Of a DNA stretch of 64,000 bases, positions 1-64,000 are shown one piece after another. The stretch lies in IMG/VR virus record IMGVR_UViG_3300006033_000017. One strand, written 5' to 3'. This DNA comes from a virus. Taxonomy: Duplodnaviria > Heunggongvirae > Uroviricota > Caudoviricetes. Positions within the stretch are counted from its first letter, which is position 1. Each line of letters begins with the position of its first letter. The notes below the pieces were generated by a model. That model saw only the letters and a list, made by a program, of their open reading frames with translations. It was not told where the DNA came from and searched no databases. The translations under genes were made by a program, and so were the position numbers.

Positions 1-73
1 TTGCTTGTCCTCGCCAAAGACATGAACAACGACATCGACACAGATCGTCTTTTCATTAAGCTGCATCACTACC

Positions 74-457
74 TCACTTGTAGTAATTCTCGGGCGTATC
101 TAGGTCGATGTCCATAATGACGATATAGCGATAAGCTTCAATATCTTCCGGGGCTAGAGCATGGATGGACCAGTCATCCCCCTCAAGTTCGTCGGGGTAT
201 TCTATCCCGTCCTCTAGGGTACTTTTGATAGTCCATCCAGTACCGCCCATAATACTCTCATAAAGAGCATCTAGGTCAATGTTAGGATTATCGCAGACCC
301 AACACCTTGCGGTATCAAAGTCATGAACGGGGAGATCCTGACGATAGATAAGTCCCTGCTCTTGAAGAACAGCAAGCTCTTTGGCAAGGGTTGCGAAGGA
401 AGGATCACCCTGCTCAGTGGAGCAGAAATGGATTTCGGCTACTCTGATGGTACACAT
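74..457 (-). CDS. hypothetical protein (127 aa)
   Basis: ORF in dense minus-strand gene array; acidic; no recognisable motif. Confidence 0.4.
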   Translation of the reverse strand: MCTIRVAEIHFCSTEQGDPSFATLAKELAVLQEQGLIYRQDLPVHDFDTARCWVCDNPNIDLDALYESIMGGTGWTIKSTLEDGIEYPDELEGDDWSIHALAPEDIEAYRYIVIMDIDLDTPENYYK

Positions 458-990
458 GTTTCTTGTTCCTTTACGAATGCTTTAGCAATTCTAATTGGCT
501 CAGCCGAAGCTCGGATCAACGCCTCTATTCCGCTAATGGTCATCAAGGCAAAAACGATCACGTTTTCCTTTAGGGATGAGTCATATTGTCTTAGATATTT
601 GATTGTAGCTCTTTTACGTAACCATAGTTCCACCTTATACTGCCAGCGCTCAAACCAATTTCGTGGCGTTTCCGGCAGATGGATATGGAACAGTATATAG
701 GGATTATCAAAATACAACATCCTCAGAGAAAAGGAGTATGCATTCCTCAAATCACGATCTTGTTCATCCATGAAACGAGCAATTGCTTGGGGTTGTTTTG
801 CATACACCTCTTCTGATAAAATATATGGATGAACTATTTCATCTATATGATCTTCCATATATTGCTTAGCTTCTTGTTTTGTCATTTTAGGCTTCTTCAT
901 TGACTGCGGGGCCGAAAAGATATTCAAGGATTGCCACAGCCTCATCAATGAGCTTAAGAGGTTCATTATCGACGCTAGGATTGAACCCAT
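439..990 (-). CDS. hypothetical protein; true start probably near 885-900 (MKKPKM/MTKQ), which removes the overlap
   Basis: ORF overlaps the upstream gene by ~100 nt; an internal Met lies just after the upstream stop. Confidence 0.4.
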   Translation of the reverse strand: MGSILASIMNLLSSLMRLWQSLNIFSAPQSMKKPKMTKQEAKQYMEDHIDEIVHPYILSEEVYAKQPQAIARFMDEQDRDLRNAYSFSLRMLYFDNPYILFHIHLPETPRNWFERWQYKVELWLRKRATIKYLRQYDSSLKENVIVFALMTISGIEALIRASAEPIRIAKAFVKEQETCVPSE

Positions 991-1348
991 AAATGGGGCA
1001 GATCCCCAGGACTTCCTTTACGGAGTCCCACTCGTCACAGCACTTGGAGATTTCTAGATCAAATGCGTCCTCGGCGTCCCCGACCCGACTTGGCTTCATA
1101 TCATAGAACAGTTCCGTGATAGCCTTACCATACTCGTTATTATCATCTTCTAGTTGGTAATATACCGTACAGTAATCATCATCAATCCAAGAAAATACGC
1201 AGGTAATGTTACCTTTATAGTCGTCAACTTGAATTGGGATTACCAAATAGCGATCTTCCTGGAGCCTGTTAAACTCCGCGCGCAAATTGACAATGCGGCG
1301 CTCTAGTTCATTGCGGGGCGGGTTCAAACTGGTAATCTCTGTACTCAT
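887..1348 (-). CDS. hypothetical protein (153 aa)
   Basis: ORF packed tightly with neighbours; no motif. Confidence 0.45.
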   Translation of the reverse strand: MSTEITSLNPPRNELERRIVNLRAEFNRLQEDRYLVIPIQVDDYKGNITCVFSWIDDDYCTVYYQLEDDNNEYGKAITELFYDMKPSRVGDAEDAFDLEISKCCDEWDSVKEVLGICPIYGFNPSVDNEPLKLIDEAVAILEYLFGPAVNEEA

Positions 1349-1359
1349 CTCTTGACTCC

Positions 1360-1881
1360 TTATAGAAAGACAGACTTCACATAGTCCATTACGGTAGTCG
1401 GCAACGCTACTTCTAGGTATTCAATTTCTTCCGCATTCGGGTTGGGGCGTTTCACTAGTTGGCGGATCTTTGTGGAAGAATAGCTGAACCGTGAGGGCAA
1501 CAGAATAGTAGGCAACCCACATCGTGCCCTATTGAAATCGGCAATCTTACGTTCGTATTCATAATCTTCGCTATTACGAACGCCGCGCACCAAAGCATTG
1601 ACGCCGCATTGTACCGCGACATCAACGGTGTATCCCTCATAGGAGAAGACATCATAAATCGAGTCTGATGGGCAATCCGCGAGAATATCCCACCACAGAT
1701 TAATCGTGGTTTCAAAACTCAGTAGTCGTTGCGGCTTCTCTGCATTGACGCCAATACCAACAATGACTTCGGCACCCATTTGCAAACATTGATTCACAAG
1801 GTCAAGATGCCCCTTATGAGGGGGATCGAAAGTGCCAGCATAAAACAGTTTCATTTCAACTCTTCCAGGGATTGTTGTCAA
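1360..1881 (-). CDS. phosphopantetheine adenylyltransferase-like cytidylyltransferase (CoaD-like)
   Basis: N-terminal GTFDPPHKGH (T/HxGH nucleotidyltransferase motif). RGVRNSEDYEYE matches the CoaD RGLRxxxDFEYE signature. C-terminal YSSTKIRQ matches the ISSTxVRE motif. Confidence 0.6.
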   Translation of the reverse strand: MTTIPGRVEMKLFYAGTFDPPHKGHLDLVNQCLQMGAEVIVGIGVNAEKPQRLLSFETTINLWWDILADCPSDSIYDVFSYEGYTVDVAVQCGVNALVRGVRNSEDYEYERKIADFNRARCGLPTILLPSRFSYSSTKIRQLVKRPNPNAEEIEYLEVALPTTVMDYVKSVFL

Positions 1882-2461
1882 ACAATGACGTAAGGGTATC
1901 TACCAAGAGATTAAACTGACTCAACTGATTCTCCAAGTCATCCAAGACAAAACAAGGCATACGGAATCGCTTTAAGCCTTCCTTACTTAGCCCATAGATT
2001 GTCTTGTGGCTTTCAAACTGCATCCCTAGAATCTTCTGTTGGAAAGGGATTGTGCCATCATTGGGGTTAGCGTGCTTTTCTACCTTCAGGCGACCCAATT
2101 CTGCGCTAAGAGGGGCCATCGCGCGGTTACATTGATCACAAATAGATTCAAGGTCTCGAATCAACCCCTCATGTTCTGCCATCAGATGCTCCCGGCGAGC
2201 AACCAGGGGCTTCTGCTGTTTCTTGGCTAACTTACGCTCCTGTTGGAATTGATCAATGTAAGACCATGGGATTACGAAAGGCTCCGAACATACCTCATGA
2301 ACACCATAAGACTTAATGTAATTCGCGCCATCAACAGTAAATCCAACAAATCGATAAGAAACGTTCGAGTCCGAAAGTTGATACGCCCTCCGTACTTCAT
2401 CCATATCCAATTTGTCGTGCAGTTGTTCAATTCTAGCCTGTAGTTTCGTTACTCGCATCAT
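1856..2461 (-). CDS. hypothetical protein (201 aa)
   Basis: ORF; start overlaps upstream stop; no motif. Confidence 0.45.
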   Translation of the reverse strand: MMRVTKLQARIEQLHDKLDMDEVRRAYQLSDSNVSYRFVGFTVDGANYIKSYGVHEVCSEPFVIPWSYIDQFQQERKLAKKQQKPLVARREHLMAEHEGLIRDLESICDQCNRAMAPLSAELGRLKVEKHANPNDGTIPFQQKILGMQFESHKTIYGLSKEGLKRFRMPCFVLDDLENQLSQFNLLVDTLTSLFDNNPWKS

Positions 2462-2857
2462 TTACCTTCTTCCCGCAGCGGGCTTCATCGTTTGGAACTT
2501 AAATCCGATAACGTCTTTCTGACGATCAACTAAAACGAGTACAATACGGGGAACCTTAATGTCCAACAATGGCCCCCGAAGAAGATTCTCGATATTGATG
2601 TTAACACCAGACATCAATAGCCTAAAGACTACATCGTTAATCTTCTGCCCTGGTGGCGTAGCTTCTTCAAGGAGCCAGGGCCACATCTTAATGTAGTTGG
2701 CTATCTCATTAATGACGTGTAGAACATTAGACTCGTGACGGACGTATCCTGTGTCAACTCTTTCGGCACACGCAATGAGCGCCAACATATCTTCACGGTC
2801 TTTAGGGTCCTGAAGTCGCCAAATTCTCCTGATATCAAATTCCATGATTATCCCCAA
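2462..2857 (-). CDS. hypothetical protein (131 aa)
   Basis: ORF abutting neighbours. Confidence 0.45.
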   Translation of the reverse strand: MGIIMEFDIRRIWRLQDPKDREDMLALIACAERVDTGYVRHESNVLHVINEIANYIKMWPWLLEEATPPGQKINDVVFRLLMSGVNINIENLLRGPLLDIKVPRIVLVLVDRQKDVIGFKFQTMKPAAGRR

Positions 2858-3553
2858 TTACTCATCCCACTCAGTTAGTAGGTCGGGCAAGCCAATCGCC
2901 TTCAAATCGTTAGCTGTCCACTCTTTTGTTGGAAGGATAACAGTTGCGGTTCTCCAGATATTTGAGCCCAACAGGGTACCATTGCCAGAGCCAAATAGCT
3001 TCATGGCTTCTTGATCATTCGTGGCCCTAACTGCTTCTACTCGCAGTTCGACGGAAATCTCACCAATAAACATTTCGCCTCGTTCAGCGACATCTACAGG
3101 TTCACCTACCTCATACATGAGATAACGAAGAGCATTGAGTTGCGGATCTTCGGCGTGAAAGAATGTTGGATCAAAACCTTCCCCGATAGAGTAGGGCACT
3201 TCCTCAAGATTGCCATCTATAAGCTGATACACCTTGACTTGCTTGTAGTCAATCGCTGCACCAGGGTTATATCCTAGAAGATTAGGATCGTATTTCCCCC
3301 TAAAATCATGAAGGAGACACCGAAGATTCAACTCCCTTATAGGCTCAATCTGATTAACGACAATAAACGAACCCTTTTCAAAAACACCAAACATCGGGTT
3401 GTTCAAATAACACTGCATAGCCCTGGTTTGACTAGAAGGCACTAAATTCGAATGAAAAAAGCCTCTAGATGCAGGCCACTGATCGGTTGGTAGATGTGTT
3501 GCATCTGTTAACACGATAATATATTTCACAGGAGTTGTCATCGTTGCTTCCAA
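2858..3553 (-). CDS. hypothetical protein (231 aa)
   Basis: ORF; no motif recognised. Confidence 0.45.
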   Translation of the reverse strand: MEATMTTPVKYIIVLTDATHLPTDQWPASRGFFHSNLVPSSQTRAMQCYLNNPMFGVFEKGSFIVVNQIEPIRELNLRCLLHDFRGKYDPNLLGYNPGAAIDYKQVKVYQLIDGNLEEVPYSIGEGFDPTFFHAEDPQLNALRYLMYEVGEPVDVAERGEMFIGEISVELRVEAVRATNDQEAMKLFGSGNGTLLGSNIWRTATVILPTKEWTANDLKAIGLPDLLTEWDE

Positions 3554-3969
3554 TCATCTGAAATCTTCTGGTACTTTTCCATCAAAGCAGGATACTTCTC
3601 AATGACGGGTTTATCCAAAAACTCAATTACTTGTTCGGGCGTTAGTAGATTAACTGCCCAGTCCAGAACATCCTGAGTTGCTTCGCCATGACACAAAATC
3701 TGCAAAGCATAATGCAGTTGCCTACAAGCAACCTGTTCCTGAAGAACTTCTAGCTTAACAGGGAGCTTACTAATTACAGCAGCATCCACCTGAAGTGCAT
3801 GGTAATTAGAATGCGAAAGATCGGCTCCGGTATCAAGTCCACAACGAGCAATTTCTGTTCGTTCAGCATCCGACAAACCGCACCAATCCTTATAAGTAAA
3901 ATTCCAAGGCTCAACAATTGGACACATCATAGTCTTCCTAACCTTGAAGTTGTCGTTCCCAATCTTCAT
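3538..3969 (-). CDS. hypothetical protein (143 aa)
   Basis: ORF. Confidence 0.4.
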   Translation of the reverse strand: MKIGNDNFKVRKTMMCPIVEPWNFTYKDWCGLSDAERTEIARCGLDTGADLSHSNYHALQVDAAVISKLPVKLEVLQEQVACRQLHYALQILCHGEATQDVLDWAVNLLTPEQVIEFLDKPVIEKYPALMEKYQKISDDWKQR

Positions 3970-4153
3970 CAGTCATAGGCTTGGGGTTGATCACATCTTC
4001 TATGATCTGATCCCCTTCTTTGAGTTGCTCGGGCGTTAATTCAGCAGCCAAAGCATCTACAGCAGAAACCTTTTCCGTGCCTCTAGAGGCAACAATATCC
4101 ATAATACGCCGAATACTTGACTGAGGCATTACTTTGTCTCCGGCTTGTAACAC
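3938..4153 (-). CDS. hypothetical small protein (71 aa)
   Basis: short ORF bridging two genes on the same strand. Confidence 0.3.
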   Translation of the reverse strand: MLQAGDKVMPQSSIRRIMDIVASRGTEKVSAVDALAAELTPEQLKEGDQIIEDVINPKPMTDEDWERQLQG

Positions 4154-4683
4154 AACTCATACGGTTGATTCGACGTTTCAGGGATGAGCTTAACAAGCTC
4201 GGTCATAAAGGATTGCTCTTGCCGCAGAGTCTCTTGCAACGCTTTACCAAAAGCGTCATAGTAAAACATCACATCCAGCTCAGAATAAGCTCGCGTTGTA
4301 ACATCGGCGTATGCCAACTCCATTTTCCGCTTGGCTTCCTCAGTCTTAACATAAAAATCGCAATACCGCCAAACAGTACGCATCAATTCACTTACAAGAT
4401 CCTCTAGGCGCTCCCAGTTGCTGCACTTCTTGTCAACCACTGCCGACAATAGCTTGCTGGTGTTGTCGGCCCATTGGTTTTGAAGTTGGCGAAGGGTCGC
4501 CAGTTTACTAGCTAGATTATTCCATCGAAGCTTATTCTCGTCAGTGCTCTTACTGACAAAAAGAGCACCAGCCTCTGACAGATCGGTCTTAGCATCGTCA
4601 ATTCGCAGTCGGATCCCCGCCAAATACTTCATGTTACCAATGATACCGCAAATACAACCATATTGCATTCCAGTCTCCCTCAT
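4129..4683 (-). CDS. hypothetical protein (184 aa)
   Basis: ORF preceded on the minus strand by a TTGACA-N18-TACAAT promoter (plus coordinates 4689..4718). Confidence 0.5.
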   Translation of the reverse strand: MRETGMQYGCICGIIGNMKYLAGIRLRIDDAKTDLSEAGALFVSKSTDENKLRWNNLASKLATLRQLQNQWADNTSKLLSAVVDKKCSNWERLEDLVSELMRTVWRYCDFYVKTEEAKRKMELAYADVTTRAYSELDVMFYYDAFGKALQETLRQEQSFMTELVKLIPETSNQPYELCYKPETK

Positions 4684-4688
4684 CTCTT

Positions 4689-4718
4689 ATTGTATCATAG
4701 GTGGCAGGCGGATGTCAA
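4689..4718 (-). promoter_or_regulatory. sigma70-like promoter (TTGACA-N18-TACAAT) inside a GTCAAGC motif
   Basis: minus-strand reading gcTTGACAtccgcctgccacctatgaTACAAT, ~25 nt upstream of the ATG of the 4129..4683 gene. Confidence 0.5.
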
Positions 4719-4733
4719 GCTATACAATTGGCG

Positions 4734-4997
4734 CTATTGATCCCTATCGGGTAAAGGTTGGAATGTAAATGATGTTTGCACGGTTACTTTCACAATCTGA
4801 AAATTACCTAGAGTTTCCTCATATTCTAGTTTCAAATCACGAAGCTGCTGAGGATCGTATACCTTGTATGCCTCATCAACATCTTCTACTAGTTCACCAC
4901 TACTAACATTTTCTCGACTCGCATATCCAACACAAACACAAGAATCGCTCAAAACGTAAAAACATTCACGCGGCATCTTCTGTCTCCTTAATCTCAT
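4734..4997 (-). CDS. hypothetical protein (87 aa)
   Basis: ORF. Confidence 0.35.
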   Translation of the reverse strand: MRLRRQKMPRECFYVLSDSCVCVGYASRENVSSGELVEDVDEAYKVYDPQQLRDLKLEYEETLGNFQIVKVTVQTSFTFQPLPDRDQ

Positions 4998-5346
4998 ACT
5001 CAGCTAGACTATCAATGAACTTACAAGCATCTTCTATTATTGGGCCATACTTAACTACCCCAGAAACTTTCGACATAGCAATAGACTCTAGGAAACCTAC
5101 ATGAGTTAAGTATTCATCTTTATTCATGGCGGGGGTCTTAAGGATTACTGTGAGTACGGCACCATTCTCATTCAGATCATGGGTAATGGCCTCAACAATA
5201 TGGCTTCTATCGCGAATGATGATGGTATTACCAACTTCAGGCATTACATGATCATTGTCGAGATCCACAAACCAGCTAAGTAAAAGGGGAATAGAGTAGC
5301 CATTAATACGTACCCGTCCCGTGATACGCACAATTCTATTGCTCAT
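4966..5346 (-). CDS. hypothetical protein (126 aa)
   Basis: ORF. Confidence 0.4.
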   Translation of the reverse strand: MSNRIVRITGRVRINGYSIPLLLSWFVDLDNDHVMPEVGNTIIIRDRSHIVEAITHDLNENGAVLTVILKTPAMNKDEYLTHVGFLESIAMSKVSGVVKYGPIIEDACKFIDSLAEYEIKETEDAA

Positions 5347-5690
5347 TATAGTGCCCTCAATTTGCTCGTTAGTGTCATAATAATGGTTATCATAACTTCT
5401 TCTAGCGAGAAGTTTGCATCAGGGTAGTCACTTTCGGCCCACTGCCAACCCGGCCCAAATGTTTCATTTCCCAGATTAAACTCCCAATAATATTCCCATA
5501 GAGGTGGACCATCCTTATGTAGAATACCAAGATAGGTGGAATTATAACTTGCAGTTTTCACTACGAGTACTAAGTCGTGCTTTTGGATTAGTGGGCTACA
5601 TACAGACCCCACAATAAGACTAGTAAGTTGATTGGCTAGGAATTCTCCTGGCCCAATGGCTGCCATACTCTGAATTTGTCCTACTGTCAT
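5346..5690 (-). CDS. hypothetical protein (114 aa)
   Basis: ORF; stop/start overlap with neighbours. Confidence 0.4.
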   Translation of the reverse strand: MTVGQIQSMAAIGPGEFLANQLTSLIVGSVCSPLIQKHDLVLVVKTASYNSTYLGILHKDGPPLWEYYWEFNLGNETFGPGWQWAESDYPDANFSLEEVMITIIMTLTSKLRAL

Positions 5691-6094
5691 TACAGTCCCC
5701 TAAACTCACTATTCTTGTAAACCGATTTACCATCCACAAAAATCTCTAGTTGTTTAACATCCATGAAATAATCATCATTCGTTATCGTACATACTTGACC
5801 AATGCTATACTTATCGAACTTAGCCTTAGTCACATAAATGCGTCTTTTACCTATAGACGAATACATGGCTCTCGCGACTAAAACATAGTCCTTATCATCC
5901 TTGTATTTCCAGACCTCAGGTTGTTTGGTTTTTGGATTGCGCCTACCCACAGTAAAGGCTTCGGGCGGCTCTACAACCTTAGAAATAACCCTCCAAGCAG
6001 TCGGATACGCCGCGCATCCACCTACTAGGTAGACGGGAATGAATAACAAGCCCGCAGCGGCGAGTAACAGGAGTAGTCGAGATAAGAACTTCAT
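5690..6094 (-). CDS. membrane-anchored hypothetical protein (N-terminal TM helix)
   Basis: N-terminus LLLLLAAAGLLFIPVYLVGG is hydrophobic. Confidence 0.45.
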   Translation of the reverse strand: MKFLSRLLLLLAAAGLLFIPVYLVGGCAAYPTAWRVISKVVEPPEAFTVGRRNPKTKQPEVWKYKDDKDYVLVARAMYSSIGKRRIYVTKAKFDKYSIGQVCTITNDDYFMDVKQLEIFVDGKSVYKNSEFRGL

Positions 6095-6774
6095 GCGAAA
6101 ATGTTATACCCTTTAGAGGCTTTTACAATCCTCCTATAATCAGGCATGTTGACTTTTTGCCCATAAACATAATAGTCCTTTGTGCATCTCCTAAAGAGAC
6201 CGAAGATGCCCTTAGAGTGATAGGTAATCACAGCGGGGCCATTCAGGCGGTGCAACTTGTCTTGGTAATACCACATTTCGACGTTGCCACGCTGATAAGC
6301 GGGGCCACGATCATAATCAAAATCACCATTAGGGGTATGGATTGTTTGGGTATGCCTCCCGGCGGGATCGATATCGGTTACCACATAGTGCTGAGTATCG
6401 AACATGATATAGCGAACATAGTACGGTTTCAAAGAGTTATAGCTGGAGTTGTGAACAATATGCCACCATTCAGGGTCTTGAGGCGTAATGAACTTTGAAA
6501 AGGTTGCCTTCCTAACTTTCATATGTCCATTAGGTGTGCCGTCCTTATGTACGCCCCAAGAAACAATATCCATGTCATCGACATGAAGCAAAACCAACAG
6601 TCTTCCACTAAGTGCAAGAATGGGATTGATCGCGAGCCGATCATAGATGTGTGCGTTAAGGTTAATCACCGAGAACGTATCTTCAAATGGCACAACCGGA
6701 CTATTAGGGTCGCATACGAACCTTTTGATGTCCACGCCGCCTAAGTTCTTGGTTACAAACTTTGCAACATACAT
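6091..6774 (-). CDS. hypothetical protein (227 aa) with a MORN-like variant repeat
   Basis: C-terminal HRLNGPAVITYHSKG...YYVYGQKV resembles phage MORN-type repeats. Confidence 0.4.
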   Translation of the reverse strand: MYVAKFVTKNLGGVDIKRFVCDPNSPVVPFEDTFSVINLNAHIYDRLAINPILALSGRLLVLLHVDDMDIVSWGVHKDGTPNGHMKVRKATFSKFITPQDPEWWHIVHNSSYNSLKPYYVRYIMFDTQHYVVTDIDPAGRHTQTIHTPNGDFDYDRGPAYQRGNVEMWYYQDKLHRLNGPAVITYHSKGIFGLFRRCTKDYYVYGQKVNMPDYRRIVKASKGYNIFA

Positions 6775-6784
6775 AGCTCTATCC

Positions 6785-7270
6785 TTAATCGAAACGTGGT
6801 TTATGCTGCAATAGTTGTAGCCGTTCTTTTTCGTATAGGCTGACGATACTATTTGCCCTACGGCGTTCTACTTCTTCAGCCCATAATTTTGACAGTTCTG
6901 CATACCACCAACCCGACTCATGCATAACATCGAACAAACCATATTGTTGCATAAACTCAAGTTCTGTAAGAGTAGTGGCATCTTCTCTAACAGAATTACT
7001 ACACAAGCCCTCACGATCAATCGGTGCTGCGGTTAAAATTAGACGCTTCATTACATAATGATTAACGTCTTCGTGCTTATTGAGTACCAAGAAACAGTTC
7101 TTAGAGAGAAAAACGAGTGTCCCCCAAACAGTGAATTCAACTTCCGTATCTGTAACCACAGTTGGTCGGAACTGATAGACTAAGTGAATACGGCGTTCGT
7201 GTTCTGTTGTGGCAAGCCAATCGATTTCGTCTTGCCGGGAATCCGGTTGATATTCTTTGTTAGTTGACAT
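6785..7270 (-). CDS. hypothetical protein (161 aa)
   Basis: ORF. Confidence 0.4.
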   Translation of the reverse strand: MSTNKEYQPDSRQDEIDWLATTEHERRIHLVYQFRPTVVTDTEVEFTVWGTLVFLSKNCFLVLNKHEDVNHYVMKRLILTAAPIDREGLCSNSVREDATTLTELEFMQQYGLFDVMHESGWWYAELSKLWAEEVERRRANSIVSLYEKERLQLLQHKPRFD

Positions 7271-7274
7271 CGTG

Positions 7275-7592
7275 TTATCCTGGGAGTATTGAGGTAGGAC
7301 GTACAGACATGATCCCTATCTCACGCTTCGTAAGCCATTTCTCAACGTATAGAAGGGTCCATAGTTCACTACGCTCATAATTGGGAACCTCCCATGGACC
7401 ATTAGAAAGCATCGGAACCATCTCTTCGATTAGCTCCTCAGGGGTTGCACAAATCACTTTGCTTTCTGTAATAATGCTAACGTCATCATCAGACATTAAT
7501 CCAATGCGCTCAGAGATTTGCTTGAAAACATCGTTATCATGGCAATCAGCATGAATAACGAAGAGATAGAGTCTCACACGGATATTGTTCAT
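7275..7592 (-). CDS. hypothetical protein (105 aa)
   Basis: ORF. Confidence 0.4.
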   Translation of the reverse strand: MNNIRVRLYLFVIHADCHDNDVFKQISERIGLMSDDDVSIITESKVICATPEELIEEMVPMLSNGPWEVPNYERSELWTLLYVEKWLTKREIGIMSVRPTSILPG

Positions 7593-8398
7593 TAGTCTTT
7601 TCTCCCCACCAATAGCTTAATTGTGGGCCAATGGAACTTCTTAGACTTCTTGTGTTTTTCTTGATCCTTTGTAATCGCATCAGTAAAACGATGATACCCG
7701 TCAATCAGCCAGTACTGTCCACGGCGCGTCAAAGCCACGCCAACGACATCAGGAGCATAAGGATATTTGCCTTGAATCTTCTTCTGATACCCGTCATTAA
7801 AGGTCACTTGATTAACGGGGATATCCTGTATCTCCCATTGACGATCCCTTATGTCATCAAGAAGATAACCATACTCAAGACAAAGGATATGTTCTACCTG
7901 AGCAGCGGGATAGGGAAGACTGAGGAGTTTATCAATTTGCTCAATTGGCTTCTCAGCATCAACTAGGTAAATGCCCTCTAGCTCTTCACCATAATAGCCA
8001 CCCCTAATATGATGGCACCAATACTGGGGATCAAATAGATTATTGATAGTTAGGATGCGATTAATGCAATATCGTTCCAATGGGGTTACCCATGTCCAAA
8101 GATTCGCAATATCATTAAGGTTAATTGACTTTATATCCACATCCTCGATTCGACGACAGCGACAAATGTAGTCGAATCTGTCCTCACATTCACAGGGTGA
8201 ATATTCGTAATCATAATTCATGTAATGAGAAAGATTCTGACCAAGAAAGCTCCTGGCGTTCTTGTATTTCAACGGAGCTATGCCTTGGGGATAATGTAGA
8301 AGGCAATAAGCATCACCCGAAAGATCAGTATAACGCCCCTTATTTCTACAGGGCTTGCCTTGTTTAGTATGAGCTTGGCAATTAGGGATTTGTTTCAT
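7592..8398 (-). CDS. ParB-like nuclease-domain protein
   Basis: C-terminal WLIDGYHRF matches the ParB N-terminal/sulfiredoxin DGxHR motif; Cys/His-rich N-terminus. Confidence 0.45.
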   Translation of the reverse strand: MKQIPNCQAHTKQGKPCRNKGRYTDLSGDAYCLLHYPQGIAPLKYKNARSFLGQNLSHYMNYDYEYSPCECEDRFDYICRCRRIEDVDIKSINLNDIANLWTWVTPLERYCINRILTINNLFDPQYWCHHIRGGYYGEELEGIYLVDAEKPIEQIDKLLSLPYPAAQVEHILCLEYGYLLDDIRDRQWEIQDIPVNQVTFNDGYQKKIQGKYPYAPDVVGVALTRRGQYWLIDGYHRFTDAITKDQEKHKKSKKFHWPTIKLLVGRKD

Positions 8399-8409
8399 GA
8401 GTGTTTTCT

Positions 8410-8730
8410 TTACTGCGCAATAATATCATTTACTCTTGTTAACGCCTCATGGACTTGAGTAATCAACAGTTTAGACACTTTGTGGGAGATTTGATCGTTT
8501 TCCCCAATGAAAGTTCTGCCACCCATAAGGGTGCCAATCAAGATAAAGAAATCAAAAGGCAGAGTCCTCTGAAGCAAAGGAGATTCTCTAACCAACATAT
8601 TGAGTGCGCAGAGTTTATCAAGTGCTTTTAAGGCAGTCTTGGCAGGTTCGTGTTCCGCTTCAAAAAGGAATTGATTGAGATCAAATATGTCTAGCATGGC
8701 GGGCTCTCCAATAGGGATTATAGCGCCCAA
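8410..8730 (-). CDS. hypothetical protein (106 aa)
   Basis: ORF. Confidence 0.35.
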   Translation of the reverse strand: MGAIIPIGEPAMLDIFDLNQFLFEAEHEPAKTALKALDKLCALNMLVRESPLLQRTLPFDFFILIGTLMGGRTFIGENDQISHKVSKLLITQVHEALTRVNDIIAQ

Positions 8731-8739
8731 GGGGCGGAC

Positions 8740-9159
8740 CTACAAGGGGCGTTCGTCAACATCTTGCCAAACCGGCAACACTGATGCACCGAAGGGAATT
8801 TGATACAAAGAGGTCAGGACACGGATATCTACAGCCACATTCCGCTCTCTTTTATCGGCATTGCGCAAACACGCTTCGGGATTGTTTTCGAAACAGATCC
8901 ACTCTACCTCAATGTTTGCTTCGCTAAATATCTTCTTGGCGTATTCTTGTGCGCCGGGCACACAAAGCTGCGGATCTGTGATAACACAAACCTGATGTTC
9001 CAAGAATTGGGGAATCAAACACTTAATATCAGGGTGATGTTTACTAACATCATCATACAGAGGAGCACCGCGAGAAGCGGCAAGACCCTTTGCGTAATGA
9101 GTCTTGCCGCTCCCCGGAAGTCCTACGACAAGGAAGACCTTAGCCATCTTTATTTCCAA
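8740..9159 (-). CDS. P-loop nucleotide/polynucleotide kinase-like protein
   Basis: Walker A VVGLPGSGKTHYAKGL near the N-terminus of a small (139 aa) protein. Confidence 0.5.
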   Translation of the reverse strand: MEIKMAKVFLVVGLPGSGKTHYAKGLAASRGAPLYDDVSKHHPDIKCLIPQFLEHQVCVITDPQLCVPGAQEYAKKIFSEANIEVEWICFENNPEACLRNADKRERNVAVDIRVLTSLYQIPFGASVLPVWQDVDERPL

Positions 9160-9973
9160 CCAAATGCTGACATCTTGCGACAGCCACTTCTAGAGGTAGA
9201 TCGTAGACAATGATACCCAAGACTACCTCCTTCAATACTGCCAATGAGTAGTTTTCTGTATGCTTGGCGATTTCAGTCGCTAGTTGAACACAATTGGGAA
9301 TCATACCACTAATGTTGGCTAGTAGATGTGATACATAAAGCAGTCGCACATCATACCCAGGAGCCACCACCTCAAAAAGAGCATCAACTCTTGATGGTCT
9401 ATGCTTGATCCTATCAGGAATAGCATCGAGGTTATTGGTGGTCATGAGATATACGATACCATCTTTAGTTGCTTTAGCACCATCCAACAAAGCTACAATA
9501 TCTTCTTCATTACTTGAGATATACGAGTCTACATCTTCAATGAAGCCAACCATCGGTCGATTAGGTTCCGTTTGACGAATTACTTCGATACCATCTATGA
9601 AGTCGTCGAAGTCTTCGCAGATCAAGAAGAGACCGTCCTGCTCAATGATTTGCTGACCAACGATTTGTGCAATAGCAGTTTTCCCCATACCGGGCTCACC
9701 ATGCAGCAAAATACCCCGTTGGTGTCGTAGCCCCATCTTACTGTAAATAATAGCATTATCCCAGAATGTAGTGATTGCCCGCACGATATCGTGAGATACA
9801 CTATTGGGGAAGAGATACTTGTTTTCTGTCTGCAATTCTCGCACACAAAGTTGTACCTTATCCTCACGAGAATAATACTCGCTGGCGTAGGCTTGTGCGG
9901 GGAGCTTTGCTGTCGCGCTTTCACAAGTCACATACCCCCCTTGGGACGTAACATACCAAACCTGATTACTCAT
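9140..9973 (-). CDS. AAA+ ATPase
   Basis: Walker A GEPGMGKTAIAQ, Walker B LFLICEDFDD, sensor-1 MTTNN. Confidence 0.65.
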   Translation of the reverse strand: MSNQVWYVTSQGGYVTCESATAKLPAQAYASEYYSREDKVQLCVRELQTENKYLFPNSVSHDIVRAITTFWDNAIIYSKMGLRHQRGILLHGEPGMGKTAIAQIVGQQIIEQDGLFLICEDFDDFIDGIEVIRQTEPNRPMVGFIEDVDSYISSNEEDIVALLDGAKATKDGIVYLMTTNNLDAIPDRIKHRPSRVDALFEVVAPGYDVRLLYVSHLLANISGMIPNCVQLATEIAKHTENYSLAVLKEVVLGIIVYDLPLEVAVARCQHLVGNKDG

Positions 9974-9976
9974 CTC

Positions 9977-10477
9977 TTACAATTCCTTTGCTAAAGCGTC
10001 ATATAGTGTTGTCAACTTAATGTGTAGAACCGATACGCTTTCAAAGTTACCATAGTAGCCATCAGTTGTGTAATCATCTTCTTTGAGAAGAAGTTGGAGA
10101 TCACGGAACTTACTATATGGCATCTGTGGACAAAGATCCAACAAGATAGCATCTAGTAGTTTATGCTCGGGTTGCCCATCAGGCACACAGTAATGACTAG
10201 CTTCGCCGCCCCAACAGTTTCCACCCTCTGCACCACCAGTGATCCAGGTCAACACTAGATCAGAGTAGGATACTTCTTCAGGGTGTAAGATCGCCTCATA
10301 ATAGGTTCGGAACCCATTATCTCGCTTTCGGCCCAAGTAGCTATTCTCAGTCTGGTGAATTTGGTGAAGATCCCATACTTTAAGGTAGAAGTCGCGCCAA
10401 GTCATCAGGAAGCTCCTTTTCTTCGGTATGATTTGCCCAAATTGCTGCCATATAGGGGTTCTCAACAATAGGTTCAT
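9977..10477 (-). CDS. hypothetical protein (start probably at internal Met ~10405)
   Basis: ORF overlaps the upstream gene by 98 nt unless the internal start is used. Confidence 0.4.
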   Translation of the reverse strand: MNLLLRTPIWQQFGQIIPKKRSFLMTWRDFYLKVWDLHQIHQTENSYLGRKRDNGFRTYYEAILHPEEVSYSDLVLTWITGGAEGGNCWGGEASHYCVPDGQPEHKLLDAILLDLCPQMPYSKFRDLQLLLKEDDYTTDGYYGNFESVSVLHIKLTTLYDALAKEL

Positions 10478-11498
10478 CTATTGGGTAAAGATTCAGGAAT
10501 CTCGAATTATAGTACCAATACACAAAATTATCTTCATATGTGGTCTTCTGTGACAATTTTCGGAAAGCAATCCGCTGCGCTTTATTCCTAAGTAGTTCTG
10601 CAAGATTTTCCGGCAAATCAACCGTACCGACTTGCATCACAAAACTCGAAGAAGACTTAAACTCGAAACCATGGATCCAATCAGAGTCGGATTCAGAGTC
10701 GGATTCGGAAACCTGCTCCATAAGAAGATTGAACCATTCCTCGGGCTTCTTGGCCTTCCAGTAATAGTCGGTAATCTCAAAGAACATAGCTAGCTTATTG
10801 TTCTCGACTCTTTTGTGATCTGTGTAAACGTACCCCCGAGTATAACCCTGATGGTGACCTTCTCGACTATATACGACATTATGGAAGTAGCCACAGAAGA
10901 TAAAGCGTTTACCAGCCTTTGTCTCATACACACCACCGGGCACGAGTTTACCCATGGCAATCTTGCTATAAGTGCCACGAGTAGTGGCTTGCATCAATCG
11001 CTTATGGAGTTCAGAGCCAGCGCGGATGATCTTCATCTGCGAACCAACTTTAGCCCATAGATACTCACCTTCAAGGATACCGCCGGGTGAAGTGCCGCAC
11101 ATACGCAAAGACTCTAGCAACACATCTTCACGCATGTCAAAGTAGTAACCGTCATCAGTCACGACTTTCCAGGCACGACCGCCTTCTGCGCGGTGTTCTA
11201 GGTTAATGACACGAAGGCCCTTAAAGGGGAGATTGTTGACAGTTACTTCTGTAACATCTCCCACCTTAATATATTCTCTCGTCGCGTAATCGTATACTCG
11301 ACCATCGCCTGCCCAATTTCGACCCGTTTCTAGGGTCTTAGCATTTGTTGCGTCGGAAACAAACGCGGGACGAACATGCCAAGTCATCTGTTCATCTTCG
11401 GGCTGATCGCTAATATCATCAAATCGCCACTTAACATCTTGTGCAGGTTTTGCAATGATGGTAATTTGCTGCGGGATATTTCCTGAGAAGTTCGCCAT
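10380..11498 (-). CDS. hypothetical protein (372 aa) with a SESDSESDSD low-complexity segment
   Basis: long ORF; 12-nt tandem repeat at 10680-10715. Confidence 0.5.
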   Translation of the reverse strand: MANFSGNIPQQITIIAKPAQDVKWRFDDISDQPEDEQMTWHVRPAFVSDATNAKTLETGRNWAGDGRVYDYATREYIKVGDVTEVTVNNLPFKGLRVINLEHRAEGGRAWKVVTDDGYYFDMREDVLLESLRMCGTSPGGILEGEYLWAKVGSQMKIIRAGSELHKRLMQATTRGTYSKIAMGKLVPGGVYETKAGKRFIFCGYFHNVVYSREGHHQGYTRGYVYTDHKRVENNKLAMFFEITDYYWKAKKPEEWFNLLMEQVSESDSESDSDWIHGFEFKSSSSFVMQVGTVDLPENLAELLRNKAQRIAFRKLSQKTTYEDNFVYWYYNSRFLNLYPIDEPIVENPYMAAIWANHTEEKELPDDLARLLP

Positions 11499-11767
11499 TA
11501 CTTCGCTCCTACCAATGCCTTTGCGACAGAATCGAATACCATTTTCTCGATCTTCTTAACCATAGTGCCGTAATAATCGACAACTTCATCATTACGCATA
11601 ATGAAGACATCAAATCGATAACCCGTTCCCGCATAACCATCGAACACCTGTTGAAGCAGCTTTTCATCCACTTCATAGTATTCATTAGTCCGAACAGATT
11701 GCATGTAGATTTTGTCCCCTACTTGGTAATTAGGAAGACGGCATTTCAATTGTCTACTTAGCATCAT
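11498..11767 (-). CDS. hypothetical protein (start at the MMLSRQ Met; upstream part of the ORF is promoter)
   Basis: the first 20 codons of the track ORF contain TTGACA-N17-TATCAT and an AAGGAG RBS before the ATGATG. Confidence 0.45.
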   Translation of the reverse strand: MMLSRQLKCRLPNYQVGDKIYMQSVRTNEYYEVDEKLLQQVFDGYAGTGYRFDVFIMRNDEVVDYYGTMVKKIEKMVFDSVAKALVGAK

Positions 11768-11792
11768 GGTCTCCTTGCCATCATCCTTTATG

Positions 11793-11827
11793 ATAGCACA
11801 CTCGGAGTGCCATGTCAAGCTTGACAT
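11793..11827 (-). promoter_or_regulatory. divergent promoter region built around the 16-bp perfect palindrome ATGTCAAGCTTGACAT
   Basis: palindrome at 11812..11827 gives TTGACA on both strands; minus-strand -10 TATCAT lies 17 nt downstream. Confidence 0.45.
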
Positions 11828-11936
11828 CGAACAAGCAATATGCTACGCTGAATATAGGTCCAACTAAAATATTGAGGCCAATTCTAGCTTGTAGAGTCGG
11901 CGCGGGGGCGCTATAACGATCCTAAAGGACCACGCC

Positions 11937-12686
11937 ATGCTACCTCGTTACCAGTCACCGAACTACCGCCTAATACACGGTGATTGCCATGACACGCTCA
12001 ATGATTTGAAGGGGTTGGAAGCTCGCCTTGTCCTTACTGACCCCCCATATGGTAAGGTCCTCAAAGATGACTGGGATCAAAGCGGACATATTACCGATCA
12101 ATGGTGTAAGCAAATCAAAGCAGCCTGTACACCTGATGCATCTATATATGTTTGGTGTGGCATGGGGGAGAAATCTCGTTCATTAGTTGAATTTATCCAG
12201 GTGCTCGATAAACATTTTACATTCAAAGATCTAATTACTTGGCAAAAACGACGCGGCATTGGTATGCGTCGAGGATGGCTATATACTCGCGAAGAATTGC
12301 TTTGGTATGTTGTAAACCCTAAAGACTTCGTGTGGAACAAAGAAGCCCAATACTCTGATGAGCCCAACGCATTCAAAAAGGGTATGAGTGGTACGCAAGT
12401 TAATGAGAAGAAGCGTATCACGAATGTTTGGACTGATGTTCCTGAGCAACTAAAGAAGCCTCTTGGTACTCACCCTGCCGATAAACCGATACAAGCACTA
12501 AAACGAGTCATTGCAGCGCACACTGATCCGGGCGATCTCATTCTAGACCCATTCTGTGGGGGCGGCTCTACACTTATTGCTGCTATGCAAATGGGTCGAA
12601 TGGGGTTTGGTATTGAAAAAGATGACCATTGGGCCGAATACACAAAGACTAGGCTAGAGGCAGAATGGGAAAAATCGAATGATTAA
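11937..12686 (+). CDS. DNA amino-methyltransferase (N6-adenine or N4-cytosine, beta class)
   Basis: DPPY catalytic motif near the N-terminus and LILDPFCGGGST (AdoMet motif I) near the C-terminus. Confidence 0.8.
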   Translation: MLPRYQSPNYRLIHGDCHDTLNDLKGLEARLVLTDPPYGKVLKDDWDQSGHITDQWCKQIKAACTPDASIYVWCGMGEKSRSLVEFIQVLDKHFTFKDLITWQKRRGIGMRRGWLYTREELLWYVVNPKDFVWNKEAQYSDEPNAFKKGMSGTQVNEKKRITNVWTDVPEQLKKPLGTHPADKPIQALKRVIAAHTDPGDLILDPFCGGGSTLIAAMQMGRMGFGIEKDDHWAEYTKTRLEAEWEKSND

Positions 12687-13695
12687 TTGCCATACTCACA
12701 CCTTCAGCATTAACAATGTCCCAGATGATTTTCTCCCCCTCAAACTCAGCAAGTTGAGCAGGAACCCTTTACTCCGAAAAGTCATCATCCGACTTCTCCA
12801 AATGAATGACCCCTTAACTGCGCGCGATATCGCTGAACGTTTAGCAACGTTCATAACGCTAATGAATCAAGAATCACAAGCTGATATCTTTGATAATCTT
12901 GCCAGTAACTACCCCAAGGGTACTAAGTTTGTAGTGCTCCCGATGGATTTTGAATTCTCGGGCTATCATCCTCCACATACATCTACTGAAACCCAACTTG
13001 GCATACTGAAGTCGCTTGCCGAAACTCGCCCCATTATCCCATTCTGCCCTGTCGATCCCCGCCGCCCAGACATCATGGGTTTTGTAAAGAAATGGATCGA
13101 AGATAAAGGGTTCGCGGGATTGAAGCTATATCCCGCTCTTGGCTATGAAGTCAATGATTCCCGTCTTGATCCTGTATATGAATATGCCTGCGAGAACAAG
13201 ACACCTATCATTACTCATTGTGGAGGTACCTCAGTTAGAGGAAAACATACCTCAGAAGCTGACGCATACGCCAAGAGCTTACCATATAAATACATTTCGG
13301 TATTAGCAAGGTATAATGAGCTTCATCTATGTTTCGCTCATTACGGTGGAGTAAAAGCTTGGCAAGCAAAGTTGGGTTTAATCGACTCCTGTGAAGATTC
13401 CTGGGTTGATTCAATCTCTAACCTTATGAAACAACACCCTAATGTTTATGCAGATATTGCCTACACTATCTTTACACACCCGTCATTCTATAATTACCTC
13501 AAAGTCTTGATGACAGATGCGACACTAAGCAAAAAGATTCTGTTTGGAACAGACTTCCCACTAGCCAATCTAGAAGAGCGAACGGAGAAACAAGTATCGA
13601 TTGATCTCCGCGCGGTACTTGGCGAGGATTCATGGAATATGATTAGCGAGTTAAATCCAAGACAATTCCTTGGTGTGAAAAACACCTGCGTTTAA
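12679..13695 (+). CDS. metal-dependent amidohydrolase (amidohydrolase-2 / TIM-barrel hydrolase family)
   Basis: N-terminal INCHTHTF (HxH metal ligands) and C-terminal LFGTDFPL (family signature); ATGA overlap with the methyltransferase stop. Confidence 0.5.
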   Translation: MINCHTHTFSINNVPDDFLPLKLSKLSRNPLLRKVIIRLLQMNDPLTARDIAERLATFITLMNQESQADIFDNLASNYPKGTKFVVLPMDFEFSGYHPPHTSTETQLGILKSLAETRPIIPFCPVDPRRPDIMGFVKKWIEDKGFAGLKLYPALGYEVNDSRLDPVYEYACENKTPIITHCGGTSVRGKHTSEADAYAKSLPYKYISVLARYNELHLCFAHYGGVKAWQAKLGLIDSCEDSWVDSISNLMKQHPNVYADIAYTIFTHPSFYNYLKVLMTDATLSKKILFGTDFPLANLEERTEKQVSIDLRAVLGEDSWNMISELNPRQFLGVKNTCV

Positions 13696-13705
13696 GGATA
13701 AGACA

Positions 13706-14062
13706 ATGAAAAACGTAGAATACTATCTTGTTCATGATGGTCGCTTTTTAAGCGAGTACAAGAATTCACTAGATGATTCTCCGGTCGCGGGTGTATTGGT
13801 AGTAGATGGTAAAGTAGCTATCAATACCTCTTATCAGGAGAATTTCTCAGAGCAAGCATCTGCGTACCTCAAAGCCCTTACAGATAATGACATAGAATAC
13901 CGATTAACTCGTAAGCGAGTTGCAATCAATTCTAAGTATCATGGTTGGAAGGCTCAGGACGGAAATATGTATCAGCACATTCATTGGATGGTTACTCCAA
14001 TCGATTCCGAATATCCACCAAAGACCCATGGTGACGTGTTGCCGTATGTCATAAATGGCTAA
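13706..14062 (+). CDS. hypothetical protein (118 aa)
   Basis: ORF. Confidence 0.4.
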   Translation: MKNVEYYLVHDGRFLSEYKNSLDDSPVAGVLVVDGKVAINTSYQENFSEQASAYLKALTDNDIEYRLTRKRVAINSKYHGWKAQDGNMYQHIHWMVTPIDSEYPPKTHGDVLPYVING

Positions 14063-14354
14063 GGAGACTTCAATGTGTCAACATCGTGAAACACTCGTAC
14101 TTTCACCGGAAGATGCTAGATGCGCCATCTTCGGCGATTATCCCGATATGGATGTTGTACTTAATGAGATAATTGATCAAGGTCGTTGGTCAACGTATCA
14201 CCGCGTAGTAGTTAAATACATGGATAAATTCTATTCGGTCAAATATTCACAAGGGAGTACTGAGTCCCAAGAGGAAGCCCCCTTTGAATACGATACTGAG
14301 GTTAAGTTCGATCAAGTCTTCCCTGTCGAGAAGACCATCATAGTTTACCAATAG
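14055..14354 (+). CDS. hypothetical protein (99 aa)
   Basis: ORF with AAGGAG RBS. Confidence 0.4.
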   Translation: MAKETSMCQHRETLVLSPEDARCAIFGDYPDMDVVLNEIIDQGRWSTYHRVVVKYMDKFYSVKYSQGSTESQEEAPFEYDTEVKFDQVFPVEKTIIVYQ

Positions 14355-14365
14355 AGGAGAGATAT

Positions 14366-15145
14366 ATGTTTCCACTAGATGAAGAGCTTATGGAGACGTG
14401 CGCAGATCTTTGCGACGAATTAGAGGAAGATGGAAGTCCGTTCGCTACCGACTTTAGGGAATTACTGGATGCGATCTGGTTGACTGAAGAGTTTGGTCAT
14501 CAGTATAGAAATGGTGAACTAGATATAAACCACCCATTACGCGATGGCGAATATAGGGCAACACAACTGGCGTGTTTCAATGCTTGTGCAAAGGAATGTG
14601 ACGAGTTGGATGAGTGGGGCGCTGACGAGATGGAGCAGTTATGCGAAATTCTCGGTATAGCTTATCGTGCCATTGAGAGTATCTTCCCCACTAAGAAGCC
14701 CGAGCCAATTGTAGAACCTGTAGTAGAAACCCCTGTTCCCGTAGCAACCCCAGAACCGCCACCTATTCCCAAAGAACCCCTCAAAGTAGTCATTACCCCT
14801 GAGTCTAAACTTGCTAGATATACTGTTTATGGCTATGAGGATGAAGACGGTGAAGATGGTGAGGGCAACGAAGAAATCTATGCTAGGTGTATTGGTGGTG
14901 ACGGTTCTATCGATGTTCTTACAGTTGATGGTGTAATTGCATTAATCGGTGACTACTATCATAACAAGATTGAGGCTCAGATAGAAGGCTATCTTCAAGC
15001 ATTAGAAGATTTGTGGGGATATGAACCTAAAGTGGAATGCTATGATGTGGTAGATGGCATCTATGGTTCAACAACTTGGGGCTACCCAGATAAATCCGAG
15101 CTATATCCGCCCGCCATCAAGCCACTCTACATAAAGGCACTCTAA
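14366..15145 (+). CDS. hypothetical acidic protein with a Pro-rich linker
   Basis: GAGG RBS; PEPIVEPVVETPVPVATPEPPPIP linker. Confidence 0.45.
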   Translation: MFPLDEELMETCADLCDELEEDGSPFATDFRELLDAIWLTEEFGHQYRNGELDINHPLRDGEYRATQLACFNACAKECDELDEWGADEMEQLCEILGIAYRAIESIFPTKKPEPIVEPVVETPVPVATPEPPPIPKEPLKVVITPESKLARYTVYGYEDEDGEDGEGNEEIYARCIGGDGSIDVLTVDGVIALIGDYYHNKIEAQIEGYLQALEDLWGYEPKVECYDVVDGIYGSTTWGYPDKSELYPPAIKPLYIKAL

Positions 15146-15501
15146 TGACTAAACTCCCTACATATAAAGTATACACCGTATATCTTCACGACAGCAACAA
15201 CAAGATTACCGCCCATGAAGCGCTAAATCATGAATTCGCAGCAAAGATCATTACGGTAAATGGCACCATTGAAGTATGTAATAATGAATTAGATCGAGGT
15301 CGATATGATCTTGAAGATACCTTCTTCAAGGGTGTCGAAAGTGTTATTAGAGACAAGTTTACATATGAACGTATTGACCTAATTATTCACCATGACAAAG
15401 TTGAGGAATGGTTGGAGTTTGACATTGGGGAGCTTTTCCCACCCCGAAGACGACCGCTACTAACATTAAAGGAAATCGTAGAATGCCAATATATCAGATA
15501 G
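15145..15501 (+). CDS. hypothetical protein (118 aa)
   Basis: ORF. Confidence 0.4.
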   Translation: MTKLPTYKVYTVYLHDSNNKITAHEALNHEFAAKIITVNGTIEVCNNELDRGRYDLEDTFFKGVESVIRDKFTYERIDLIIHHDKVEEWLEFDIGELFPPRRRPLLTLKEIVECQYIR

Positions 15502-15668
15502 AATGCCGTAGCTGCAAACACCAGTGGGAGATCCGGCTCAAGTACAAAGAAGATTTACCACCCTGTCCCGAGTGTAACCACAAAGAGGTCAGAAAGGTAA
15601 TGACACCTCCTGCCCTTTGCTTCAAAGGCTCGGGATGGCACGTTACAGACTATGGAAAGAGTCGATAA
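15483..15668 (+). CDS. FmdB-family zinc-ribbon protein
   Basis: MPIYQIECRSCKHQWE...CPECN...FKGSGWHVTDY matches the FmdB putative regulatory zinc ribbon. Confidence 0.65.
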   Translation: MPIYQIECRSCKHQWEIRLKYKEDLPPCPECNHKEVRKVMTPPALCFKGSGWHVTDYGKSR

Positions 15669-16222
15669 GGAAGTGTAAGTTGGCAAACACCTTGGTTGTG
15701 AACTTGTTTGGCGGGCCGGGCGTTGCAAAATCCACAACGGCTGCGGGCTTGTTCTATCACTTGAAAACACAAGGAATATCCTGTGAACTCATCACAGAGT
15801 ATGCCAAAGATAGAACATGGCTAAAAGACTACGAAACATTAGCATGTCAACCATACGTTACAGCTAAACAGCTATGGCGTATGGAACGGGTCGTGGGTCA
15901 GGTAGATGTAATGATCACCGACTCGCCGTTGTTGTTTGGCATCATCTATGCGGGCAAATGGGGGTCTGAAAACTTCGATGCCATAGTCAATGAGTGGTTT
16001 GATAGATTCAACAACCTTAACTTCCTGCTCACACGGGATTTGGATTACCATCCCTATAGACAAGCCGGTAGAACTCAAACCGTAGATGAAGCGATTGTTG
16101 TAGATGGGAAGATAGAAGCACTCCTTAATGATTTCTCGATCTCACATGAACGCATCAAATGTGGTAAAGGCTCTACTGAGAAGATCCTGCAAACTGTACT
16201 AGAACGACTAAGGACAGCCTAA
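15635..16222 (+). CDS. P-loop kinase (uridine/nicotinamide-riboside kinase-like, AAA_28-like)
   Basis: Walker A LFGGPGVAKSTTA; Walker B-like VMITDSPLLF; Arg-rich lid LTRDLDYHPYRQAGR. Confidence 0.45.
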   Translation: MARYRLWKESIRKCKLANTLVVNLFGGPGVAKSTTAAGLFYHLKTQGISCELITEYAKDRTWLKDYETLACQPYVTAKQLWRMERVVGQVDVMITDSPLLFGIIYAGKWGSENFDAIVNEWFDRFNNLNFLLTRDLDYHPYRQAGRTQTVDEAIVVDGKIEALLNDFSISHERIKCGKGSTEKILQTVLERLRTA

Positions 16223-16893
16223 TGTGCCCTGTATGTGGTGAGACGAAAAACATATTCCCCCTTGATACTCCAGCGTGGTACGAATGCCGCGACTGCAATA
16301 GCACTTTTGGTTCTCCTGCAAGGATGCATTGCAATCAAACCTGCATCGCTTGTGGTAGTGATGATGTATCCACAGTGGATGGGAAAAACTATTGTCGCTC
16401 TTGTTCAAGTATCTACAATCTCCCCTCTGCCCCTATAGAGTTCCTTGACAATCCATTCCGTAAACTACTAAATGATATAGAGAATTGGCGGAACGAAGGC
16501 TGTTCAGCTAAAGAGATTCGCAAAAAGGTAGAAGAAACAAAGTGGCGCACAGGTAAAAGGTTCTTTGACGAAAAGACCATTAATGCCGCCATTAAAGTAA
16601 TTGACAACTATAGGCTGAGAACCGCTAAAGCGGCAAAGAGTAAAGCCAAAGACCCCGATAAACAAGAAATTGTAAAAGCCAAAGACCCCGATAAACAAGA
16701 AATTGTAAAAGCCAAAGAAAAAGGGGCCGAGCTAAGACTTGTCGCGAAGGCAATTGAAGTAGCAGTAATCGAAGAAGATGAGCTAGAACAGATTACAAGA
16801 GAGAACGATATCCGAGAGGCGCTAATTGAACTAGAAGAGATGTTAAAGCCATCTATTATACAGCGTGCCAGGAATATCTTGAGAAGAAGATAG
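16222..16893 (+). CDS. zinc-ribbon protein with tandem AKDPDKQEIVK repeats and an acidic coiled-coil tail
   Basis: N-terminal CPVCG...CRDC...CIACG...CRSC; 33-bp perfect tandem duplication at 16642..16707. Confidence 0.5.
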   Translation: MCPVCGETKNIFPLDTPAWYECRDCNSTFGSPARMHCNQTCIACGSDDVSTVDGKNYCRSCSSIYNLPSAPIEFLDNPFRKLLNDIENWRNEGCSAKEIRKKVEETKWRTGKRFFDEKTINAAIKVIDNYRLRTAKAAKSKAKDPDKQEIVKAKDPDKQEIVKAKEKGAELRLVAKAIEVAVIEEDELEQITRENDIREALIELEEMLKPSIIQRARNILRRR

Positions 16894-16907
16894 TCAAGAG
16901 GTGAAAG

Positions 16908-17366
16908 TTGAACAAATACTTTGTCTTCGTGGAAGAACACCGTGCCCATAGCAATGATACCAGAGTCATAAGCTCGCCTCTCTGGGGTACGTGGATTGCT
17001 CAGATAGGCGATAAGACTGTATATGAACTCGATGAACTTCTATTGCTCTACTCTTTACCCGAAGGCATTAAGCAAAGAATTGAACAACTAGAAATCGGAC
17101 AAGCTGTTGATGTGGCTCCGGTCGCGCTCAAAACTACCCAACAAGTCCTGAGGATTTCCACGGAACAAGCAGCAAAATGGCTAGAATATGAAGTCTTGGA
17201 AAGCAACGTACAATATAGCATAGACTTCAAAACTAAGCTACAAGAACACGATCCTGACAATGCACATCTTTATCGAGACTACATCAAAGATGCTACCGTA
17301 GCTCTTGAAGAACTCAGGAACGAGAAAGAAGTATTCAGGTGTCAATTAGCGAAGTACATAACATGA
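16908..17366 (+). CDS. hypothetical protein (152 aa)
   Basis: ORF. Confidence 0.4.
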   Translation: MNKYFVFVEEHRAHSNDTRVISSPLWGTWIAQIGDKTVYELDELLLLYSLPEGIKQRIEQLEIGQAVDVAPVALKTTQQVLRISTEQAAKWLEYEVLESNVQYSIDFKTKLQEHDPDNAHLYRDYIKDATVALEELRNEKEVFRCQLAKYIT

Positions 17367-17650
17367 ATATCTCGCAACAATTTGTTGAATACGCCAACTC
17401 AGCACCTGGGTACTTAAAGCCATATTATGATATTGATGGAGCAAGGGATCTAGCCTGGGACACGGAAACTCTTTCACGGGCTTTAGGCTTCTTAGTCCAA
17501 CGATTGAAGGAGGATTTTACTGTAGAAACAGTGACACCAATCCTCAATCAAGTGGATCATTATCGCGAACTTCTTATGACGAGTCATGGTGCATTTTCGT
17601 TACAACATATAGTGTCAGCAATGCGATACGCATACAATCTAGGAGACTAA
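17339..17650 (+). CDS. hypothetical protein (103 aa)
   Basis: ORF. Confidence 0.4.
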   Translation: MSISEVHNMNISQQFVEYANSAPGYLKPYYDIDGARDLAWDTETLSRALGFLVQRLKEDFTVETVTPILNQVDHYRELLMTSHGAFSLQHIVSAMRYAYNLGD

Positions 17651-17651
17651 T

Positions 17652-18131
17652 ATGTGGGCTTATAGAGATAATGATCTGATCATAGATGACATCCCCAGTA
17701 GTGTTAAGAAACAGGTTTATGAACGTGACAACCACCGTTGTCAATTCACAGGCATCACAGATAACCTCTCCATCCACCACATACTCAAAAAGAGTGACGG
17801 TGGACCTAACGTAGCTGACAACCTTATCCTGGTAAACCGGATAGTCCATAACTGGCTACACAACAATCATGTGCCCTCTGAGCTATATAAACCTGAGGCA
17901 TTATATCTGTTGGCTAGAGTTCATTTGTGTCGCGATTTTATGCTAGTGAAAAAGCCACCAAGCAACTTCAAGTCATCCTATGAGTACCTAAGAGCAATGT
18001 TCGATGGGGTCGATGCGAATGATCCTAAACCACCCAACCCTAAGTTCCTAGATATGACTTGGGTGGCTTGCATGGAAGTCAATGGGCCGGGCTTTGAATA
18101 TTTCAAAGATGGTGCGTGGAAGAGGCTCTAG
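17652..18131 (+). CDS. HNH endonuclease
   Basis: CQFTG...HHILKKSDGGPNVADNLILVNRIVHNWLH (HNH beta-beta-alpha-Me motif). Confidence 0.7.
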   Translation: MWAYRDNDLIIDDIPSSVKKQVYERDNHRCQFTGITDNLSIHHILKKSDGGPNVADNLILVNRIVHNWLHNNHVPSELYKPEALYLLARVHLCRDFMLVKKPPSNFKSSYEYLRAMFDGVDANDPKPPNPKFLDMTWVACMEVNGPGFEYFKDGAWKRL

Positions 18132-18137
18132 ACTACT

Positions 18138-18311
18138 ATGTTAAAACGCTATTGTGAAATCTGTGGTTCTAAAGTAGAAGATAAGGTACCTGAGGATGAA
18201 ACGCTTTGCCTAAGCTGTTTGCGGGCAGTTAATGCCTCATCTACTCAAGTAGTTGTCACCAATGAATCAAAAACACCCGCTCCTAAGGAGAGTAGGCCAC
18301 CATGGACATAA
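18138..18311 (+). CDS. small zinc-ribbon protein (57 aa)
   Basis: MLKRYCEICGSK...CLSCL; below the 60-aa track cutoff; read by eye. Confidence 0.3.
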   Translation: MLKRYCEICGSKVEDKVPEDETLCLSCLRAVNASSTQVVVTNESKTPAPKESRPPWT

Positions 18312-18637
18312 TTGTCACGACGCCAAAGGCCGAAAGCCTCAATTCCGCATTAGAAGCAAAAAGTGATGCCAAGTATTGGTTTAGAAAGCTCCCCACAAAG
18401 CCCAAGAACCTACAAATTGGCGATAGAATCTACTACGTGGAACATAACAACGTTGTTGGTTACGCCATCGTCGTCGGCATTCAAGAGAAGCAAGAGATGT
18501 TATGTTCTACCACAGGAAGAGATTGGGGGAGCGGAACTTACTTAATCATTGATGCTAACAGTTGGACGCCTATTCCGCCAGTTGCCTACAAAGGATTTCG
18601 TGGATTTCGTTACTATAATAGCACAGGAACCATATAG
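18302..18637 (+). CDS. hypothetical protein (111 aa)
   Basis: AGGAG RBS. Confidence 0.4.
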   Translation: MDIIVTTPKAESLNSALEAKSDAKYWFRKLPTKPKNLQIGDRIYYVEHNNVVGYAIVVGIQEKQEMLCSTTGRDWGSGTYLIIDANSWTPIPPVAYKGFRGFRYYNSTGTI

Positions 18638-18642
18638 CCGTA

Positions 18643-19050
18643 ATGGGAACAAAGACTCGAAGAGGAATCAAAATGCCAAGGCAACAGATTATTCCTGAGT
18701 ATGACGAAGTATTTGATGCCATTATGTTCGTTGCTGATCTAGATGACGATGGCAACTATATTCTCCGAGCCGATCAAAACATCGACAGTGTGTTGGGAAA
18801 ATGTGAACAATGGCCCCCAATTGCCGCCTTAGGCTTAGCCGACTTCTTGCTCTCAAAAGATGTAGACCTTAGCCAACATCGCCAATGTCTACTAGATCTA
18901 GTAACAAAGGCATTGGACAGCATTCACTCCTCAAGTGTAAACTCCTTAATTATGACGCTGCCATGTAGAAAAAGAATAGAAGAGCACCGACTCGAACTGA
19001 AAGCTGCCATTCTGATCCTGGGGAAAGAAATTGAAGCTATTACCGCGTAA
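18643..19050 (+). CDS. hypothetical protein (135 aa)
   Basis: ORF. Confidence 0.4.
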   Translation: MGTKTRRGIKMPRQQIIPEYDEVFDAIMFVADLDDDGNYILRADQNIDSVLGKCEQWPPIAALGLADFLLSKDVDLSQHRQCLLDLVTKALDSIHSSSVNSLIMTLPCRKRIEEHRLELKAAILILGKEIEAITA

Positions 19051-19213
19051 GTGTGATCATTGTCATAAATGGCGTTGGGTAAAATCAGTAAAGTCCGTCG
19101 TCCCGTTCTATGAGAAGAATTTCGTGTATCATTTCTGTAAACGATGTGCTAGGGACTATGTGGACTTCTGGACAGCGCAACATGAGGAATGTGGAATCCC
19201 AATGGGTGGTTAG
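19031..19213 (+). CDS. small Cys/His-rich protein (60 aa)
   Basis: CDHCHKWRW...CKRCARDY. Confidence 0.35.
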   Translation: MKLLPRKCDHCHKWRWVKSVKSVVPFYEKNFVYHFCKRCARDYVDFWTAQHEECGIPMGG

Positions 19214-19216
19214 ATT

Positions 19217-19579
19217 ATGCTCGAAGAAGCCAAGACCTGTATCTTCCTAAGTATCATTCTAGTGCTGAGTGTCATAGCTCTATGCGTCAGCATGAAGAAG
19301 GTCTGGTATCCTGGGATTCTATTCGCAACGCTACTAACAATTGGTCCCGCAGGTTTTCTAATTAACGCCTACGCCTCCACCACCTACGGCGAGTCGCTTG
19401 CCGCCCAAGGCATCGCCACCGTGGCGCTCACAGGGCTTCTAGCGGCTTGCGCTGTCGGGATGGGGCTAGGTGCCCTGCTCAACCTGGGGTTCCTCACAGG
19501 GGCCTTTAGCTCCCTGGTGGCGGTGCTCCTGGCGAGCTTGAACCGGGTCCGCCAACAAAAACCGCCAAGTGATCTATAG
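19217..19579 (+). CDS. polytopic small membrane protein (3 predicted TM helices; holin-like topology)
   Basis: three hydrophobic segments; the C-terminal half is encoded by a markedly GC-rich segment. Confidence 0.45.
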   Translation: MLEEAKTCIFLSIILVLSVIALCVSMKKVWYPGILFATLLTIGPAGFLINAYASTTYGESLAAQGIATVALTGLLAACAVGMGLGALLNLGFLTGAFSSLVAVLLASLNRVRQQKPPSDL

Positions 19580-20119
19580 GATTTGCATGTTATTGAGCAC
19601 TGCCAATAACAAGGTAGCCCCCTTGTAATTCATTCTCTCCATTACAACGTCTAATGACAATGTTGTGCCATCTTGTAGTTGAGTGCTCACGTCTTTTATT
19701 TCACGCCTATCCCCGTCATTTGCCGCATCATATACTAAGCGAGCTACCCTGCAATTAAGAACACAATGCAACTCCAATCCACACCTACCCGATATAAAGT
19801 CTTGTTGTTGATCATGAATACATCCGACTATATTCCCAAAACGCTGTGATATCAATTCGTTAATATTCTCTAGGTTCATCGCTGTCAAGAATGCTTTGTT
19901 TACTACTAGTAATTGTCCGTGAGCATTCAATATCGCGATTGGTTGATTGTATTTACTGAGTAGTGTACATATGTAAGGATCGCCAGCAAGCTCATTAGTT
20001 ATCACTTTCAACTGTTCAGGAGTATTGCGTCCCGCAAACAAATCAAGATCAAAATTGGCAGCCTTAATCATATTTTCTACTTCTTGACTTAACTGCGCTA
20101 CGTGTGCTTTAGGAATCAT
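19574..20119 (-). CDS. hypothetical protein (181 aa)
   Basis: isolated minus-strand ORF convergent with the preceding gene. Confidence 0.45.
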   Translation of the reverse strand: MIPKAHVAQLSQEVENMIKAANFDLDLFAGRNTPEQLKVITNELAGDPYICTLLSKYNQPIAILNAHGQLLVVNKAFLTAMNLENINELISQRFGNIVGCIHDQQQDFISGRCGLELHCVLNCRVARLVYDAANDGDRREIKDVSTQLQDGTTLSLDVVMERMNYKGATLLLAVLNNMQIL

Positions 20120-20215
20120 AATGAATCATAATTCGTATCTCTTAGGGTGGCCCCCTACTATCCGGCAGGACATTATTGCAAATCCTATGAATTGGTAGAT
20201 TACCAGGAGATTACA

Positions 20216-20800
20216 ATGAACAAGACAGCCTCTTTCCCCGATAACACCCCATTACCAAGAGAACACATGCAAGCCTTAAATAAATCACATGGGCAAAGCC
20301 AATGGGTGCAAAGCGAAGCCCCGTTATGGGAAGTAGAGGCGCTGCCGGATGATGATCGTCATATCTTCCTAGAGCTACTTATGAAACAAATTGGTAAATG
20401 GACAGGAATGAAGCCTAGCGAATTGGATGCTACCGAGTTGTCTCTATTGGTCAATATGGATCTTCATGGAATGAATAAGTTGTATCTTCAATATATTACT
20501 ACTAAGCAGCATATTAAGGCTCAAAATGCACAACGCCTTATGAGTGCCATGGTAGATACTTTTAGAGAATTAGAAGCAAGTGGGTGGGGGTTCGGCGAAC
20601 CGATAGAGGAAGCCCCTGAATATAGCGAGCATGAGGAAACACCACAGGCGGCTTACCAGCAAGAGTTGCCGTTTGAGGACGAAGAGATAGTTGCGTCTAC
20701 CAAAGTTGAGCAATTACTAAGGGCCGCGACCTTAGCGGATCGTGAAGGTCTTTTCAAGGAAGCAGATATCATCCTACTAGCTGCTAACAGACTAATATAG
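20216..20800 (+). CDS. hypothetical protein (start at MNKTASF with AGGAG RBS)
   Basis: ORF; acidic. Confidence 0.45.
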   Translation: MNKTASFPDNTPLPREHMQALNKSHGQSQWVQSEAPLWEVEALPDDDRHIFLELLMKQIGKWTGMKPSELDATELSLLVNMDLHGMNKLYLQYITTKQHIKAQNAQRLMSAMVDTFRELEASGWGFGEPIEEAPEYSEHEETPQAAYQQELPFEDEEIVASTKVEQLLRAATLADREGLFKEADIILLAANRLI

Positions 20801-20820
20801 TTACTAGGATCCAAATATAG

Positions 20821-20858
20821 CAAAGCCCCCTTGTGCTGTCCAAGGGGGCTTTGCCATT
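20821..20858. terminator. bidirectional rho-independent terminator
   Basis: AAAGCCCCCTTG-tgctgtc-CAAGGGGGCTTT perfect 12-bp stem between convergent genes. Confidence 0.7.
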
Positions 20859-20871
20859 AACGAATGATGTC

Positions 20872-21132
20872 TTACAACTCGCCGGGATAGACGGCACAAA
20901 CACAATCCGCAAGAATGCGTCGAGGAATGATGATTTGTGCATCGTCAACCTGATGCAAGGTCAAACTTGCGATCTGATCATTTTCTACCGCAGTCATAAT
21001 CTTATCATAGGTTTCGACATATTGATCGAACGTAAACAGTTCCGTTTCATCATTATCAGGATCGCGATTAGTGGGAACTTCACGACACTGAAAGGAACAA
21101 CCCGTAGGGATGTGAGTAATTACGACGTACAT
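20872..21132 (-). CDS. hypothetical protein (86 aa)
   Basis: ORF. Confidence 0.35.
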   Translation of the reverse strand: MYVVITHIPTGCSFQCREVPTNRDPDNDETELFTFDQYVETYDKIMTAVENDQIASLTLHQVDDAQIIIPRRILADCVCAVYPGEL

Positions 21133-21144
21133 AACAGTTTCCTA

Positions 21145-21172
21145 TCTGGGTAGGGCGTTGCCGCCCTACCCT
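21145..21172 (-). terminator. stem-loop (GGGTAGGGCG-ttgc-CGCCCTACCC) after the pilin-like gene
   Basis: perfect 10-bp GC-rich inverted repeat; weak U-tract. Confidence 0.4.
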
Positions 21173-21182
21173 ATCGCCAACA

Positions 21183-22022
21183 TTAGCGGCGCGAGCTACT
21201 AGACGAACTAGAACTGGATCGACTACTAGAGCTACTAAAGCTACTAGAGCTACCGAAACTTCCTGAAGAAGATCGCCCACTAGAGCTAAAGCCACTCGAT
21301 CCACCGAAACTACCACTACTGCGGCTAGGACTTGAGCCGCCAAAGCTACCACTACTCCGACTAGAGCTTGAGCCACTCCAACTACTACTTGGACGACTAG
21401 AGCTTGAGCCAAAAGACCCCTTGGAACTCGCTGCCGAACTTCCGCTATTGAAAGAGCCTCTCGACTTACTAAAAGATCCACCTGAAGTGGGCCTTGAGCC
21501 TGAGAAGCTACTACCAGTTCGTGCCTCGGGTACAGAAGGAACAGTCGTACTCTTTGATCCAAAAGAACCACTAGATGTACTAGGCGTACCGAAACTGCCC
21601 TTTGCCGGTGGGCGAGTGGTCCTTACTTCAGCAGCAGTAGCAGTACGAACAGCAGGCCGACTAGTTACCGCAACATATGGCTTACTATATCCCGGTGGGT
21701 TAGCATGATAGTAATACGAGTAATGCGACGTAGTATAGTAACGACCACGATAAGCACCACCGTAAGGATTAGCCATCCACCAAGAATAGGTCGGGAAGTA
21801 ATCATCATCGATAATCACAACCGGGGCCGGAGCAGCCGCCATGTATTCAGGTCCGACAGGTTGAACCGCCATTCCATTATGGCGACTGTGGATATCCCCC
21901 GCCACACCAACAACAATCGTACCAACAATTGCCAGCATCGCAATGACAACCAGCATCTCAATCAGGGTAAAGCCCTTCTTACGCATCTTCTGTTTCCTTT
22001 TCTTTGATTTCACCAAGTACAT
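21183..22022 (-). CDS. type IV prepilin-like protein with a Tyr-rich region and a long Ser/Gly/Arg-rich repetitive tail
   Basis: KKGFTLIEMLVVIAMLAIVGTIVVG matches the class III prepilin cleavage/methylation signal (G|FTLIE); then (SGSFGSSS)n low-complexity repeats. Confidence 0.6.
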   Translation of the reverse strand: MYLVKSKKRKQKMRKKGFTLIEMLVVIAMLAIVGTIVVGVAGDIHSRHNGMAVQPVGPEYMAAAPAPVVIIDDDYFPTYSWWMANPYGGAYRGRYYTTSHYSYYYHANPPGYSKPYVAVTSRPAVRTATAAEVRTTRPPAKGSFGTPSTSSGSFGSKSTTVPSVPEARTGSSFSGSRPTSGGSFSKSRGSFNSGSSAASSKGSFGSSSSRPSSSWSGSSSSRSSGSFGGSSPSRSSGSFGGSSGFSSSGRSSSGSFGSSSSFSSSSSRSSSSSSSSSRR

Positions 22023-22653
22023 CTTTGACGGCTTGGCTTAGTTTAGCAAATGTATCATCGCCCTTCGCGAGAAAGGCAGCATTAGTCTCTCGTAATTTGG
22101 CCCAACCATCTACAGAAAAACTAGCCGCGAAGGCTATACGCTGAAAGCCATGAGTACCACAAAGGACACTAATAACATCCGCGTAGATATCTGAAAAGTT
22201 AGGGTTCCATCCAATCTCTAATTCTTCTTCTGCTCTCTTTGTCTGTCGTTCGCGATAATCAGGATAACCTGGATCATCAGATTTGACACGCTGTTCAATC
22301 CACCTAATGTCTTGTTCGTAGTTTTCCCGAACTTTTTGGGTTTCTGCCTCTAGTCTATATTTTACAACCTCAGCAGCAACTTCATTAATCAAATCAGCGA
22401 ATTGTTCATCAGTGTATCGCTGTTTGCTAATTAGCTGGAAAGAGCCCGAATCCTCAAAACTGTGATATCCGACATCGTAGAAATAGATATCGAATTCCGA
22501 GGTTTTATCTGGCTCTAGTTTTAGGCGGCGAGCTAAGCGCTCGGGCGTCCCTGCTAGTATAGCACAGATAGTACTTGGTGTAATGGCGGGTGTTTTAAGT
22601 TCTTCCATTGGGATCAACCTTAAGCTCGAAGTGATCACACACACCGCTAGCAT
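21979..22653 (-). CDS. hypothetical acidic protein (224 aa)
   Basis: ORF. Confidence 0.45.
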   Translation of the reverse strand: MLAVCVITSSLRLIPMEELKTPAITPSTICAILAGTPERLARRLKLEPDKTSEFDIYFYDVGYHSFEDSGSFQLISKQRYTDEQFADLINEVAAEVVKYRLEAETQKVRENYEQDIRWIEQRVKSDDPGYPDYRERQTKRAEEELEIGWNPNFSDIYADVISVLCGTHGFQRIAFAASFSVDGWAKLRETNAAFLAKGDDTFAKLSQAVKDVLGEIKEKETEDA

Positions 22654-22873
22654 TCACTTCAAATAATCCCAAGGTCTCTTCGAATAGAGTGCAGGCACAC
22701 ACATCTCTAAAATCCCTGTCGAGATAAATGTTTTCAACTGTATCTTGTCGGCAGTTGAAGCACTTCGAACATGAGTTTGTAAATGGATCTTTGTAGTTAA
22801 GTCGCGCCAGAATAGCTTGTCTAAGTTCTACAGGTGCTGTATTGAGTTTCTTGGGATCAATCTTGTCGCTCAT
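22595..22873 (-). CDS. Cys-rich small protein (92 aa)
   Basis: CSKCFNCRQD...CAC. Confidence 0.35.
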   Translation of the reverse strand: MSDKIDPKKLNTAPVELRQAILARLNYKDPFTNSCSKCFNCRQDTVENIYLDRDFRDVCACTLFEETLGLFEVNASGVCDHFELKVDPNGRT

Positions 22874-22875
22874 CG

Positions 22876-23262
22876 CTATCTCCCGACTACAATTTGGGCG
22901 GGAGCATATGGTCCCACCAAAGCGACCTTAAAATCATATGCTTCAACGGGGAGAATACCATATGCCTTTTCAACAAGCTCTACTACTCGATCAACAAACT
23001 GGCAATCATCAACCAGCAGAATCCCGCCGCGAATCGTCATTGTTAGACAATAAGGAATAACCGTCATCGCTACATCCTTATCGTATTCAGGTATCTGAGT
23101 AGCATTGAGGATAAGCGTATTGGTCTCATCTAGCCGCCGTGCAGAATCTTGAATTGTATGCAAAAGCTGTTGCAGCTTCATTACGGCCCTTGTATCAAGC
23201 TTACCACTATGGCTATGGAAATTCATCAACTTAACTTTGGCGTCGAAGAAATAGGTTTGCAT
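22876..23262 (-). CDS. hypothetical protein (128 aa)
   Basis: ORF. Confidence 0.4.
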   Translation of the reverse strand: MQTYFFDAKVKLMNFHSHSGKLDTRAVMKLQQLLHTIQDSARRLDETNTLILNATQIPEYDKDVAMTVIPYCLTMTIRGGILLVDDCQFVDRVVELVEKAYGILPVEAYDFKVALVGPYAPAQIVVGR

Positions 23263-23529
23263 CTATACTTCCAGAATCTTTCCATCAACCCAGTATGTAG
23301 TACCGTGAGCAAGGCCCTTACCGTCAAGTACGTTGTCATTATCATCCTTGACAAGCTGCATTGCTCCATCATCGACACGTTTAGTCATCATGTATCTGTT
23401 AATAGCTTCAGGGGAAGCCCATGCACCACATAAGCTCGTAAGCATACGCCATGCATCCTCAAACGAATACGGACCTTCATAGCTGCGTGCATCGCGTGCA
23501 TCGCCGCCCAAGATATAGAACTCAATCAT
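23263..23529 (-). CDS. hypothetical protein (88 aa)
   Basis: ORF. Confidence 0.35.
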   Translation of the reverse strand: MIEFYILGGDARDARSYEGPYSFEDAWRMLTSLCGAWASPEAINRYMMTKRVDDGAMQLVKDDNDNVLDGKGLAHGTTYWVDGKILEV

Positions 23530-23732
23530 TATCCTGTCTCCTCAAGTAACTTGTATGAAACCAAATTGGACACTGAAACCATGTTCTTGTATTGAGCCAA
23601 ACTGTTTAGTTGATCAACAAGTACTTGTGCGGTTGGCTCATCTGCGGCGTAGATAGTTTCCAAGCTTGTACTAACACTCCCGTCGGGAAGCGTAATAGCT
23701 TTTTCTACTTTCCATTGGCCTGTTTGCATCAT
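23529..23732 (-). CDS. hypothetical protein (67 aa)
   Basis: ORF. Confidence 0.3.
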   Translation of the reverse strand: MMQTGQWKVEKAITLPDGSVSTSLETIYAADEPTAQVLVDQLNSLAQYKNMVSVSNLVSYKLLEETG

Positions 23733-23741
23733 GTTCTCTTC

Positions 23742-24551
23742 TTATCCATGACACAGATTCCACAAACCAAGTTCGCGTGCGCGCCGCAAAGCTACAGCAG
23801 CGATATCGATTTGATTAATGTAGATATATTCAGCCGTTTCGTTGGCGGTCACAACAACGATTCGAGCTTCTTCCTTGTCCAACCAAAGATCAGTGTGCCT
23901 CTCATCTTGATTGTATGTTCCCAACCAATCATATTGTCGCGTAGTAGTTAGATCGTACTGAGGAACACACCCCCCAAACGTACCATAAACTGCCCTAAGG
24001 TTACGTGCTTCTCCATTAGTAAGAGTCTGAGATCGATACATAATCTCCCCATTACATTCAAGAGAATACCAAGCATCACCAAATAGGTCTGTGGCTCGAC
24101 GAATAGCCGCATCAAAAGTAACAATTGGAGCACCATACTCATCACAAAGAAGGTGACCGAAAATGTTGCCATTCCTATAGGCTCGGACCTGTTCCCGAAC
24201 CGACTTCGGGGTCGAGGACATATTAACCTCAAAAGCCTGCTCACTCAGTTGTCGTTGAACACTCTGCTCTCGAAGTTGAGTCATACTCGCAAACAGTTTC
24301 TTTCCGCATTCTTTTAGGCTTTCACCCCTAACTCGGATTGTATTCATTTGGACAATATACGCAGGAGGATAAGCACCACCATGGTCGATTTGAGGCTCAC
24401 AAGTAACCTGCAACTCCACCTTCAATTCTTGTTCATTAACCTTCTTAGTACCAGTACAAAGGGCCACGTTTTGTTGCATCCAATCAACAGTCCAGTCCCA
24501 ATCAGGCTTAAGTTCGCGGATCCACTTAGTGACGGTCTTCAATCGCAACAT
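23742..24551 (-). CDS. hypothetical protein (~269 aa from the MLRLK Met)
   Basis: the track ORF starts with TTG inside a promoter; GGTGGAG RBS precedes the first ATG. Confidence 0.45.
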   Translation of the reverse strand: MLRLKTVTKWIRELKPDWDWTVDWMQQNVALCTGTKKVNEQELKVELQVTCEPQIDHGGAYPPAYIVQMNTIRVRGESLKECGKKLFASMTQLREQSVQRQLSEQAFEVNMSSTPKSVREQVRAYRNGNIFGHLLCDEYGAPIVTFDAAIRRATDLFGDAWYSLECNGEIMYRSQTLTNGEARNLRAVYGTFGGCVPQYDLTTTRQYDWLGTYNQDERHTDLWLDKEEARIVVVTANETAEYIYINQIDIAAVALRRARELGLWNLCHG

Positions 24552-24573
24552 AGTCAATTCTCCACCTGTCTCT

Positions 24574-24602
24574 ATTGTACCACGTCGTGACGCAGGTGTC
24601 AA
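24574..24602 (-). promoter_or_regulatory. sigma70-like promoter TTGACA-N17-TACAAT
   Basis: minus-strand gcTTGACAcctgcgtcacgacgtggTACAAT. Confidence 0.55.
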
Positions 24603-24605
24603 GCC

Positions 24606-25091
24606 TCAATCGTAGAGCCTAGATAGGCTTTGATCACAGGAGGAACAATGCTCTCGACGCACAAGAGCATCGATGTTGTATTCCTCTAAGCGCAAATACT
24701 CATAACCTATCTTGGTCGAGTAATAGATACGCTTAATACCACAATTCCATAGGACCCGAATACAATTCTTACAAGGCATAGCAATAATCGGATTACCTGC
24801 CTTTGAAATACCCGATACATATATCTTGGTACGACTATCGAGTTGCGCATTCAGCCCCGGCAAAACACCTAGAATTGCATCAATTTCAGCATGAAGAATC
24901 CCTAGAAGGGAAGATTTTCGATGGGTATTGAAGATATCTGGCGGGATATTACCGCAAGATCGATTATACCCTGTCGATATAATTTGGCTTTTTTGAACAA
25001 GAATTGCACCCATTCTATAGCCGCAAGCCCCCTTGCTTTCCGCAAGTTTTCTCGCCATATCTAGAAAATGTTCATGCGTATTCATATTCAC
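24606..25091 (-). CDS. dCMP/cytidine deaminase
   Basis: zinc-binding HAEIDAIL ... PCKNCIRVL (H-x-E and PCxxC motifs). Confidence 0.7.
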   Translation of the reverse strand: MNMNTHEHFLDMARKLAESKGACGYRMGAILVQKSQIISTGYNRSCGNIPPDIFNTHRKSSLLGILHAEIDAILGVLPGLNAQLDSRTKIYVSGISKAGNPIIAMPCKNCIRVLWNCGIKRIYYSTKIGYEYLRLEEYNIDALVRREHCSSCDQSLSRLYD

Positions 25092-25183
25092 CTTTATTGT
25101 TTGAAACTAACAACATATTACAATGTACGTTCTACTAAGGTTATGAGATAGTGACCTAGAACTCATATAGCAGGGAGATCAAT

Positions 25184-25501
25184 ATGACAAGCATACAACA
25201 GATTATGAGTACAGCCAAAGAGCTTCGCGATATGCTTAATGATTTTGAAATGGAAGAGCCAATCGGCTATACACAACAAACTATCGATAGCGACGAGAAG
25301 TTAATGAGTTTCTGTCACTTTGTTTGCGACGAGATTGTCAACCTATCTGATAGCAACTTTGAGAATGATGCTAGTAGATGGTTAGGTGTGGTACTAGGCG
25401 TACTTTGGATGAAGGGTATTTGCACCCTCGAAGAGATATCCGAAGCAAAACTAGCACCAAGCACCTTACCATCAATCATAGCAGCGGCCTTTACTCACTA
25501 A
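25184..25501 (+). CDS. hypothetical protein (105 aa)
   Basis: ORF with upstream TTGTTT-N16-TACAAT. Confidence 0.4.
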   Translation: MTSIQQIMSTAKELRDMLNDFEMEEPIGYTQQTIDSDEKLMSFCHFVCDEIVNLSDSNFENDASRWLGVVLGVLWMKGICTLEEISEAKLAPSTLPSIIAAAFTH

Positions 25502-25926
25502 TCTTCAGCGAGGATTTCCGCACCCTCAATCAGCTTTTTGCGATGTGTTACGGCTCGCAATGCTTGCTGAATAATGTTGCTTAGTGACTCACCCATCTCT
25601 GTGCGTACATCAAGAATATCAACCGAGAACAAAGTTTCTGTGGTGTAGAACTTCTTTACATTGAACTCAGTATAGGCGTCCATAACTTCTCGGGAAGCAC
25701 CATAACAACAAATGGTCGGAGGTGTATCACCCATAGGCTTGAATACCCATGTCCAATCAGGAAACATCTCTGTAACTACCTGTTGGACATGGGCCAAGAA
25801 TTTCTCCTTGCTCATTTCTTGCCTACTCATTGACGATAGCCTTCCGTGGCAGTAGTCTGAGACATGGCCTTGATATGCAGGTCGTAAATCTCGGACAGAT
25901 CCTCTAGGTGAACATATACTTCCCAC
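25498..25926 (-). CDS. hypothetical protein (142 aa)
   Basis: ORF. Confidence 0.4.
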   Translation of the reverse strand: MGSICSPRGSVRDLRPAYQGHVSDYCHGRLSSMSRQEMSKEKFLAHVQQVVTEMFPDWTWVFKPMGDTPPTICCYGASREVMDAYTEFNVKKFYTTETLFSVDILDVRTEMGESLSNIIQQALRAVTHRKKLIEGAEILAED

Positions 25927-26294
25927 AGACCATTAGCGTGACCGTCTGACCAAGCCTTATCCCAGAGTTTCTGAGCCAACTCAGACTCTGGATCCATACT
26001 GAAGTATTCAAAGCAATCCTGCTTAAAGAGCGCAATACCTTCATTCTCTTCTTGACGATATGCAGCCCGCGCGGCGGCTACAATCTCAACTTCCAGGCAA
26101 TGCTGAGCCAACACATCGGGAAGCAAAAGAGATTCTTCAGGCGTCATCTCATAAGGCTTCTTGCGAAGAAGGGGAGGTTTCGCAGGCGTTGCCATATAGG
26201 CAGTCTTAGGGCTATACTTACCTGCTTCAATTGCGAGATAGATTTCGTGATTCATAACTATACTCCACACGTCACTTGAATTTGAATAGGACAC
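25827..26294 (-). CDS. hypothetical protein (155 aa)
   Basis: ORF. Confidence 0.4.
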   Translation of the reverse strand: MSYSNSSDVWSIVMNHEIYLAIEAGKYSPKTAYMATPAKPPLLRKKPYEMTPEESLLLPDVLAQHCLEVEIVAAARAAYRQEENEGIALFKQDCFEYFSMDPESELAQKLWDKAWSDGHANGLWEVYVHLEDLSEIYDLHIKAMSQTTATEGYRQ

Positions 26295-26473
26295 TTAGGA
26301 TTACCACACACATACCCCATACACTGAGACAGATCTAGTTGGCACTTCGGGCAACGTGCAGGTTGCTTCTCAGTAAGATCGTCTGTAGGGAAGGAAGGAG
26401 GTGGCGTCAAAGGCCGGCGCTGACCTGCGCCCTTTGGGAATACCTCTCTTGCTGTCAATCGAAACTCTGCCAT
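26258..26473 (-). CDS. zinc-ribbon small protein (71 aa)
   Basis: CPKCQ...CGNPKCP; TTGACT-N17-TgcTATCAT promoter upstream. Confidence 0.4.
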   Translation of the reverse strand: MAEFRLTAREVFPKGAGQRRPLTPPPSFPTDDLTEKQPARCPKCQLDLSQCMGYVCGNPKCPIQIQVTCGV

Positions 26474-26568
26474 TTGTCTCTGCTCTCCAACCTAATGATA
26501 GCAGGAACCGTGTCGCAAGTCAAGCCCATTCCAGTTGGCGATATAATGAAATACGAAGGGAGCATATA

Positions 26569-27411
26569 ATGCCTGAACCAGAAGAAATGATGAGTGTTGC
26601 TGATGACTCTACCTCTCTAATCAGCCCCGAGCCCACCCCTATTCCTGTAGGAGCCACTGTTGTCGATATTGGTGCAATGGCAAACAAAGCACCTTCCGTG
26701 ATGTCTCTTGGTACCTATGATGACATTGGATTATCATTCACCAAAAGCACTATTGGAGCCTATATCACAAAAACCCCATTATCAAGGAAAGTGTGGATGA
26801 CTGTGTTGCATAACTCAGCTACTCCCGCCATGTATGATAAGGGCCTAGAAACCGTCAAGTCATTCAATAGCTACCATATCAACACTAACGGTTGGAAATG
26901 TATCGGCTATCATTGGGTGATTTCAACAGATGGAACCATTTATGCGGGCCGAAAGATGGAACTAACAGGAGCACATGCCGGAACTTATGGAAACCCAGGT
27001 TCTATTGGTGTTTGTCTCGTTGGTAATATCGAAGGTTCCGATAAAGTGACGCAGGCTCAGAAGGAATCGCTCGCTGCCCTACACTATGCTTTACACAAGA
27101 CATATTACGATGGGGCTGCGCCGAACATTAAGTTCCACAACGACAAAGATTTCCATATGAATACCGGCTGCCCTGGTAAAATCACTGTACCAGAAGTCAT
27201 GGACTGGGTTAACAAGTATGGAAGTCCTGGTATGGATAAGGGGACCGCGACAGAACCTTTAGTATATGTCAATGGGACAAAGATTGGCAAAGGCAAAATC
27301 TTTGAGGACTCGACATATATGAAAGTCAGGGACTTTGAGAAGGCGAACTTCGCCGTTATCTACAAAGGCGCACCCGACTTCACCGTCAACATCGTTGGCC
27401 CCAAAGTATAA
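26569..27411 (+). CDS. endolysin: N-acetylmuramoyl-L-alanine amidase (Amidase_2/PGRP domain) with a C-terminal wall-binding region
   Basis: GAAGGGAG RBS; GYHWVIS...GAHAG...NTGCPG zinc-amidase motifs. Confidence 0.75.
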   Translation: MPEPEEMMSVADDSTSLISPEPTPIPVGATVVDIGAMANKAPSVMSLGTYDDIGLSFTKSTIGAYITKTPLSRKVWMTVLHNSATPAMYDKGLETVKSFNSYHINTNGWKCIGYHWVISTDGTIYAGRKMELTGAHAGTYGNPGSIGVCLVGNIEGSDKVTQAQKESLAALHYALHKTYYDGAAPNIKFHNDKDFHMNTGCPGKITVPEVMDWVNKYGSPGMDKGTATEPLVYVNGTKIGKGKIFEDSTYMKVRDFEKANFAVIYKGAPDFTVNIVGPKV

Positions 27412-27488
27412 GCTGAGTATCAAGGGCGCGGGCTATTCTGCGCCCTTGAACCTCGGGATCAGCCTTTGGCATCGCTGCCTCAAATGGA

Positions 27489-27707
27489 TTACCACTCATC
27501 ACGGTGCTCCTGTAATACCTTGATTGCTAACTTGCATCTCTGAATTGCTTCGGTAATAACCTCATCGGTCGCTTCTTCACGATACTTGTGTAGGACTGAG
27601 GCAACACAACCCTTTAACTCGGCTTCACCTATCTTGTAGAGGGAACGAGTTCCCATCGGTGCTAATTCTTGCATCATATAATACGCAAGCTTCATTGATG
27701 TCATCAT
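27489..27707 (-). CDS. hypothetical protein (72 aa)
   Basis: ORF overlapping the Thg1-like gene stop. Confidence 0.35.
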   Translation of the reverse strand: MMTSMKLAYYMMQELAPMGTRSLYKIGEAELKGCVASVLHKYREEATDEVITEAIQRCKLAIKVLQEHRDEW

Positions 27708-28471
27708 ACTTCTGCCTTCAGAATTGGCTCCGCGCCACGGAATACAACATCTTCCCTATTCGCGATGCGAGTCATAATAGGAATTGATAGTTGATGATAT
27801 TCTGAGCGTTGATATGTTTCACCAGTATCAGCTTTAGTGTGAAAAACTGGTACCTTCCTGAAATACGCACCACGCTTCAAGTGATCCGCATAATCATTCC
27901 AGTTAATGCCCTTCTGAAAGATCATCTCCTGAAGAGCATCGCATTTCTTGCCCTGCAACGCAGAGTGACTATAGAGACTCTGCGCAACCATCAAGATACT
28001 GTTGCGAACCGCATCGACTTCACGCCAGATCAAGGCGTTAGTGGCTTCATATTCAGTTGGGACGCTCCATACACGGCAATCAAACAAAGGGTTCAAATGC
28101 GCTTTCTTGGGAAGATAGGTCGGCAGTTGCTTGTTAAAGAAAACCGACGCCATACTTGCTAACAAAGAAGTCATCTTGGCAACACGACCATCAAAGAAGA
28201 TCTTGCGCTCAAAATCATCCTGTTGCCAAATTAGCGTAATTTCATCAGATTGTGTGTAAGAAATAACAGCATGAGTTTCTTTCACAAGATACTTAGCCGT
28301 TTCATGCATCAATTGCCGCAAATCATCATCAAATGGGCGCGCAAGGCCGCGACAAAATGAGTGAAATGCCTTACCATCTAGACGTGCCATGGCGGGCGCG
28401 AGCGGCATGAGTCGCGCTTGCGGGCCACAGTACAGGTTCTCATAGTATTTCATTCTATCCGACAGATCCAT
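27704..28471 (-). CDS. Thg1-like protein (tRNA-His guanylyltransferase family; 3'-5' nucleotidyltransferase)
   Basis: MARLDGKAFHSF ... ISYTQSDEITLIW aligns to the Thg1 catalytic core RLDGRNFHRF / AYGQSDEYSF; colinear similarity over the whole length. Confidence 0.8.
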   Translation of the reverse strand: MDLSDRMKYYENLYCGPQARLMPLAPAMARLDGKAFHSFCRGLARPFDDDLRQLMHETAKYLVKETHAVISYTQSDEITLIWQQDDFERKIFFDGRVAKMTSLLASMASVFFNKQLPTYLPKKAHLNPLFDCRVWSVPTEYEATNALIWREVDAVRNSILMVAQSLYSHSALQGKKCDALQEMIFQKGINWNDYADHLKRGAYFRKVPVFHTKADTGETYQRSEYHQLSIPIMTRIANREDVVFRGAEPILKAEV

Positions 28472-28491
28472 GACAATTCCTCACTATTATC

Positions 28492-28521
28492 ATCATAGCA
28501 TACTGAAGCTGCTGGCGTCAA
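28492..28521 (-). promoter_or_regulatory. sigma70-like promoter TTGACG-N18-TgcTATGAT for the Thg1-like gene
   Basis: minus-strand read of the region. Confidence 0.5.
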
Positions 28522-28534
28522 GCCCCAATTCACC

Positions 28535-28563
28535 TTGTAGTTCCCGACCGGGGATGCTATACT
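28535..28563 (+). promoter_or_regulatory. sigma70-like promoter TTGTAG-N17-TgcTATACT
   Basis: upstream of the 28582 gene; extended -10. Confidence 0.45.
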
Positions 28564-28581
28564 TGCTTATAGGAGCACCCC

Positions 28582-29034
28582 ATGCACGAAAGCGTCCCAC
28601 ACTATAAGCCGAAAGAGGATGTTGAATGGCAAACATCCGTTTCTCTACCCCAAGATGTTTACAATTGGATGAAAGAACAAGAAGAACATTGGTTTAACAA
28701 AGAATGCCCGCCGCAAGACTATTGTATATTCTTGGAAGACAATAGCTTCATTTACGCCCAACATGCCAAGATTTGCGATCATGGTGATTGTCGCGAGATT
28801 GTTGTAATGACAGAGCATTTTGGTACGCTATTCTTAGAAAGACTAGGTATTAAAGCCATCATTGAAGGTGGCGTTTTTGCTCCTGATTTTAGGGTCTTCT
28901 TCGCCAACGAATGCCATGACTATGATATAATGAGTCATATCGCGGGCCGGGGTGATATGTATACCACAGCAGGGGACGGATTCGATCCCGACTGGGACAT
29001 GGATGAGGATCCTGTAGGGCCAAGCAACGTTTAA
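28582..29034 (+). CDS. hypothetical protein (150 aa)
   Basis: GGAG RBS. Confidence 0.45.
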   Translation: MHESVPHYKPKEDVEWQTSVSLPQDVYNWMKEQEEHWFNKECPPQDYCIFLEDNSFIYAQHAKICDHGDCREIVVMTEHFGTLFLERLGIKAIIEGGVFAPDFRVFFANECHDYDIMSHIAGRGDMYTTAGDGFDPDWDMDEDPVGPSNV

Positions 29035-29044
29035 GGAGCAGGAC

Positions 29045-29521
29045 ATGGACTTCAACGATAAGTTTATACGAGCACTAGAACGAAACGAATGCAAACAAGA
29101 GCATTTGAATGGCGGTGACATTCATCTTTCCAGATGTCGAGCCAACTTCTCCCACAAGAACAAAACCTACAAATGGGAATTAGTAACGGAACACCAACTT
29201 AGCATTCCCGCTGACGAAAAGAGGGGGTATGTATTTGATGATGTGAAGTCCCGAATGTATCTAGTTGTTAGTCACTCTTCAAGTGCAGCAACCATATATG
29301 AGTGGGATGCTTTAGTAGAACGTTATGAGAATTTTGGCTTTGACCCCGAATATGGTCTAGGTGAAGACTTTCCTGAGGATTTCGATCCAACAACGACACC
29401 CCTGGCGCTATTCATGGGATGCGCAAAAATCTTCGGTGAATTCACGCGAGAAGAACTTTTTGAAGCAACTCTTCGTCGCCGCGATGCTATGACTGTATAT
29501 AGAAAAGGATTTTTGGAATGA
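29045..29521 (+). CDS. hypothetical protein (158 aa)
   Basis: AAGGAG RBS. Confidence 0.45.
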   Translation: MDFNDKFIRALERNECKQEHLNGGDIHLSRCRANFSHKNKTYKWELVTEHQLSIPADEKRGYVFDDVKSRMYLVVSHSSSAATIYEWDALVERYENFGFDPEYGLGEDFPEDFDPTTTPLALFMGCAKIFGEFTREELFEATLRRRDAMTVYRKGFLE

Positions 29522-30147
29522 AAGCTAACGAAACCATAGAATACAAAGGTCATACTATTACCTGCAAGTTAAATGAACAAGACAACAAGTGCTATCAAAC
29601 CGATCTAGATGAACAATACCATAAAACGATAGGCAAAGCAAAAGAGAAAATCGATACAAAGCTAAATCTTGCCATGAATGACGCTATATTAGGATGGTGG
29701 CAAGCTCTCGATTATCCTAGCAAAACACGACTTACTAATTACCTCGCTTTTATGCACATTGAAGGGGATTTTGCCCCCGCAGAAGAGTATTACCCCGAGC
29801 AAATACTCCCATATATTCGCGGCATAGGTCACGAGTTATGCACATATGTCAACGCCATCAATTCGCGTCTTTTCACCTATTCCTTAGAGGAACTTAAACG
29901 AATTTCACAACTCAAAAGGCTTGGTATTGCGCAAGTTAGTTGGTTGAATAGAGACGGTGATCATGAATGTGAGATTTGCTATATTGATAATGGTAACAGA
30001 GAGACGATTAGAGACTTCTTAATGAAAAACTTTCGACCATTTGACGCTGTTGTCGAAAATGGCGATATCGCATGGAGCTATGATCTAGAAAATCTCTCTC
30101 ATGAGCAATATCTCATTCGAGTAGAGACTATTATCTCGGTTCATTAG
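29518..30147 (+). CDS. hypothetical protein (209 aa)
   Basis: ATGA overlap with upstream gene. Confidence 0.45.
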   Translation: MKANETIEYKGHTITCKLNEQDNKCYQTDLDEQYHKTIGKAKEKIDTKLNLAMNDAILGWWQALDYPSKTRLTNYLAFMHIEGDFAPAEEYYPEQILPYIRGIGHELCTYVNAINSRLFTYSLEELKRISQLKRLGIAQVSWLNRDGDHECEICYIDNGNRETIRDFLMKNFRPFDAVVENGDIAWSYDLENLSHEQYLIRVETIISVH

Positions 30148-30178
30148 ATTTAACAATAACGCAAGAAAAGTACCTCAT

Positions 30179-30766
30179 GTGATGCGGAATAATCGAGATA
30201 TGAAAAAGCTATGCCTACTCGTGTTATTGACCCTTGCCACCTTCTGTGCTACGATACATAAGGCAGAAGCGCAGTCCACGACCACTATTACATGGGAAGC
30301 TGAAAAAGGGACACTAGAGTCCCCTATCATCAAGAAAACAGGAACTAAGACTGATAAGAAACCTAGCAAACCCAGTAAGAACAGTGGTGATGGTTGGATT
30401 GAAATTCCTAATAAAGCTAACGGCGGAAATCACGATGGTCCTCTACCCGGTAAGGCTATATATAAAGTCAACATCCCCGTAGGTGGTCAATATACGTTCT
30501 GGGCAAGGACACTATGGCCCAATGGTTGTGGTAATAGCTTTTGGATCCGTTTAGCTGAACGTCCTAATCAACTCTTAGGGGAAGACGGCACCTATGATGT
30601 TTGGAAATGGCGCAAAATAGCGTCGAAGCTAACGCTAGTTACTGGCAACAATGTTATCATCGTTGCTAATCGTGAAGATGGCGTACTAATGGATGAATGT
30701 CAAATAACAACAAGCTCTACAGAACCTGTTGGGATTGTTACCCCAACACCTAATGCTCTACAATAA
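30179..30766 (+). CDS. secreted protein with signal peptide; possible carbohydrate-binding beta-sandwich
   Basis: MKKLCLLVLLTLATFCATIHKAEA signal peptide. Confidence 0.45.
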   Translation: MMRNNRDMKKLCLLVLLTLATFCATIHKAEAQSTTTITWEAEKGTLESPIIKKTGTKTDKKPSKPSKNSGDGWIEIPNKANGGNHDGPLPGKAIYKVNIPVGGQYTFWARTLWPNGCGNSFWIRLAERPNQLLGEDGTYDVWKWRKIASKLTLVTGNNVIIVANREDGVLMDECQITTSSTEPVGIVTPTPNALQ

Positions 30767-30777
30767 AAGGAAAAGTC

Positions 30778-31215
30778 ATGATGAAGGCCGGTAAGTACTG
30801 GGTTGGCGATTTATGCTATGTCATGCATGAACGCTGGGATGAATTTTGTCGTAATCTTGAATATCCAGGTGAAATGACCATAGGCGAGACAGAAATCGCC
30901 TTTTACTACACAGCATATGGTGATGGCTGTTACTTTGATCAGTTCAATAATGAATATGGTGTAGATGCTGGACTGATTGGTTGTATCCGAGTAGAAGATA
31001 TCGCTTCTGATCCCGAAAATCATATAGATGGTGGGCATATCTTTGAATTCGCAGAAGACTTCGGCACCAGTGATTGTGGCGGTAAGCTCTTATTTGGGCA
31101 CGTTCTCATTGACACTGTTCAAGAAGATGAAGAAGAAGACGATGACTACTGGGATGATGAAGCGGACGTAGATGATGACGAAGAAGAGGACGACGGCGAA
31201 AACGAATATGACTAA
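30778..31215 (+). CDS. hypothetical protein with poly-acidic C-terminal tail
   Basis: AAGGAAAAG RBS; D/E-rich tail. Confidence 0.45.
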   Translation: MMKAGKYWVGDLCYVMHERWDEFCRNLEYPGEMTIGETEIAFYYTAYGDGCYFDQFNNEYGVDAGLIGCIRVEDIASDPENHIDGGHIFEFAEDFGTSDCGGKLLFGHVLIDTVQEDEEEDDDYWDDEADVDDDEEEDDGENEYD

Positions 31216-31396
31216 CAACTCTGACCTCGCCCTCGCGAAAGCAATGAGGCCCAACATCCCTTCGCTAGAAGAATCCATTAGGGATTCCGCGCGGCGGTCT
31301 GATGAACTCTATATTGCCCTCAACAACAAATACCCCAACTGCTTCAAGAAGTCGTTTATCGATGAGTGTCAGCAAAGGATTGCAAAGAATGAATAA
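31208..31396 (+). CDS. hypothetical small protein (62 aa)
   Basis: ATGACTAA overlap with upstream stop. Confidence 0.35.
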   Translation: MTNNSDLALAKAMRPNIPSLEESIRDSARRSDELYIALNNKYPNCFKKSFIDECQQRIAKNE

Positions 31397-31889
31397 AATC
31401 GACCAAGCACAAGCCATCATAGATGATAGAGGCTATGATCCTTTTGCCACCCCCTTTTATGTCTACACGGTTGATGGACAAGGGGCATACCAAAGACAGC
31501 GCCTTGATACTTATGAGGGTGTCTCCTATAAAGTAGCCCAATGTAGGTATCTACTAATCATCAGTGAACGTTACAAGAAAAACCCAAAACGCCTCGTGAT
31601 TTTCTGCGAAACGCCTACATGTGTCAAAAAGCAATTCCAAGATTTTGGTGAAGGTTTCTATCTCGATGATCTTTTCATCTTTAGGAATAACGAATGGAGT
31701 TATCTTGATGAAAGCAATAAGACACTAGCACAAGACATTCTCGAAGACGAATTCCAAGCAAAATTCAAGGCGGACGACTCCCTTCTTGAGATGAGGAAGA
31801 CAATCTTCCGGTTACAAAACAAGATGTACGACCTAATCGAACAAGATACACAACGTGCATTGGATCAAATGTTTGAGGGCGCACTATGA
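31389..31889 (+). CDS. hypothetical protein (166 aa from MNKIDQ)
   Basis: ATGAATAA overlap with upstream stop. Confidence 0.4.
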   Translation: MNKIDQAQAIIDDRGYDPFATPFYVYTVDGQGAYQRQRLDTYEGVSYKVAQCRYLLIISERYKKNPKRLVIFCETPTCVKKQFQDFGEGFYLDDLFIFRNNEWSYLDESNKTLAQDILEDEFQAKFKADDSLLEMRKTIFRLQNKMYDLIEQDTQRALDQMFEGAL

Positions 31890-32326
31890 GAATCGTAGAA
31901 CATGAAGGGTCAATCCCTATGGAGCGCTGGTGGAAAGACCATCCTTCCCTACTAGCCTACCTAGACACTTGTGCAGTAGATAATCACGGGCTGATTGATA
32001 TTCGCAGAATGGGATGTAACGTTAACACCCACCCCCTATGCGCACATATGTCAACATGGAATGATCAATATGGCACAAGGGCAAAGGATGTCGATAACCC
32101 TGACGAGATTGTTATAATCAAGGGGCATGACGACTGGGACGTAGCCGAGGAACTTGCCGAGCATGGCTTCTTAGAATTCACCATGGGCGCTCCTGCTGTG
32201 TTCTTCACTGAGCGCGGCGCGCTGATAGCGGGTCGATTACGAGCCCATAAAGCCATGGGCGGCAATTACTGTGAATTTGACTGGTTTGGCAATCTCAGCT
32301 TAGTCAACAAGGAACTGGAAGGCTAA
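31886..32326 (+). CDS. hypothetical protein (146 aa)
   Basis: ATGA overlap. Confidence 0.4.
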   Translation: MRIVEHEGSIPMERWWKDHPSLLAYLDTCAVDNHGLIDIRRMGCNVNTHPLCAHMSTWNDQYGTRAKDVDNPDEIVIIKGHDDWDVAEELAEHGFLEFTMGAPAVFFTERGALIAGRLRAHKAMGGNYCEFDWFGNLSLVNKELEG

Positions 32327-32328
32327 GG

Positions 32329-32535
32329 ATGTTATTCTGTTTCGATGTTGAGAGCAATGGATTACTAGGTGACGCTTTTGCCTTCGGGGCTGTCATCTTA
32401 GATCCTGGTTTTCAGGTCATTGATACCAAAATCGCTGTAGCACCGTTCCCTGACAAGCCTGACCCTTGGGTTCTAGAGAACATTATTGAGACGAATGTTC
32501 TACCGAAGCCTAGTGTTGAGACACTTCCACAATAA
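32329..32535 (+). CDS. hypothetical protein (68 aa)
   Basis: ORF. Confidence 0.35.
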   Translation: MLFCFDVESNGLLGDAFAFGAVILDPGFQVIDTKIAVAPFPDKPDPWVLENIIETNVLPKPSVETLPQ

Positions 32536-32556
32536 TCTCTTCTAGAGTCAGAGTAA

Positions 32557-32596
32557 GCCGTTAATTAGGTATCAAGCCTAATTAGCGGCTTTTCTG
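32557..32596 (+). terminator. rho-independent terminator
   Basis: AGCCGTTAATTAGG-tatcaag-CCTAATTAGCGGCT followed by TTTTCT. Confidence 0.65.
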
Positions 32597-32641
32597 TAGG
32601 TCTTCATTAAGCGAATCTATAAACTATACTAAGAGGAGCAT

Positions 32642-32782
32642 ATGGCGACTTTTGCATCAAATGGTTCAGGTTTATGGTCAGTGGGTGCCACTTGGGTTGG
32701 TGGAGTTGTACCCGCATCTGGTGATGTAATCACAATCGCGGCAGGCCATACTGTTACATTTGATGTTGATCAATCATTTTAA
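32642..32782 (+). CDS. 46-aa ORF resembling the N-terminus of beta-helix fibre/adhesin-like proteins (probable truncated remnant)
   Basis: AAGAGGAG RBS; [43 protein letters not shown]. Confidence 0.3.
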
Positions 32783-32818
32783 TGATGATATTGATCTCAT
32801 CTTAAAGAGGAGATAACA

Positions 32819-32962
32819 ATGGCTAATGACAGGATGATATTGTCGGAGGAATTGTTAATACTTGACGATATCGACGAAATCGTTCTTATAGACATGGACG
32901 ATGACCTCGATGATCGGATAGGATTCTATATGACAATCGAAGAAGAAAGAATCGAAGGATAA
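32819..32962 (+). CDS. 47-aa highly acidic small protein
   Basis: AAGAGGAG RBS; MANDRMILSEELLILDDIDEIVLIDMDDDLDD. Confidence 0.3.
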   Translation: MANDRMILSEELLILDDIDEIVLIDMDDDLDDRIGFYMTIEEERIEG

Positions 32963-32965
32963 CTT

Positions 32966-33289
32966 ATGGTCTCGGCAAGTTACTTAGAGGGTAATACGAT
33001 TAGGATCAAAATGGTCTTCCAAGACGATCTGGGAGAACCAGTAAATCCTGACGAGATTACGCTTAGGGTCAAAGTTGTACCAACGAATATAGACATTCCA
33101 CCGACAACAACCAATTATACCTATGGATTGGATGAATACGATGAGATAACAAGACAATCTAGTGGATACTACTATTTAGATCTATATCTGGATGAACCGG
33201 GTAATTGGACCTATATCGTTCAAGCATCCACCATTGGCGTTCAATCTAGTAAGCAAAGAAGGATCAAGGTTACACCGCAAGCATTTTAG
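32966..33289 (+). CDS. hypothetical protein (107 aa)
   Basis: ORF. Confidence 0.4.
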   Translation: MVSASYLEGNTIRIKMVFQDDLGEPVNPDEITLRVKVVPTNIDIPPTTTNYTYGLDEYDEITRQSSGYYYLDLYLDEPGNWTYIVQASTIGVQSSKQRRIKVTPQAF

Positions 33290-33313
33290 AGCAGTGAATG
33301 AGGAGGCAATCAA

Positions 33314-33712
33314 GTGGCTGGTTTATCAACGTATGCAAAGAATAAGATTCTAGATCACACCTTAGGCATGACCGCATGGGTAATGCCTACGCAGCTATAT
33401 GCAGCATTATACACTGTCGTCCCTACCGACGATGGTGGCGGTACTCAGGTGCCTATAGCTACAGGTTATTCTAGACAGGCTGCTGAATTTGACGCGGCGG
33501 TCGCGGGCGCTACAGCCAACTCCAATACAATCACCTTTACTGCCAATGGTGGTGACTGGGGTGAAATTGTAGCTGTAGGCTATTTTGACGAAAGCACAGG
33601 TGGTAACCTAATCCTGTGGGATGATCTGGGCGCGGATTCTAGAGAAATCAAAAACAGAGATAGCTACCAAATCTCCATCGGTGCCACAACCGTCACGTTA
33701 ACAAACGCTTAA
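33314..33712 (+). CDS. hypothetical protein (132 aa)
   Basis: GAGGAGG RBS. Confidence 0.45.
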   Translation: MAGLSTYAKNKILDHTLGMTAWVMPTQLYAALYTVVPTDDGGGTQVPIATGYSRQAAEFDAAVAGATANSNTITFTANGGDWGEIVAVGYFDESTGGNLILWDDLGADSREIKNRDSYQISIGATTVTLTNA

Positions 33713-33722
33713 AAGGATCAAT

Positions 33723-34196
33723 ATGGGGCCACGTAAGGGAGACGATAAGTTTGTGCTCGTTCCTGTGAGACGGAATGAAGTAAATAAGACTAATACGCCT
33801 CGTGTCTCTACAGACAAGGCCCTTAGAGTTAAATTAACCGAACTTGTCACGAAGATTGTTAGTAACTATACACCATATGCACAAACTTCCGCCAATCATC
33901 CCGATACTTTTAAGGGGACAATATTGGCGGAAGTTCAGTTGGTTGCTATGGTAATGGCCTGGGATGACTTCGTAACTTTATTGGCGCGCGGAATTCGGCA
34001 ACTGTCTGAGCTTGATGCCCTCAAAGATATGAAGCGAGAAATAGCATCTGTCCTCCAGCTCATTAAGAACCGAAGAGACATGATCTTTGAAGATCTCGCT
34101 CCTCAAGATCAGGCTACTTGCAAGAAGGCATTTGCTGAAGTCCACATGAAGCCAATTAATGGAGCAGAAATCCTAGCCCAGCTTTTTGGTACTTAA
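33723..34196 (+). CDS. hypothetical protein (157 aa)
   Basis: ORF. Confidence 0.4.
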   Translation: MGPRKGDDKFVLVPVRRNEVNKTNTPRVSTDKALRVKLTELVTKIVSNYTPYAQTSANHPDTFKGTILAEVQLVAMVMAWDDFVTLLARGIRQLSELDALKDMKREIASVLQLIKNRRDMIFEDLAPQDQATCKKAFAEVHMKPINGAEILAQLFGT

Positions 34197-34543
34197 GCTG
34201 CCTTAAGCGCCTTCGTTTCTACTGGCGCGGGTGCATCAATAAGAGCAGTCAGTCTCTTGATTTCATCCTGCACCAGCTTATGATGAAAGCACTTACGCGC
34301 CAACTCAAGCTGTTCATAAGCAATGGCAAGTGAGCCGAAACTTGTTGCCGCCACAGCTTCTCCCCATACAGGATTTTCATCTGACGGGGAATGAAGATAC
34401 TGTTGAGGGATAAAACCGCCCTTAGCTCCTCGGATACCCTTCACAATCTGCCACCAATCTCCATGTGGCATAATAGCATAAAGCTCAGTACCCTCACCAT
34501 ACACTACTTCAATGTGAGACAAAGTGGGTTGCTTCTCAACCAT
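34193..34543 (-). CDS. hypothetical protein (116 aa)
   Basis: ORF immediately downstream of the TnpB 3' flank. Confidence 0.4.
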   Translation of the reverse strand: MVEKQPTLSHIEVVYGEGTELYAIMPHGDWWQIVKGIRGAKGGFIPQQYLHSPSDENPVWGEAVAATSFGSLAIAYEQLELARKCFHHKLVQDEIKRLTALIDAPAPVETKALKAA

Positions 34544-34645
34544 GTTTTATACCTTCCTTTAGTCGATTCTCACTCGGGTCACAATCGTCTGCTTCGTAGC
34601 AGTACCGTTACGATCAATATACCGTTCCTTAAAATCTGCGGAAAT

Positions 34646-35845
34646 CTAAGCATTTTGCAATGTCTCGAATATCCGCGAATCTATAGGTTTGAAACCGGCA
34701 CCGTAAGGTCCGGTAAGGAATCGATTCAAAATATTCTTACTCGCGTTTGTATCCGCATTGTCTCCATGACCACAACTGAGACACAAGAACACCTCTCCGT
34801 TTCGATTCCTCTTATCGACATGACCACATAGCGGACAGGTGATACTGGTATTATAACACGAAACGGTTCTGAAGGAAACACGGTTTTCTTCACACCCCAT
34901 TTGTACCCGGTCTAACCAATATCGCCATACCCAACTGCCGATAACTCGACGCATACTTTTAGAGAGGCGTCGTCTCTCCTTTGCCTTATGGTTCAGATTA
35001 GATAACTTCTCCACAACCACAAGATCAATACTTTTATTAGTTACGATCTGCCTCGTAACTTCGTCTATTCGTTGTTTCAAGGCCCTACGAGCTTTCTTTT
35101 GGCCTTTCGATCCCTGATTACAACGATTGACTCTGTTCACACAATCTTTAATATCTCTACCTAATTGCTCTCCAGTAGAGAATGAAGCCAAAGCATTAAT
35201 CCCAGAGTCTATACCGATAGCATTGAGCCCCGTTTTCTTTGGACCAGTTTCAATCTCGAAACAGAACTGAACACTATCTCTGGTGATAATGTAGCTATTC
35301 AGTCTTGTTCCCAATTGATTCCATTTGTTGAAATGCTTGTGTTTTTTAATCGGAAGATCCATCACAATCTTATTGCCAATTGAAGCTAGATGCAACCAAG
35401 AATCAAATTCTGATGCTGCCTTTGAAGCCACTAACTTAGCAATGTTACAATTGGCGCAAATTCTATCTCCTTTGTGTGTCGGCTTAACGGGCTTGATTGT
35501 TTCTGCTTTTTGTCTTAATTGATTGGCCTTAACTTCGTATTTAGCTCTTTCTGCTTTGGCTAATAATCGTTTTTTCTCATTTTTGGCTTTCTCTTGAGAA
35601 GAATTAATCAGATCAATAGCTTCTCTTGCACAGACCTTTCTCATTCTATGAGAAAACCAAGAATCAGGGAGGTTGATTATATCTTTGAGCAAGTCTGCTT
35701 TTGTCGGGCATTTATCTAGTGCCCAGAAAGAATCAATGAAGATATTGCAGAGTCTTCCGTATTCGATCAACACAATGCTAAGCTCCTCTCTCTTTTTTAA
35801 GGTCGAGAATTTAAGGGTACATTGTGTTGACCGAATGATTTTCAC
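34646..35845 (-). CDS. tnpB: TnpB (IS605 OrfB-family RuvC-like, putative RNA-guided nuclease)
   Basis: RuvC-I GIDSGINALA, RuvC-II VVVEKLSN, zinc finger CPLCGH...CLSCGH, RuvC-III DNADTNASKNI; N-terminus MKIIRSTQCTLKF is typical. Confidence 0.8.
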   Translation of the reverse strand: MKIIRSTQCTLKFSTLKKREELSIVLIEYGRLCNIFIDSFWALDKCPTKADLLKDIINLPDSWFSHRMRKVCAREAIDLINSSQEKAKNEKKRLLAKAERAKYEVKANQLRQKAETIKPVKPTHKGDRICANCNIAKLVASKAASEFDSWLHLASIGNKIVMDLPIKKHKHFNKWNQLGTRLNSYIITRDSVQFCFEIETGPKKTGLNAIGIDSGINALASFSTGEQLGRDIKDCVNRVNRCNQGSKGQKKARRALKQRIDEVTRQIVTNKSIDLVVVEKLSNLNHKAKERRRLSKSMRRVIGSWVWRYWLDRVQMGCEENRVSFRTVSCYNTSITCPLCGHVDKRNRNGEVFLCLSCGHGDNADTNASKNILNRFLTGPYGAGFKPIDSRIFETLQNA

Positions 35846-36033
35846 TTACTGCCTTCTTTCAAAAATCGATCAATATCAGATAGCTTGTATAACCTTCGAT
35901 TACCTGGTGTGCGAATAGCCGTCAGACTTCCTTTTTCATCCCACTCTCTTAGGGTTTCTCGACGCACACCAATCATTTTGGCAGCCTCACCTATCTTAAT
36001 CATTTTATCATTTTCCATATCACTACCTTCCAC
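35842..36033 (-). CDS. MerR-like HTH DNA-binding protein (resembles the N-terminal domain of IS607 TnpA serine recombinase)
   Basis: IKIGEAAKMIGVRRETLREWDEKG helix-turn-helix; ATGA overlap with the tnpB start. Confidence 0.5.
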   Translation of the reverse strand: MEGSDMENDKMIKIGEAAKMIGVRRETLREWDEKGSLTAIRTPGNRRLYKLSDIDRFLKEGSK

Positions 36034-36095
36034 AACTAAACACTATATTCCTCTATATTATGAGGAATTAGAAATAAGCCTACCCTGCCAGAATT

Positions 36096-37385
36096 TTATG
36101 AACACCCACCCTCGCGCAAGCGAGTGATAATCGTTTGCTTAGTTGTCATACTAGTGCGATGATCAGTATACTCCTTGTGGTCCTTTACCATCGCGGTCAC
36201 GTTATAGAACTTGTGCATCTCCATATCAGGCTGAGTTGCAGAATACCAGATAGCGACATTACTATTACGATCCATCAACTTGTAGCAAACAGCCCCATAT
36301 CGACTGTAAGTATTGAATTGTCCAACCAGCTTCAGTTCGAAGTTGCCGCGTGCGCCGACTTCACCGAAGTAGTCACTATTTTCCGAAGCCTCTTGGGCGG
36401 AACGGACACGATCCATATACGGAAGGATGTACGCAGCAAGGCCAAGATGCTTATAGAGTACCCATTCCTGCTGGACGATAACCCACATATTGTAATCAAA
36501 GGTACTCATCTGAGCAGGATCCTTGTCCTTCAGATAGTCCCTGATCCAACTAAGGCCGTCCTTAGCCCGCTCCGTATCTTCAGCGGTAGGCGAGAGCTTG
36601 CCCCGACCCTTATCAGTCAACATGGTAGTTGCCATGTCAGAAGTAGAACAAGTGTAATTCAATTCTGCTTGCCGACGGGTAATGTAGCCTACCTTGCGGA
36701 TCGCCATGGAACAATACTCAAGATACCGCTCCATAGAGAAGCCATAAGTACCATGGTCACGTCCGCCAAACTCTTCATCACTCTCGGAAATTGTGCTGCA
36801 AGAGTCAAGGGTATCGAAGTAAGTCTGATACCAATCCGCGATACTCTGCACATCCTGAGCAGGGAAGAAGAAACTCAAGCAATTGCGACCAATCTGCTTG
36901 TACTCACCAGTTTCCTTGTTGTACAGAAGGAACGTCTCTTTGCGAGAACGAGACGTATGGCAGTAATCACACTGATGTTGAGTACGATACAGAACAGGAA
37001 CTTCAGCTTCCCAATAAGGAGCAACACGTACCATCGTTGGGTCAGTAGTATGGTCTAGGGTTGCCACTAGAATCCAATGAGAACAAAACTCAGGAACAGG
37101 CCCTTCACCAACAATCTCGATGTTATAGTACAGGATGTACTTATCGAGACCGTCAGAATCAGTAACCTTAGTAGTGTCCTGACTAATGATCTCACAGGTA
37201 ATTTCGGGAAGATCGAGCGTATTGCGTGCGCGCCAAGTACGAATCTTCTTGTTGGCCCTCTCGATGACTTTCGCGAGGTGATTGTAATTCGCCGCAGGTA
37301 CTCGGTACTGCTTGGGGTCCGCCGCCTTGACAGGTAGCGACTCAATCCGGGCCTCTCCGTAGCCGTTAGTATCAAAGGTGCTCAT
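36096..37385 (-). CDS. hypothetical protein (429 aa)
   Basis: long ORF; promoter TTGACA-N17-TggTACCAT at 37407..37435. Confidence 0.5.
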   Translation of the reverse strand: MSTFDTNGYGEARIESLPVKAADPKQYRVPAANYNHLAKVIERANKKIRTWRARNTLDLPEITCEIISQDTTKVTDSDGLDKYILYYNIEIVGEGPVPEFCSHWILVATLDHTTDPTMVRVAPYWEAEVPVLYRTQHQCDYCHTSRSRKETFLLYNKETGEYKQIGRNCLSFFFPAQDVQSIADWYQTYFDTLDSCSTISESDEEFGGRDHGTYGFSMERYLEYCSMAIRKVGYITRRQAELNYTCSTSDMATTMLTDKGRGKLSPTAEDTERAKDGLSWIRDYLKDKDPAQMSTFDYNMWVIVQQEWVLYKHLGLAAYILPYMDRVRSAQEASENSDYFGEVGARGNFELKLVGQFNTYSRYGAVCYKLMDRNSNVAIWYSATQPDMEMHKFYNVTAMVKDHKEYTDHRTSMTTKQTIITRLREGGCS

Positions 37386-37406
37386 GGTGGTGGTTCCTCT
37401 ACCCTT

Positions 37407-37435
37407 ATGGTACCACGCGCGCAGGCGCGTGTCAA
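37407..37435 (-). promoter_or_regulatory. sigma70-like promoter TTGACA-N17-TACCAT followed by AAGGGTAG
   Basis: minus-strand read. Confidence 0.5.
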
Positions 37436-37489
37436 GGGACTAGGATTCCTCAACAAAATGCAGTATTAATGGAATGAGGAGACACGGTT

Positions 37490-37849
37490 ATGGACAAGAC
37501 AAGTAAAACACTCACTAACACTGGTAGAAAGCATATTGCTCCCCACAATTTTGCTGTTGGCCCCGAGCATCCTAAGAATAAAGGAGATAAAGGGCATTTC
37601 CCAGTTCATGACAGAAGCCACGCAGAGAATGCAGTTGCTAGAGTAGAAGGTCTATCTAAAGCGCCCAGTTGGTGGTCGGGCACCTTATCTGAACTCAAAA
37701 CATTGGTTCGCAACAAGGCACATGGTCACTTCAAGCCAAAAACCGCATCTCTATCCGAAGCAATGAGTAGCATCCATAGATATGCCTATGGACAAGAAGA
37801 TCAAGAAGGTAAGGACTTACTCGACAAGATCATCGCTGGCTTGCTTTAA
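37490..37849 (+). CDS. hypothetical basic protein (119 aa)
   Basis: GGAG RBS. Confidence 0.4.
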   Translation: MDKTSKTLTNTGRKHIAPHNFAVGPEHPKNKGDKGHFPVHDRSHAENAVARVEGLSKAPSWWSGTLSELKTLVRNKAHGHFKPKTASLSEAMSSIHRYAYGQEDQEGKDLLDKIIAGLL

Positions 37850-38207
37850 GTCTTCGCTTCAAGTTCCTTGCAGTACCACTATCTTCATAACCTGGGCGAA
37901 CCCAGGCTATATCAGCATCTGATGCCTCTGTCATTGCAGCATCTTTCTTTGTCTGAGAAGTGAATCCACCGCAAGTCGGGAAATTACCCATGTTGTTACG
38001 TGGATTCTCATAAGCATGATATACAGTCACAGCCTCTTTAGATACCTGTTGAGCTAAATAGGCTTGAGCAATTTTATCTACCCCTGAACAATCACCCACA
38101 ACGAACTTAGCTTGAGGATCTTTCAGAGCATCCTCAATTATTGGCTCATAAAGAGCTATAAACTCTTCTGGTGTAATGTCTCTATGTCCACTGATGAAGT
38201 ATACCAT
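37830..38207 (-). CDS. SLOG/DprA-like Rossmann-fold small protein (DUF2493-like)
   Basis: ISGHRD ... VVGDCSGVDKIAQAYL resembles the SLOG/DprA GxGxDxxAxxxAL motif. Confidence 0.35.
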   Translation of the reverse strand: MVYFISGHRDITPEEFIALYEPIIEDALKDPQAKFVVGDCSGVDKIAQAYLAQQVSKEAVTVYHAYENPRNNMGNFPTCGGFTSQTKKDAAMTEASDADIAWVRPGYEDSGTARNLKRRLKASQR

Positions 38208-38238
38208 ATGAAGCCCTTTCGCTCATTTTAAGGTGAAG

Positions 38239-38742
38239 CTACCTGAAGAGTTTCTTAATCTTTCGAAGAAACTTCTTGGCCTCTTTTTGTACATTTGGTT
38301 CTGCCAAAGACAATAGAATTGACGAATTTGGGTCTCGTGTATATGTCTTATTTAATCTATTGTCTACAACATAACTCAAACAAATGTGATCCAATTTATT
38401 CAACGCAAAAATAGAATTAAGAACAGATATAGCAAAAGCATCAGCTTCATATTCATTTTGATAAAAAACTTCATCTCGATCAACATAACTGTGTCGAAAT
38501 AGAACATGCGCTATTTCATGAAGCAGAACATAGTAGTAGAGTAATGAGAATTTTGGCTTAACATAAATAGCAATATTCATGCCAAGACATGATCCCCAAT
38601 GTGCTGGCGAATCACCCTCATTGTGCTTAACGAGACGAATGTATCTCGCGGCACGAAGAAAAATACTATAGTAACGCGGCAATAGGATTCTTAAACTTAG
38701 ATACATCTTTGCTAGTTTGAATTTGTGTTTCAGAGACATCAA
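38239..38742 (-). CDS. ImmA/IrrE-family zinc metallopeptidase (M78)
   Basis: LHEIAHVLFRH (HExxH) plus downstream EYEADAFAISVL matches the M78 E-x-EA-x-FA-x-LL signature. Confidence 0.6.
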   Translation of the reverse strand: MMSLKHKFKLAKMYLSLRILLPRYYSIFLRAARYIRLVKHNEGDSPAHWGSCLGMNIAIYVKPKFSLLYYYVLLHEIAHVLFRHSYVDRDEVFYQNEYEADAFAISVLNSIFALNKLDHICLSYVVDNRLNKTYTRDPNSSILLSLAEPNVQKEAKKFLRKIKKLFR

Positions 38743-38753
38743 TTTGACCTTTA

Positions 38754-39350
38754 TTGAGAGTAATGATTGACCTCGCTGCCCTTACAACGATAAACCATCA
38801 GACTAACCCCATTATAGCACGACCGCAGCCGTTTGTTAAATCGCTTGACAACCCAATCACCCCATGGTATAATGATGATATGAAACCCATAAATCCAGTA
38901 TATGCGGCTCGTTTCGATGAAGCCAAATACTTACTAGAAAAACATCACGACCTATTTAGCGCTATTGTCTCTATTTCTGATAGAGAAGATGAGTTAATGC
39001 CACAAGCATTAACCCAAGACACCTATTGTCTGCGTCTAATCTTCACTGATACTGATGGTCGTCAACCTGACATAGCTATGTCTCTAGAACAAGCACAAGC
39101 TCTATATGATGCACTACCGACTATCACACAAGGAACAGGCACAATCCTGGTTCATTGCTCCGCAGGCTTGTGTCGCTCACCTGCGATTGCATATGTGATT
39201 ATGGCGTACCAATTCGGCCCCGGCAATGAAGCTCAAGCATACGCAGAGCTTTCTAAATTGAATCCTGTGATGCTACCTAACCAATGGGTGCTTAGTCAGT
39301 GCGAGAAGGTGATGCCGGGTTTTAAGTTACTACCAATTCTTAACAAATAA
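38754..39350 (+). CDS. Cys-based protein phosphatase (tyrosine/dual-specificity type)
   Basis: HCSAGLCRS = CX5R(S/T) P-loop. Confidence 0.6.
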   Translation: MRVMIDLAALTTINHQTNPIIARPQPFVKSLDNPITPWYNDDMKPINPVYAARFDEAKYLLEKHHDLFSAIVSISDREDELMPQALTQDTYCLRLIFTDTDGRQPDIAMSLEQAQALYDALPTITQGTGTILVHCSAGLCRSPAIAYVIMAYQFGPGNEAQAYAELSKLNPVMLPNQWVLSQCEKVMPGFKLLPILNK

Positions 39351-39776
39351 GTTGGGGGCTTCGCCCCCATCAACTATGCTATTCCAAAAGCCACTAGCCG
39401 TACTATTCCAACCACTTCCCACTAAACGCTTCGGAGTCGTCTCCAAGATCATATGTGCTAATCTCTTGCCAATCCCCTGTCGGCGATAATAAGGTGTAAC
39501 AAACGCAAAGATTTTATCTGCTACATTTAGATAAAGCGCAGGAGCACGCAAACACCAACCTATAATAAGACCGTTGGCATTAGTAGCAATTGCGAACTTA
39601 GAATCTATCCATTTGGGGTGCGTGGCAAGATCCGACTCATTCCTCTGCGCCGCGTTAATCATACCACGCATGATACTATGAGTAGGGATTGTTAGCTGCT
39701 TAATGCGTTCCTTCTCTTGCTCACTTAGGTTGTTAAATGTGGTTAATGTGTAATGTATATCGCTTATAGATCGCAT
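39330..39776 (-). CDS. GNAT-family N-acetyltransferase
   Basis: YYRRQGIGKRLAHMILE acetyl-CoA-binding motif (R/Q-x-x-G-x-G/A). Confidence 0.6.
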   Translation of the reverse strand: MRSISDIHYTLTTFNNLSEQEKERIKQLTIPTHSIMRGMINAAQRNESDLATHPKWIDSKFAIATNANGLIIGWCLRAPALYLNVADKIFAFVTPYYRRQGIGKRLAHMILETTPKRLVGSGWNSTASGFWNSIVDGGEAPNLFVKNW

Positions 39777-40522
39777 AATCTTCCATCGACATCATAGTTT
39801 AGCTCTAATTCGTTCTCGATGAGATGACAGAGAGATACATATCGCCTTCGATCATAATCCATGATAGCCTCATATGAAGGTAAGCGATTAGGATCAAACC
39901 AAAAGCTAACAATGGTGGAAATCAGACTCACCGTTGTTTCTGCGTCCTTAGGTACACTATTAAGTGACAACTCCATAAAGACGATATATTCATCAAGATT
40001 TCGACTATATACATCAGCGCCCGAGTACGAATCCGGCACACTGACTTCATTCAACAGCAGCAGTATCCTGTCTTCACACCCTAAAATTGCAGTCGGGATA
40101 TCGTCATATATGGGGTAAATGTATATGGCATCACTGGTCTGATTAAAAAGCGGTTCTACAGCAAATGGTATAGCGACACATGATTTAGAATTCGACGCAC
40201 AAACTCCAACACTAGGAAGTATACTGAGTAAACTCTTCAGTTGCTTAATGGTTGTGAGGGCATTCTCTAGGCGATAATCCATCACTATGTCATCGCAAAG
40301 GAATTCAACCGCATCATTACGAGAGATTGACTTAAGCACTTTCTCTAGGGTGTGAATGTGTGACCGCATCCATCGCTCATCATCATCTAATCTAGCGCAC
40401 CCCTCTTCGGGATCAATTTCCAGTACCTTACTCTGAAAGAAAGAGCCATCCTTAACACTAGTAAATCCACTAAATGGTAATTTGCGTAATTGTTTGGAAA
40501 TGTTGCGGCTGACCCTTTTCAT
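39764..40522 (-). CDS. GDDI-motif family protein, paralog 1 (252 aa)
   Basis: IYPIYDDIPTAILGCE core shared with four neighbouring genes. Confidence 0.5.
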   Translation of the reverse strand: MKRVSRNISKQLRKLPFSGFTSVKDGSFFQSKVLEIDPEEGCARLDDDERWMRSHIHTLEKVLKSISRNDAVEFLCDDIVMDYRLENALTTIKQLKSLLSILPSVGVCASNSKSCVAIPFAVEPLFNQTSDAIYIYPIYDDIPTAILGCEDRILLLLNEVSVPDSYSGADVYSRNLDEYIVFMELSLNSVPKDAETTVSLISTIVSFWFDPNRLPSYEAIMDYDRRRYVSLCHLIENELELNYDVDGRLCDL

Positions 40523-40718
40523 TGACTAGGCTCTCCTCTCGAATCATCCCAATGTAGTCATACTCATCCGCCAACAAAACAGTGATGTCTTCGTGCAAAC
40601 GATCTAGACAATGCCAAGTGTCTTCATCTAAGCAACTTTCCATTCTTTCCCCGAATAGTTCAGTGAAAGCCCTATAGCACCTATCTAGTGTTGCTTTGTA
40701 GACATCTAACTGTTTCAT
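40470..40718 (-). CDS. hypothetical protein (82 aa)
   Basis: ORF. Confidence 0.35.
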   Translation of the reverse strand: MKQLDVYKATLDRCYRAFTELFGERMESCLDEDTWHCLDRLHEDITVLLADEYDYIGMIREESLVNEKGQPQHFQTITQITI

Positions 40719-41278
40719 GGTACATCCCCTGTCAGAATATACCTTGTAGCCAAAGCCATCGCATGTGGTAACGCATCCGTATTAGTCACAGTTTGTACAG
40801 ACAAAGATAGATTTTGCCTACAAGGATACCTATGGCATGTTTCTTTCTCCCAGTATTCAATCTCCTCTGTCCATATGCGATATGTAACAAATCTATCTAT
40901 ATCATCTCCAAGCGAAAACCATATAATCTGACCATCAGAGAATTTTCGAGACACTATTACTGCATTGTTGTAAACCTTCCAGCCCCCCAAATTCAATATA
41001 CCATAGAGTCTTCGATGAGCCACTAATTCATCAAATATTCTATTAACTGTATCTTGGACAACTAACGAAGTGTGGCATTGGTTGTGAGCTACAAAATCAA
41101 AGATCCTATTCTTACACTGTTCCATTTCTTGAATTTGATCCTTAAACCAACGTAGTATCGGGGAGAAAGATATCAACTCTATAAGTTGCTTATTGGTGTA
41201 ACCAAAGTCATAAAGGGTATTATTCTTATTCGCCATATTTGTTGGGCGCGGGATAATATGCGCACTACATTGACTCAT
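40715..41278 (-). CDS. GDDI-motif family protein, paralog 2
   Basis: IWFSLGDDIDRFVTYR. Confidence 0.5.
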   Translation of the reverse strand: MSQCSAHIIPRPTNMANKNNTLYDFGYTNKQLIELISFSPILRWFKDQIQEMEQCKNRIFDFVAHNQCHTSLVVQDTVNRIFDELVAHRRLYGILNLGGWKVYNNAVIVSRKFSDGQIIWFSLGDDIDRFVTYRIWTEEIEYWEKETCHRYPCRQNLSLSVQTVTNTDALPHAMALATRYILTGDVP

Positions 41279-41810
41279 AAATCACCTTTTCACCAAGTGA
41301 AACATAGTTTCTGGCAACCCTATGTGCGGCGCGCATATCACTAACACATATGGGTTCTGGATCCCCATGCAGATCTCTACTCTCTCCCTGTTTCTCGAAG
41401 AGCTTCGCATACCAACGAAGCTCTTCATTAGGTCCCGATATATTGCCTGCCAATGCAAGTCTAGGGATATCGTCACCTATAGGGAAGAATAGTCGCAAAT
41501 TCCCACTCTCACCTAAAAGGCACAATTGGCCCAGCCACACCCCATGAATCAATTCAACATTGGCGCTATACGTATGCAACCGGCGCACCTGATCCAAATG
41601 CTTATAGACAATTGCCATCGCATCAGCTACAACATCACCAAAGTAATTGAACATGCTATGCATTCTACGCTCGCACTCATAAAGCTCAATATGCTTGCTT
41701 CTCAAATAGGATCTGCCGGGAATATTGCCATCTAGTAATGATGAAAATTCAGTGTTAGTAATACCAAAGTCTGCTAAATGACTTTCGAGTTGGTTCCTAT
41801 AGATTTCCAT
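41265..41810 (-). CDS. GDDI-motif family protein, paralog 3
   Basis: LFFPIGDDIPRLALAG. Confidence 0.5.
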   Translation of the reverse strand: MEIYRNQLESHLADFGITNTEFSSLLDGNIPGRSYLRSKHIELYECERRMHSMFNYFGDVVADAMAIVYKHLDQVRRLHTYSANVELIHGVWLGQLCLLGESGNLRLFFPIGDDIPRLALAGNISGPNEELRWYAKLFEKQGESRDLHGDPEPICVSDMRAAHRVARNYVSLGEKVIYESM

Positions 41811-41821
41811 GTTATCTCCAG

Positions 41822-42520
41822 CTACACATTATAGAATGGCGGATGAAGTCCATCTGAATCATACTGATCCGAAGTATGTTGGTCCGCATTCCATACCTTA
41901 ACACCCGCGATGATATATCGAATAATGCGTTCCTGCCATATATGATCAGAAATTGGCATAGAGCTAACCAGTAAATTCTCTTTGCAGGGGTACTTTTTGC
42001 TACTTTGCTGTCGCCAGAATTGAAGCTCTTTAGGGGCGCGGACAGCAAAACGGCCTATGTCATCACCTAAGGCATAGTATAAACCTGAACCATCAATCCA
42101 ATCTACCTTGTCACGGTCATAGATATCAAATACTGGCTTGCAATTAACAATAACTACCGCATTATAATTCTCTACGGCAAAGTTGGTGCAAATGTAGTAA
42201 ATCCGTTTTAGTAGGGTGATTTGTGCCGCAATTCTATTCTGCGCATTCAGTAACTTAACTCTCGCGTTAGTGTCGCTTGGCATAACCTTTGACATAATCT
42301 TGATCATGCGAGATTGTATAGTGGTCGCCTCTATCAACAACGCCCTAGCCCTCTCGGGATTTTCGACATCCCCGAGACAATAGAACTCGAAGATTCTATT
42401 GGCTAGATTGTTGGTAATCTCTAGATTCTCAAAGTAAACTATCGGTGTAATTGCTCGCCCCATATTGGTTTCGCTATTATAGGTTGGAACACTCATTTCG
42501 ACTCCTTCAGGAACAGGCAA
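41822..42520 (-). CDS. GDDI-motif family protein, paralog 4
   Basis: LYYALGDDIGRFAVRA. Confidence 0.5.
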   Translation of the reverse strand: MPVPEGVEMSVPTYNSETNMGRAITPIVYFENLEITNNLANRIFEFYCLGDVENPERARALLIEATTIQSRMIKIMSKVMPSDTNARVKLLNAQNRIAAQITLLKRIYYICTNFAVENYNAVVIVNCKPVFDIYDRDKVDWIDGSGLYYALGDDIGRFAVRAPKELQFWRQQSSKKYPCKENLLVSSMPISDHIWQERIIRYIIAGVKVWNADQHTSDQYDSDGLHPPFYNV

Positions 42521-43239
42521 TACTTCTTCTGAATGGTCTTTATCTCAAGATCCTTGATTACACCTTTTTGGATATAGTTCACAATACACGAAAATGCACC
42601 CTTGTCGCTAGAATAGTGATGCTCGATCATTCTTAAAGCATCGTTTAGCGCAATACCCGGATTATCCTTGGCAGCGGCTTTCAGTAGCTCCACAGTGTTT
42701 CTAAATTTCGAGAATCGCGCACCACCTGATGAGCCTGCATCCTTAAAGGTCTTCTGCCCCTCAAGCAGCGATTGTTTTATCCTCTTGCTATTTACACGCC
42801 TATGCAGAGCAGGCAGCGGAAGCTGCGTTACTGTCCCATCTAAGCATTCTTCATCATAGCTGCTTTTAGCGGTGGGCCGCACAGAAAAACAACCTATACC
42901 TTTGCTGCTTAAGACCGAGTTGATGAAGCTAATCTCACGATAATCCTTCTTGGGAGTTGGTATTGCTATAGATACCCTATGAGCATAAGGTAGCCATTGA
43001 TTAGCCTGAGCAAGTAATTGAAAGCTGAGTGTCCTTTTGCATTCAATTACCCAGATCACCCCATCCCTAACCGCAACGATATCAGCTACGACTTCGGAAC
43101 CAAGATGCGGCAAGAAGACAGGAACTTCCTGATATACATCCCAGTTCTCATTAGTGAGTTCATCCACAACAGGTCTAGCGACGTGGCGCTCACTACTAGG
43201 CCAAGATGATTTAGGTAGTTTCTCCCGTGTCTTTCTCAT
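42493..43239 (-). CDS. PD-(D/E)xK restriction-endonuclease-fold protein
   Basis: VADIVAVRDGVIWVIECK fits a D...(D/E)xK nuclease core. Confidence 0.4.
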   Translation of the reverse strand: MRKTREKLPKSSWPSSERHVARPVVDELTNENWDVYQEVPVFLPHLGSEVVADIVAVRDGVIWVIECKRTLSFQLLAQANQWLPYAHRVSIAIPTPKKDYREISFINSVLSSKGIGCFSVRPTAKSSYDEECLDGTVTQLPLPALHRRVNSKRIKQSLLEGQKTFKDAGSSGGARFSKFRNTVELLKAAAKDNPGIALNDALRMIEHHYSSDKGAFSCIVNYIQKGVIKDLEIKTIQKKYCLFLKESK

Positions 43240-43663
43240 AAGCTGCTAGTTTAGCTCTGAGTTCCTCTATTTGAGCCTCTAGGTCTTTCCTAATCTCAGT
43301 AGGTGTTTTACCATTCGGGCGCAAGATGATCACAGAGATCCTTTCGTCAGTGTTAGCTATGTTATACGTAACTTCTAGGAAATTGATGGCATTATGCGCA
43401 TCCAATAACTCCATAAAAGACTTCGTTGTCACCATAAGCAACCATTGCGGCCCGTCGATACAAATCTTAAGGGTATCCTCATCCATACTATTGATGTAAA
43501 TATCCTTGAATGTAGCCAAATCACCAGTTTCTAGGAGTTTTACTTGGTCAATAGCATATTGTTGACAACCAGCCGCATATTGTTTTAATTCTTCAGGTGA
43601 CAACTCATCAAGATTAACTTGAAGATTAAGAAGTTGCCCCTTACTATTCACTACCTCATTCAT
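43211..43663 (-). CDS. hypothetical protein (150 aa), coiled-coil C-terminus
   Basis: ORF. Confidence 0.4.
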   Translation of the reverse strand: MNEVVNSKGQLLNLQVNLDELSPEELKQYAAGCQQYAIDQVKLLETGDLATFKDIYINSMDEDTLKICIDGPQWLLMVTTKSFMELLDAHNAINFLEVTYNIANTDERISVIILRPNGKTPTEIRKDLEAQIEELRAKLAAYEKDTGETT

Positions 43664-43904
43664 TACAGACTCCTTTTGCTATCCATTCTTCCACTAGACA
43701 GATGAAATCCCAAGTTAGCAGTGTCTTTCCACATCGACGCCCTAAGGCTAATAGTTCATCCGCATGAGCAAGCAGTTTAGGTTCACAAAGGGCTTCATCA
43801 TAGACTGGCCCCATCCATCCTGAATGACTCAGGATATCTATTTGATGCGAAGATCGTGCCATATGCGCGTCTCCTGATCTTGCCACATCCCCATAGCGAC
43901 CCAA
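43656..43904 (-). CDS. hypothetical protein (82 aa)
   Basis: ORF. Confidence 0.3.
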   Translation of the reverse strand: MGRYGDVARSGDAHMARSSHQIDILSHSGWMGPVYDEALCEPKLLAHADELLALGRRCGKTLLTWDFICLVEEWIAKGVCNE

Positions 43905-44377
43905 TGCCGCGCAATGGCCCGCGCGGCATCGATATCTGCTACTTTAGAAGCACCAATAGCAGAAAGCCCTTTGGGCGATTTTGTAACATAATCAACTGGT
44001 AACTGATAAAACTCGACATTGAGTTTTTGTTTATCGTATACTGCTATCCGATGAATATCATCTCTAGCAGACAAAAATATCACGTCATTACGAAAACTAT
44101 CAACCTCATACTCTCCTACCGGAATACCGTCCAATATTAACACATGCTGACAACGCGCCCACCAGTGAGCCATCGCCAATATTTGTAAAGATTGATCGCG
44201 AAAATCATTGAAATCATCAGGGGGCAGAATATTCAGATCTCGAATCTTGATATAGTAGCCATAAATGCTATTGTAATAATCCGCAGTCTCTAAATGAGTT
44301 AATTCACTATCTTCAAAATGGTTCACACACCCTGTCCGATACAATGGGGAGAGCAACCATATTGGTATACTAGACAT
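43838..44377 (-). CDS. GDDI-motif family protein, paralog 5
   Basis: IFLSARDDIHRIAVYD. Confidence 0.45.
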   Translation of the reverse strand: MSSIPIWLLSPLYRTGCVNHFEDSELTHLETADYYNSIYGYYIKIRDLNILPPDDFNDFRDQSLQILAMAHWWARCQHVLILDGIPVGEYEVDSFRNDVIFLSARDDIHRIAVYDKQKLNVEFYQLPVDYVTKSPKGLSAIGASKVADIDAARAIARHWVAMGMWQDQETRIWHDLRIK

Positions 44378-44699
44378 TGCGCTCTCGCTTTCTCGACTTG
44401 CGCTTCTTCTTTATCTCAAAGATGAACTCACCCTCATCTGTAATCTTCACTCGCATTGGGACGACATGCCCCGCTGTAAGTCGCCAATGAGCTTCTTGGA
44501 GCTTAGCCTCCATCTCATCCGTAACCCATGGCGCACTTACTATCTTGCTCGGCACACCATTTTCATCCTTAGAGTATACGTTGCAATGTTCGTGTCCGCA
44601 AATTGCCATATTAATCTTGGGTCGCGCATCTTCAACATAGATACGGGGTAGAGATATATGTACATCCCCTAGATCATAGGTTGCGACGATCTCACTCAT
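44370..44699 (-). CDS. hypothetical protein with basic C-terminal tail (109 aa)
   Basis: ORF. Confidence 0.4.
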   Translation of the reverse strand: MSEIVATYDLGDVHISLPRIYVEDARPKINMAICGHEHCNVYSKDENGVPSKIVSAPWVTDEMEAKLQEAHWRLTAGHVVPMRVKITDEGEFIFEIKKKRKSRKRERNV

Positions 44700-44708
44700 G
44701 GCTGTTTC

Positions 44709-44981
44709 CTATTCTTGGATAGCAAGCCTACCGGCTTCTGTCAAACTACCATAAAGTGCTGTGTATTGTGAATCGCCACCCTCAGTAACACTCATCCAAC
44801 CTTCGCGAATGGCAGCATTCCAAGCTTCGATAATATCGGGGGCCAATCTACGCATTTCATGCCCATCCATCATCCAGCTATTATCGGGGTTCTTGAATGC
44901 TCGCCTTAAAACTTCAAGGGTAGATTCAGTCTCTTTGATGGCGAAGGCTTCTTGTACGGTTTTCGCAATGTTCTTTTTCAT
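44709..44981 (-). CDS. hypothetical protein (90 aa)
   Basis: ORF. Confidence 0.35.
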   Translation of the reverse strand: MKKNIAKTVQEAFAIKETESTLEVLRRAFKNPDNSWMMDGHEMRRLAPDIIEAWNAAIREGWMSVTEGGDSQYTALYGSLTEAGRLAIQE

Positions 44982-45406
44982 TATGCTACTCTACTTAGTT
45001 GTTGCGCTGGAGATAAAAAATCCTTGACCGCACGCATAGCAAACTCACGGTTCATAAGATTAATGATCTCACTACGGATTTGATGTGACCCTTCGTATTC
45101 ATTAATTGGGAATACGGTGGCTGCGGGAATATTGGGGTAAGCTGAAAGTAAAGAAACAAGTAATTCAAAAGGGTGAATCTCAATTAATACACAAGCTTCT
45201 TCAACCAATCCAACGAGATAATAGTACTTTTGTCCCAAAGCTTCTTCTCTATGAAAATCAAAAGCCAATACAACCCATTTATTGTCTGACGTGAGCACCC
45301 ATTGACTACCAAGGGCCGAGCCCTTCATAGGAGCCAATAAGTTATTTTCATAGCGGTTTTTAACCTCATGATCTAATCTTTGCTTTAGGGCGTCATTGCT
45401 TATCAT
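44981..45406 (-). CDS. hypothetical protein (141 aa)
   Basis: ORF. Confidence 0.4.
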   Translation of the reverse strand: MISNDALKQRLDHEVKNRYENNLLAPMKGSALGSQWVLTSDNKWVVLAFDFHREEALGQKYYYLVGLVEEACVLIEIHPFELLVSLLSAYPNIPAATVFPINEYEGSHQIRSEIINLMNREFAMRAVKDFLSPAQQLSRVA

Positions 45407-45722
45407 TGATTAGTTCAGCCATTTCCTTTATTGTATCTCTATACGCATCAGCAAGAATGATTTCCCTACAATATCTTAGTTCTTCACAATCAGGGTCGGC
45501 TAACTCGAAGTAGACGTATTCCTCAACGATACCTGGAACATTAACAGCCATTATTGAGGAATTTTGAGGCATAACCCATACAGAAAATGGGCACACGAAT
45601 GTATAAATTGCCGGCCCTTCTAGTCGATTAGTGAAATGCCCACCGACACGATACTCACCTGCCATAATGTGATTATAGATGTAAGTTATGACTTTGACCC
45701 TATTATCACTATATGTATTCAT
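45393..45722 (-). CDS. hypothetical protein (109 aa)
   Basis: ORF. Confidence 0.4.
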   Translation of the reverse strand: MNTYSDNRVKVITYIYNHIMAGEYRVGGHFTNRLEGPAIYTFVCPFSVWVMPQNSSIMAVNVPGIVEEYVYFELADPDCEELRYCREIILADAYRDTIKEMAELINDKQ

Positions 45723-45728
45723 ATCGAT

Positions 45729-46493
45729 TTACACCTCAACGTGCAATAGCTCAGATATAGCAAGGCCGCGCCACTTGGTCTTACCAGTTTCGCCGCTGCA
45801 AACCCTATGCATATCTGCAAACCACCAATGCGCAGGCTCCAATACCATCAACAATGTATTGAGCCAACCACGACTTGGTTGTTCCTTAGGATCCAAGGGT
45901 GTAATACCGGGAATCTCGAATCTAGCAGGAGGCTGATGGGATAGAACAATGTCAACCCCACCCACTGCTTCGACATTAGCAATGGCTTTATTGATTTGCT
46001 CCTCGCTAATAGTCTCCTCTTGGAACCATGTATGAACTGCCTTCTTGGGGAAATACCTCATGGCTTCCTGGAACTTCTTGTTCCTATGTTGCTTGTCCCA
46101 AGGCACAGAATCCCCACCGCCCATAAAGAGTATTTTCGCGCCGTCAATTTCAAGAACAGTACCACGAGGCACATACGTAACAATGCCACCCTCGCTTGTG
46201 TCGCAGGGGCAAGGTGTGGTACCATGATAGATACCGTCTTTGATCATTTGGTATTGATCTTCATGATTACCATCTATCCACAGAAAGTTGACGTGCTCGG
46301 GCACGGTGACCTCTGGGGGCCACACAGGAACCTTATGCTGCCCGGAGGTGAGGTGACGGGGCCAGTAGCCCATTTCGCCCAGGCAGACCAACGTAGCGCC
46401 GTTAGGAGCCGCCTGGGCCACCGTGGTAACGGCGTTCTGGGCCGCAGGCCAGTCCGCGTGGATGTCGCCAATGAGGTATAAAGACATGAGCAT
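45729..46493 (-). CDS. calcineurin-like metallophosphoesterase
   Basis: LIGDIHAD (motif I) and WIDGNHED (GNHE motif III). Confidence 0.7.
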   Translation of the reverse strand: MLMSLYLIGDIHADWPAAQNAVTTVAQAAPNGATLVCLGEMGYWPRHLTSGQHKVPVWPPEVTVPEHVNFLWIDGNHEDQYQMIKDGIYHGTTPCPCDTSEGGIVTYVPRGTVLEIDGAKILFMGGGDSVPWDKQHRNKKFQEAMRYFPKKAVHTWFQEETISEEQINKAIANVEAVGGVDIVLSHQPPARFEIPGITPLDPKEQPSRGWLNTLLMVLEPAHWWFADMHRVCSGETGKTKWRGLAISELLHVEV

Positions 46494-46504
46494 TCTCTAC
46501 TAGG

Positions 46505-46533
46505 ATTATAGCACACCGGACGCGAATCGTCAA
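46505..46533 (-). promoter_or_regulatory. sigma70-like promoter TTGACG-N17-TgcTATAAT
   Basis: minus-strand read upstream of the metallophosphoesterase gene. Confidence 0.5.
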
Positions 46534-46549
46534 CCAGGAGTCCTTCGTA

Positions 46550-47746
46550 ATGAGCAATATTGAAGAGCTATTAGCACAGCAAAGAAAACTAGATCGCCAA
46601 GGTCGTTTTGAAGAAGCGGATCAACTATTCAAGACCTGTGGTGCATTTGATAGTTTTTCCAATGCCGGACTCGGAGCAATAGAAAGTCACGGTCAAGAGG
46701 GCGACGGTAAAAGTGAAATTCGGCTGGAATTGGGTGAAAGCAAATTAAGACCATCAAGTTGGTTTCGACAGCTAAAGAGTGTTGTGGTTCCTATGCCTGT
46801 TCAATATGTACAAAGATACCACGCAATGCCCAATCTTGTCATTCCTATGAAAGTTGCTGTTCAGATACCATCTTTGAAGGCAATACTAAGAAGTCCTAGT
46901 ACCTACTCAGCAGAAGGTAACACTGACGAAGATCAACATCGTCTCAATATACTCCGTAATCGGGACACGATTACTGCGTATATAACCGCGAATATCCCCG
47001 AAGCTGCAAGACAAGCACTCAAGAAAAGCCTTCTGCTTCAACCATTGACACCACAAGAAGAAGCGGCGATAGGCACTATTACACCGCAACAGTTATCAAG
47101 AATTGGTGAGCTTGTACAAGGATTACAAACCCCTCTTACGCCAATGAGACGTGGTGATTCTATCACCAATGAAGGAGCAGTAATTAGGCGAAACCGCATA
47201 GGTGGAATGGCGAAGGAAATAAGCCTACCCTATGAGTTATGTGCCAGCAACTCGGATAAAAGAAAAGGCAACCTAAGCGCTATTTACGACAAAGCGGCAG
47301 GTGGCGGACAAGTTGTTGAGTTGATGCTACACACATTACACTCAGCCACTGGTATAACACCAGAGGATGAAACCAATAGCAACGTTATTGGTGATACGGC
47401 TTTTGAGCAAAATCAACCGGCATCTACTGCTATTCCTGCCGCAGCGCCGCAGAAACAATCCTGGATTGAGCGCATAACCCAAAGACTCAATAATGCGACA
47501 AGAGAGAATATACTCTCTGATCTTCCCAATCTAACTCCCGAGCAACAAGCGCGCATACAAGAACTATCACGAGCGCTCAATAATGCTCATAGGAATCTTA
47601 CAGATAAAGAAAACAAGTTAGCAACGGGACGCACCAATGGTACGATTACGACTGAACGCGAAGCTAATCTCTTAGAACAAATTGGTTACTATCAGAACCT
47701 GATAGCACAAATCACTCATGACATCCGAATGGTACAATATAGCTAG
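46550..47746 (+). CDS. hypothetical protein (398 aa) with the N-terminal 'LDRQGRFEEAD' leader shared by two downstream genes
   Basis: N-terminus LLAQQRKLDRQGRFEEADQLF. Confidence 0.5.
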   Translation: MSNIEELLAQQRKLDRQGRFEEADQLFKTCGAFDSFSNAGLGAIESHGQEGDGKSEIRLELGESKLRPSSWFRQLKSVVVPMPVQYVQRYHAMPNLVIPMKVAVQIPSLKAILRSPSTYSAEGNTDEDQHRLNILRNRDTITAYITANIPEAARQALKKSLLLQPLTPQEEAAIGTITPQQLSRIGELVQGLQTPLTPMRRGDSITNEGAVIRRNRIGGMAKEISLPYELCASNSDKRKGNLSAIYDKAAGGGQVVELMLHTLHSATGITPEDETNSNVIGDTAFEQNQPASTAIPAAAPQKQSWIERITQRLNNATRENILSDLPNLTPEQQARIQELSRALNNAHRNLTDKENKLATGRTNGTITTEREANLLEQIGYYQNLIAQITHDIRMVQYS

Positions 47747-48069
47747 TCTACTAGCTCACCAACATCAAAACCACACTTTTGCCAAATTCGATGTAAACGC
47801 TGCCAAGTGAATCTCTTGTCACCTACTGACAAGCGCAAGCGATCCGCCGATTCGGGGATCTTCTTAACAATCTTGTAGAGAGAACCTTTTTGGGCCTTCG
47901 CTATCTCTAGAACCATCTCAATTAGGCGTTCATCTGTCTTAGGTGGCTCTTTCCCATCCAATGGCAAATAGATGGTTTGGTCTGTATCAACGTCTACCAC
48001 CCTTAGTAGGTATTCCTGTTTATTAGGATTCCGAGTATCAACACAAAATAGGGGATCTATGTATACCAT
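47743..48069 (-). CDS. hypothetical protein (108 aa)
   Basis: ORF. Confidence 0.4.
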   Translation of the reverse strand: MVYIDPLFCVDTRNPNKQEYLLRVVDVDTDQTIYLPLDGKEPPKTDERLIEMVLEIAKAQKGSLYKIVKKIPESADRLRLSVGDKRFTWQRLHRIWQKCGFDVGELVD

Positions 48070-48091
48070 AATAGCTAGAGGCTCCTTCGAC

Positions 48092-48364
48092 CTATTGCGA
48101 ATGCTTAAGGATTAAGATGTGGAGTGTTACACTCATAACGAAGAAACACCACCAAGGCAACGGTGGTAATCCTAACGTTGTAGATAGTAGGTTCCATAGA
48201 TAGCTAAGAATAAAAGCAACTAAGACATGAAGCAGCAATACGATCCCCCAATAAGCAAGTTCCTCTTCTGGGGAACGACTTACTGTAATACCGTAGTCAT
48301 CAGTTAAATCATGCGAACTATCCATCACAAATAGTTCAAGCATCTGGTCCATGGGTGTCCTCAC
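48092..48364 (-). CDS. small membrane protein (90 aa, 2 TM)
   Basis: hydrophobic segments; upstream TTGTTG-N17-TATAAT. Confidence 0.4.
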   Translation of the reverse strand: MRTPMDQMLELFVMDSSHDLTDDYGITVSRSPEEELAYWGIVLLLHVLVAFILSYLWNLLSTTLGLPPLPWWCFFVMSVTLHILILKHSQ

Positions 48365-48403
48365 TACTTATTATAGCGCCTTGCTCACGTTTCAACAAGG
48401 TGA

Positions 48404-49207
48404 CTAGACCGATTCCTCGGGGTTAGGGACGGCGGATAATTGCGACTTCAAGCCTTCTAGTTTCTTTTGCACCTGATCCTTGATGCCTTTTTCGGGGGTG
48501 CTAAGCCAGGGGCCTATTTCATCAGGAATCTGCTCAGGAGTATATCCACTAGCCAACATATCTTGCTTCCACTCACCTAGATATTGGTTAGCTAGTGCCT
48601 GAGGGATCATATCGGCAGTTTGTTGCTCCCCCTCACTATACCAAGATTGCGCCAACTTATTCCTATCTTCTGGGGATAGATTTTGATTAACTAGGTTAAC
48701 CATTTCCTGACGCAATTGGTCTTCCGAAACTGGGGGTTTGTTGTGGGCGGCTTCATGCTCGGCAGATGCCCTATCTTTGTAAATATCTCTTGTCCACTCG
48801 GGTTTCTGTAGTAATTCATAAATTTGATCAGCAGAAAGGTTTTGGCCCTTATGTTGATCAACTACATATTTTGTATATGTTACTAAGTGTTGAAGCTGAT
48901 ATGCTAAGGCGGACATTAACCTAGATTCGTCGGCACCTAACATCACTGCTTGTATGATATTTAAGGGATTAAGGCTCGGGCTGACTTCATCGATGGGTTT
49001 CCATTGAACGGTATAATGAAGCCCTTCGACATTAGAGGGATTGGCTTCGCCAAGGTTCTTAGCAACCTCTTGGACTTCGCTACCGGATAATTGCTCAGAG
49101 ACATCTTGTGCAAGTCTCAAAAAGACCCTATCAGCAGCCTCAAAGTCGCCAATTCGATCATAATGTCGTGCTTGTGCGAATAGATCTCTCACGTTTCCTA
49201 CCCCCAT
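48404..49207 (-). CDS. hypothetical protein (267 aa) with the shared N-terminal leader (HYDRIGDFEAADRVF)
   Basis: paralogous N-terminus. Confidence 0.5.
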   Translation of the reverse strand: MGVGNVRDLFAQARHYDRIGDFEAADRVFLRLAQDVSEQLSGSEVQEVAKNLGEANPSNVEGLHYTVQWKPIDEVSPSLNPLNIIQAVMLGADESRLMSALAYQLQHLVTYTKYVVDQHKGQNLSADQIYELLQKPEWTRDIYKDRASAEHEAAHNKPPVSEDQLRQEMVNLVNQNLSPEDRNKLAQSWYSEGEQQTADMIPQALANQYLGEWKQDMLASGYTPEQIPDEIGPWLSTPEKGIKDQVQKKLEGLKSQLSAVPNPEESV

Positions 49208-49833
49208 CGACCTTCTTGTACACCATTCTGTATGTCTTGTGCGGTTGCTACTAATTGCTGAGCCACTTCATCTCTATTGAGGCGAACTAGAATGTGTAGC
49301 ACTGCCTTCAATAGATGAATGTCCGCGACATGATATGGGGCAGTTCTGCCAAATAGAACATCGGACAATTTATCCAAGAGTTCTTGGTCGTCTTGATCGT
49401 GCCCTAATTCAGTTTTAATAGGGATCGAAACACCATCACTAGCGACAGCCCCCACTTCTTCATGAAGAGTGTTGGCTATATCACCTACTGATCCACCCCA
49501 ACTCTTGGCGATATGTTCAGCAGCGCGTCTAATAATGCGAAGACCACTAAGAATGACCTTACCGTCTTCCAAAACCAAGTATTTCTGAGCCAGATTGAAT
49601 GCTTCAGGATTTTCATCACAATACTCAAAATACTCATCCAGGAAAGAATCTTTAGCGGGCTCTTCGACTACTTCGTCCTCGTGCTCCGAAGGATCATAGT
49701 TAAAAGGATGATCAAATGGCTTAGAAAGGGGGCGAGGTTCATAGGCTTCTTGCGCAGCTAAGACAAAAAGCTTATCGGCTTCCTCAAATCGACCCTGTTG
49801 ATCCAAATACTGTGCTTGCTCTATCTTGTCCAT
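49198..49833 (-). CDS. hypothetical protein (211 aa) with the shared N-terminal leader (LDQQGRFEEADKLF)
   Basis: paralogous N-terminus. Confidence 0.5.
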   Translation of the reverse strand: MDKIEQAQYLDQQGRFEEADKLFVLAAQEAYEPRPLSKPFDHPFNYDPSEHEDEVVEEPAKDSFLDEYFEYCDENPEAFNLAQKYLVLEDGKVILSGLRIIRRAAEHIAKSWGGSVGDIANTLHEEVGAVASDGVSIPIKTELGHDQDDQELLDKLSDVLFGRTAPYHVADIHLLKAVLHILVRLNRDEVAQQLVATAQDIQNGVQEGRWG

Positions 49834-49898
49834 AAGAACACAATTCGGAATATCATTCGAGGTTCCCTACATGTGACACCCATTAAGTTACGTAATGG

Positions 49899-49945
49899 TC
49901 TATACAATACAAGCACGGCGATCTACCTCTCGTAGATCGCCGTGC
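49899..49945 (-). terminator. rho-independent terminator (minus strand)
   Basis: GCACGGCGATCTAC-gagag-GTAGATCGCCGTGC perfect 14-bp stem, followed on the minus strand by TTGTATTGTAT. Confidence 0.6.
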
Positions 49946-49962
49946 TCTGCGATGAGTGCTTA

Positions 49963-50169
49963 TTACCCTGGGGTATGACACTTCACAGTGACATCTTCAC
50001 CATCAATGGTCTTCCATCCAGGTTCTCTAACATTGGTCATGGGCGATTTAACACCATCATCCTGACAACTAGCCCACTCATAAAGACACTGTTCCCCATG
50101 ACCTTCAAACCAATCCGCAAACATTTCAGCTTGCGCCAAGGTCAAATTATCGAAAATTACTCGTGCCAT
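49963..50169 (-). CDS. hypothetical protein (68 aa)
   Basis: ORF. Confidence 0.35.
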   Translation of the reverse strand: MARVIFDNLTLAQAEMFADWFEGHGEQCLYEWASCQDDGVKSPMTNVREPGWKTIDGEDVTVKCHTPG

Positions 50170-50523
50170 CTACTTCTCCTTACGAAGAGCGCCATAGATA
50201 CTGATGTACTCTTCGGCTGTTAGCTCTAGAGTTAGATCATCATTATCTCTAGCAATGTAAGCTACACACACGACCCCATTTTCAATCGTCTGAAAACCAG
50301 GGAAGCAGACATCGAGAACCAACTCTACTTGGGTTGAAAGTAGCTCATCAGTAATCTCTTGGTCATAAACCATCCTATCTTCAGGTTCGTAATGCCAAAG
50401 ATAATCCTGAGGGGAAACTCTATTCAAAACCCCATACACATCACCAAGTGTACAAAGGACTGAAAAGAGAGGAGTACTATCCTCCGATTCACCTTCATGT
50501 AGAACGTAGCGCAACTTTCCCAT
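50170..50523 (-). CDS. hypothetical protein (117 aa)
   Basis: ORF. Confidence 0.4.
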   Translation of the reverse strand: MGKLRYVLHEGESEDSTPLFSVLCTLGDVYGVLNRVSPQDYLWHYEPEDRMVYDQEITDELLSTQVELVLDVCFPGFQTIENGVVCVAYIARDNDDLTLELTAEEYISIYGALRKEK

Positions 50524-50538
50524 GAGGTACCTACAATT

Positions 50539-51222
50539 CTAAATCGCCCAGGAGGGGGCTTGTTCCCCATCCATGACCACAGCGAGCTTACACTCATACA
50601 GGGTAATCTTAGGCTCATCCTTCTTAGGCGCACCGCGAGACACGAGATGATCCTTAACAACAGTCCAACCACCCTCGGGGTGATTAAGCCACTTAGATAC
50701 ATAGGCCATGACACTCATGTCGCTATGAATACCAGTGTATACGGCTACTTCTTCCTGAAGACCAGCAAGAGTAATGCCAGGATTTGCGGCAAGAATACCG
50801 AAAACCATATCCTGCTTAGTGCCCTCATTGAAGCCCGAACCAAAAGCAATAGGATAACCAGCAAAGACCAAGCGCTTCTTGTGCTTTTCGGCTTCCTTTT
50901 CCTTAGGAACGTCTACACTGATTACTTCAATGGTGGCATCCTCAGTAACCGGCAGTTCTTCCTTAACAGGTCGAGCAGGTAGCCCCTGAGCAATACGCCG
51001 CGCTTCAATGGCGCGGGTTACATGCTCAATATGAGCAATACTACCCTCACAGGCGTAGCTACAGTAACCATCAATGAGAACGCCAAAATGATTACCCTTG
51101 GGCTTCTCAAGACAGAAACGACAGAATCCACCCGATTGCCAATTTGTAGTCTTCGCTTCAATAGCAGAAACGGGCACCCATTCGATGATCTTACCAGTTG
51201 GCTCATGAATAAAGGTCGGCAT
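50539..51222 (-). CDS. hypothetical protein (~227 aa from MPTFIHEP)
   Basis: the track ORF's first 17 codons are the promoter TTGACA...TATAAT read from a TTG; Cys/His-rich segment. Confidence 0.45.
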   Translation of the reverse strand: MPTFIHEPTGKIIEWVPVSAIEAKTTNWQSGGFCRFCLEKPKGNHFGVLIDGYCSYACEGSIAHIEHVTRAIEARRIAQGLPARPVKEELPVTEDATIEVISVDVPKEKEAEKHKKRLVFAGYPIAFGSGFNEGTKQDMVFGILAANPGITLAGLQEEVAVYTGIHSDMSVMAYVSKWLNHPEGGWTVVKDHLVSRGAPKKDEPKITLYECKLAVVMDGEQAPSWAI

Positions 51223-51244
51223 GGTTTGGTCCCTCACTACCCTT

Positions 51245-51273
51245 ATTATAGCACGTCGTGAGCCGCTTGTCAA
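51245..51273 (-). promoter_or_regulatory. sigma70-like promoter TTGACA-N17-TgcTATAAT + AAGGGTAG
   Basis: minus-strand cgagTTGACAagcggctcacgacgtgcTATAATaagggtag. Confidence 0.55.
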
Positions 51274-51689
51274 CTCGTAATTGGCCCACCACGCATGGGT
51301 TTATTGAATAAATCAAGTAGCCATGAGCATTTATAGGTATTGTTAGCTTGGCAAATGACTCGTTCCGCAAAATACCAAGACCATAGCTCTAGGTCGTAAT
51401 ATGCCGTTCCGCCATTAGGATGAAGGCAAATACCGATATCTGGCTGCGTAAATATCTTGCATTTGATACAATTTACGGTATCATCTTCATTCACTTTTAA
51501 CTCAACATCCACACAACAGTACCGTTCTTGAAGTAGCAGGCCACCATCTTTAATGCCCTGATTGATTTCGAATAGAATTTTGCAATTCGACCCAAAGTGA
51601 GCGTTACCATTAAGAAAGGTAGCCACTTCAGCGGCGATAACTCTTGCCTTCTTTAATCTTGCTTCATAATCTACCATATCAGTCACCAT
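51270..51689 (-). CDS. hypothetical Cys-rich protein (139 aa)
   Basis: ORF. Confidence 0.4.
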   Translation of the reverse strand: MVTDMVDYEARLKKARVIAAEVATFLNGNAHFGSNCKILFEINQGIKDGGLLLQERYCCVDVELKVNEDDTVNCIKCKIFTQPDIGICLHPNGGTAYYDLELWSWYFAERVICQANNTYKCSWLLDLFNKPMRGGPITS

Positions 51690-52248
51690 ATAGATTGTTA
51701 TCTAAAATATAGTGCATAAGCTCAGGACATTCATGATACATCAAGGCTGCCTTGAGTCTATCATTCTCTAGGGGTGGAATCTCAGTCTTAAACTGTTCTC
51801 TAATCCATGTACTATGCTCACCAATATCGGGCACGGAGAAGATATTCACGGAAGCACACAATCGCTCCGCACGAAACCAGTGTTGTAGATTAAACAATGT
51901 ATCAGAACCAATAATTAGAACTAGATTATCCCTACTAAGATTCTCATGGATGTGATAGTGTTGCACCAAGTCATAGGTGTTCTGAATATCAAAATCCCTC
52001 TCCACACTATTAACAAAAGCCCGAGCATGACAACATTTGTGTAAGAGATTAGTCATATGAAATCGGTGTTCATATGACACATTAGAGGTTTTCAATGGTT
52101 GCCTATTTGTTGGCGTAATACCAATCGAAAAATCACTGGAACGCTTACCATAGCCATTAAATGCAGCAGCAGCAGTATGTAATGCTCTAAGATGACCAAG
52201 ATGTGGTGGGTCAAACATTCCGCCATAAAGCCCAAAACTAACCATCAC
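51679..52248 (-). CDS. nicotinate/nicotinamide mononucleotide adenylyltransferase-like (NadD/NMNAT family)
   Basis: GGMFDPPHLGH (GxFxPxHxGH) and C-terminal HSTWIRE (SxTxxR) motifs. Confidence 0.6.
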   Translation of the reverse strand: MMVSFGLYGGMFDPPHLGHLRALHTAAAAFNGYGKRSSDFSIGITPTNRQPLKTSNVSYEHRFHMTNLLHKCCHARAFVNSVERDFDIQNTYDLVQHYHIHENLSRDNLVLIIGSDTLFNLQHWFRAERLCASVNIFSVPDIGEHSTWIREQFKTEIPPLENDRLKAALMYHECPELMHYILDNNLYGD

Positions 52249-52310
52249 TAAACCCTTTCAAATATAGCAAGGCCGGGGACTTGCCCCGGCCCTACTACTC
52301 GCTATGAAGA

Positions 52311-53213
52311 CTACTGCGTAGGTGCCGGCATCTGAATCATAGGTGTTGCACCACCTACGACCATTGGTTGCTTGCCGTCCCACTTCTCAATAGCAGCCTT
52401 CTGATTCTGAATGCGCTGCCAGTCCACCATGATAGAAGTCAGGCTATTAGTCAACAGAGCGTTAGCCTTCGCCTGACCCTCAGCTTTAACGCGCGCAGAT
52501 TCCGCCTCACCGCGAGCCGACTCAATTTGCTGAGTTGCTACAGCCTTAGTCTCACGGATCTTATTCTCTGCGGCAACAGCCTTGTTGGTCGCGGTAATTG
52601 CGGCAACAATTGACTCCGAAACCTGAGAATCTAGGCGCAGGTCAGAAACAAAACTCACCATGTTAACCTGGAAGCCATCCGCACCTAGACGAGTACTTAG
52701 ATCGTCAGTTACCTGCTTCAGTAGCTCGGCTTTACCTTCACCATAGATCTTTACAATCGGCATCTTCGATGCATGACGACTCAGAGAATCGCGAACCTGA
52801 GAACGCAGATAAACATTCGAGATACCAGTGATATCCTGACGGAACTTCTTGAGGATCGACGGCACCTTGGCTGAATCCAAAGTAAAGGCCAGGGAAACAT
52901 CAACACGGACCAATGCACCCTCAACAGAGTTGAAAGCCATACTCTCATCAACGGGCGCACCTTCATGGGCACTTGCGGTCCAGTTGATCGTCTTCATAAA
53001 GGTCGGGTAACGATAAAGAATGGTAGTCAAAGGATTGTAGAATACGCGACCAGTAACAACTGGCATGTTATTCACACCCTTATTCCCGCCATACATATTG
53101 ACCTTAACGCCAACCCACCCCGGCTCAATCACCGAGGAGCAGAAAAGCAACACACCCAGAGGCATCAACAGAATCACCACTAGTGCGGCGATGATACCAA
53201 TTCGCTTTGTCAT
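52311..53213 (-). CDS. SPFH/band-7 (stomatin/prohibitin/HflKC-like) membrane protein
   Basis: N-terminal TM helix; SPFH-like core; Ala/Glu/Gln-rich coiled coil (AESARVKAEGQAKA). Confidence 0.65.
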   Translation of the reverse strand: MTKRIGIIAALVVILLMPLGVLLFCSSVIEPGWVGVKVNMYGGNKGVNNMPVVTGRVFYNPLTTILYRYPTFMKTINWTASAHEGAPVDESMAFNSVEGALVRVDVSLAFTLDSAKVPSILKKFRQDITGISNVYLRSQVRDSLSRHASKMPIVKIYGEGKAELLKQVTDDLSTRLGADGFQVNMVSFVSDLRLDSQVSESIVAAITATNKAVAAENKIRETKAVATQQIESARGEAESARVKAEGQAKANALLTNSLTSIMVDWQRIQNQKAAIEKWDGKQPMVVGGATPMIQMPAPTQ

Positions 53214-53426
53214 TTACTTCTCACCTTCTTGTTTATTGACATTCCTTAGGAAGAAATGCCAAATCTCTGTAACTATGACTGAAACTGTTAAAATGACTAG
53301 CCCAATACCTTTGATTACACCAAGGTCCGACGGCTCGCTCAACATCTCTGCGGCTTTAGTCCACACAAAGCACAACGAGAACAGGGCGGTCAAAAGGATG
53401 ATACTTAGACCGAATATCCTTTTCAT
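53214..53426 (-). CDS. small 2-TM membrane protein adjacent to the SPFH gene (NfeD-like partner?)
   Basis: two hydrophobic helices; directly follows the SPFH gene. Confidence 0.4.
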   Translation of the reverse strand: MKRIFGLSIILLTALFSLCFVWTKAAEMLSEPSDLGVIKGIGLVILTVSVIVTEIWHFFLRNVNKQEGEK

Positions 53427-53435
53427 TACCTACTC

Positions 53436-53645
53436 CTATTCTGTATAGTTAAAATGACCAAGCTCATTCAAATCCTTCAAGGCTTGACGAATGAGATCGG
53501 TATATTCGTTCTCAATTTGCTCAGTAAAAGCATGAGCGGCTGCCCATACACAACGCATAGAGGGCAACATCTCGCTTTTACCTATCAATGCGTATGTGGC
53601 CTCAGATAGAGACGCCTCAGTATACTTCATGAAATTTCCTCCCAC
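53436..53645 (-). CDS. hypothetical protein (69 aa)
   Basis: ORF. Confidence 0.3.
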   Translation of the reverse strand: MGGNFMKYTEASLSEATYALIGKSEMLPSMRCVWAAAHAFTEQIENEYTDLIRQALKDLNELGHFNYTE

Positions 53646-53812
53646 TCAACTGAAATGCCATAAGGACACTTCATTTCCTTGACTTTACCTGCGGAAAATC
53701 TGAATATTCGGAGCCATTTATCTCGAACATCTTTTTTGGCTTCCTCAAGTTGAGTGCCAACTAATTGATCTACTTTACGGATCTGCCCTGAGCGTTCAAC
53801 CAGCAAATACAT
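53627..53812 (-). CDS. hypothetical protein (61 aa)
   Basis: ORF. Confidence 0.3.
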   Translation of the reverse strand: MYLLVERSGQIRKVDQLVGTQLEEAKKDVRDKWLRIFRFSAGKVKEMKCPYGISVEWEEIS

Positions 53813-53952
53813 TCAATGACTCCTAAGAAGAAAAGATCAGGCTGGGTAGCCTCGGTCAGCCAACGCTCATGGCGGTTATCGGCTTCCTACTTGCTATTTC
53901 TCCCAGCCTTTTCTTTTCCCAGAAGAAGAAGGCGACAAAGACCTTCTGAGCG

Positions 53953-54231
53953 CTAATTCATTTCATCTCGCAAGGTAGAAGCACCAAATTCCCGCAACGC
54001 GGCTTCGAATTCTTCTGCATCTTCTTGCGTAATCGCACCAAACTTTACACGGTCCTTAACCGACGCTGCCATATCAAGGATTTCATCAGGATCACTATAG
54101 ACCTTTGGTACCGGCAAATTGCACTTGGGGCACACAAAGATGATAGCAATATCGGGACCATCATTCTGAACAACTTGCGAAGCGTGTTCAGCATACAATG
54201 GCTCACCACAGGAACAATTGATTTCAGACAT
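53953..54231 (-). CDS. zinc-ribbon protein (92 aa)
   Basis: CSCGE...CPKCN; start overlaps the ATPase stop (TGATG). Confidence 0.45.
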   Translation of the reverse strand: MSEINCSCGEPLYAEHASQVVQNDGPDIAIIFVCPKCNLPVPKVYSDPDEILDMAASVKDRVKFGAITQEDAEEFEAALREFGASTLRDEMN

Positions 54232-55103
54232 TATCTCGTACCTCTAAGTTGATCGATCTTATCCCGCGCGGCATCGACGGTTTTCTTGGCTTCTTCCATT
54301 AGACTAATAGCATCTGCCATGTAATTATAGAAAGCACAGCGTGCCTCTTTAGCATATCCTGCATGGATGTCAATGATGTTAAAAGCCAGATTGCCAGCCA
54401 ACAAAGGCAGAACTGAGTGCGTAGATACAATCACTTGACATTGTTCTGCCAATGTCGGAATGAAGTTCTGCCAGAACTTCGTTTGTAGCGGCACCTCAAA
54501 CCAATTATCAGGCTCATCCAATAGTACCGTAACTTTACCAGTAGAGTTGAGACTCTTGATGTAGTCAACCTGATCTTGAATTTTGTGTTGACCAACAGGC
54601 TCTTTATACTTGGCTAGCATATCTTCCCAAACGATGGGTTTCTCAATAGCAGCATTCAACCTCGCGAGTCGATATAGGTTGATTTGACCCTCACTCATTT
54701 GATTGGCGTTAACCTGATCCACCATACCGGAAACGCCATCAAGAGAGCCATTGTCGCTATCCATGAAGTAGCCAACATGCTTGATGTTGATTGTTCCATC
54801 ATAGAAGAAGGTAGGCGTACCGTCCCAATCAATTTCAGCAATACAACCATGAGATGCCTTTCGCTCAAGCATTTCGGCGACTGTATTACCACGATGAGGA
54901 GTCAAAGAGCCCCAGCCTGCCTCATTCACAGAAACATCAATGAAGCATCGAGCAGCCATCATCTTTAGGAGGGTCGTTTTACCACAACCATTAGGTCCCC
55001 ATAGGATATTAGGCATTGAAGTAGAGAACTCAATCACCCGACCATCTTTCAGATCAGGTAGCTCGGCGGCGTATCCAGAAATTGTCTTAACAGATCGAAT
55101 CAT
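54231..55103 (-). CDS. compact ABC-type ATPase (AAA_21/RecF-like)
   Basis: Walker A GPNGCGKTTLL, signature-like MSEGQ, Walker B VLLDEPD, H-loop STHS. Confidence 0.7.
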   Translation of the reverse strand: MIRSVKTISGYAAELPDLKDGRVIEFSTSMPNILWGPNGCGKTTLLKMMAARCFIDVSVNEAGWGSLTPHRGNTVAEMLERKASHGCIAEIDWDGTPTFFYDGTINIKHVGYFMDSDNGSLDGVSGMVDQVNANQMSEGQINLYRLARLNAAIEKPIVWEDMLAKYKEPVGQHKIQDQVDYIKSLNSTGKVTVLLDEPDNWFEVPLQTKFWQNFIPTLAEQCQVIVSTHSVLPLLAGNLAFNIIDIHAGYAKEARCAFYNYMADAISLMEEAKKTVDAARDKIDQLRGTR

Positions 55104-55555
55104 TAGTCAATTCCTAGCGCATCAACAGCATGAAACATGGAAGCAATAGAGTCGTGTTCTATACCAGCTATCTGTAAGGCTCGGCTAACACCTAATCGGT
55201 AGCTTGCCATTAAGCTCCCGACGACAGGAGCCCCGGCACCATTAACCGCTCGCAAGAACTTGTAATGCTCTAGATGTGCATTTGCTAAGTCGGCAATCAA
55301 ATCTTCGGACAACTCTTTTGATGCTCCGTTCTCAGCAATGCTTAATGCCTCTTTGAGTGAACAATCATCTTTATGCCCCGTATGATGTCGCCAGCAGTCC
55401 CAGCCCTTTGATGCAAGCAACTTGTATTGCTCAGGCATAGCGCCCTGGCAAACGGGGCAGCAAGGAATGTTCGTGCCAAAATCTTCTTCGGGCGACCAAA
55501 CGTCGCCACTACCAGACCATTCTAGTTCATGTAGAATAGCAGCTAAAGGTGTCAT
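55103..55555 (-). CDS. hypothetical Cys/His-rich protein (150 aa) translationally coupled to the ATPase (possible degenerate HNH/zinc-finger)
   Basis: CCPVCQG ... WDCWRHHTGHKDDC; ATGA overlap. Confidence 0.4.
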   Translation of the reverse strand: MTPLAAILHELEWSGSGDVWSPEEDFGTNIPCCPVCQGAMPEQYKLLASKGWDCWRHHTGHKDDCSLKEALSIAENGASKELSEDLIADLANAHLEHYKFLRAVNGAGAPVVGSLMASYRLGVSRALQIAGIEHDSIASMFHAVDALGID

Positions 55556-55785
55556 ACTGATTTCCCTGCTAGGAAAGCATCAATGCCCCGTTCAACAGCA
55601 TCCATATCATCTTTATGTACAGACAAAATAGAGAGTGTGTGATTCATACTGATGCGATGGGCAGCCATCAATTTATCGCGAAGCTCAAGATCACTCTTAC
55701 ATTCGAAGCTACACTCTTTGTACCACATCATGTAATTCTGAACGAGCTTTTCCATCTCAAGTTGAGTCAGGCGCGTCATAGTCAT
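55552..55785 (-). CDS. hypothetical protein (77 aa), first gene of the ATPase operon
   Basis: ATGA overlap with the next gene. Confidence 0.35.
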   Translation of the reverse strand: MTMTRLTQLEMEKLVQNYMMWYKECSFECKSDLELRDKLMAAHRISMNHTLSILSVHKDDMDAVERGIDAFLAGKSV

Positions 55786-55979
55786 TCCTTATCTATCCAA
55801 ATATCGGTTAGCTAGGCATGGATATCACTAGAGCCATTATAGGCTTTGGCAGCAATAGCATAGCCTCACTACTTCTTTAGTCATGAAGCGCAGATGTGCT
55901 AGCATCACTTCTATGGGCGCGCTTATACTAAAGAAATGCCCTCAGGTAAAAGAGCACTCGCACCTAGCCAACCAAACTT

Positions 55980-56291
55980 TTACTCACCAATATCCCTATA
56001 ATGGCAACAGAAGGATTTGGGTTCAGCAACTTTAACGAACAACTCGGGGTGGAGCACCACCATATGATCAAGGAACTCGGACGGATGTTGATATATGCCT
56101 TTATTGGCTTTCCAAGTAGCATATAGCGGCTTAAACATCCTCCCCAACTCTTCGTCGGAGATATCCGTCAGCACTTCAAGATACCCTAAGCTTTGCGGCG
56201 CACGCATAGCTTGAGCAATGTGAAGATTAATGATCCTCATTAGCAATACTCCTCGATCCAGGCATAGCCTTCGCGAGTGATAATGATCCAC
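55980..56291 (-). CDS. hypothetical protein (103 aa)
   Basis: ORF. Confidence 0.4.
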   Translation of the reverse strand: MDHYHSRRLCLDRGVLLMRIINLHIAQAMRAPQSLGYLEVLTDISDEELGRMFKPLYATWKANKGIYQHPSEFLDHMVVLHPELFVKVAEPKSFCCHYRDIGE

Positions 56292-56737
56292 ATAATGGCA
56301 TCATCACTAACAAATTCAACCAGCCCGTAATCTTCTAGAACTTCAAGCGCACCATGTACCAAGTATTCGGGGCCATCACAATGACAGATCAAATCACCCT
56401 CAGTAAGATCGCCACCAAAAGCCTTTAGGGTCCGCATTGTATCGCGAGCAATCCCGTTGAGTAGCTTGCCCATAAAGGCATTAACATCGAAAGCAAGCTC
56501 CCGAGGACCAAGTTCCCAAGGGCCAACTTTCTTCGTACTAGTGTCTTTGAGTTCTTCTTCTTCAAGCCCTTCCTCTTCAAGCGCTTTTTCACCACGTACT
56601 ATTGCTTCGTCAATGATGATGCGCGCATTCTTATCCAGAGATTCCCAGGGGACATTCTCTTGAATAGTGTCGATGAGCTTAGCTAGACTTTCGGTAACTA
56701 ATCTACCCATGATACTCTCCGCTCTACTAACATTCAC
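56240..56737 (-). CDS. hypothetical acidic protein (165 aa)
   Basis: ORF. Confidence 0.4.
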   Translation of the reverse strand: MNVSRAESIMGRLVTESLAKLIDTIQENVPWESLDKNARIIIDEAIVRGEKALEEEGLEEEELKDTSTKKVGPWELGPRELAFDVNAFMGKLLNGIARDTMRTLKAFGGDLTEGDLICHCDGPEYLVHGALEVLEDYGLVEFVSDDAIMWIIITREGYAWIEEYC

Positions 56738-56958
56738 CGATCATAACTACTTTGATGAAGGAATAGATTGTAATCTTGAACAGATTCGTGGACTGTCCCT
56801 CTGTAAAGTGAGCCATAGTCCCGGTGGTGGAGACTATTAGAATCTTCGCATTCTGGATCAATGGTATAACCCGCTCGATTACGGCGGGGTTCTTCGCGGC
56901 GAAAAGATGTGTCATCTATCCAATTACTCATCATAGTTCCTTGACTACTATCCACCAT
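56734..56958 (-). CDS. hypothetical protein (74 aa)
   Basis: ATGA overlap with downstream gene. Confidence 0.3.
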   Translation of the reverse strand: MVDSSQGTMMSNWIDDTSFRREEPRRNRAGYTIDPECEDSNSLHHRDYGSLYRGTVHESVQDYNLFLHQSSYDR

Positions 56959-57154
56959 TGCGAAGTTTATACTCTACTGACTCAATTTCTCTTCGCAGGC
57001 GAGAGACTTCATTCTGATCAACACGCATCGGACTATGCCGTCGATACCTACCAACTTCTTCTCCGTGGTAGTAACTGGGATATTCACCATTATCAGTGTG
57101 TCGGGCCAACTCTTGCTTGAGTTGATATAGTTCTGCACGCAATTGTTCTGACAT
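56948..57154 (-). CDS. hypothetical coiled-coil protein (68 aa)
   Basis: ORF just downstream of the tRNA cluster. Confidence 0.35.
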   Translation of the reverse strand: MSEQLRAELYQLKQELARHTDNGEYPSYYHGEEVGRYRRHSPMRVDQNEVSRLRREIESVEYKLRNGG

Positions 57155-57185
57155 TCCAATTGTCCTTCCTGGTTTTTCTCAACTA

Positions 57186-57341
57186 AACGAGAGGGGAGAT
57201 TCGAACTCCCACCGGCGAATGGGCATTCGCCTTTTGCTGTTAATTACGTAGGGGCTTAGCTCAGCATTAGCCCTTCACAGCATTATTCTTCCTTGTATTT
57301 GCAACTACTCGGAAGAAGCTCTATCCAATAAGCTACTCTCG
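57186..57341 (-). tRNA. atypical tRNA-like gene, 156 nt between perfectly complementary acceptor strands (type II-like arm; discriminator U)
   Basis: 5' ACGAGAG-UA-GCUU-AUUGGAUA-GAGC (acceptor, U8, D-arm) and 3' GGGAG-UUCGAAU-CUCCC-CUCUCGU (T-arm, acceptor); GGCGAAUgcccAUUCGCC hairpin in the variable position; no canonical anticodon arm found. Confidence 0.45.
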
Positions 57342-57399
57342 TCCTTTTGAAAGAGCGGGCTCCAATAGTGAGCCTTCTATCTTTCAAACTTGCTCTAGA

Positions 57400-57698
57400 T
57401 GCCCCTGTCTGGAGTTGAACCAGCGTCACCCGGTTATGCTTACCACTATAGTTTTCACTACCAAACAAGTTGTTTGTGGTCTGGACTCTCTCTTCACCAT
57501 AGATTATTATCTTTAGGTGTTCCGTGTTGAGTCTCTACACCTTGCAACTTTCGTTGCCTTGGCTCGGGATTGCCATTTCACAGGGTTCCCCGAATTTACG
57601 GAATAATCACAGCAATAGTTTCCTATTGCCGCGCCCTCTTTTGTGCTTCTAAAGCACGTTAGCGAAGCCGGACGCTCTAACCATTGAGCTACAGGGGC
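57400..57698 (-). tRNA. tRNA with anticodon CAU (Met or Ile-lysidine type) interrupted by a 227-nt group I intron in the anticodon loop
   Basis: 5' exon GCCCCUG-UA-GCUC-AAUGGUUA-GAGC-G-UCCGG-CU (57666..57698) and 3' exon CAUAA-CCGGG-UGAC-GCUGG-UUCAACU-CCAGA-CAGGGGC-A (57400..57438); all stems pair; intron ends in G. Confidence 0.7.
57439..57665 (-). ncRNA. group I self-splicing intron (IC3-like, Azoarcus / cyanobacterial tRNA-intron type)
   Basis: AAAUUCGGGGAACCCUG ... GGCAAUCCCGAGCCAAGG ... GGUGUAGAGACUCAACACGGAACACCUAAAG ... CUAUGG ... GAGAGUCC closely match the conserved P3-P8 core of the Azoarcus tRNA-Ile and Anabaena tRNA-Leu introns. Confidence 0.65.
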
Positions 57699-57777
57699 CT
57701 AATGTATCACATTTTCTATTTTGTTATCTAGGAACCAGAGGGAAGGAACCATCGCCCTTCCCTCACCTCATACCCTT

Positions 57778-57806
57778 ATTATAGCATGGCGGGCCGCGCA
57801 TGTCAA
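57778..57806 (-). promoter_or_regulatory. sigma70-like promoter TTGACA-N17-TgcTATAAT + AAGGGTATG driving the tRNA cluster
   Basis: minus-strand gcTTGACAtgcgcggcccgccatgcTATAATaagggta; leader hairpin GGGAAGG-n9-CCTTCCC at 57741..57763. Confidence 0.55.
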
Positions 57807-57824
57807 GCCCTAAAACGAGCCATG

Positions 57825-58703
57825 TTATCCCGCCATAAAAGCCTTAAGCTCCTCAATAACCGCCGCCAATTCATTCTTGAGTCTAGCCATTGGGACCTTA
57901 TGCATCGTTACCTTCGGTGCGAGACGATATGGCGAAGAATACAGGCTCTGGCGATCTTCACACTTGCAATATGACAGAACAGCAGTACGTTTATCGCGGC
58001 TCGATCTATAGAGCGTTTCTTTTTCCACATCAAGAGATATATGCAGGCTGTTGCTTTGAGCCTCAATATGCTTATCGCTCTTTCGGATAGTATAGCCCTG
58101 GCGACTCAAGCCTAGCCTCACCATAATTTCCATCAAGAACAATTGCCCCTCCTTGTGGAAGAACGTATCGAAATTACGTCCGAAATAGAGATCACTACCG
58201 ATTCTATTAAGAAAAGAGCTAATCTCATCATCCTTCATAGCAACAACGCATTCTTGCACAGGAATGTCATGTGCCTCAAAGAATTCCAGATAAGTCTCCA
58301 TACGCATATTCGAGTGATAGAAGTTATTAGAACTGCTCGAAGAGTAAGCCCCCATAGTAATGTGAGCTTGTTCACCTACTGAAGTGGTGAATTCAAAACT
58401 AATCCCTGAAAGCTCTCCTTTACCCTTAGGAAAGAGATACTTAACCACGTTCTTAGCTGAGAGAATTTCCTGAAGATGCCGTTCTTTCTTTACTGCTGCG
58501 TCTTCTTGTTCTCTTTGACGACGAGCCAAAACGCCTTCGTCAATGCATTCGAGACTTTGATGATAGACATCCAAGGGAGCCATATCAGGGAACTTAACTA
58601 GGCTACATCTATCATTACTTCCTGGACCAATAGTAACACCTTCCGTACCAGCAACAAGCCCGGTACGATACGCGGTTAGATCAGTAGTTAGGCGTACCTT
58701 CAC
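57825..58703 (-). CDS. hypothetical protein (292 aa)
   Basis: ORF; upstream TTGACT-N18-TATGAT. Confidence 0.45.
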   Translation of the reverse strand: MKVRLTTDLTAYRTGLVAGTEGVTIGPGSNDRCSLVKFPDMAPLDVYHQSLECIDEGVLARRQREQEDAAVKKERHLQEILSAKNVVKYLFPKGKGELSGISFEFTTSVGEQAHITMGAYSSSSSNNFYHSNMRMETYLEFFEAHDIPVQECVVAMKDDEISSFLNRIGSDLYFGRNFDTFFHKEGQLFLMEIMVRLGLSRQGYTIRKSDKHIEAQSNSLHISLDVEKETLYRSSRDKRTAVLSYCKCEDRQSLYSSPYRLAPKVTMHKVPMARLKNELAAVIEELKAFMAG

Positions 58704-58749
58704 AATTCGTCTCCACTTTATAGATCATATCACAAGTGGAGGCGGCGAG

Positions 58750-59193
58750 TCAAGCCTCAGATTCCGGTATCGCCAATTCACATAATTCTTTATGCTGCTT
58801 ACGGGTCATTTTGTGGGTAAGCGCAAACTCACACCAAACCTGCATAGCTGAAATCAGATTTGGTGTTGGATTTGCCACGAAACGCCTCATAAGCTCTTTC
58901 CTATCAGGGGTTTCGATCATTTCGTGAACATCTCGGGGCTCGAAATCTAGACGAAGACTCCCACCATCATAGGGATCAAATGTCCCATATGCAGGCTCAC
59001 AATACTTATAGGACTTATGGAACTTAGCGGGGCCTCGATAGTTACTGTAATCGATCCAGTACCATTTGCCCTTTTCTAGTGTTACACCTTTATGATTAGT
59101 CATTATACTATCTTTCTTGTTTAGTACAATACCACTTACCGTCGGAAGCAGCATATGCACCGGGCTCCATACCACCTTCGGCTCGAAATTCAC
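58750..59193 (-). CDS. hypothetical protein (147 aa)
   Basis: ORF. Confidence 0.4.
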   Translation of the reverse strand: MNFEPKVVWSPVHMLLPTVSGIVLNKKDSIMTNHKGVTLEKGKWYWIDYSNYRGPAKFHKSYKYCEPAYGTFDPYDGGSLRLDFEPRDVHEMIETPDRKELMRRFVANPTPNLISAMQVWCEFALTHKMTRKQHKELCELAIPESEA

Positions 59194-59545
59194 CTGCTGT
59201 TACATGGCAACAGCATTCTTGCCAAAGAGGACATGATTCAATAGGTATATTGCAGCATAGACCTTCATAGTCAGTAGTAGGCTCCCCCCAAGTGGGGATT
59301 GCTTCACCTATTTCTAAAGCGACCCGAAGCCCCCGATTATTCTGTTGTTGATCTGCTAGATCGTTAAAGATCTTAGCTATATTCCTCAAATGATTCGGCA
59401 TACACCCCTTGATATTTATCGAATGACCAAGGGACCGAAAGAACATCACAAGCTGATCTTGATGTGTGTCTTCACTATGCTCAACAAAGACACGAACAAC
59501 CTCATCACCTATTTGAATCTGTTCCACTATTTTAGGCGTCTTCAT
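59108..59545 (-). CDS. hypothetical Cys-rich protein (145 aa)
   Basis: ORF. Confidence 0.4.
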   Translation of the reverse strand: MKTPKIVEQIQIGDEVVRVFVEHSEDTHQDQLVMFFRSLGHSINIKGCMPNHLRNIAKIFNDLADQQQNNRGLRVALEIGEAIPTWGEPTTDYEGLCCNIPIESCPLWQECCCHVTAGEFRAEGGMEPGAYAASDGKWYCTKQER

Positions 59546-59547
59546 CT

Positions 59548-59898
59548 TTACTCCACAGTCAATAGGTTAGCGGGAAGCCGATCTACTTTTCGGGCGCGCG
59601 GTGGCTTACAACACATGCGAGACGCCTCAGTATAAAGCAATCGCCGAGCGCACACCTGAGTCAAATAATAGTCCAAAGAATAGCCTAAATCTGGGTTATA
59701 AGTTCCCAGTCCACGCTGTACCGCAAGCTTGGCTAGCGTCATTTTCTCATCTATTGTATAAGATGGAACTGTGGTCTTTCTACACAATGCTTCTAGCGCA
59801 TCATTAAATACAGGTAGAATTTCAGAGAATGTCATCATTAACTCCTTAACGTTATCTAACACCATATTTGCGCATCTTAAGTTGATGCTCGTATTCAT
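59548..59898 (-). CDS. hypothetical protein (116 aa)
   Basis: ORF. Confidence 0.4.
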   Translation of the reverse strand: MNTSINLRCANMVLDNVKELMMTFSEILPVFNDALEALCRKTTVPSYTIDEKMTLAKLAVQRGLGTYNPDLGYSLDYYLTQVCARRLLYTEASRMCCKPPRARKVDRLPANLLTVE

Positions 59899-60024
59899 TG
59901 AAAGCCTTCGTACATTGCTGACTAGCTAGTCGTTCATTGGGGGAGCAGACTTCGATCCGCTTCCCATCCCATGCCGTCAACACACAAACTGTTTGTTTCA
60001 CGCCATCTCTTGTCGTTTGGTAGG

Positions 60025-60249
60025 TTAGCATTTCACTATATCCAGGTACTCATATGGATACCAAGTTTGCTTATCACCGAGGCATCTCACGAAGACACAA
60101 AGATCATCGTCTTCATCATAGCAATCCTCTTGAATTGCCACGACTTCTGTAACATTATCTGCACACAATAGCATTGCTTTACCGGGCAGCATTTGGTTGA
60201 CTTTAACTTTTGAAGCTACTGATAACGTCTTTGCTTCTTCCAATGTCAT
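60025..60249 (-). CDS. hypothetical protein (74 aa)
   Basis: ORF. Confidence 0.3.
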   Translation of the reverse strand: MTLEEAKTLSVASKVKVNQMLPGKAMLLCADNVTEVVAIQEDCYDEDDDLCVFVRCLGDKQTWYPYEYLDIVKC

Positions 60250-60503
60250 TATTCGTCCCCGCGTTTAATGACTTTGAGATCCCCCAAGCTACTAAGCCAT
60301 ACATCTATGTCGTGCAACACCTTGTACTCGACATCACTGTACTTGCAAAGAATCGTACCGACATTAGCAGGAAAAACCTCGATTACTTCGACAGTTATAG
60401 TCTTACCTTTAACGTATCTTCCCTCAGTTCCCTCAATGATATCGCCCGCTACAGGATCAGTTAGTGGGTTTCTTTGCTCGTTCAGTTCCATTATGATACC
60501 CAA
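60249..60503 (-). CDS. hypothetical protein (84 aa)
   Basis: ORF. Confidence 0.3.
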   Translation of the reverse strand: MGIIMELNEQRNPLTDPVAGDIIEGTEGRYVKGKTITVEVIEVFPANVGTILCKYSDVEYKVLHDIDVWLSSLGDLKVIKRGDE

Positions 60504-60745
60504 CCTACCTCAAGTAGAGCCATTTGATCTTTTACGCGAGAAGCCCAATCATTTTCCAAAGCTGCAATTACCTGTTCAGGCTTACCACCCAATACCTCCT
60601 TACATCCTCGGGCTCTCCCTCGCCAACCACCACTCTGATATACTAAGCCATCAATTTCGTTGCAAGAATAGTAATAGTTATGCCAATCGTCTTCTTCGCT
60701 ATTGTCGCCCTCCCGCCAAAGGAAGCGTCCCTGGATATCAGCCAT
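60491..60745 (-). CDS. hypothetical protein (84 aa)
   Basis: ORF. Confidence 0.3.
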   Translation of the reverse strand: MADIQGRFLWREGDNSEEDDWHNYYYSCNEIDGLVYQSGGWRGRARGCKEVLGGKPEQVIAALENDWASRVKDQMALLEVGWVS

Positions 60746-61076
60746 TTTGTAATACCTCTAACTCATTCTGTAACCTGCGAACCTTCGCAATGAGTTCGGG
60801 CATAGCTACTTTAGCGGTAGCGATGAATTCTGCATTGCGACGACGACGTTCATTACTAGCTCGAACTATAGTTTCGTCATTGAGTTCATGAAGATCTTCG
60901 GGATGACAAATATAGTGAGGAGCAACGCCGAGATGATCCCAGAATTCTGCTAGTCTAGATTCGTCAGCCCTGCTTTGGACGCAAACAGTGCCTGACTGAT
61001 AAATCTCTACCACCCAGGGACCGGGTGTTGTGTCATTGCAAATAGTCTCTAGTTCTTCTAGTCGTTTAGCTTCCAT
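60738..61076 (-). CDS. hypothetical protein, 'TPGPW...PELI..RRLQ' family (paralog A)
   Basis: LEELETICNDTTPGPW ... AMPELIAKVRRLQ. Confidence 0.4.
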   Translation of the reverse strand: MEAKRLEELETICNDTTPGPWVVEIYQSGTVCVQSRADESRLAEFWDHLGVAPHYICHPEDLHELNDETIVRASNERRRRNAEFIATAKVAMPELIAKVRRLQNELEVLQNG

Positions 61077-61461
61077 GTAACAACTTATCCGTTTCTACAA
61101 TCATAGCTTGCCCAAGATAGAGCTTCTGAAGACGACGTATCTCTTTGATTAGCTCAGGGACAGCAGTTCTGGCTGCCGAGATGAATTTAGCATCGTTCTC
61201 GGCTTGGAGTGTCGCCGCTCCTTGTTGTTGCTCGAATCTCTCCCACTCATCGTCATCATAAGAAGTTAGATAATCAGCATTGTTGAAGCTTGGACCAATA
61301 GAAGCGACACACATTGAATCGCCTAATTCGCCCCAGCCAACTGTAGCAGGCGCACCGCCTTCACCCCATCTATCAAGAACCCAAGGATCAGGTGTAGCCT
61401 TATTGCATAACTCTTCTAGTTCAGCTAATCTATCAGCTAATATCATAGCTTCTCCAATCAA
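61066..61461 (-). CDS. hypothetical protein, same family (paralog B)
   Basis: LAELEELCNKATPDPW ... AVPELIKEIRRLQ. Confidence 0.4.
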   Translation of the reverse strand: MIGEAMILADRLAELEELCNKATPDPWVLDRWGEGGAPATVGWGELGDSMCVASIGPSFNNADYLTSYDDDEWERFEQQQGAATLQAENDAKFISAARTAVPELIKEIRRLQKLYLGQAMIVETDKLLHGS

Positions 61462-61880
61462 GGATATATGATAATGTCCCTAACGATGTCTTGTTCGTCT
61501 AGCATTATGGTGGCGGCATTATAACGCCCATCGCACCAATGCCCCTGCATAGGTTTGTAGATCCTAATATTGGTGACACCGATACCTCCTACCAATACGC
61601 CCCACAACGCCGTCGATAATGGCTTACCTAAGTGTTCTTTTGCGCTAAAACTCATGCAACCGCGTACTGTCAACTTAATTCGCTCATGATTATTGCCCAT
61701 GAACCGTTCCCACTGAGGATTAGCTATGGTTGTCTCGTATTCCTCAAAAGCCAAACGAGTTTCTTCGGGCATACCTTCCTTGCCACCATAAATCGCCCAA
61801 CCTAACTTGAGATCTTTAGGGTCGTCAGCAGGTAGTGTAGTCGTAGTGATTTCCATTATGGTTTCTCGAATCTTTCCCAT
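61458..61880 (-). CDS. hypothetical protein (140 aa)
   Basis: ORF. Confidence 0.4.
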   Translation of the reverse strand: MGKIRETIMEITTTTLPADDPKDLKLGWAIYGGKEGMPEETRLAFEEYETTIANPQWERFMGNNHERIKLTVRGCMSFSAKEHLGKPLSTALWGVLVGGIGVTNIRIYKPMQGHWCDGRYNAATIMLDEQDIVRDIIIYP

Positions 61881-62050
61881 TGCGGATAGCCAAAATCGCG
61901 GGGCTCAGTTACGGCCCGCTCCTCGAAACAGACGCCACAAATTCCTTGATGAAAAGTGCATACTAGTCTAGAAAAAGTACGGCCTTCTTTTTCTAATTGA
62001 TCTGTAGCGCATTCAATACAGCACCAGATAGGATATGGTCGGAGTTCCAT
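61856..62050 (-). CDS. zinc-finger small protein (64 aa)
   Basis: CCIEC...CGVCF; TTGAGG-N17-TgcTATAAT upstream. Confidence 0.35.
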   Translation of the reverse strand: MELRPYPIWCCIECATDQLEKEGRTFSRLVCTFHQGICGVCFEERAVTEPRDFGYPQWERFEKP

Positions 62051-62247
62051 TAGGAAGAGCCTCTAAGGGGATTATAGCACCTGTCGCCCATACCCTCAAG
62101 CCGCCTACGCTCACCATAGGGGATAGAAATCTTCAAGGGAGTAGTCACTGCCACCAATCCCCGATACATCGGTGAATTCCTCTCCAATATCGTGTCATGG
62201 CTCGATATAAACTCATTCCAGTATTGTTGCGCTTGTTGATCAGGCAT
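62050..62247 (-). CDS. hypothetical protein (65 aa)
   Basis: ORF. Confidence 0.3.
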   Translation of the reverse strand: MPDQQAQQYWNEFISSHDTILERNSPMYRGLVAVTTPLKISIPYGERRRLEGMGDRCYNPLRGSS

Positions 62248-62250
62248 CTC

Positions 62251-62664
62251 TTATGCTCCTAGTGATTTGTTGAGTCTCTCTATTGCCCATTTGGCGTATT
62301 TTACAACATCATCAGGTCGAGCATTGCGCCACGCTGGATTAAAATTGATGCGGGGCAAATAGTAAAGGAATTCCGCCTTCACTTTAGCGTTAGACTCTTC
62401 AGGGGATAAACCATCGATGACATCTGCCCATCTCGGTACAAAGGCTAAAGGATGTTCCCAAACATCTTCTCCATCGCCATATAGGTGCATCCCTATATAC
62501 CAATCATTACGACGAAAATGCCTATCTTGTGGCCTTTCCATCCATCGACAATTATAGATGTCTATATATCGGTCAGCGACCGGATCGTAAATCTCCCACG
62601 ACTCATAAGCCGAACCATAATCACACATGACAAGTTGCAAGGTTCTGATTGGTTGCCCATTCAT
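62251..62664 (-). CDS. hypothetical protein (137 aa)
   Basis: ORF. Confidence 0.4.
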   Translation of the reverse strand: MNGQPIRTLQLVMCDYGSAYESWEIYDPVADRYIDIYNCRWMERPQDRHFRRNDWYIGMHLYGDGEDVWEHPLAFVPRWADVIDGLSPEESNAKVKAEFLYYLPRINFNPAWRNARPDDVVKYAKWAIERLNKSLGA

Positions 62665-62667
62665 CTC

Positions 62668-63477
62668 TTATTCCCCCAAGATATACTCTAGCATTGGCTT
62701 GTATTGGTCAAACGTCTCTTGCCCCCAGTTAGTAACCAATTCATGACGGCGATTCTGCCACGTAGCCAAAACCGACTGATAGTGAATGATCGCTGCTTCA
62801 TCATTATAGCCCTGCGCAGGTCGCCAATTATAAGAATCGGGCAAATGAGCCAAGTCATTACTAAAGACATCTGTTAAAGTAGCTTCTTCAAGCAGACCCA
62901 ATAGTCTAGAGTCGTTAAACCAATCTCTATGACTCATCACATTAGTAACATATTGAAACTCAGCACGAAGGTAATCGATTAATGCGAACCTCTTCTTGTA
63001 CATTAAGCGAGTATCTAAAACGAACACACCCGCATTAATCCCGCGCCCCTTTGTACCAAACTGCCCCGTAAAACTAGCACCAAAGGGTAAAAGATTCCTG
63101 AGATCGCGCCACTGAAACTTAGGCGTAAAGATGGTATCAACATCACAAAATAGAATTTCCTGATTAGGAAAGATATCGTGTAATTCCATCTTCAAATATA
63201 TCGAAGGAATCTTTAAGAAATATGCAACGTATTGATTCTCAATTGACTTATTGAGGATGAAGTCAATAATGCCTGAGAAATCAAATTCAGCATTAAGCTG
63301 TGAGTAGATCTGGCTGGGATGGTGAATACACTCCACACCCTCGACTACTAAAGGCTCCGTACTGACCACGGTAATATCATCAATATCGACGGCACGAGCG
63401 CTTATGATAGAGTGAGTTAAGGCTTTGAGGTACAAAGGTGCTTTATCCGTACCACTAATGACATATACTAGTTTCAT
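62668..63477 (-). CDS. GT8-like nucleotide-sugar glycosyltransferase
   Basis: DxD motif LFCDVDTIF; GINAGVFVLD; IIHYQSV region. Confidence 0.5.
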   Translation of the reverse strand: MKLVYVISGTDKAPLYLKALTHSIISARAVDIDDITVVSTEPLVVEGVECIHHPSQIYSQLNAEFDFSGIIDFILNKSIENQYVAYFLKIPSIYLKMELHDIFPNQEILFCDVDTIFTPKFQWRDLRNLLPFGASFTGQFGTKGRGINAGVFVLDTRLMYKKRFALIDYLRAEFQYVTNVMSHRDWFNDSRLLGLLEEATLTDVFSNDLAHLPDSYNWRPAQGYNDEAAIIHYQSVLATWQNRRHELVTNWGQETFDQYKPMLEYILGE

Positions 63478-63484
63478 GTGGATC

Positions 63485-64000
63485 CTACATTCTCATCTTA
63501 ATGAGGTGGCTTTTTCTTGTTTTTCGTGGAGTTACACACAAAATATCATCAAAAATTGGTTCGTAATAACTAAAGACTTCTTTTCCCCATTCTTTTCTGA
63601 GCTTTTCTCTCGAATCAAGGCACCCCCAACTAGATATAACTGACTGATAGTGTATAATTGCTGCCTTGGGATTTATACCAAAAGAAGGTCGCCACATATA
63701 TGTATCTGGTAGCTGTCCCATATTGGTACGAAAAACAGTACTTAAGGGTTTTTCTTCCAATAAATCCAACATGTGTTGTTCTTCTGGTAAAGAATTACCA
63801 TCCAGTATACTTTGAACATAGTCAAAAGCTTTCAATACAATAGTTTTGATTTCATGATATTTTCCGGCTAGAGCCTTGGTCTCTAATACAAAATTCCCAG
63901 CACTAAGAATATAGCTAATCTTATGACGGTAATCAGTAAAAGTCCCAAGAAACGGCTGAGGATTTGCAAGATCATTCCAATCGAAATTAGATGTAAATAT
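63485..64000 (-). CDS. second GT8-like glycosyltransferase paralog, 5'-partial (runs off the window end)
   Basis: the reading frame is open upstream of the track's Met to the window edge; ILSAGNFVLETKAL and PDTYMWRP...AAIIHYQSV parallel the previous gene. Confidence 0.45.
   Translation of the reverse strand: MFTSNFDWNDLANPQPFLGTFTDYRHKISYILSAGNFVLETKALAGKYHEIKTIVLKAFDYVQSILDGNSLPEEQHMLDLLEEKPLSTVFRTNMGQLPDTYMWRPSFGINPKAAIIHYQSVISSWGCLDSREKLRKEWGKEVFSYYEPIFDDILCVTPRKTRKSHLIKMRM

Follow-up and report, generated by a model that had tools for sequence, protein, structure and literature searches.

We asked which polymerase reads the promoter-like sequences that recur in a 64,000-nucleotide stretch (the window) of an uncultivated phage of ∼157 kb, and whether a phage-specific regulator acts on them. 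An earlier note had described at least 11 near-identical strong promoters with an extended -10 element, all of them on the minus strand, and had proposed an operator overlapping the -35 element. We observed that the main-class sites are a discrete promoter-like family, far beyond chance. From their sequence, they are very probably promoters of the housekeeping sigma-70/sigma-A-type holoenzyme, most likely that of the host.

In a scan of the window, the strict pattern TTGACD-N14-TGSTAYVAT was matched 8 times (0.00 expected), and a relaxed expression (TTGA[CG]N, N13–15, TGN, TANNNT) 15 times (1.14 expected; maximum of 4 in shuffles). A PWM with flanks placed 14 main-class sites at 23.8–36.9 bits, while the next independent match scored 12.7 and the null maximum was 16.5; the site at 11821, with a poor -10, was left out of the training set. 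The main-class architecture is (G)C-TTGACA, a G+C-rich spacer of 17–18 bp, YR-TGn-TAYNAT, N5-TAG and a GAGG ribosome site (Table 1). The family of at least 11 sites is thus real, but the exact form given for it fits only 8 of them, and the -35 hexamer at 62071 deviates from the TTGAC form. Three positions had to be corrected (11793 to 11790, 26480 to 26495 and 62075 to 62071), and three sites, 38811(-), 38845(+) and 58724(-), were absent from the earlier list.

A second pattern, TTGT(A/T)G-17-TATAAY, defined post hoc from sites already seen, had 4 matches against 0.06 expected. These sub-class sites, three of which lack the TG, are weaker variants of the main-class cassette. Among them is 48370, previously listed as a family member; it is promoter-like but has neither TTGAC nor TG. 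The exact TTGTAG hexamer is present in three copies and is kept in a relative, and both long plus-strand gene blocks are headed by TTGTAG-type sites. Together, the two classes make 18 promoter-like sites. Two further sites of the same signature (L034 14518+ and 18522+) were found in the next 10 kb of the contig, the inspected sequence amounting to 74 kb of 157 kb.

Table 1. Promoter-like sites and associated features of the window. Site coordinates include both the -35 and the -10 element in full; start-codon distances are counted downstream of the -10.
Class	Coordinates	Strand	Sequence (-35, spacer in bp, -10 region)	Start codon and context	PWM (bits)
main-class	4689..4718	-	gcTTGACA-18-TGATACAAT	ATG at 4668, 20 nt; heads gene 4129-4668; start agrees with L034 gene call	27.8
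sub-class	8717..8745	-	ccTTGTAG-17-CGCTATAAT	ATG, 19 nt	
main-class	11790..11818	-	gcTTGACA-17-TGCTATCAT	ATG, 22 nt; gene 11498-11767	32.8
16-bp palindrome	11812..11827		ATGTCAAGCTTGACAT	two divergent -35 hexamers with a common upstream GC	
main-class-like	11821..11849	+	gcTTGACA-17-TGCTACGCT	upstream member of tandem promoter pair for DNA-methylase operon	23.8
sub-class	11889..11917	+	gcTTGTAG-17-CGCTATAAC	ATG at 11937, 19 nt; heads block 11937-19365	
main-class	24574..24602	-	gcTTGACA-17-TGGTACAAT	ATG, 22 nt	32.2
main-class	26495..26523	-	gcTTGACT-17-TGCTATCAT	ATG, 21 nt	30.2
main-class	28492..28521	-	gcTTGACG-18-TGCTATGAT	ATG, 20 nt; heads Thg1-like gene; kept in L036 and L037	
sub-class	28535..28563	+	ccTTGTAG-17-TGCTATACT	ATG at 28582, 18 nt; heads block 28582-34196; hexamers kept in L036 and L037	
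main-class	37407..37435	-	ccTTGACA-17-TGGTACCAT-AAGGGTAG	ATG, 21 nt; 429-aa gene; kept in L030 and L031	33.1
main-class	38811..38839	-	TTAACA-17-TGCTATAAT		28.7
main-class	38845..38873	+	gcTTGACA-17-TGGTATAAT	ATG, 7 nt	31.2
main-class	46505..46533	-	ggTTGACG-17-TGCTATAAT	first ATG, 11 nt	29.8
sub-class	48370..48398	-	ccTTGTTG-17-CGCTATAAT	ATG, 17 nt	
main-class	51245..51273	-	TTGACA-17-TGCTATAAT-AAGGGTAG	ATG, 22 nt	36.2
putative transcribed target of 57778-57806	57185..57698	-		two interrupted tRNA(-like) genes	
main-class	57778..57806	-	gcTTGACA-17-TGCTATAAT-AAGGGTAT	heads two interrupted tRNA(-like) genes	36.9
main-class	58724..58753	-	gcTTGACT-18-TGATATGAT	GTG, 20 nt	24.4
main-class	62071..62099	-	gcTTGAGG-17-TGCTATAAT	ATG, 20 nt	26.8

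All 18 sites are intergenic, and intergenic DNA makes up 7.6% of the window (coding fraction 0.92); by simple multiplication, the chance of this for the 14 main sites is ∼1e-16. Several intergenic gaps of 39–65 nt hold little besides the cassette. Every site is also co-oriented with its adjacent gene, whose start codon is usually 18–22 nt away. Contrary to the claim that all drive minus-strand genes, four sites, two of each class, lie on the plus strand. The distance from the -10 to the start codon is 20–22 nt in 9 of the 14 main sites, with a GAGG-type Shine-Dalgarno sequence in between. At 38845..38873 the ATG follows so closely that a leaderless mRNA is predicted. At both 51245..51273 and 58724..58753 the gene upstream ends with the TGA contained in the -35 hexamer. 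The listed starts of ORFs 50539..51273 and 23742..24602 are, as the earlier note had recognized, mis-starts at the TTG of TTGACA.

Conservation was also evident in columns that had not been used for selecting the sites. Of the 14 main sites, 10 have GC at -37/-36 (p = 1e-10), 13 have R at -16 and 13 have Y at -17 (p = 9e-4 each); the sixth, seventh and eighth positions past the -10 are T, A and G in 10, 11 and 12 sites, respectively (p = 9e-4 to 7e-7). These columns fit the known start 7 bp past the -10 and the TRTG element that is reported to be common in Firmicutes (PMC12641261). The cassettes are nevertheless not near-identical: mean pairwise identity over 41 nt is 55%, that of the spacers is 33%, where composition alone would give 28%, and an exact AAGGGTA, said to follow often, is present after only 3 of the 14 main-class sites. 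The spacer has 67% G+C in a genome of 44%, and the 30 nt upstream of the sites have no A/T-rich UP element (50% G+C). Classic strong phage promoters such as T4 early promoters and PeSLs differ in this, having an A/T-rich upstream region.

In the sister phage, represented by L030/L031 and L036/L037 and with proteins 56–100% identical, the -35, TGn and -10 elements are preserved at five orthologous sites. Their spacers have diverged; at the 38811-38839 site no more than 5 of 14 bases match. In a distant relative of 33% G+C (L032), TTGACA-N14-TGnTAnnAT precedes an orthologous gene. Unrelated IMG/VR phages having no protein in common with the window carry dense arrays of the same promoter architecture, which points to recognition by a polymerase and not to shared ancestry. 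Discreteness, intergenic position, orientation, fixed distance to the ribosome site and start codon, start-site context and sister-phage conservation all agree with the proposal that these are strong promoters of the sigma-70 type whose -10 is extended.

The idea of a regulator site fared differently. It supposes that a phage-specific repressor or activator binds GTCAAGC and the palindrome over the -35 element and so switches the family together. The perfect 16-bp palindrome is indeed present, with -35 hexamers on both strands, and the GC before the -35 is conserved well past chance. However, the palindrome exists because two divergent promoters abut there and share this GC, and no dyad is present at the ten main-class sites that are unpaired. 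The divergent -35 hexamers are 2 bp apart at 11790-11849, 5 bp at 38811-38873 and 6 bp in the sister-phage orthologue of the latter, gaps that are incompatible with a fixed dimer site. GTCAAGC by itself is not enriched (10 copies; 7.6 expected), and 9 of the 10 copies are the reverse complement of GC + TTGAC at family sites, always in one register; the sole copy outside the promoters is at 53482. It is therefore no independent element, and beyond the -35 just two bases are conserved. The unusual G+C-rich spacer counts in favour of a regulator, but the spacers are unalike and diverge freely between relatives, arguing against a sequence-specific operator within them. A small MerR/HTH_17 ORF (35845-36018) might supply the regulator; it adjoins a TnpB-like gene and moves with it in a relative, so it is more likely a part of that element. 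We consider such a regulator highly improbable.

The sites could also be read by a sigma factor of the phage itself or by a polymerase that the phage has modified, with TTGACA and TTGTAG as two temporal classes. The GC at -37/-36, the G+C-rich spacer and AAGGGTAG do exceed the generic consensus, and the recurrence of TTGTAG, its retention in the relative and its position before both long plus-strand blocks would suit a second class. Yet the elements and their spacing are exactly the universal housekeeping consensus, which unrelated phages share; the TTGTAG class comprises four sites whose pattern was drawn after seeing them; and of the 32 Pfam families matched by the 124 ORFs of the window, none of the 25 listed is a sigma-factor or RNA-polymerase domain. 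Such a factor might lie elsewhere on the contig, but a dedicated polymerase specificity is on balance improbable. The cassettes may additionally act as mobile regulatory cassettes of the PeSL (promoter-early stem-loop) kind, offering patches of homology at which recombination could shuffle the small genes between them. The region is rich in small ORFs of unknown function, and at 38811-38839 the sister phage keeps the promoter, but homology stops immediately past the -10 and a different gene follows. This mosaic junction is the only one seen, and the low identity between cassettes, with longest shared runs of ∼15–20 nt, offers little homology for recombination. Neither the 60 nt upstream, which fold no better than genome background (p = 0.72), nor the -35 to -10 region, which folds like composition-matched shuffles (mean z = -0.18, p = 0.49), shows a stem-loop. 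We regard this additional role as unlikely.

Under the preferred reading as housekeeping promoters, (G)C-TTGACA would be the -35 element touched by sigma region 4, separated by the 17–18 bp G+C-rich spacer from Y-R-T-G-n, the putative extended -10 or 'TRTG-like' -16 element touched by region 3, and from TAYNAT, the -10 element touched by region 2. Five bases and then T-A-G would put a purine start 7 nt past the -10, to be followed by the GAGG sequence and, usually 20–22 nt past the -10, the start codon. As the -35, TGn and -10 are all consensus, the promoters should compete well for polymerase directly after infection; judging from the gene content, they are probably early. Each cassette would head 1 to ∼15 small genes, mostly of unknown function, and one unit would hold the interrupted tRNAs. 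No intrinsic terminators were found between co-oriented units, so that transcription probably reads through and adds up.

The cassettes are an ordinary, well-known phage strategy built on the standard bacterial promoter consensus, and no new regulatory system. Their closest analogues are T4 early promoters and PeSL cassettes. The T4 early promoters (Pe) have been described as 'uber' UP/-35/TGn/-10 promoters (Hinton 2010, PMC2988021). As in T4, where the genes are non-essential early ones, many near-consensus copies of -35, TGn and -10 stand before small genes, extra positions are conserved outside these core elements, and the promoters presumably draw the host sigma-70 holoenzyme away from those of the host. 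Unlike T4 Pe, the window family has a G+C-rich spacer and GC before the -35, and lacks the A/T-rich UP element; the two phages have almost nothing in common except a Phage_30_3 domain just outside the window. PeSL cassettes are known from the T4-type phages RB49/phi1, PST and nt-1 (PMC2839356, PMC4122927). They, too, are repeated sigma-70-type cassettes ending in a Shine-Dalgarno sequence and start codon, occupying intergenic gaps between ORFans in plastic regions, with upstream stop codons abutting the cassette and, here, one mosaic junction. The defining stem-loop/terminator and A/T-rich upstream region are absent from the window family, whose inter-cassette identity is low.

Back-to-back divergent promoter pairs are a general bacterial and phage arrangement. 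The pairs at 11790-11849 and 38811-38873 resemble them in their closely spaced opposite-strand -35 hexamers before divergent genes, but differ in having no identified regulator site, either between the hexamers or over them. Early promoters of Bacillus phages such as SPO1 and phi29 belong to the TRTG extended -10 sigma-A type. Gram-positive sigma-A promoters of this type carry a '-16 region' TRTG (PMC12641261), and the window family shares with them Y-R-T-G-n directly before TATAAT, the 17-bp spacer, the start 7 nt past the -10 and strong GGAGG-type ribosome sites. It differs at -17, where just 6 of the 14 main sites have T.

The statement that one promoter drives a tRNA cluster holds in part: the 57778-57806 site heads two interrupted tRNA(-like) genes, which do not form a cluster. 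ARAGORN found no tRNA at default settings; with introns allowed, it returned a tRNA-Met(CAT) at 57400-57698, which a group I intron of 227 nt interrupts, together with a tRNA-like RNA (57185-57343). The only hints to the host are a fragment binned in a Candidatus Omnitrophota MAG and a TnpB with its nearest relative in an Anaerolineae MAG.

The family of putative promoters described in the earlier note is real. The strict pattern given there matched eight times in the window, where 0.00 matches were expected, and a relaxed regular expression gave 15 matches against 1.14 expected. A position weight matrix (PWM) covering the -35, the three bases before it, and the -10 plus flanks gave a cleanly bimodal result: 14 sites scored 23.8-36.9 bits, among them 11821(+), which had not been used for training. 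Apart from 1-bp register shifts of the same 14 sites, no hit exceeded 12.7 bits, and the maximum obtained from ten Markov-simulated sequences was 16.5 bits. Two hits of the regular expression, 30227(+) and 11111(-), lie inside ORFs and scored below 12 bits by the PWM; these were dropped from the family. The former reads TTGACC-17-TGCTACGAT and lies 27 nt inside an ORF (30200-30766) whose N-terminus is signal-peptide-like. It is conserved in the sister phage, there with the consensus -35 TTGACA, and may be an internal promoter.

A site at 48370, which had been counted as a member, does not have the form of the main class. It is one of four sites of another, weaker type, (c)cTTGT(A/T)G-17-(C/T)GC-TATAAY, where 0.06 were expected with a pattern that was defined post hoc. 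Weak generic promoter-like matches were not enriched (37, 41, 32 and 12 found; 40.8, 41.0, 40.1 and 13.3 expected). The description of the sites as near-identical did not hold either: mean pairwise identity is 55% over 41 nt, and the spacers are 33% identical between sites, compared to 28% expected from composition. What the sites have in common is functional elements and not copied sequence. Judged from the sequence, this novel phage has a real, well-delimited family of putative promoters of the housekeeping type, with an extended -10.

Twelve of the 14 main sites carry TTGAC in the -35, one has TTAACA and one TTGAGG, and the sub-class has TTGTAG or TTGTTG; the -10 is of the form TAnnnT throughout. 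The spacer measures 17 bp at 11 main sites and 18 bp at three. TG at -15/-14 is present in all 14 main sites, where it was part of the search pattern, and in one of the four sub-class sites. Four further features belong to columns that are independent of the site selection. These are R at -16 and Y at -17 (13/14 main sites each), GC at -37/-36 (10/14; p = 1e-10) and T-A-G at positions 6-8 after the -10 (10-12 of 14). The Y/R at -17/-16 is similar to the TRTG '-16 region', which has been described as common in Firmicutes (PMC12641261). T-A-G, which marks the predicted transcription start, would place a pyrimidine at -1 and an A at +1, at the canonical distance of 7 nt from the -10 (PMC12641261). 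The spacers are 67% G+C within a genome of 44% G+C (p = 9e-11).

All 18 sites, main class and sub-class together, fall inside the intergenic fraction, which is 7.6% of the window on the curated ORF map, and every one of them is co-oriented with the neighbouring gene and points at its start codon. In six intergenic gaps, 39-56 nt long, there is little besides the cassette (promoter, Shine-Dalgarno and start codon). The -10 lies 20-22 nt from the start codon, with a GAGG-type Shine-Dalgarno in between, in 9 of the 14 main sites. At 51270-51272 (TTGACA) and 58750-58752 (TTGACT), the TGA within the -35 is the stop codon of the upstream gene, and therefore the gene end and the next promoter overlap at 51273 and 58753. 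The suspicion that the TTG of TTGACA had been mistaken for a start codon in gene calls was borne out, and the family corrects such calls. Two promoters stand close to an ATG. Downstream of 38845-38873 the ATG comes exactly 7 nt after the -10 TATAAT (window 38845-38882), an arrangement kept in the sister-phage contig L030, and a leaderless mRNA is predicted from this distance. At 46505-46533 the first ATG comes 11 nt after the -10 without a Shine-Dalgarno (window 46490-46533), and the mRNA is predicted to be leaderless or near-leaderless. Scans of the window for terminators showed no regular association of such structures with the family. A hairpin at 49911-49947 is the strongest terminator-like structure found.

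Promoter sites and other features of the window (promoter coordinates run from the first base of the -35 to the last base of the -10)
Feature	Coordinates	Strand	Details
Main-class promoter	11790-11818	-	first divergent pair
Main-class promoter	11821-11849	+	first divergent pair
Main-class promoter	37407-37435		
Main-class promoter	38811-38839	-	second divergent pair
Main-class promoter	38845-38873	+	second divergent pair
Main-class promoter	46505-46533	-	
Main-class promoter	57778-57806		best-scoring promoter
Sub-class promoter	8717-8745	-	
Sub-class promoter	11889-11917	+	
Sub-class promoter	28535-28563	+	
Sub-class promoter	48370-48398	-	
Site dropped from the family	30227-30255	+	candidate internal promoter
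TnpB-like ORF and preceding MerR/HTH_17 ORF	34646-36018	-	Cas12f1-like TNB domain in the TnpB-like ORF
Mosaic junction	38240-38810		L030 950-1500
Hairpin	49911-49947	-	16-bp perfect stem in co-oriented intergenic gap; T tract only weak
tRNA-like RNA, 'tRNA-Leu(TAA)'	57185-57343	-	ARAGORN with introns allowed; 67-nt insert
tRNA-Met(CAT)	57400-57698	-	ARAGORN with introns allowed; 227-nt group I intron after position 33, in the anticodon loop
Group I intron	57463-57662		Rfam RF00028, 60.2 bits

The window corresponds to positions 1-64000, reverse-complemented, of a metagenomic contig of 157,149 bp (ena:ERZ27247451:k141_1195142), and we read its source as a large uncultivated phage. No near-DNA match to a 20-kb part of the window turned up among 50,697 phage records, and related-locus searches found none for a 429-aa window protein in IMG/VR or for a 292-aa window protein in JGI metagenomes. 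The window is 92% coding, with ∼125 mostly small ORFs, few of which have recognisable domains. These include a DNA methylase, a Thg1-like enzyme, an Amidase_2 lysin, a dCMP deaminase, phosphoesterases, a Gp80 fibre domain and a TnpB-like gene adjoining a small MerR/HTH_17 ORF. The latter ORF, of 58 aa, precedes the TnpB-like one, and the pair is 100% conserved in the sister-phage contigs. Just beyond window position 1 (10589-14230 of L034, a contig segment reaching past the window) there are a Metallophos gene, a T4 gp30.3-family (PF08010) gene and an 854-aa ORF, for which tblastn against the phage records gave no match.

A sister strain was found in three sources, namely short contigs of ERZ27247350, a metagenome from a municipal landfill (JGI 3300014204) and a Candidatus Omnitrophota MAG, and its proteins are 56-100% identical to those of the window (tblastn). 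The fragment within the MAG (L036; GCA_041663665.1, JBAYMG010000074.1) is 3.7 kb long and carries the Thg1 gene, 99% identical. Its presence there is either a hint to the host or a binning error. The closest TnpB relative (38% identity) is in an Anaerolineae MAG, and jumbo phages of many hosts carry the closest Thg1 homologues; neither set of relatives is decisive for the host.

The sister phage keeps five orthologous sites (-35 starts 37435, 38839, 38845, 28521 and 28535), and its substitutions at these sites are either in the spacers or consensus-compatible (TTAACA to TTGACA, TACCAT to TATCAT and TTGACA to TTGACT). At 38811-38839, 5 of 14 spacer bases are identical, and the downstream gene has been replaced outright in the sister phage, homology ending directly after the -10. 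This mosaic junction is followed by a metalloprotease-like 166-aa ORF in the window and by a 152-aa gene in L030. Two more full-signature sites are present in the next 10 kb of the contig beyond the window. In L032, a distant relative of 33% G+C, TTGACA-N14-TGnTAnnAT is located upstream of the orthologous 402-aa gene. We also scanned IMG/VR with TTGACA-N14-TGSTAYMAT-AAGGGTA and obtained 23 loci; none has a protein in common with the window (tblastn), so these are only unrelated examples of the same architecture. Unrelated IMG/VR contigs (L002, L005, L006, L010, L018 and L019) carry 10-23 TTGACA-N14-TGnTATAAT sites per 10 kb. The occurrence of the same architecture at the retained sites, in L032 and in unrelated phages argues that it is read by the polymerase and is not a lineage-specific repeat. 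Many of the sites in the unrelated contigs come after 'aaaacctc', and several opposite-strand copies are directly followed by a G+C-rich hairpin, not by a Shine-Dalgarno and ATG, which may point to small RNAs.

The earlier note had also seen in GTCAAGC the core of a regulator-binding site, and in a 16-bp palindrome at 11812-11827 an operator. With 10 copies in the window as a whole, where 7.6 were expected, GTCAAGC shows no enrichment, and nine of the ten copies are the complement of GC+TTGAC at family sites. The palindrome, a single occurrence, is accounted for by two divergent cassettes pushed together and sharing GC. The gap between the paired -35 hexamers is 2 bp there, 5 bp in the second divergent pair and 6 bp in the sister-phage orthologue of the latter. 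The other ten main sites have no dyad symmetry, and the spacers drift between relatives; the recurring dyad with fixed half-site spacing of a dimeric operator was not found. These comparisons lend no support to a regulator site or an operator layer, and the conserved GC at -37/-36 and the G+C-rich spacer remain without explanation. A different reading takes the phage-specific extras (GC at -37/-36, a 67% G+C spacer without UP element, and AAGGGTAG) and the TTGTAG variant as signs of two promoter classes that a phage-modified or phage-encoded transcription factor would read differently. TTGTAG-type -35 variants do head both plus-strand (counter-oriented) gene blocks. We consider this reading improbable; if true, it would mean a temporal switch of an undescribed kind in an uncultivated lineage, the host of which is possibly an Omnitrophota-like bacterium. 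In L032 (3801-18690(+) of a 160-kb contig), an inverted repeat flanks the -35 of the promoters that share the window architecture (e.g. aactacTTGACAagtagtt and agctacTTGACAaatagct), and GTAGYT recurs after the -10. These inverted repeats look more operator-like than anything in the window.

For T4, T5, SPO1 and their relatives it is textbook that consensus early promoters recur across regions rich in ORFans, and the family described here reveals no new regulatory principle. Its nearest analogues are the T4 early promoters, 'uber' UP/-35/TGn/-10 promoters with extra consensus positions (PMC2988021), and the PeSL cassettes of T4-type phages, in which sigma-70 early promoters with stem-loops lie between ORFans and mediate shuffling (PMC2839356, PMC4122927). 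Unlike the T4 early promoters, the window family has no A/T-rich UP element; G+C makes up half (50%) of the 30 nt upstream, and no column beyond -38 is conserved at the main sites. The stem-loop of PeSL is also absent: upstream folds did not differ from the genome background (p = 0.72), nor core folds from spacer shuffles (mean z = -0.18, p = 0.49), and among the sites only 37407-37435 has a clear hairpin. PeSL cassettes are conserved over ∼100 bp, which provides homology for recombination, and they bound the indels between relatives. The window cassettes are only 55% identical, and one gene replacement begins directly after the -10 of 38811-38839. Given this single mosaic junction at a cassette, the family may have a minor role in recombination. 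The window family would therefore work like the T4 early and PeSL promoters, yet it lacks their defining extras. The T4 late-promoter motif, TATAAATA, has a single match in the window, which is uninformative.

From the family, a usable map of transcription units can be drawn for an uncultivated phage of 157 kb that has no close INPHARED relative. The family also limits the possible hosts to bacteria in which sigma-70/sigma-A recognition is canonical, the -10 is extended and GGAGG ribosome sites are strong, and its compact promoter-plus-RBS cassettes of ∼55 nt are candidate synthetic parts.

The promoter at 57778-57806 had been said to drive a tRNA cluster. Two interrupted tRNA or tRNA-like genes do lie downstream of it; a cluster does not. 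Default ARAGORN found no tRNA in the window, and Rfam detected only the group I intron. In the tRNA-Met(CAT), G1 pairs with C72, and the three G-C pairs that initiator tRNAs have in the anticodon stem are missing; it therefore resembles an elongator Met or Ile2-type tRNA. The insertion in the tRNA-like RNA is too short for a group I intron. This RNA has three of five anticodon-stem pairs and good acceptor, D, T and long variable arms, and its MFE fold shows an extended anticodon-like arm and an extra arm (-59 kcal/mol, z = -4.3).

Follow-up and report, generated by a model that had tools for sequence, protein, structure and literature searches.

A conserved orphan gene of a probable large phage joins a type IV pilin-like stem to a low-complexity tail in place of a detectable pilin head

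The subunits of type IV filaments have N-termini through which they insert in the inner membrane, their C-termini lying outside, and which are cleaved after a glycine by a PilD/GspO-type peptidase. Their α1N helix can contact other pilins, the assembly platform and pilin-sensing kinases. Stem-only subunits exist in cells, PilA-N of Geobacter being naturally headless and pairing with a separately encoded head, PilA-C. In viruses, truncated PilA-like proteins that comprise the N-terminal ~60 residues have been described in virulent Pseudomonas phages, and the prophage minor-pilin mimic P-FimU of Pseudomonas aeruginosa, which has a full FimU/GspH-type fold, complements a fimU deletion (PMC12952977). 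The pilins of the haloarchaeal provirus SNJ2, a temperate archaeal virus, are complete and form the dominant filaments by use of the assembly machinery of the host; the way in which the virus interacts with its host and with other viruses is reshaped by them (PMC12426801). Among cellular proteins, the modular pilins PilB and PilC of Streptococcus sanguinis carry a complete pilin module with a folded added domain (PMC8179133), and in Caulobacter the first 17 residues of mature PilA are enough for signalling through PleC (PMC7196804). According to the passage of the latter article that cites Kilmury & Burrows 2016, PilA also binds PilS in the membrane and controls in this way its own expression.

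Pilus components made by phages are a newly recognised route of phage-phage competition at the receptor, and the concept of phage pilin mimics, headless ones included, is already published. A sequence-only reading of the locus reported here had called a phage-encoded pilin or pseudopilin with a disordered tail unusual, which is overstated in view of the published mimics, among them the ~60-residue PilA-like proteins, and of three short PHROG families that match its N-terminus. The closest known counterparts of our protein are these short PHROG families and the PilA-like proteins, limited to the stem, of virulent Pseudomonas phages; its design differs from theirs by a core and a tail.

The window analysed, 64,000 nucleotides long, corresponds in reverse complement to the first 64 kb of a metagenomic contig of at least 157 kb, ENA ERZ27247451 k141_1195142. 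The open reading frame at the locus (21183..22022, minus strand) begins at the first ATG, at 22022, and encodes 279 aa. Translation most likely begins at the ATG at 21986, because the gene calls of two independent assemblies both begin there, because the ATG at 22022 reads ACG in the sole related contig, and because the ATG at 21986 has an AGGA 8 nt upstream and overlaps, as ATGCGTAA, the stop codon of the gene before it. The coding sequence of the pilin-like protein then spans 21183..21986 on the minus strand, with the stop codon at 21183-21185, and its product, the same in the ENA and JGI assemblies, is 267 aa long. The Shine-Dalgarno-like AGGA (21995..21998, minus strand), read from the sequence, is kept in the related contig. 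The sole relative (P0002), a protein of 254 aa with 88% identity, is encoded on this 1.8-kb contig (L003), which comes from a different sample, and all the dN/dS values given below are those of this one pair.

Compared with the relative, the whole gene showed a dN/dS of 0.13, and the 95 nucleotide differences were distributed 20/11/64 over the three codon positions. Both indels are in frame, one of them being exactly one 12-codon repeat unit that is missing in the relative. By region, the dN/dS was 0.037 for the core (residues 41-128) and 0.10 for the tail (residues 129-267), while residues 23-40 gave 0.47 and are the most divergent stretch, with 67% nucleotide identity. The pilin-like gene is real, coding and conserved, and purifying selection acts on all its parts. 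From the substitution pattern and the in-frame indels it follows that the tail is not non-coding, and the strong purifying selection on core and tail indicates a functional gene and not a decaying host fragment.

Low-complexity DNA gives long reading frames in several frames, here for instance 21080..21571 (minus strand) and 21421..21708 (plus strand), and the gene might on this ground be taken for a chance frame through such DNA, or for the degenerating remnant of a pilin gene captured from a host. The earlier reading had itself allowed that the low-complexity region could be non-coding and the frame untranslated, which the selection on the tail and the in-frame indels contradict. The substitution pattern rules out a chance or non-coding frame, and we regard a non-functional origin of any kind as extremely improbable: besides the predominance of third codon positions and the two indels, both in frame, the serine codon usage is mixed (six different Ser codons are used), the repeats have diverged at the DNA level, and the start codon, coupled to the upstream gene, is preceded by AGGA. 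Three 36-nt repeat units in the tail DNA are only 70-80% identical, and Tandem Repeats Finder reported only two short 9-nt arrays there; the DNA-level repeats of the tail are old. The overlapping reading frames in other frames at the locus are artefacts of repetitive codons.

The claim that the gene is phage-encoded was supported by its context. The contig holds a Thg1-like gene (phrog_4717, E=3e-76) that tblastn matched most closely to huge uncultured phages and jumbo phages, a phrog_2319 member, a family common to the contig and ~145 phage records, the Pfam families Phage_30_3, Gp80 and Peptidase_U49, an amidase endolysin, a dCMP deaminase and a group I intron. Among 80 ORFs, 49 PHROG families were matched. 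By this gene content the contig is probably a large phage, and the phage is probably virulent; the 68 kb examined contained no virion genes, and IMG/VR has no record of the contig. A TnpB-like gene was considered as a pointer to the host, its best genome relative being 37% identical and coming from an Anaerolineae MAG, which is too weak to name a host.

The protein begins with MRKKG/FTLIEMLVVIAMLAIVG, the slash marking the predicted cleavage site, i.e. with a short basic leader, Gly-1, Phe+1 and Glu+5. The class III signal that had been read at KKG/FTLIEMLVVIAMLAIVG is present and scored above the curated cut-offs of two models, Pfam N_methyl PF07963 (32.8 bits against a gathering cut-off of 21.2, E=4.3e-8) and NCBIfam TIGR02532 (30.1 bits against 16.3, E=2.8e-7). 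On the basis of these models the leader peptide MRKKG is assigned to residues 1-5 (21972..21986, minus strand), with a predicted cleavage after Gly5. The pilin-like gene holds the only prepilin-type motif of the 64-kb window. The leader is followed by a hydrophobic helix of α1N type, FTLIEMLVVIAMLAIVGTIVVGVAG, residues 6-30 (21897..21971, minus strand), assigned by Kyte-Doolittle hydropathy and AlphaFold. The 19-residue Kyte-Doolittle maximum is 2.84 at residues 11-29, and this N-terminal segment is the single strongly hydrophobic one of the protein. AlphaFold2, run on a two-sequence alignment, predicted a helix at residues 8-37, with mean pLDDT values of 67, 84 and 69 for the residue blocks 1-10, 11-20 and 21-30; in this two-sequence model only the blocks within residues 1-30 had a mean pLDDT above 50, and residues 33-267 stayed below 50.

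The first 22 codons are nucleotide-identical to those of the relative, with no synonymous changes, and in the two variants compared no other part of the gene is as conserved at the nucleotide level as the stem. The nucleotide identity is 95-100% over 22150..21925, a block that comprises the end of the upstream gene (~170 nt of it), the signal and the start of the helix, and that is directly followed by the most divergent stretch, with its 67% identity. A second near-identical block lies at 21800..21711. An RNA-level explanation of the first block was rejected, the fold being no better than that of shuffled sequences (z = 0.03). With two sequences compared, the identical blocks may reflect a recombination mosaic or a constraint on synonymous sites.

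Considering that the stem is so conserved, it might act by itself as an intramembrane signal, imitating the inner-membrane pool of pilin and acting on a sensor kinase of PilS or PleC type; the expression of the major pilin would then be shut down, or c-di-GMP and cell-cycle signalling rewired. The 17-residue PilA segment that signals through PleC is a precedent for this, as is, in the wording of the same source on the work it cites, the control of pilin expression by PilA-PilS binding within the membrane (PMC7196804). Nevertheless, this explanation leaves the strong constraint on 230 further residues unaccounted for, it presupposes such sensor kinases in the host, and the nucleotide-identical block, which runs ~170 nt into the upstream gene, may be a recombination tract. 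We therefore consider it quite doubtful.

Homologues were then sought beyond this N-terminus. A word-indexed search with the full-length protein returned only the protein itself and the 88%-identical relative. In the same way, an exhaustive HMMER phmmer search of 1.84 billion representatives with residues 36-267 found only this relative. A word-indexed search with the core (residues 36-135) returned nothing, and as the query itself was also missed, this reflects a limit of the index. Phage records searched by DNA and by protein gave no match; the repeat tail, for which counterparts in other phages had been thought worth seeking, had none in these records by either route. The 43-aa N-terminus, used as a tblastn query against the phage records, gave one chance-level match (E = 0.8), probably since the query is short and subject to the low-complexity filter. 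No homologue was found in IMG/VR or in GTDB (one genome per species). Past the N-terminus, there was no similarity to any specific host pilus component among the 1.84 billion representatives, the phage records, IMG/VR and GTDB.

The family and structure searches all pointed to the same N-terminal segment. Matches to pilin and pseudopilin families end by residue ~47 of the 279-aa frame, i.e. ~35 of the 267-aa protein. Eighteen NCBIfam pilin or pseudopilin models match the N-terminus, all of them far below their own cut-offs except the generic TIGR02532; the GspH model, for example, covers residues 16-43 only and reaches 22.6 bits where its cut-off is 80. Among the PHROG families, five, all of unknown function, match only the N-terminal motif and helix, and three of these, phrog_13280, phrog_10597 and phrog_11263, with profiles of 59-72 positions, align with residues 13-42 of the 279-aa frame. 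The PDB matches either stay within the N-terminus or reflect composition, 9egp_A and 7tgg_A covering residues 2-27; 6xxe_A aligns further, over residues 6-93, at a marginal E=0.0096. A pilin head, that is an amphipathic α1C packed on an antiparallel β-sheet, was detected neither by Pfam, NCBIfam and PDB searches nor in the AlphaFold model built on two sequences. The sequence and model data are thus those of a predicted type IV pilin stem with no detected head domain. The term "pilin or pseudopilin" used previously for the protein does not hold in its full sense, since past about residue 35 nothing resembles a pilin head in Pfam, NCBIfam, PDB or AlphaFold. We infer that the protein resembles a phage pilin mimic at least in its route of entry and is not a complete pilin or pseudopilin.

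These results also bear on another explanation, in which the signal serves as a generic membrane anchor that only inserts a bitopic protein (N-terminus in, C-terminus out), the core and tail acting away from type IV filaments; lysis timing, contact with peptidoglycan or the outer membrane, and exclusion of the kind exerted by T4 Imm and Sp are candidate roles. The lack of a detected head is in line with it, as is the fact that the strongest protein-level constraint lies in residues 41-128 and not in the stem alone. No pilus genes are found nearby in the 68 kb examined, and the gene sits within a cluster of small orphans, typical of the accessory regions of large phages. Additionally, a metagenome scan yielded 80 loci, all of which, except the known relative, share only the N-terminal 25-76 residues and continue past leader and helix as DUF1559-like proteins or ordinary small pilins; the leader MRKKGFTLIE is also found on many non-pilus metagenome proteins. 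However, the full Gly-1/Phe+1/Glu+5 consensus is kept, and is nucleotide-identical between the variants, although a plain anchor needs no Glu+5. Moreover, Pfam and PHROG searches linked the protein to no known family of Imm, Sp, holins or spanins. A generic anchor is rather unlikely in our estimate.

The stem is followed by an orphan core rich in Tyr, Pro and Ala, residues 36-128 (21603..21881, minus strand), delimited by composition. It contains 13 Tyr, 2 Trp and 12 Pro (15% Ala, 14% Tyr and 13% Pro) and includes the Tyr/Pro-rich stretch SHYSYYYHANPPGY, which had been noted before and is indeed present. The first proline stands at residue 43, about ten residues past the hydrophobic helix, and the sequence is Pro-rich from there; the whole protein is free of cysteine.

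The rest of the protein, residues 129-267 (21186..21602, minus strand), was delimited by composition and motif spacing as a low-complexity tail of Ser, Gly, Phe and Arg. It had been described as a Ser/Gly/Arg tail of ~150 residues; its low complexity, its repeats and its end, SSSSSSSSSRR, stand, while its length is 139 aa. It consists of 51% Ser, 17% Gly, 8% Phe and 7% Arg, with a net charge of +13. Eleven S-[F/W]-[G/S/N] motifs, 8 of them G-S-[F/W], occur ~11 residues apart. The number of 8 G-S-[F/W] motifs was reached by none of 20,000 composition-preserving shuffles, and the evenness of the aromatic residues, which are 6-19 residues apart, was matched by 8 of 20,000. The tail repeat exceeds what composition gives.

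Evenly spaced aromatic residues are also a feature of eukaryotic low-complexity domains of the FG-nucleoporin and hnRNPA1/FUS types. The tail resembles these in its Ser/Gly-rich spacers, its regular [G/S]-F-[G/S] motifs and its Arg, a compositional analogy only; unlike them, it is predicted to be extracytoplasmic, and there is no homology between them. One could therefore imagine that the core and the G-S-F-G/Arg "stickers" of the tail make up a cohesive low-complexity domain displayed by the pilin stem as a plug or brush, which may self-associate, be possibly glycosylated and, placed on the pili of the host or inside the conduit for pili or secretion, physically seal the receptor or the channel. 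We hold this improbable; if true, it would be the first pilin-anchored phase-separating or FG-repeat-like domain in a virus of bacteria.

An aromatic-rich extracytoplasmic part with evenly spaced F/R "stickers" is also what might be expected of an adhesin displayed on the pilus. The protein would in that case be an extreme modular pilin, whose stem would put it in, or at the tip of, the host filament, where the sticky core and tail would alter adhesion, aggregation or biofilm formation of the host to the benefit of the phage. Modular pilins with a grafted functional module are known (PMC8179133), and the SNJ2 viral pilins enhance biofilm formation by their host as well as its motility (PMC12426801). 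Against this, the known modular pilins have a complete pilin module, while α1N alone is found here; a large phage of virulent type has little time to profit from host adhesion; and no adhesin domain was detected in Pfam or PDB searches. An adhesin of this kind is, in our view, unlikely.

With a probability of roughly 0.45, hence tentatively, we favour the explanation that the protein, as a mimic of a pilin stem, decorates, caps or jams the type IV filaments of the host, so that infected cells have an altered receptor. This is suggested by the motif above the cut-offs, with Gly-1, Phe+1 and Glu+5, together with the single hydrophobic helix; by the nucleotide identity of the first 22 codons between the two known variants; by the three short PHROG families (59-72 positions) that match the same N-terminus; and by the viral precedents of the PilA-like proteins (PMC12952977) and the SNJ2 pilins (PMC12426801). 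No Pfam families of a prepilin peptidase, ATPase, platform protein or secretin were found among the genes called at contig positions 1-67,877, so that the host machinery would be needed; the missing assembly genes count only weakly against a type IV filament subunit, since a phage gene is expected to depend on the machinery of its host. Cleavage, topology, contact with the filament machinery and the exclusion phenotype are all inferred steps of this proposal. The protein would be inserted in the inner membrane of the host, with the N-terminus in and the C-terminus out, and the host prepilin peptidase would cut it after Gly5. The α1N helix would then engage the type IV pilus, the type II secretion pseudopilus or the competence pilus of the host, and either the protein would enter the fibre, which would be decorated or occluded by the bulky, possibly glycosylated tail, or the assembly of the filament would be poisoned or titrated. 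The pilus receptor would be changed on, or absent from, the infected cells, leading to superinfection exclusion, and the progeny would be kept from attaching to doomed cells. As masking or binding payload, the conserved part outside the cytoplasm would come in. Receptor masking, superinfection exclusion and adhesion, the putative roles named by the sequence-only reading, are plausible.

Several observations weigh against such a pilin-stem mimic. It presupposes a type IV filament system in the host. Stable incorporation in a fibre is uncertain, because no head was detected, as far as a two-sequence AlphaFold model can tell, and because the chain becomes Pro-rich soon after the helix. As the selection on core and tail is as strong as that on the stem, the key activity may be periplasmic and unrelated to pili. 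In addition, some phyla use prepilin-type signals on many non-pilus proteins, such as the DUF1559-like ones of the metagenome scan. The defence library gave no match, the PADLOC defence-system models finding nothing in the protein and only chance-level matches (E ~0.006) in two of its neighbours. The neighbours are orphans and offer no functional link.

Set beside the described systems, the protein shares with the truncated PilA-like proteins and with phrog_13280, phrog_10597 and phrog_11263 that it is phage-encoded and headless, with a prepilin-type signal and α1N. Interference with pili has been proposed for them and their role is putative, as it is here. Nevertheless, they stop after the stem, whereas ~230 more residues are under purifying selection in our protein, and the likeness is that of the generic N-terminal motif only, which does not imply common descent. 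Like P-FimU, the protein would be a phage-made type IV pilus component that relies on host machinery, as predicted here; unlike P-FimU, with its full FimU/GspH-type fold, it matches the GspH model in the N-terminal segment alone, and while P-FimU is borne by a prophage, the gene reported here sits on a contig resembling a large and probably virulent phage. With the type IV pilins and type II secretion pseudopilins in general it has in common the basic leader, Gly-1, Phe+1, Glu+5 and a hydrophobic α1N of ~25 residues; it differs from them in showing no α1C, β-sheet head, cysteines or family match past the N-terminus, and no assembly genes nearby (68 kb).

The fusion of a pilin N-terminus to a non-pilin C-terminal module, which the filament would display, recalls PilB and PilC of S. 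sanguinis, except that the added part is here predicted to be disordered and that only the stem is left of the pilin module. In being a short stem-only pilin, the N-terminal part resembles Geobacter PilA-N (Geopilin domain 1), the PDB entries 9egp_A and 7tgg_A being those that match residues 2-27; in contrast to PilA-N, no head partner is seen. As for SNJ2, a viral pilin gene would depend on the host assembly machinery, by prediction in our case, but SNJ2 is archaeal and temperate and its pilins are complete.

The gene would extend the idea of phage-made pilus components to a large uncultivated phage and to a pilin stem that carries a conserved disordered module. Should the stem alone suffice to enter or jam filaments, it would be a minimal natural probe of how pilins are recognised by the peptidase, the platform and the sensor kinases, and the conserved orphan core and the regular F/R tail would represent a payload of a new kind. 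At present the gene has a well-supported annotation and a putative function, and will not surprise the field.

Nine tightly packed genes run in the same direction (24551 down to 20872), and the pilin-like gene is the 8th of them. The upstream gene whose stop overlaps its start (21979..22608, minus strand) encodes an orphan of 209 aa with a dN/dS of 0.09 and no Pfam, PHROG or homologue match beyond itself; assigning a function by genomic association was therefore abandoned, the translationally coupled partner being itself an orphan. The downstream gene (20872..21132, minus strand), last of the co-directional cluster, encodes another orphan, of 86 aa, with a dN/dS of 0.41. The neighbours have no significant match to Pfam, PHROG or PADLOC families. 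Ahead of the cluster, ~23 nt before its first start (24551), lies a sigma-70-like promoter match (24574..24602, minus strand), TTGACA-17-TACAAT with a TG, which fits the consensus at 11 of 12 positions; the region shows no excess of such matches over shuffles, and the promoter is thus a candidate on weak sequence evidence.

At the other end, a long hairpin resembling a bidirectional terminator (20820..20854), with a stem of 14-17 bp, weak T-runs and z-scores of −5.6 on the minus and −4.5 on the plus strand, separates the cluster from a convergent gene. The pilin-like gene had been described as flanked by two hairpins. A GC-rich hairpin does adjoin its 3' end, but the terminator-like one lies past the 86-aa gene, and there is no hairpin at the 5' side, since the gene overlaps its upstream neighbour there. 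Neither hairpin has a proper T-run, and neither was called by a scan for consensus terminators, so that they do not rank as classical intrinsic terminators. The GC-rich hairpin (21148..21171, minus strand) has a 10-bp stem and a GCAA loop, and the 63-nt segment containing it gave a z of −4.5. It lies, with no U-tract, between the stop codon of the pilin-like gene and the ribosome-binding site of the next gene, and in the relative an A-to-G change yields a G-U pair that keeps the stem, with one extra pair gained.

The nucleotide alignment of the pilin-like gene region with L003, the 1.8-kb contig from a different sample that carries the sole relative of this gene, exhibited two blocks of 95-100% identity, at window positions 22150-21925 and 21800-21711 on the minus strand, against a background of 85-90%. 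The most divergent stretch between the two sequences (67%) directly follows the first of these blocks. A folding check of the first block revealed no unusual RNA fold. The blocks reflect either a recombination mosaic or a constraint acting on synonymous sites.

The Ser-rich tail of the pilin-like gene is overlapped by long open reading frames in an alternative frame and in antisense, at 21080-21571 (-) and 21421-21708 (+), respectively. Both arise as by-products of the repetitive AGT/AGC/TCT codons. Since the substitutions are biased to the third codon position, only the annotated frame of the pilin-like gene is supported. Upstream, the cluster to which the pilin-like gene belongs is preceded at 24574-24602 (-) by a sigma-70-type promoter sequence close to the consensus (TTGACA-17-TACAAT, plus an upstream TG), approximately 23 nt from its first gene. 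This represents one match to the consensus, and such sites in the region are not in excess over shuffled sequences.

A 120-aa ORF at 19217-19579 (+), which is annotated in the JGI assembly and absent from the ENA calls, presents several hydrophobic segments. It resembles a small membrane protein with multiple passes and may be holin-like. The ORF gave no match in PADLOC and no assignable match in PHROG.

A Thg1-like tRNA-His guanylyltransferase gene was found at 27704-28471 (-) (phrog_4717, E=3e-76), and its best tblastn matches are in uncultured phages of 485-635 kb and in jumbo phages. The search of the 64-kb window for tRNA genes found none.

The phage-like contig also contains a TnpB-like gene at 34646-35845 (-) (Pfam Cas12f1-like_TNB, E=3e-12), of which the closest genome relative, from an Anaerolineae MAG, is only 37% identical. 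It is adjoined by a small MerR/HTH_17 gene, at 14505-14681 in the separate numbering of locus L005. Farther along, a group I catalytic intron was detected at 57463-57662 (-) (Rfam RF00028, E=8.6e-13, 60.2 bits with the gathering score at 50), directly downstream of a 292-aa orphan ORF (57825..58703) that possibly constitutes an exon of a split gene.

The accessory content of the whole window, surveyed over contig positions 1-67,877, is unusual for one region. It comprises two CTP_transf_like genes and two metallophosphoesterases, an SPFH/Band 7 protein together with several AAA ATPases, and a Lit-like Peptidase_U49 and a dual-specificity phosphatase, both of these being weak Pfam matches. In the same interval, an N6_N4 methyltransferase adjoins a 338-aa Amidohydro_2 protein.

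Follow-up and report, generated by a model that had tools for sequence, protein, structure and literature searches.

A phage-encoded Thg1-like protein of the predicted bacterial type and its proposed role in tRNA 5'-end repair

Eukaryotic Thg1, known from structures of the human (PDB 3OTB), Candida albicans (3WBZ) and yeast (5XOX) enzymes, reads the His anticodon and then places a single non-templated G-1 opposite A73; Thg1-like proteins (TLPs), in contrast, act on many tRNAs and copy a template when they add nucleotides. Solved TLP structures include BtTLP of Bacillus thuringiensis (PDB 4KGK/4KGM) and MaTLP of Methanosarcina acetivorans (PDB 5AXK-5AXN), whose hairpin binds the tRNA elbow and measures the length of the acceptor stem. 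TLPs can also add G-1 opposite C73 to tRNA-His that is without G-1, in a second, anticodon-dependent binding mode (PMC4820378). Thg1/TLP genes have been noted in phages since 2010 and were read as tRNA-repair genes in 2013 and 2021 (PMC2904730, PMC3601020, PMC7824862); annotated examples, also in large or jumbo tailed phages and proposed in the literature to act in tRNA modification or repair, are, among others, those of Pseudomonas phage 201phi2-1, Bacillus phage Bc431v3 (gp143), Caulobacter phage CcrColossus (gp300) and Vibrio phage D69. A functional analogy is offered by Pnkp and Rnl1 of phage T4, a phage enzyme set that heals tRNA so that translation continues. The analogy ends there, as the T4 proteins and their chemistry are unrelated to TLPs: they heal and seal breaks in the anticodon loop, whereas TLPs rebuild lost 5' nucleotides of the acceptor stem. 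We found no report in the literature of an assay of any phage TLP, and to our knowledge the natural substrates have not been established even for bacterial TLPs.

Here we compare with these systems a TLP gene in a viral contig, working on a 64-kb stretch of DNA that we refer to as the window. The gene and its immediate elements are the following:

28492..28521, minus strand: candidate sigma-70-like promoter, TTGACG-18-TATGAT with an extended -10 TG (10 of 12 in a consensus scan)
28478..28482, minus strand: Shine-Dalgarno-like GAGGA, read from the sequence, 6 nt upstream of the TLP start codon
27704..28471, minus strand: TLP gene, an ATG-to-TGA open reading frame (ORF) of 255 aa, with a palm/catalytic domain at residues ~5-138 and a C-terminal domain containing a predicted beta-hairpin at 202-228
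27489..27707, minus strand: ORF of 72 aa with its start codon overlapping the stop codon of the TLP gene in ATGA; it is also among the genes called on the source contig

A sequence-only reading of this DNA had claimed Thg1 similarity over the full length of the protein, and profile searches confirm the family assignment. The 255-aa ORF holds both strings on which that reading drew (ARLDGKAFHSF and YTQSDEITLIW). Pfam PF04446 matches it at 102.6 bits, far above the cut-off of 29.2 (E 1.9e-29), in an alignment that spans profile positions 2-130 of 130, and PHROG 4717 matches residues 2-243 with an E-value of 3e-76. A sequence search of solved structures gave BtTLP (4kgk, E 9e-36) as the best match, at ~32% identity. 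PF04446 was the only family returned by a Pfam scan at E <= 0.01; PF14413, the Thg1 C-terminal domain, was not matched, and roughly one-third of the close homologues listed carry that label. The closest relatives have a C-terminal region ~15 residues longer, and the last 50 residues of the phage protein show no sequence alignment to BtTLP; even so, the region shows conservation in the family alignment and lies within full-length structural alignments to BtTLP. The ORF at 27704-28471 is an intact, genuine Thg1-family gene.

The catalytic Asp and Glu residues are all kept in alignment: D32, D76 and E77, the metal-binding carboxylates, correspond to D29, D76 and E77 of human Thg1 and to D30, D75 and E76 of BtTLP, and are invariant among 20 homologues. 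Invariant positions in the family alignment also include S75, R133, N157, S158, M161 and R222, and D153, A154, N157, S158 and M161 are invariant within the motif D153-A-V-R-N157-S158-I-L-M161. With BtTLP the phage protein further shares the His in contact with the 3'-OH of the nucleotide (H37, aligned with BtTLP H35) and the TLP-specific Met (M161, at the position of BtTLP M158), a position held by Asn in the eukaryotic HINNLYN motif (PMC3701042); a difference is seen before the conserved Pro, where the phage protein has R45 and BtTLP K43. The HINNLYN motif is absent from the phage protein, which reads AVRNSILM instead, with a Met at the Asn position critical for adenylylation. Similarity scores follow the same division (phmmer): 126.5 bits against BtTLP 4kgk, 40-47 against eukaryotic Thg1 (Candida, yeast and human) and 38 against the archaeal TLP 5axk. 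Eukaryotic Thg1 shares the palm fold, the catalytic triad and, by homology, the two-step chemistry. Because the TLP-type motif replaces HINNLYN while the catalytic residues are present, the phage protein is, as judged from sequence and model, a bacterial-type, template-dependent TLP and not a G-1-adding Thg1. Sequence, motifs and predicted fold thus agree with the bacterial-type TLP and templated 3'-5' repair that had been proposed, the activity being assigned by homology.

An AlphaFold (AF2) model of the protein reached a pLDDT of 90.7 and a pTM of 0.87. BtTLP is also its best structural match in Foldseek (4kgm, E 1.4e-20, and 4kgk; TM ~0.84), and the top 32 PDB matches, with E-values from 1e-20 to 1e-12, are all Thg1 or TLP structures. 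MaTLP shares the fold (E 5e-15), with an identity of only ~23%. R133 of the phage protein corresponds to the Arg by which MaTLP contacts the 5' end of the tRNA, and the model contains a beta-hairpin (strands 202-212 and 219-228) that carries the invariant R222. This predicted hairpin and its Arg resemble the elbow-binding hairpin and conserved Arg (R215) of MaTLP (PMC4820378), an equivalence that rests on the model.

The gene had also been credited with a promoter of its own, and a candidate was indeed found upstream of it. This site belongs to a window-wide family of the form GCTTGACA-N14-TGCTATAAT; the window has at least 14 TG-bearing, near-consensus extended -10 sites of this design, and an ATG follows each of them at 20-35 nt. 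A phage extended -10 promoter, read by the host sigma-70 RNA polymerase, probably drives the TLP gene. The 72-aa ORF is probably co-transcribed and translationally coupled with the TLP gene, and it had no match in Pfam, PHROG or PADLOC. Neither this ORF nor any other immediate neighbour could be retained as a conserved operon partner, since none had a homologue in 80 related viral loci.

TLP relatives are widespread, occurring in 163 GenBank phage records and at least 585 IMG/VR contigs. No GenBank phage copy exceeds 46% identity to the protein studied here, and the named phage TLPs cited above, all members of PHROG 4717, are 36-46% identical to it. Many cellular genomes also carry relatives, concentrated in Myxococcota and Planctomycetota. 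Of the 74 viral loci left after dereplication, 19 carry tRNA genes at a distance of up to 10 kb from the TLP gene and 10 at up to 2 kb, and several TLP genes are sandwiched between two tRNA arrays; the 0-1 kb interval is not where tRNA density peaks, and these proximity counts carry no genome-wide baseline. RNA-related enzymes are found nearby as well. Vibrio phage D69 has a CCA-adding enzyme, an RNA ligase and a polynucleotide kinase all within 6 kb of its TLP gene, among them homologues of T4 Pnkp and Rnl1. The TLP neighbourhood holds a CCA-adding enzyme in CcrColossus, a polynucleotide kinase in mycobacteriophage Yeet, tRNA-Met and a 2'-5' RNA ligase in Rhodococcus phage Weasels2, and a PF10127 nucleotidyltransferase in GAP32; no RNA-related neighbour was present in 3 of the 8 isolate phages inspected. 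Elsewhere among the relatives, RtcB lies two genes downstream of TLP at one locus (L083), and one other contig has an RNA ligase 3 kb upstream.

That tRNA arrays, CCA-adding enzymes, RNA ligases and polynucleotide kinases often stand beside phage TLPs supports a role in tRNA or RNA end repair. On balance we favour the reading that the TLP mends 5'-truncated tRNAs, of the host or of the phage, within the RNA end-healing kits of large phages; its enzymatic activity, tRNA substrate and biological role are what we infer here. By homology, the enzyme would act on an RNA 5' end, where a 5'-monophosphate would be activated with ATP or GTP, or a 5'-triphosphate used directly. Nucleotides would be added in the 3'-to-5' direction opposite the 3' strand of the tRNA acceptor stem, serving as Watson-Crick template, and addition would stop once the stem is full-length because the C-terminal beta-hairpin would gauge the distance to the tRNA elbow. 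During infection, the most likely job of the enzyme would be to restore 5'-truncated host or phage tRNAs. A related activity, the correction of mismatched 5' acceptor stems (5'-editing, as in amoebozoan mitochondria), was rejected: acceptor stems are perfectly paired in 149 of the 167 tRNAs that lie beside related TLP genes, and many of the remaining ones have a CAU anticodon and C or U as first base and are probably initiators parsed one position off.

The neighbourhoods of other phages back the tRNA-repair role suggested by the sequence-only reading, but its proposed link to this phage's own tRNAs is not supported. With default settings, ARAGORN found no tRNA in the 64-kb window, and with introns allowed it found two tRNA-like genes, at 57185-57698:

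57400..57698, minus strand: tRNA(CAU), interrupted at the 33/34 junction by a group I intron of 227 nt
57185..57343, minus strand: aberrant tRNA-like RNA of ~160 nt, called by ARAGORN as tRNA-Leu(UAA) with a 67-nt intron

The TLP gene had been placed next to intron-bearing tRNAs. These two genes, the nearest found, lie 29 kb away, no canonical tRNA was found near the TLP gene, and a perfect consensus promoter at 57806-57778 heads their transcription unit, which is separate from that of the TLP gene with its own candidate promoter. The acceptor stems of this phage's own tRNAs are, moreover, fully paired. As to the introns, that of tRNA(CAU) is confirmed by a match to the group I intron family (Rfam RF00028, 60.2 bits, full model covered), whereas that of the second RNA is not. 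The anticodon stem of this ~160-nt RNA forms only 3 of 5 pairs, no Rfam family matches it, and a 19-mer scan of IMG/VR for homologues gave unrelated coding sequences only; it folds with -59 kcal/mol (z -4.3). It is not a validated intron-bearing tRNA.

It has also been suggested that the enzyme could add G-1 to a phage tRNA, and more broadly it could add or maintain G-1 on phage or host tRNA-His, as histidyl-tRNA synthetase needs. The Thg1 family is named for this reaction, most databases label the phage copies accordingly, and the second binding mode of TLPs described above would allow it. Two related viral loci (L004 and L017) do have a tRNA-His gene within 5 kb of the TLP gene. However, both of these genes, the only two cases examined, already encode G-1 opposite C73, as in bacteria, so that no addition step would be required. 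The protein is moreover of the TLP type, without the eukaryotic motif, and no tRNA-His was found in the 73 kb of the contig examined (the window and 9 kb beyond it). We therefore regard G-1 addition as unlikely.

About equally unlikely, in our estimate, is that the TLP acts beyond tRNA, on other phage or host RNA 5' ends or by nucleotide transfer in phage-host conflict. The window itself would fit such a function, and counts against the favoured reading, in that the gene has no tRNA or RNA-repair neighbour there. Neither RNA ligase, polynucleotide kinase, CCA-adding enzyme nor RtcB was found in a scan of window ORFs of at least 244 aa and selected smaller ones, nor did the window yield a Pnkp or Rnl homologue of the T4 type; in the part of the genome seen, this TLP gene differs in this respect from several other phage TLP genes. 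The 9 kb beyond the window held no tRNA, and no RNA-repair gene by the precomputed Pfam labels of its called genes. The RtcB of a relative's locus, used as a tblastn query, had no hit in the window or at any of the other loci. A metallophos ORF and a small P-loop ORF were considered as RNA-healing candidates and set aside, neither having a relative among solved structures. The genes that directly flank the TLP gene (a dCMP deaminase, an endolysin and ORFans) do not recur beside its relatives in the 80 related viral loci, and in 55 of the 74 loci the nearest tRNA, if any, is more than 10 kb from the TLP gene. The palm fold is, in addition, common to Thg1, GGDEF proteins, Cas10 and nucleotide cyclases (PMC2904730). 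Against this, the characterised members in the literature that we consulted act on tRNA acceptor ends, and tRNA-contacting features (R133 and the beta-hairpin with R222) are conserved. Cyclase structures match the AF2 model only marginally (TM ~0.2-0.3), and neither the TLP nor its neighbours matched a defence system in PADLOC.

Less likely still, and to us a long shot, is that the TLP is a dedicated counter-defence factor, rebuilding 5' acceptor ends of tRNAs where an undescribed host nuclease removes them, or a maturation factor that completes the 5' ends of unusual RNAs of the phage itself. Such RNAs could be the ~160-nt tRNA-like RNA or tRNAs of closely packed arrays (spacers of 4-6 nt), and in either role reverse polymerisation would be a required step of infection; support for this idea extends as far as the neighbourhood statistics given above.

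The repair of truncated tRNAs, which we continue to favour, is here assigned to a phage, and the phage origin of the gene is plausible. Its source contig is 157 kb long and packed with short ORFan genes, and several window proteins match PHROG families, among them an amidase endolysin and a head protein (phrog_240, E 9e-24). The best match among public phage records is to an uncultured 635-kb phage; at the nucleotide level, 5 kb searched against GenBank phages by megablast gave no match. The carrier is plausibly a large uncultured tailed phage with a contig of at least 157 kb. That the gene is instead a chromosomal TLP of Candidatus Omnitrophota or another bacterium is very improbable in view of these features and of the repeated phage-style promoter family, although a 99%-identical protein, already annotated at NCBI, was deposited in a Candidatus Omnitrophota MAG (likely by mis-binning, as its scaffold is only 3.75 kb) and close relatives (45-50% identity) occur in genomes of Planctomycetota, Myxococcota and other bacteria.

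This TLP gene is an ordinary example of its kind, since phage genomes with such a gene already annotated number well above a hundred, and the idea of tRNA repair is already published. Standard pipelines already annotate it, so that its value is that of one more data point, and it adds no new feature to the question of what TLPs do. Reverse (3'-5') RNA polymerisation is a rare chemistry. As phage TLPs sit by tRNA arrays and RNA-healing enzymes, they are a reasonable place to seek the natural role of bacterial and viral TLPs, for example in the contest between host defences that cut tRNA and the phage enzymes that may repair it.

Judged from its sequence, the ORF at 27704-28471 is a real gene, and its assignment to the Thg1 family goes beyond chance resemblance. 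The features around which the analysis turns are the following:

27704-28471, minus strand: gene of the Thg1-like protein (TLP), an ATG-to-TGA ORF of 255 aa
6 nt before the TLP ATG, minus strand: GAGGA, read from the sequence
28521-28492, minus strand (that of the TLP gene): sigma-70-like site TTGACG-18-TATGAT with TG before the -10, from a consensus scan
27489-27707: 72-aa ORF overlapping the TLP stop codon (ATGA)
57400-57698, minus strand: tRNA(CAU) with a group I intron, from ARAGORN with introns allowed and Rfam
57185-57343, minus strand: aberrant tRNA-like RNA of ~160 nt, from ARAGORN with introns allowed

The Thg1 similarity claimed in the sequence-only reading was borne out: both quoted peptides (ARLDGKAFHSF and YTQSDEITLIW) are present in the 255-aa ORF, Pfam PF04446 (Thg1) matched at E 1.9e-29 (102.6 bits, where the curated cut-off is 29.2, with the whole 130-position profile covered), and PHROG 4717, 'tRNA-His guanylyltransferase', matched residues 2-243 at E 3e-76. 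No NCBIfam model matched the protein. Among solved structures the Bacillus thuringiensis TLP (BtTLP, 4kgk) scored 126 bits (E 9e-36), followed by Candida, yeast and human Thg1 at 40-47 bits and the archaeal TLP 5axk at 38 bits.

The catalytic Asp and Glu residues are kept. Counted along the printed alignments, human D29, S75, D76 and E77 correspond to D32, S75, D76 and E77 of the phage protein, and BtTLP D30, D75 and E76 to D32, D76 and E77; BtTLP H35 corresponds to H37. In BtTLP, D30 and D75 are strictly conserved metal ligands and H35 contacts the nucleotide 3'-OH (PMC3701042). AVRNSILM stands in place of the eukaryotic HINNLYN, with M161 corresponding to BtTLP M158, a residue that has been set against the eukaryotic Asn at the same position (PMC3701042). 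Across an alignment of the protein with 19 homologues (49-62% identity), the invariant columns are R30, D32, G33, Q74, S75, D76, E77, K99, R133, N157, S158, M161, R200, G201 and R222.

An AlphaFold2 model built from this alignment (mean pLDDT 90.7, pTM 0.87) returned BtTLP chains as the top eight Foldseek matches in the PDB (E 1e-20 to 1e-17, target TM 0.81-0.85), with human Thg1, Candida Thg1 and archaeal TLP next. The model predicts a C-terminal beta-hairpin at residues 202-212 and 219-228. In its complex with tRNA, the Methanosarcina TLP binds the elbow through a flexible beta-hairpin carrying a conserved Arg and leaves the anticodon unread (PMC4820378); the predicted hairpin and the invariant R222 would be in keeping with this. 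Sequence and predicted fold thus describe the phage protein as an intact, bacterial-type TLP with two small departures, namely that the Pfam C-terminal model PF14413 was unmatched in the profile search and that, in the family alignment, the closest relatives have ~15 residues more in the hairpin region.

An identical protein is encoded by a metagenomic contig of 157,149 bp, whose first 64 kb, in reverse orientation, are the window. The window is crowded with short genes without family matches, and among its products are an amidase endolysin, a head protein (phrog_240, E 9e-24), members of several further PHROG families and a TnpB-like transposase; no terminase or tail genes were seen in the part of the contig examined. 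NCBI holds a 99%-identical 'tRNA(His) guanylyltransferase Thg1 family protein' from a Candidatus Omnitrophota MAG (JBAYMG010000074.1, our locus L085). Mis-binning is likely because this scaffold is just 3754 bp, and it is probably a piece of the genome of this phage or of a close relative; it could instead hint at the host. A bacterial origin of the TLP gene is unlikely, and a viral one is the better reading.

The window carries further cargo. The TnpB-like protein (34646-35845, minus), with a Cas12f1-like TNB domain and a PHROG transposase match, adjoins a 58-aa MerR/HTH_17 protein, and the two genes form a mobile element within the genome of the phage. In two relatives (locus L083 and the P0004 contig), TnpB genes of this kind flank the TLP locus. 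A 290-aa ABC-type ATPase (54231-55103, minus), ~2 kb from the tRNA genes, weakly matches the defence ATPases AriA (PARIS) and PtuA (Septu) in its C-terminal part only (best E 1.5e-10); its start codon is abutted by an upstream 150-aa ORF without family match (55103-55555, minus). A 167-aa protein (38239-38742, minus) weakly resembles Lit / peptidase U49 in the metalloprotease motif region: PADLOC Lit gave E 5e-5, and Pfam PF10463 is marked as a weak hit on the source contig. A 279-aa protein (21183-22022, minus) carries a prokaryotic N-terminal methylation motif (type IV pilin-like, PF07963), unusual as phage cargo. The region 52311-53213 (minus) codes for an SPFH/Band 7 (prohibitin-like) protein, and Fusobacterium phage FNU3 (locus L173) has a 'putative prohibitin' (7395-8204) at a distance of 0.7 kb from its TLP gene, which may be coincidence.

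The TLP gene had been placed next to intron-bearing tRNAs. Default ARAGORN found no tRNA in the 64-kb window; with introns allowed it placed a pair of minus-strand genes at 57185-57698. Since 29 kb separates them from the TLP gene, 'next to' is incorrect: the identification of the protein is right, and its adjacency to tRNAs was overstated. Only one of the two has a validated intron. The tRNA(CAU) is convincing: the 227-nt insert between its halves aligns with the full-length Rfam group I intron model (60.2 bits against a gathering score of 50), contains no ORF and splits the gene between positions 33 and 34, and the spliced product is a CAU-anticodon tRNA whose acceptor stem is paired throughout. 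This intron-split gene is overlooked by standard tRNA scanning. The same insertion site is known from cyanobacterial tRNA-fMet (PMC13011429); the phage tRNA, however, has G1:C72 and is therefore not a canonical initiator, and may be an elongator Met or Ile2 tRNA.

At 57185-57343, the ARAGORN solution of an intron-bearing tRNA-Leu(UAA) was not validated, with just 3 of 5 pairs in the anticodon stem. The RNA has a stable predicted fold (-59 kcal/mol, z -4.3): the acceptor, D and T arms are normal, the variable-type arm is long, and the anticodon position is taken by a 6-bp stem with an 18-nt loop containing UUGCAAA, then an extra branched hairpin. It matched no Rfam family and no homologue was found.

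The gene had also been credited with its own strong promoter. In a local 1.6-kb scan, promoter-like sites were no more numerous than in shuffled sequence. Across the window, at least 14 near-consensus sigma-70 sites with an extended -10 share the design GCTTGACA-N14-TGCTATAAT, spanning 4689-62099, with most on the minus strand and an ATG usually 20-35 nt downstream (for example 51273-51245(-), 38845-38873(+), 46533-46505(-), 24602-24574(-) and 11818-11790(-)); the extended -10 TG occurs in 16 of the 31 sites matching at least 10 of 12 consensus positions. Both the TLP site and the perfect-consensus promoter ahead of the tRNA genes (57806-57778, minus) belong to this family. An own promoter is plausible because its site fits the window-wide design; its strength cannot be read from sequence. 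The family suggests heavy reliance on host RNA polymerase. The 72-aa ORF, which has no family match and is absent beside TLP genes elsewhere, is probably co-expressed with the TLP gene.

Relatives are widespread. They occur in 163 of 50,697 GenBank phage records by tblastn (all below 60% identity), mostly large or jumbo phages of Bacillus, Prevotella, Caulobacter, Mycobacterium, Erwinia and others, and the majority already carry the label tRNA-His guanylyltransferase. In IMG/VR, a relative is encoded on at least 585 contigs; 2252 protein clusters match at E <= 1e-10, and 302 stretches of species-representative bacterial and archaeal genomes encode one, the best 80 of which are mostly from Myxococcota and Planctomycetota.

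Among 74 dereplicated viral loci with related TLP genes, tRNA genes lie within 10 kb in 19 and within 2 kb in 10; 149 of the 157 nearby tRNA genes share the TLP strand, and in several loci the TLP gene lies between two tRNA arrays. Counted without a genome-wide baseline and with no density peak directly beside the TLP gene, this proximity is only suggestive of a tRNA role. Five IMG/VR contigs with related TLP genes (loci L003, L007, L008, L017 and L037) carry very dense arrays, with spacers mostly of 4-6 nt and one pair overlapping by 1 nt, in which several tRNAs with Val, Cys, Asn, Thr and Met anticodons, normally short (class I), reach 84-90 nt.

RtcB lies two genes downstream of the TLP gene in one relative (L083), and an RNA ligase 3 kb upstream in another. 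RNA-related neighbours lie within 6-8 kb in five of the eight isolate phages inspected and are absent in the other three; TLP neighbours include a CCA-adding enzyme, RNA ligase and polynucleotide kinase in Vibrio D69, a CCA-adding enzyme in CcrColossus, polynucleotide kinase in Mycobacteriophage Yeet, tRNA-Met and a 2'-5' RNA ligase in Rhodococcus phage Weasels2, and a PF10127 nucleotidyltransferase in GAP32. No RNA-repair partner was found among the ORFs examined in the present window.

A non-tRNA substrate is possible. G-1 addition to tRNA-His, also proposed for a phage tRNA here, is less likely, given a protein of TLP type and the two tRNA-His genes located near related TLP genes of other phages, both of which already encode G-1 opposite C73. 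5'-editing of tRNAs is unlikely, since the acceptor stems of neighbouring phage tRNAs are well paired; neither the tRNA(CAU) nor the ~160-nt RNA has a feature demanding 5'-end repair.

Thg1 was noted in phage 201phi2-1 in 2010 (PMC2904730), read as a tRNA-repair function of phages in 2013 (PMC3601020) and listed among jumbo-phage RNA-repair enzymes in a 2021 survey (PMC7824862); we found no report of an assay on a phage TLP. The suggestion of tRNA repair is thus not new, and by homology and gene context it seems reasonable. Gene neighbourhoods in other phages lend support to a role on tRNA or RNA ends, in which the TLP, by the chemistry of its homologues, would activate an RNA 5' end and then add nucleotides to the tRNA acceptor stem by templated 3'-5' addition.
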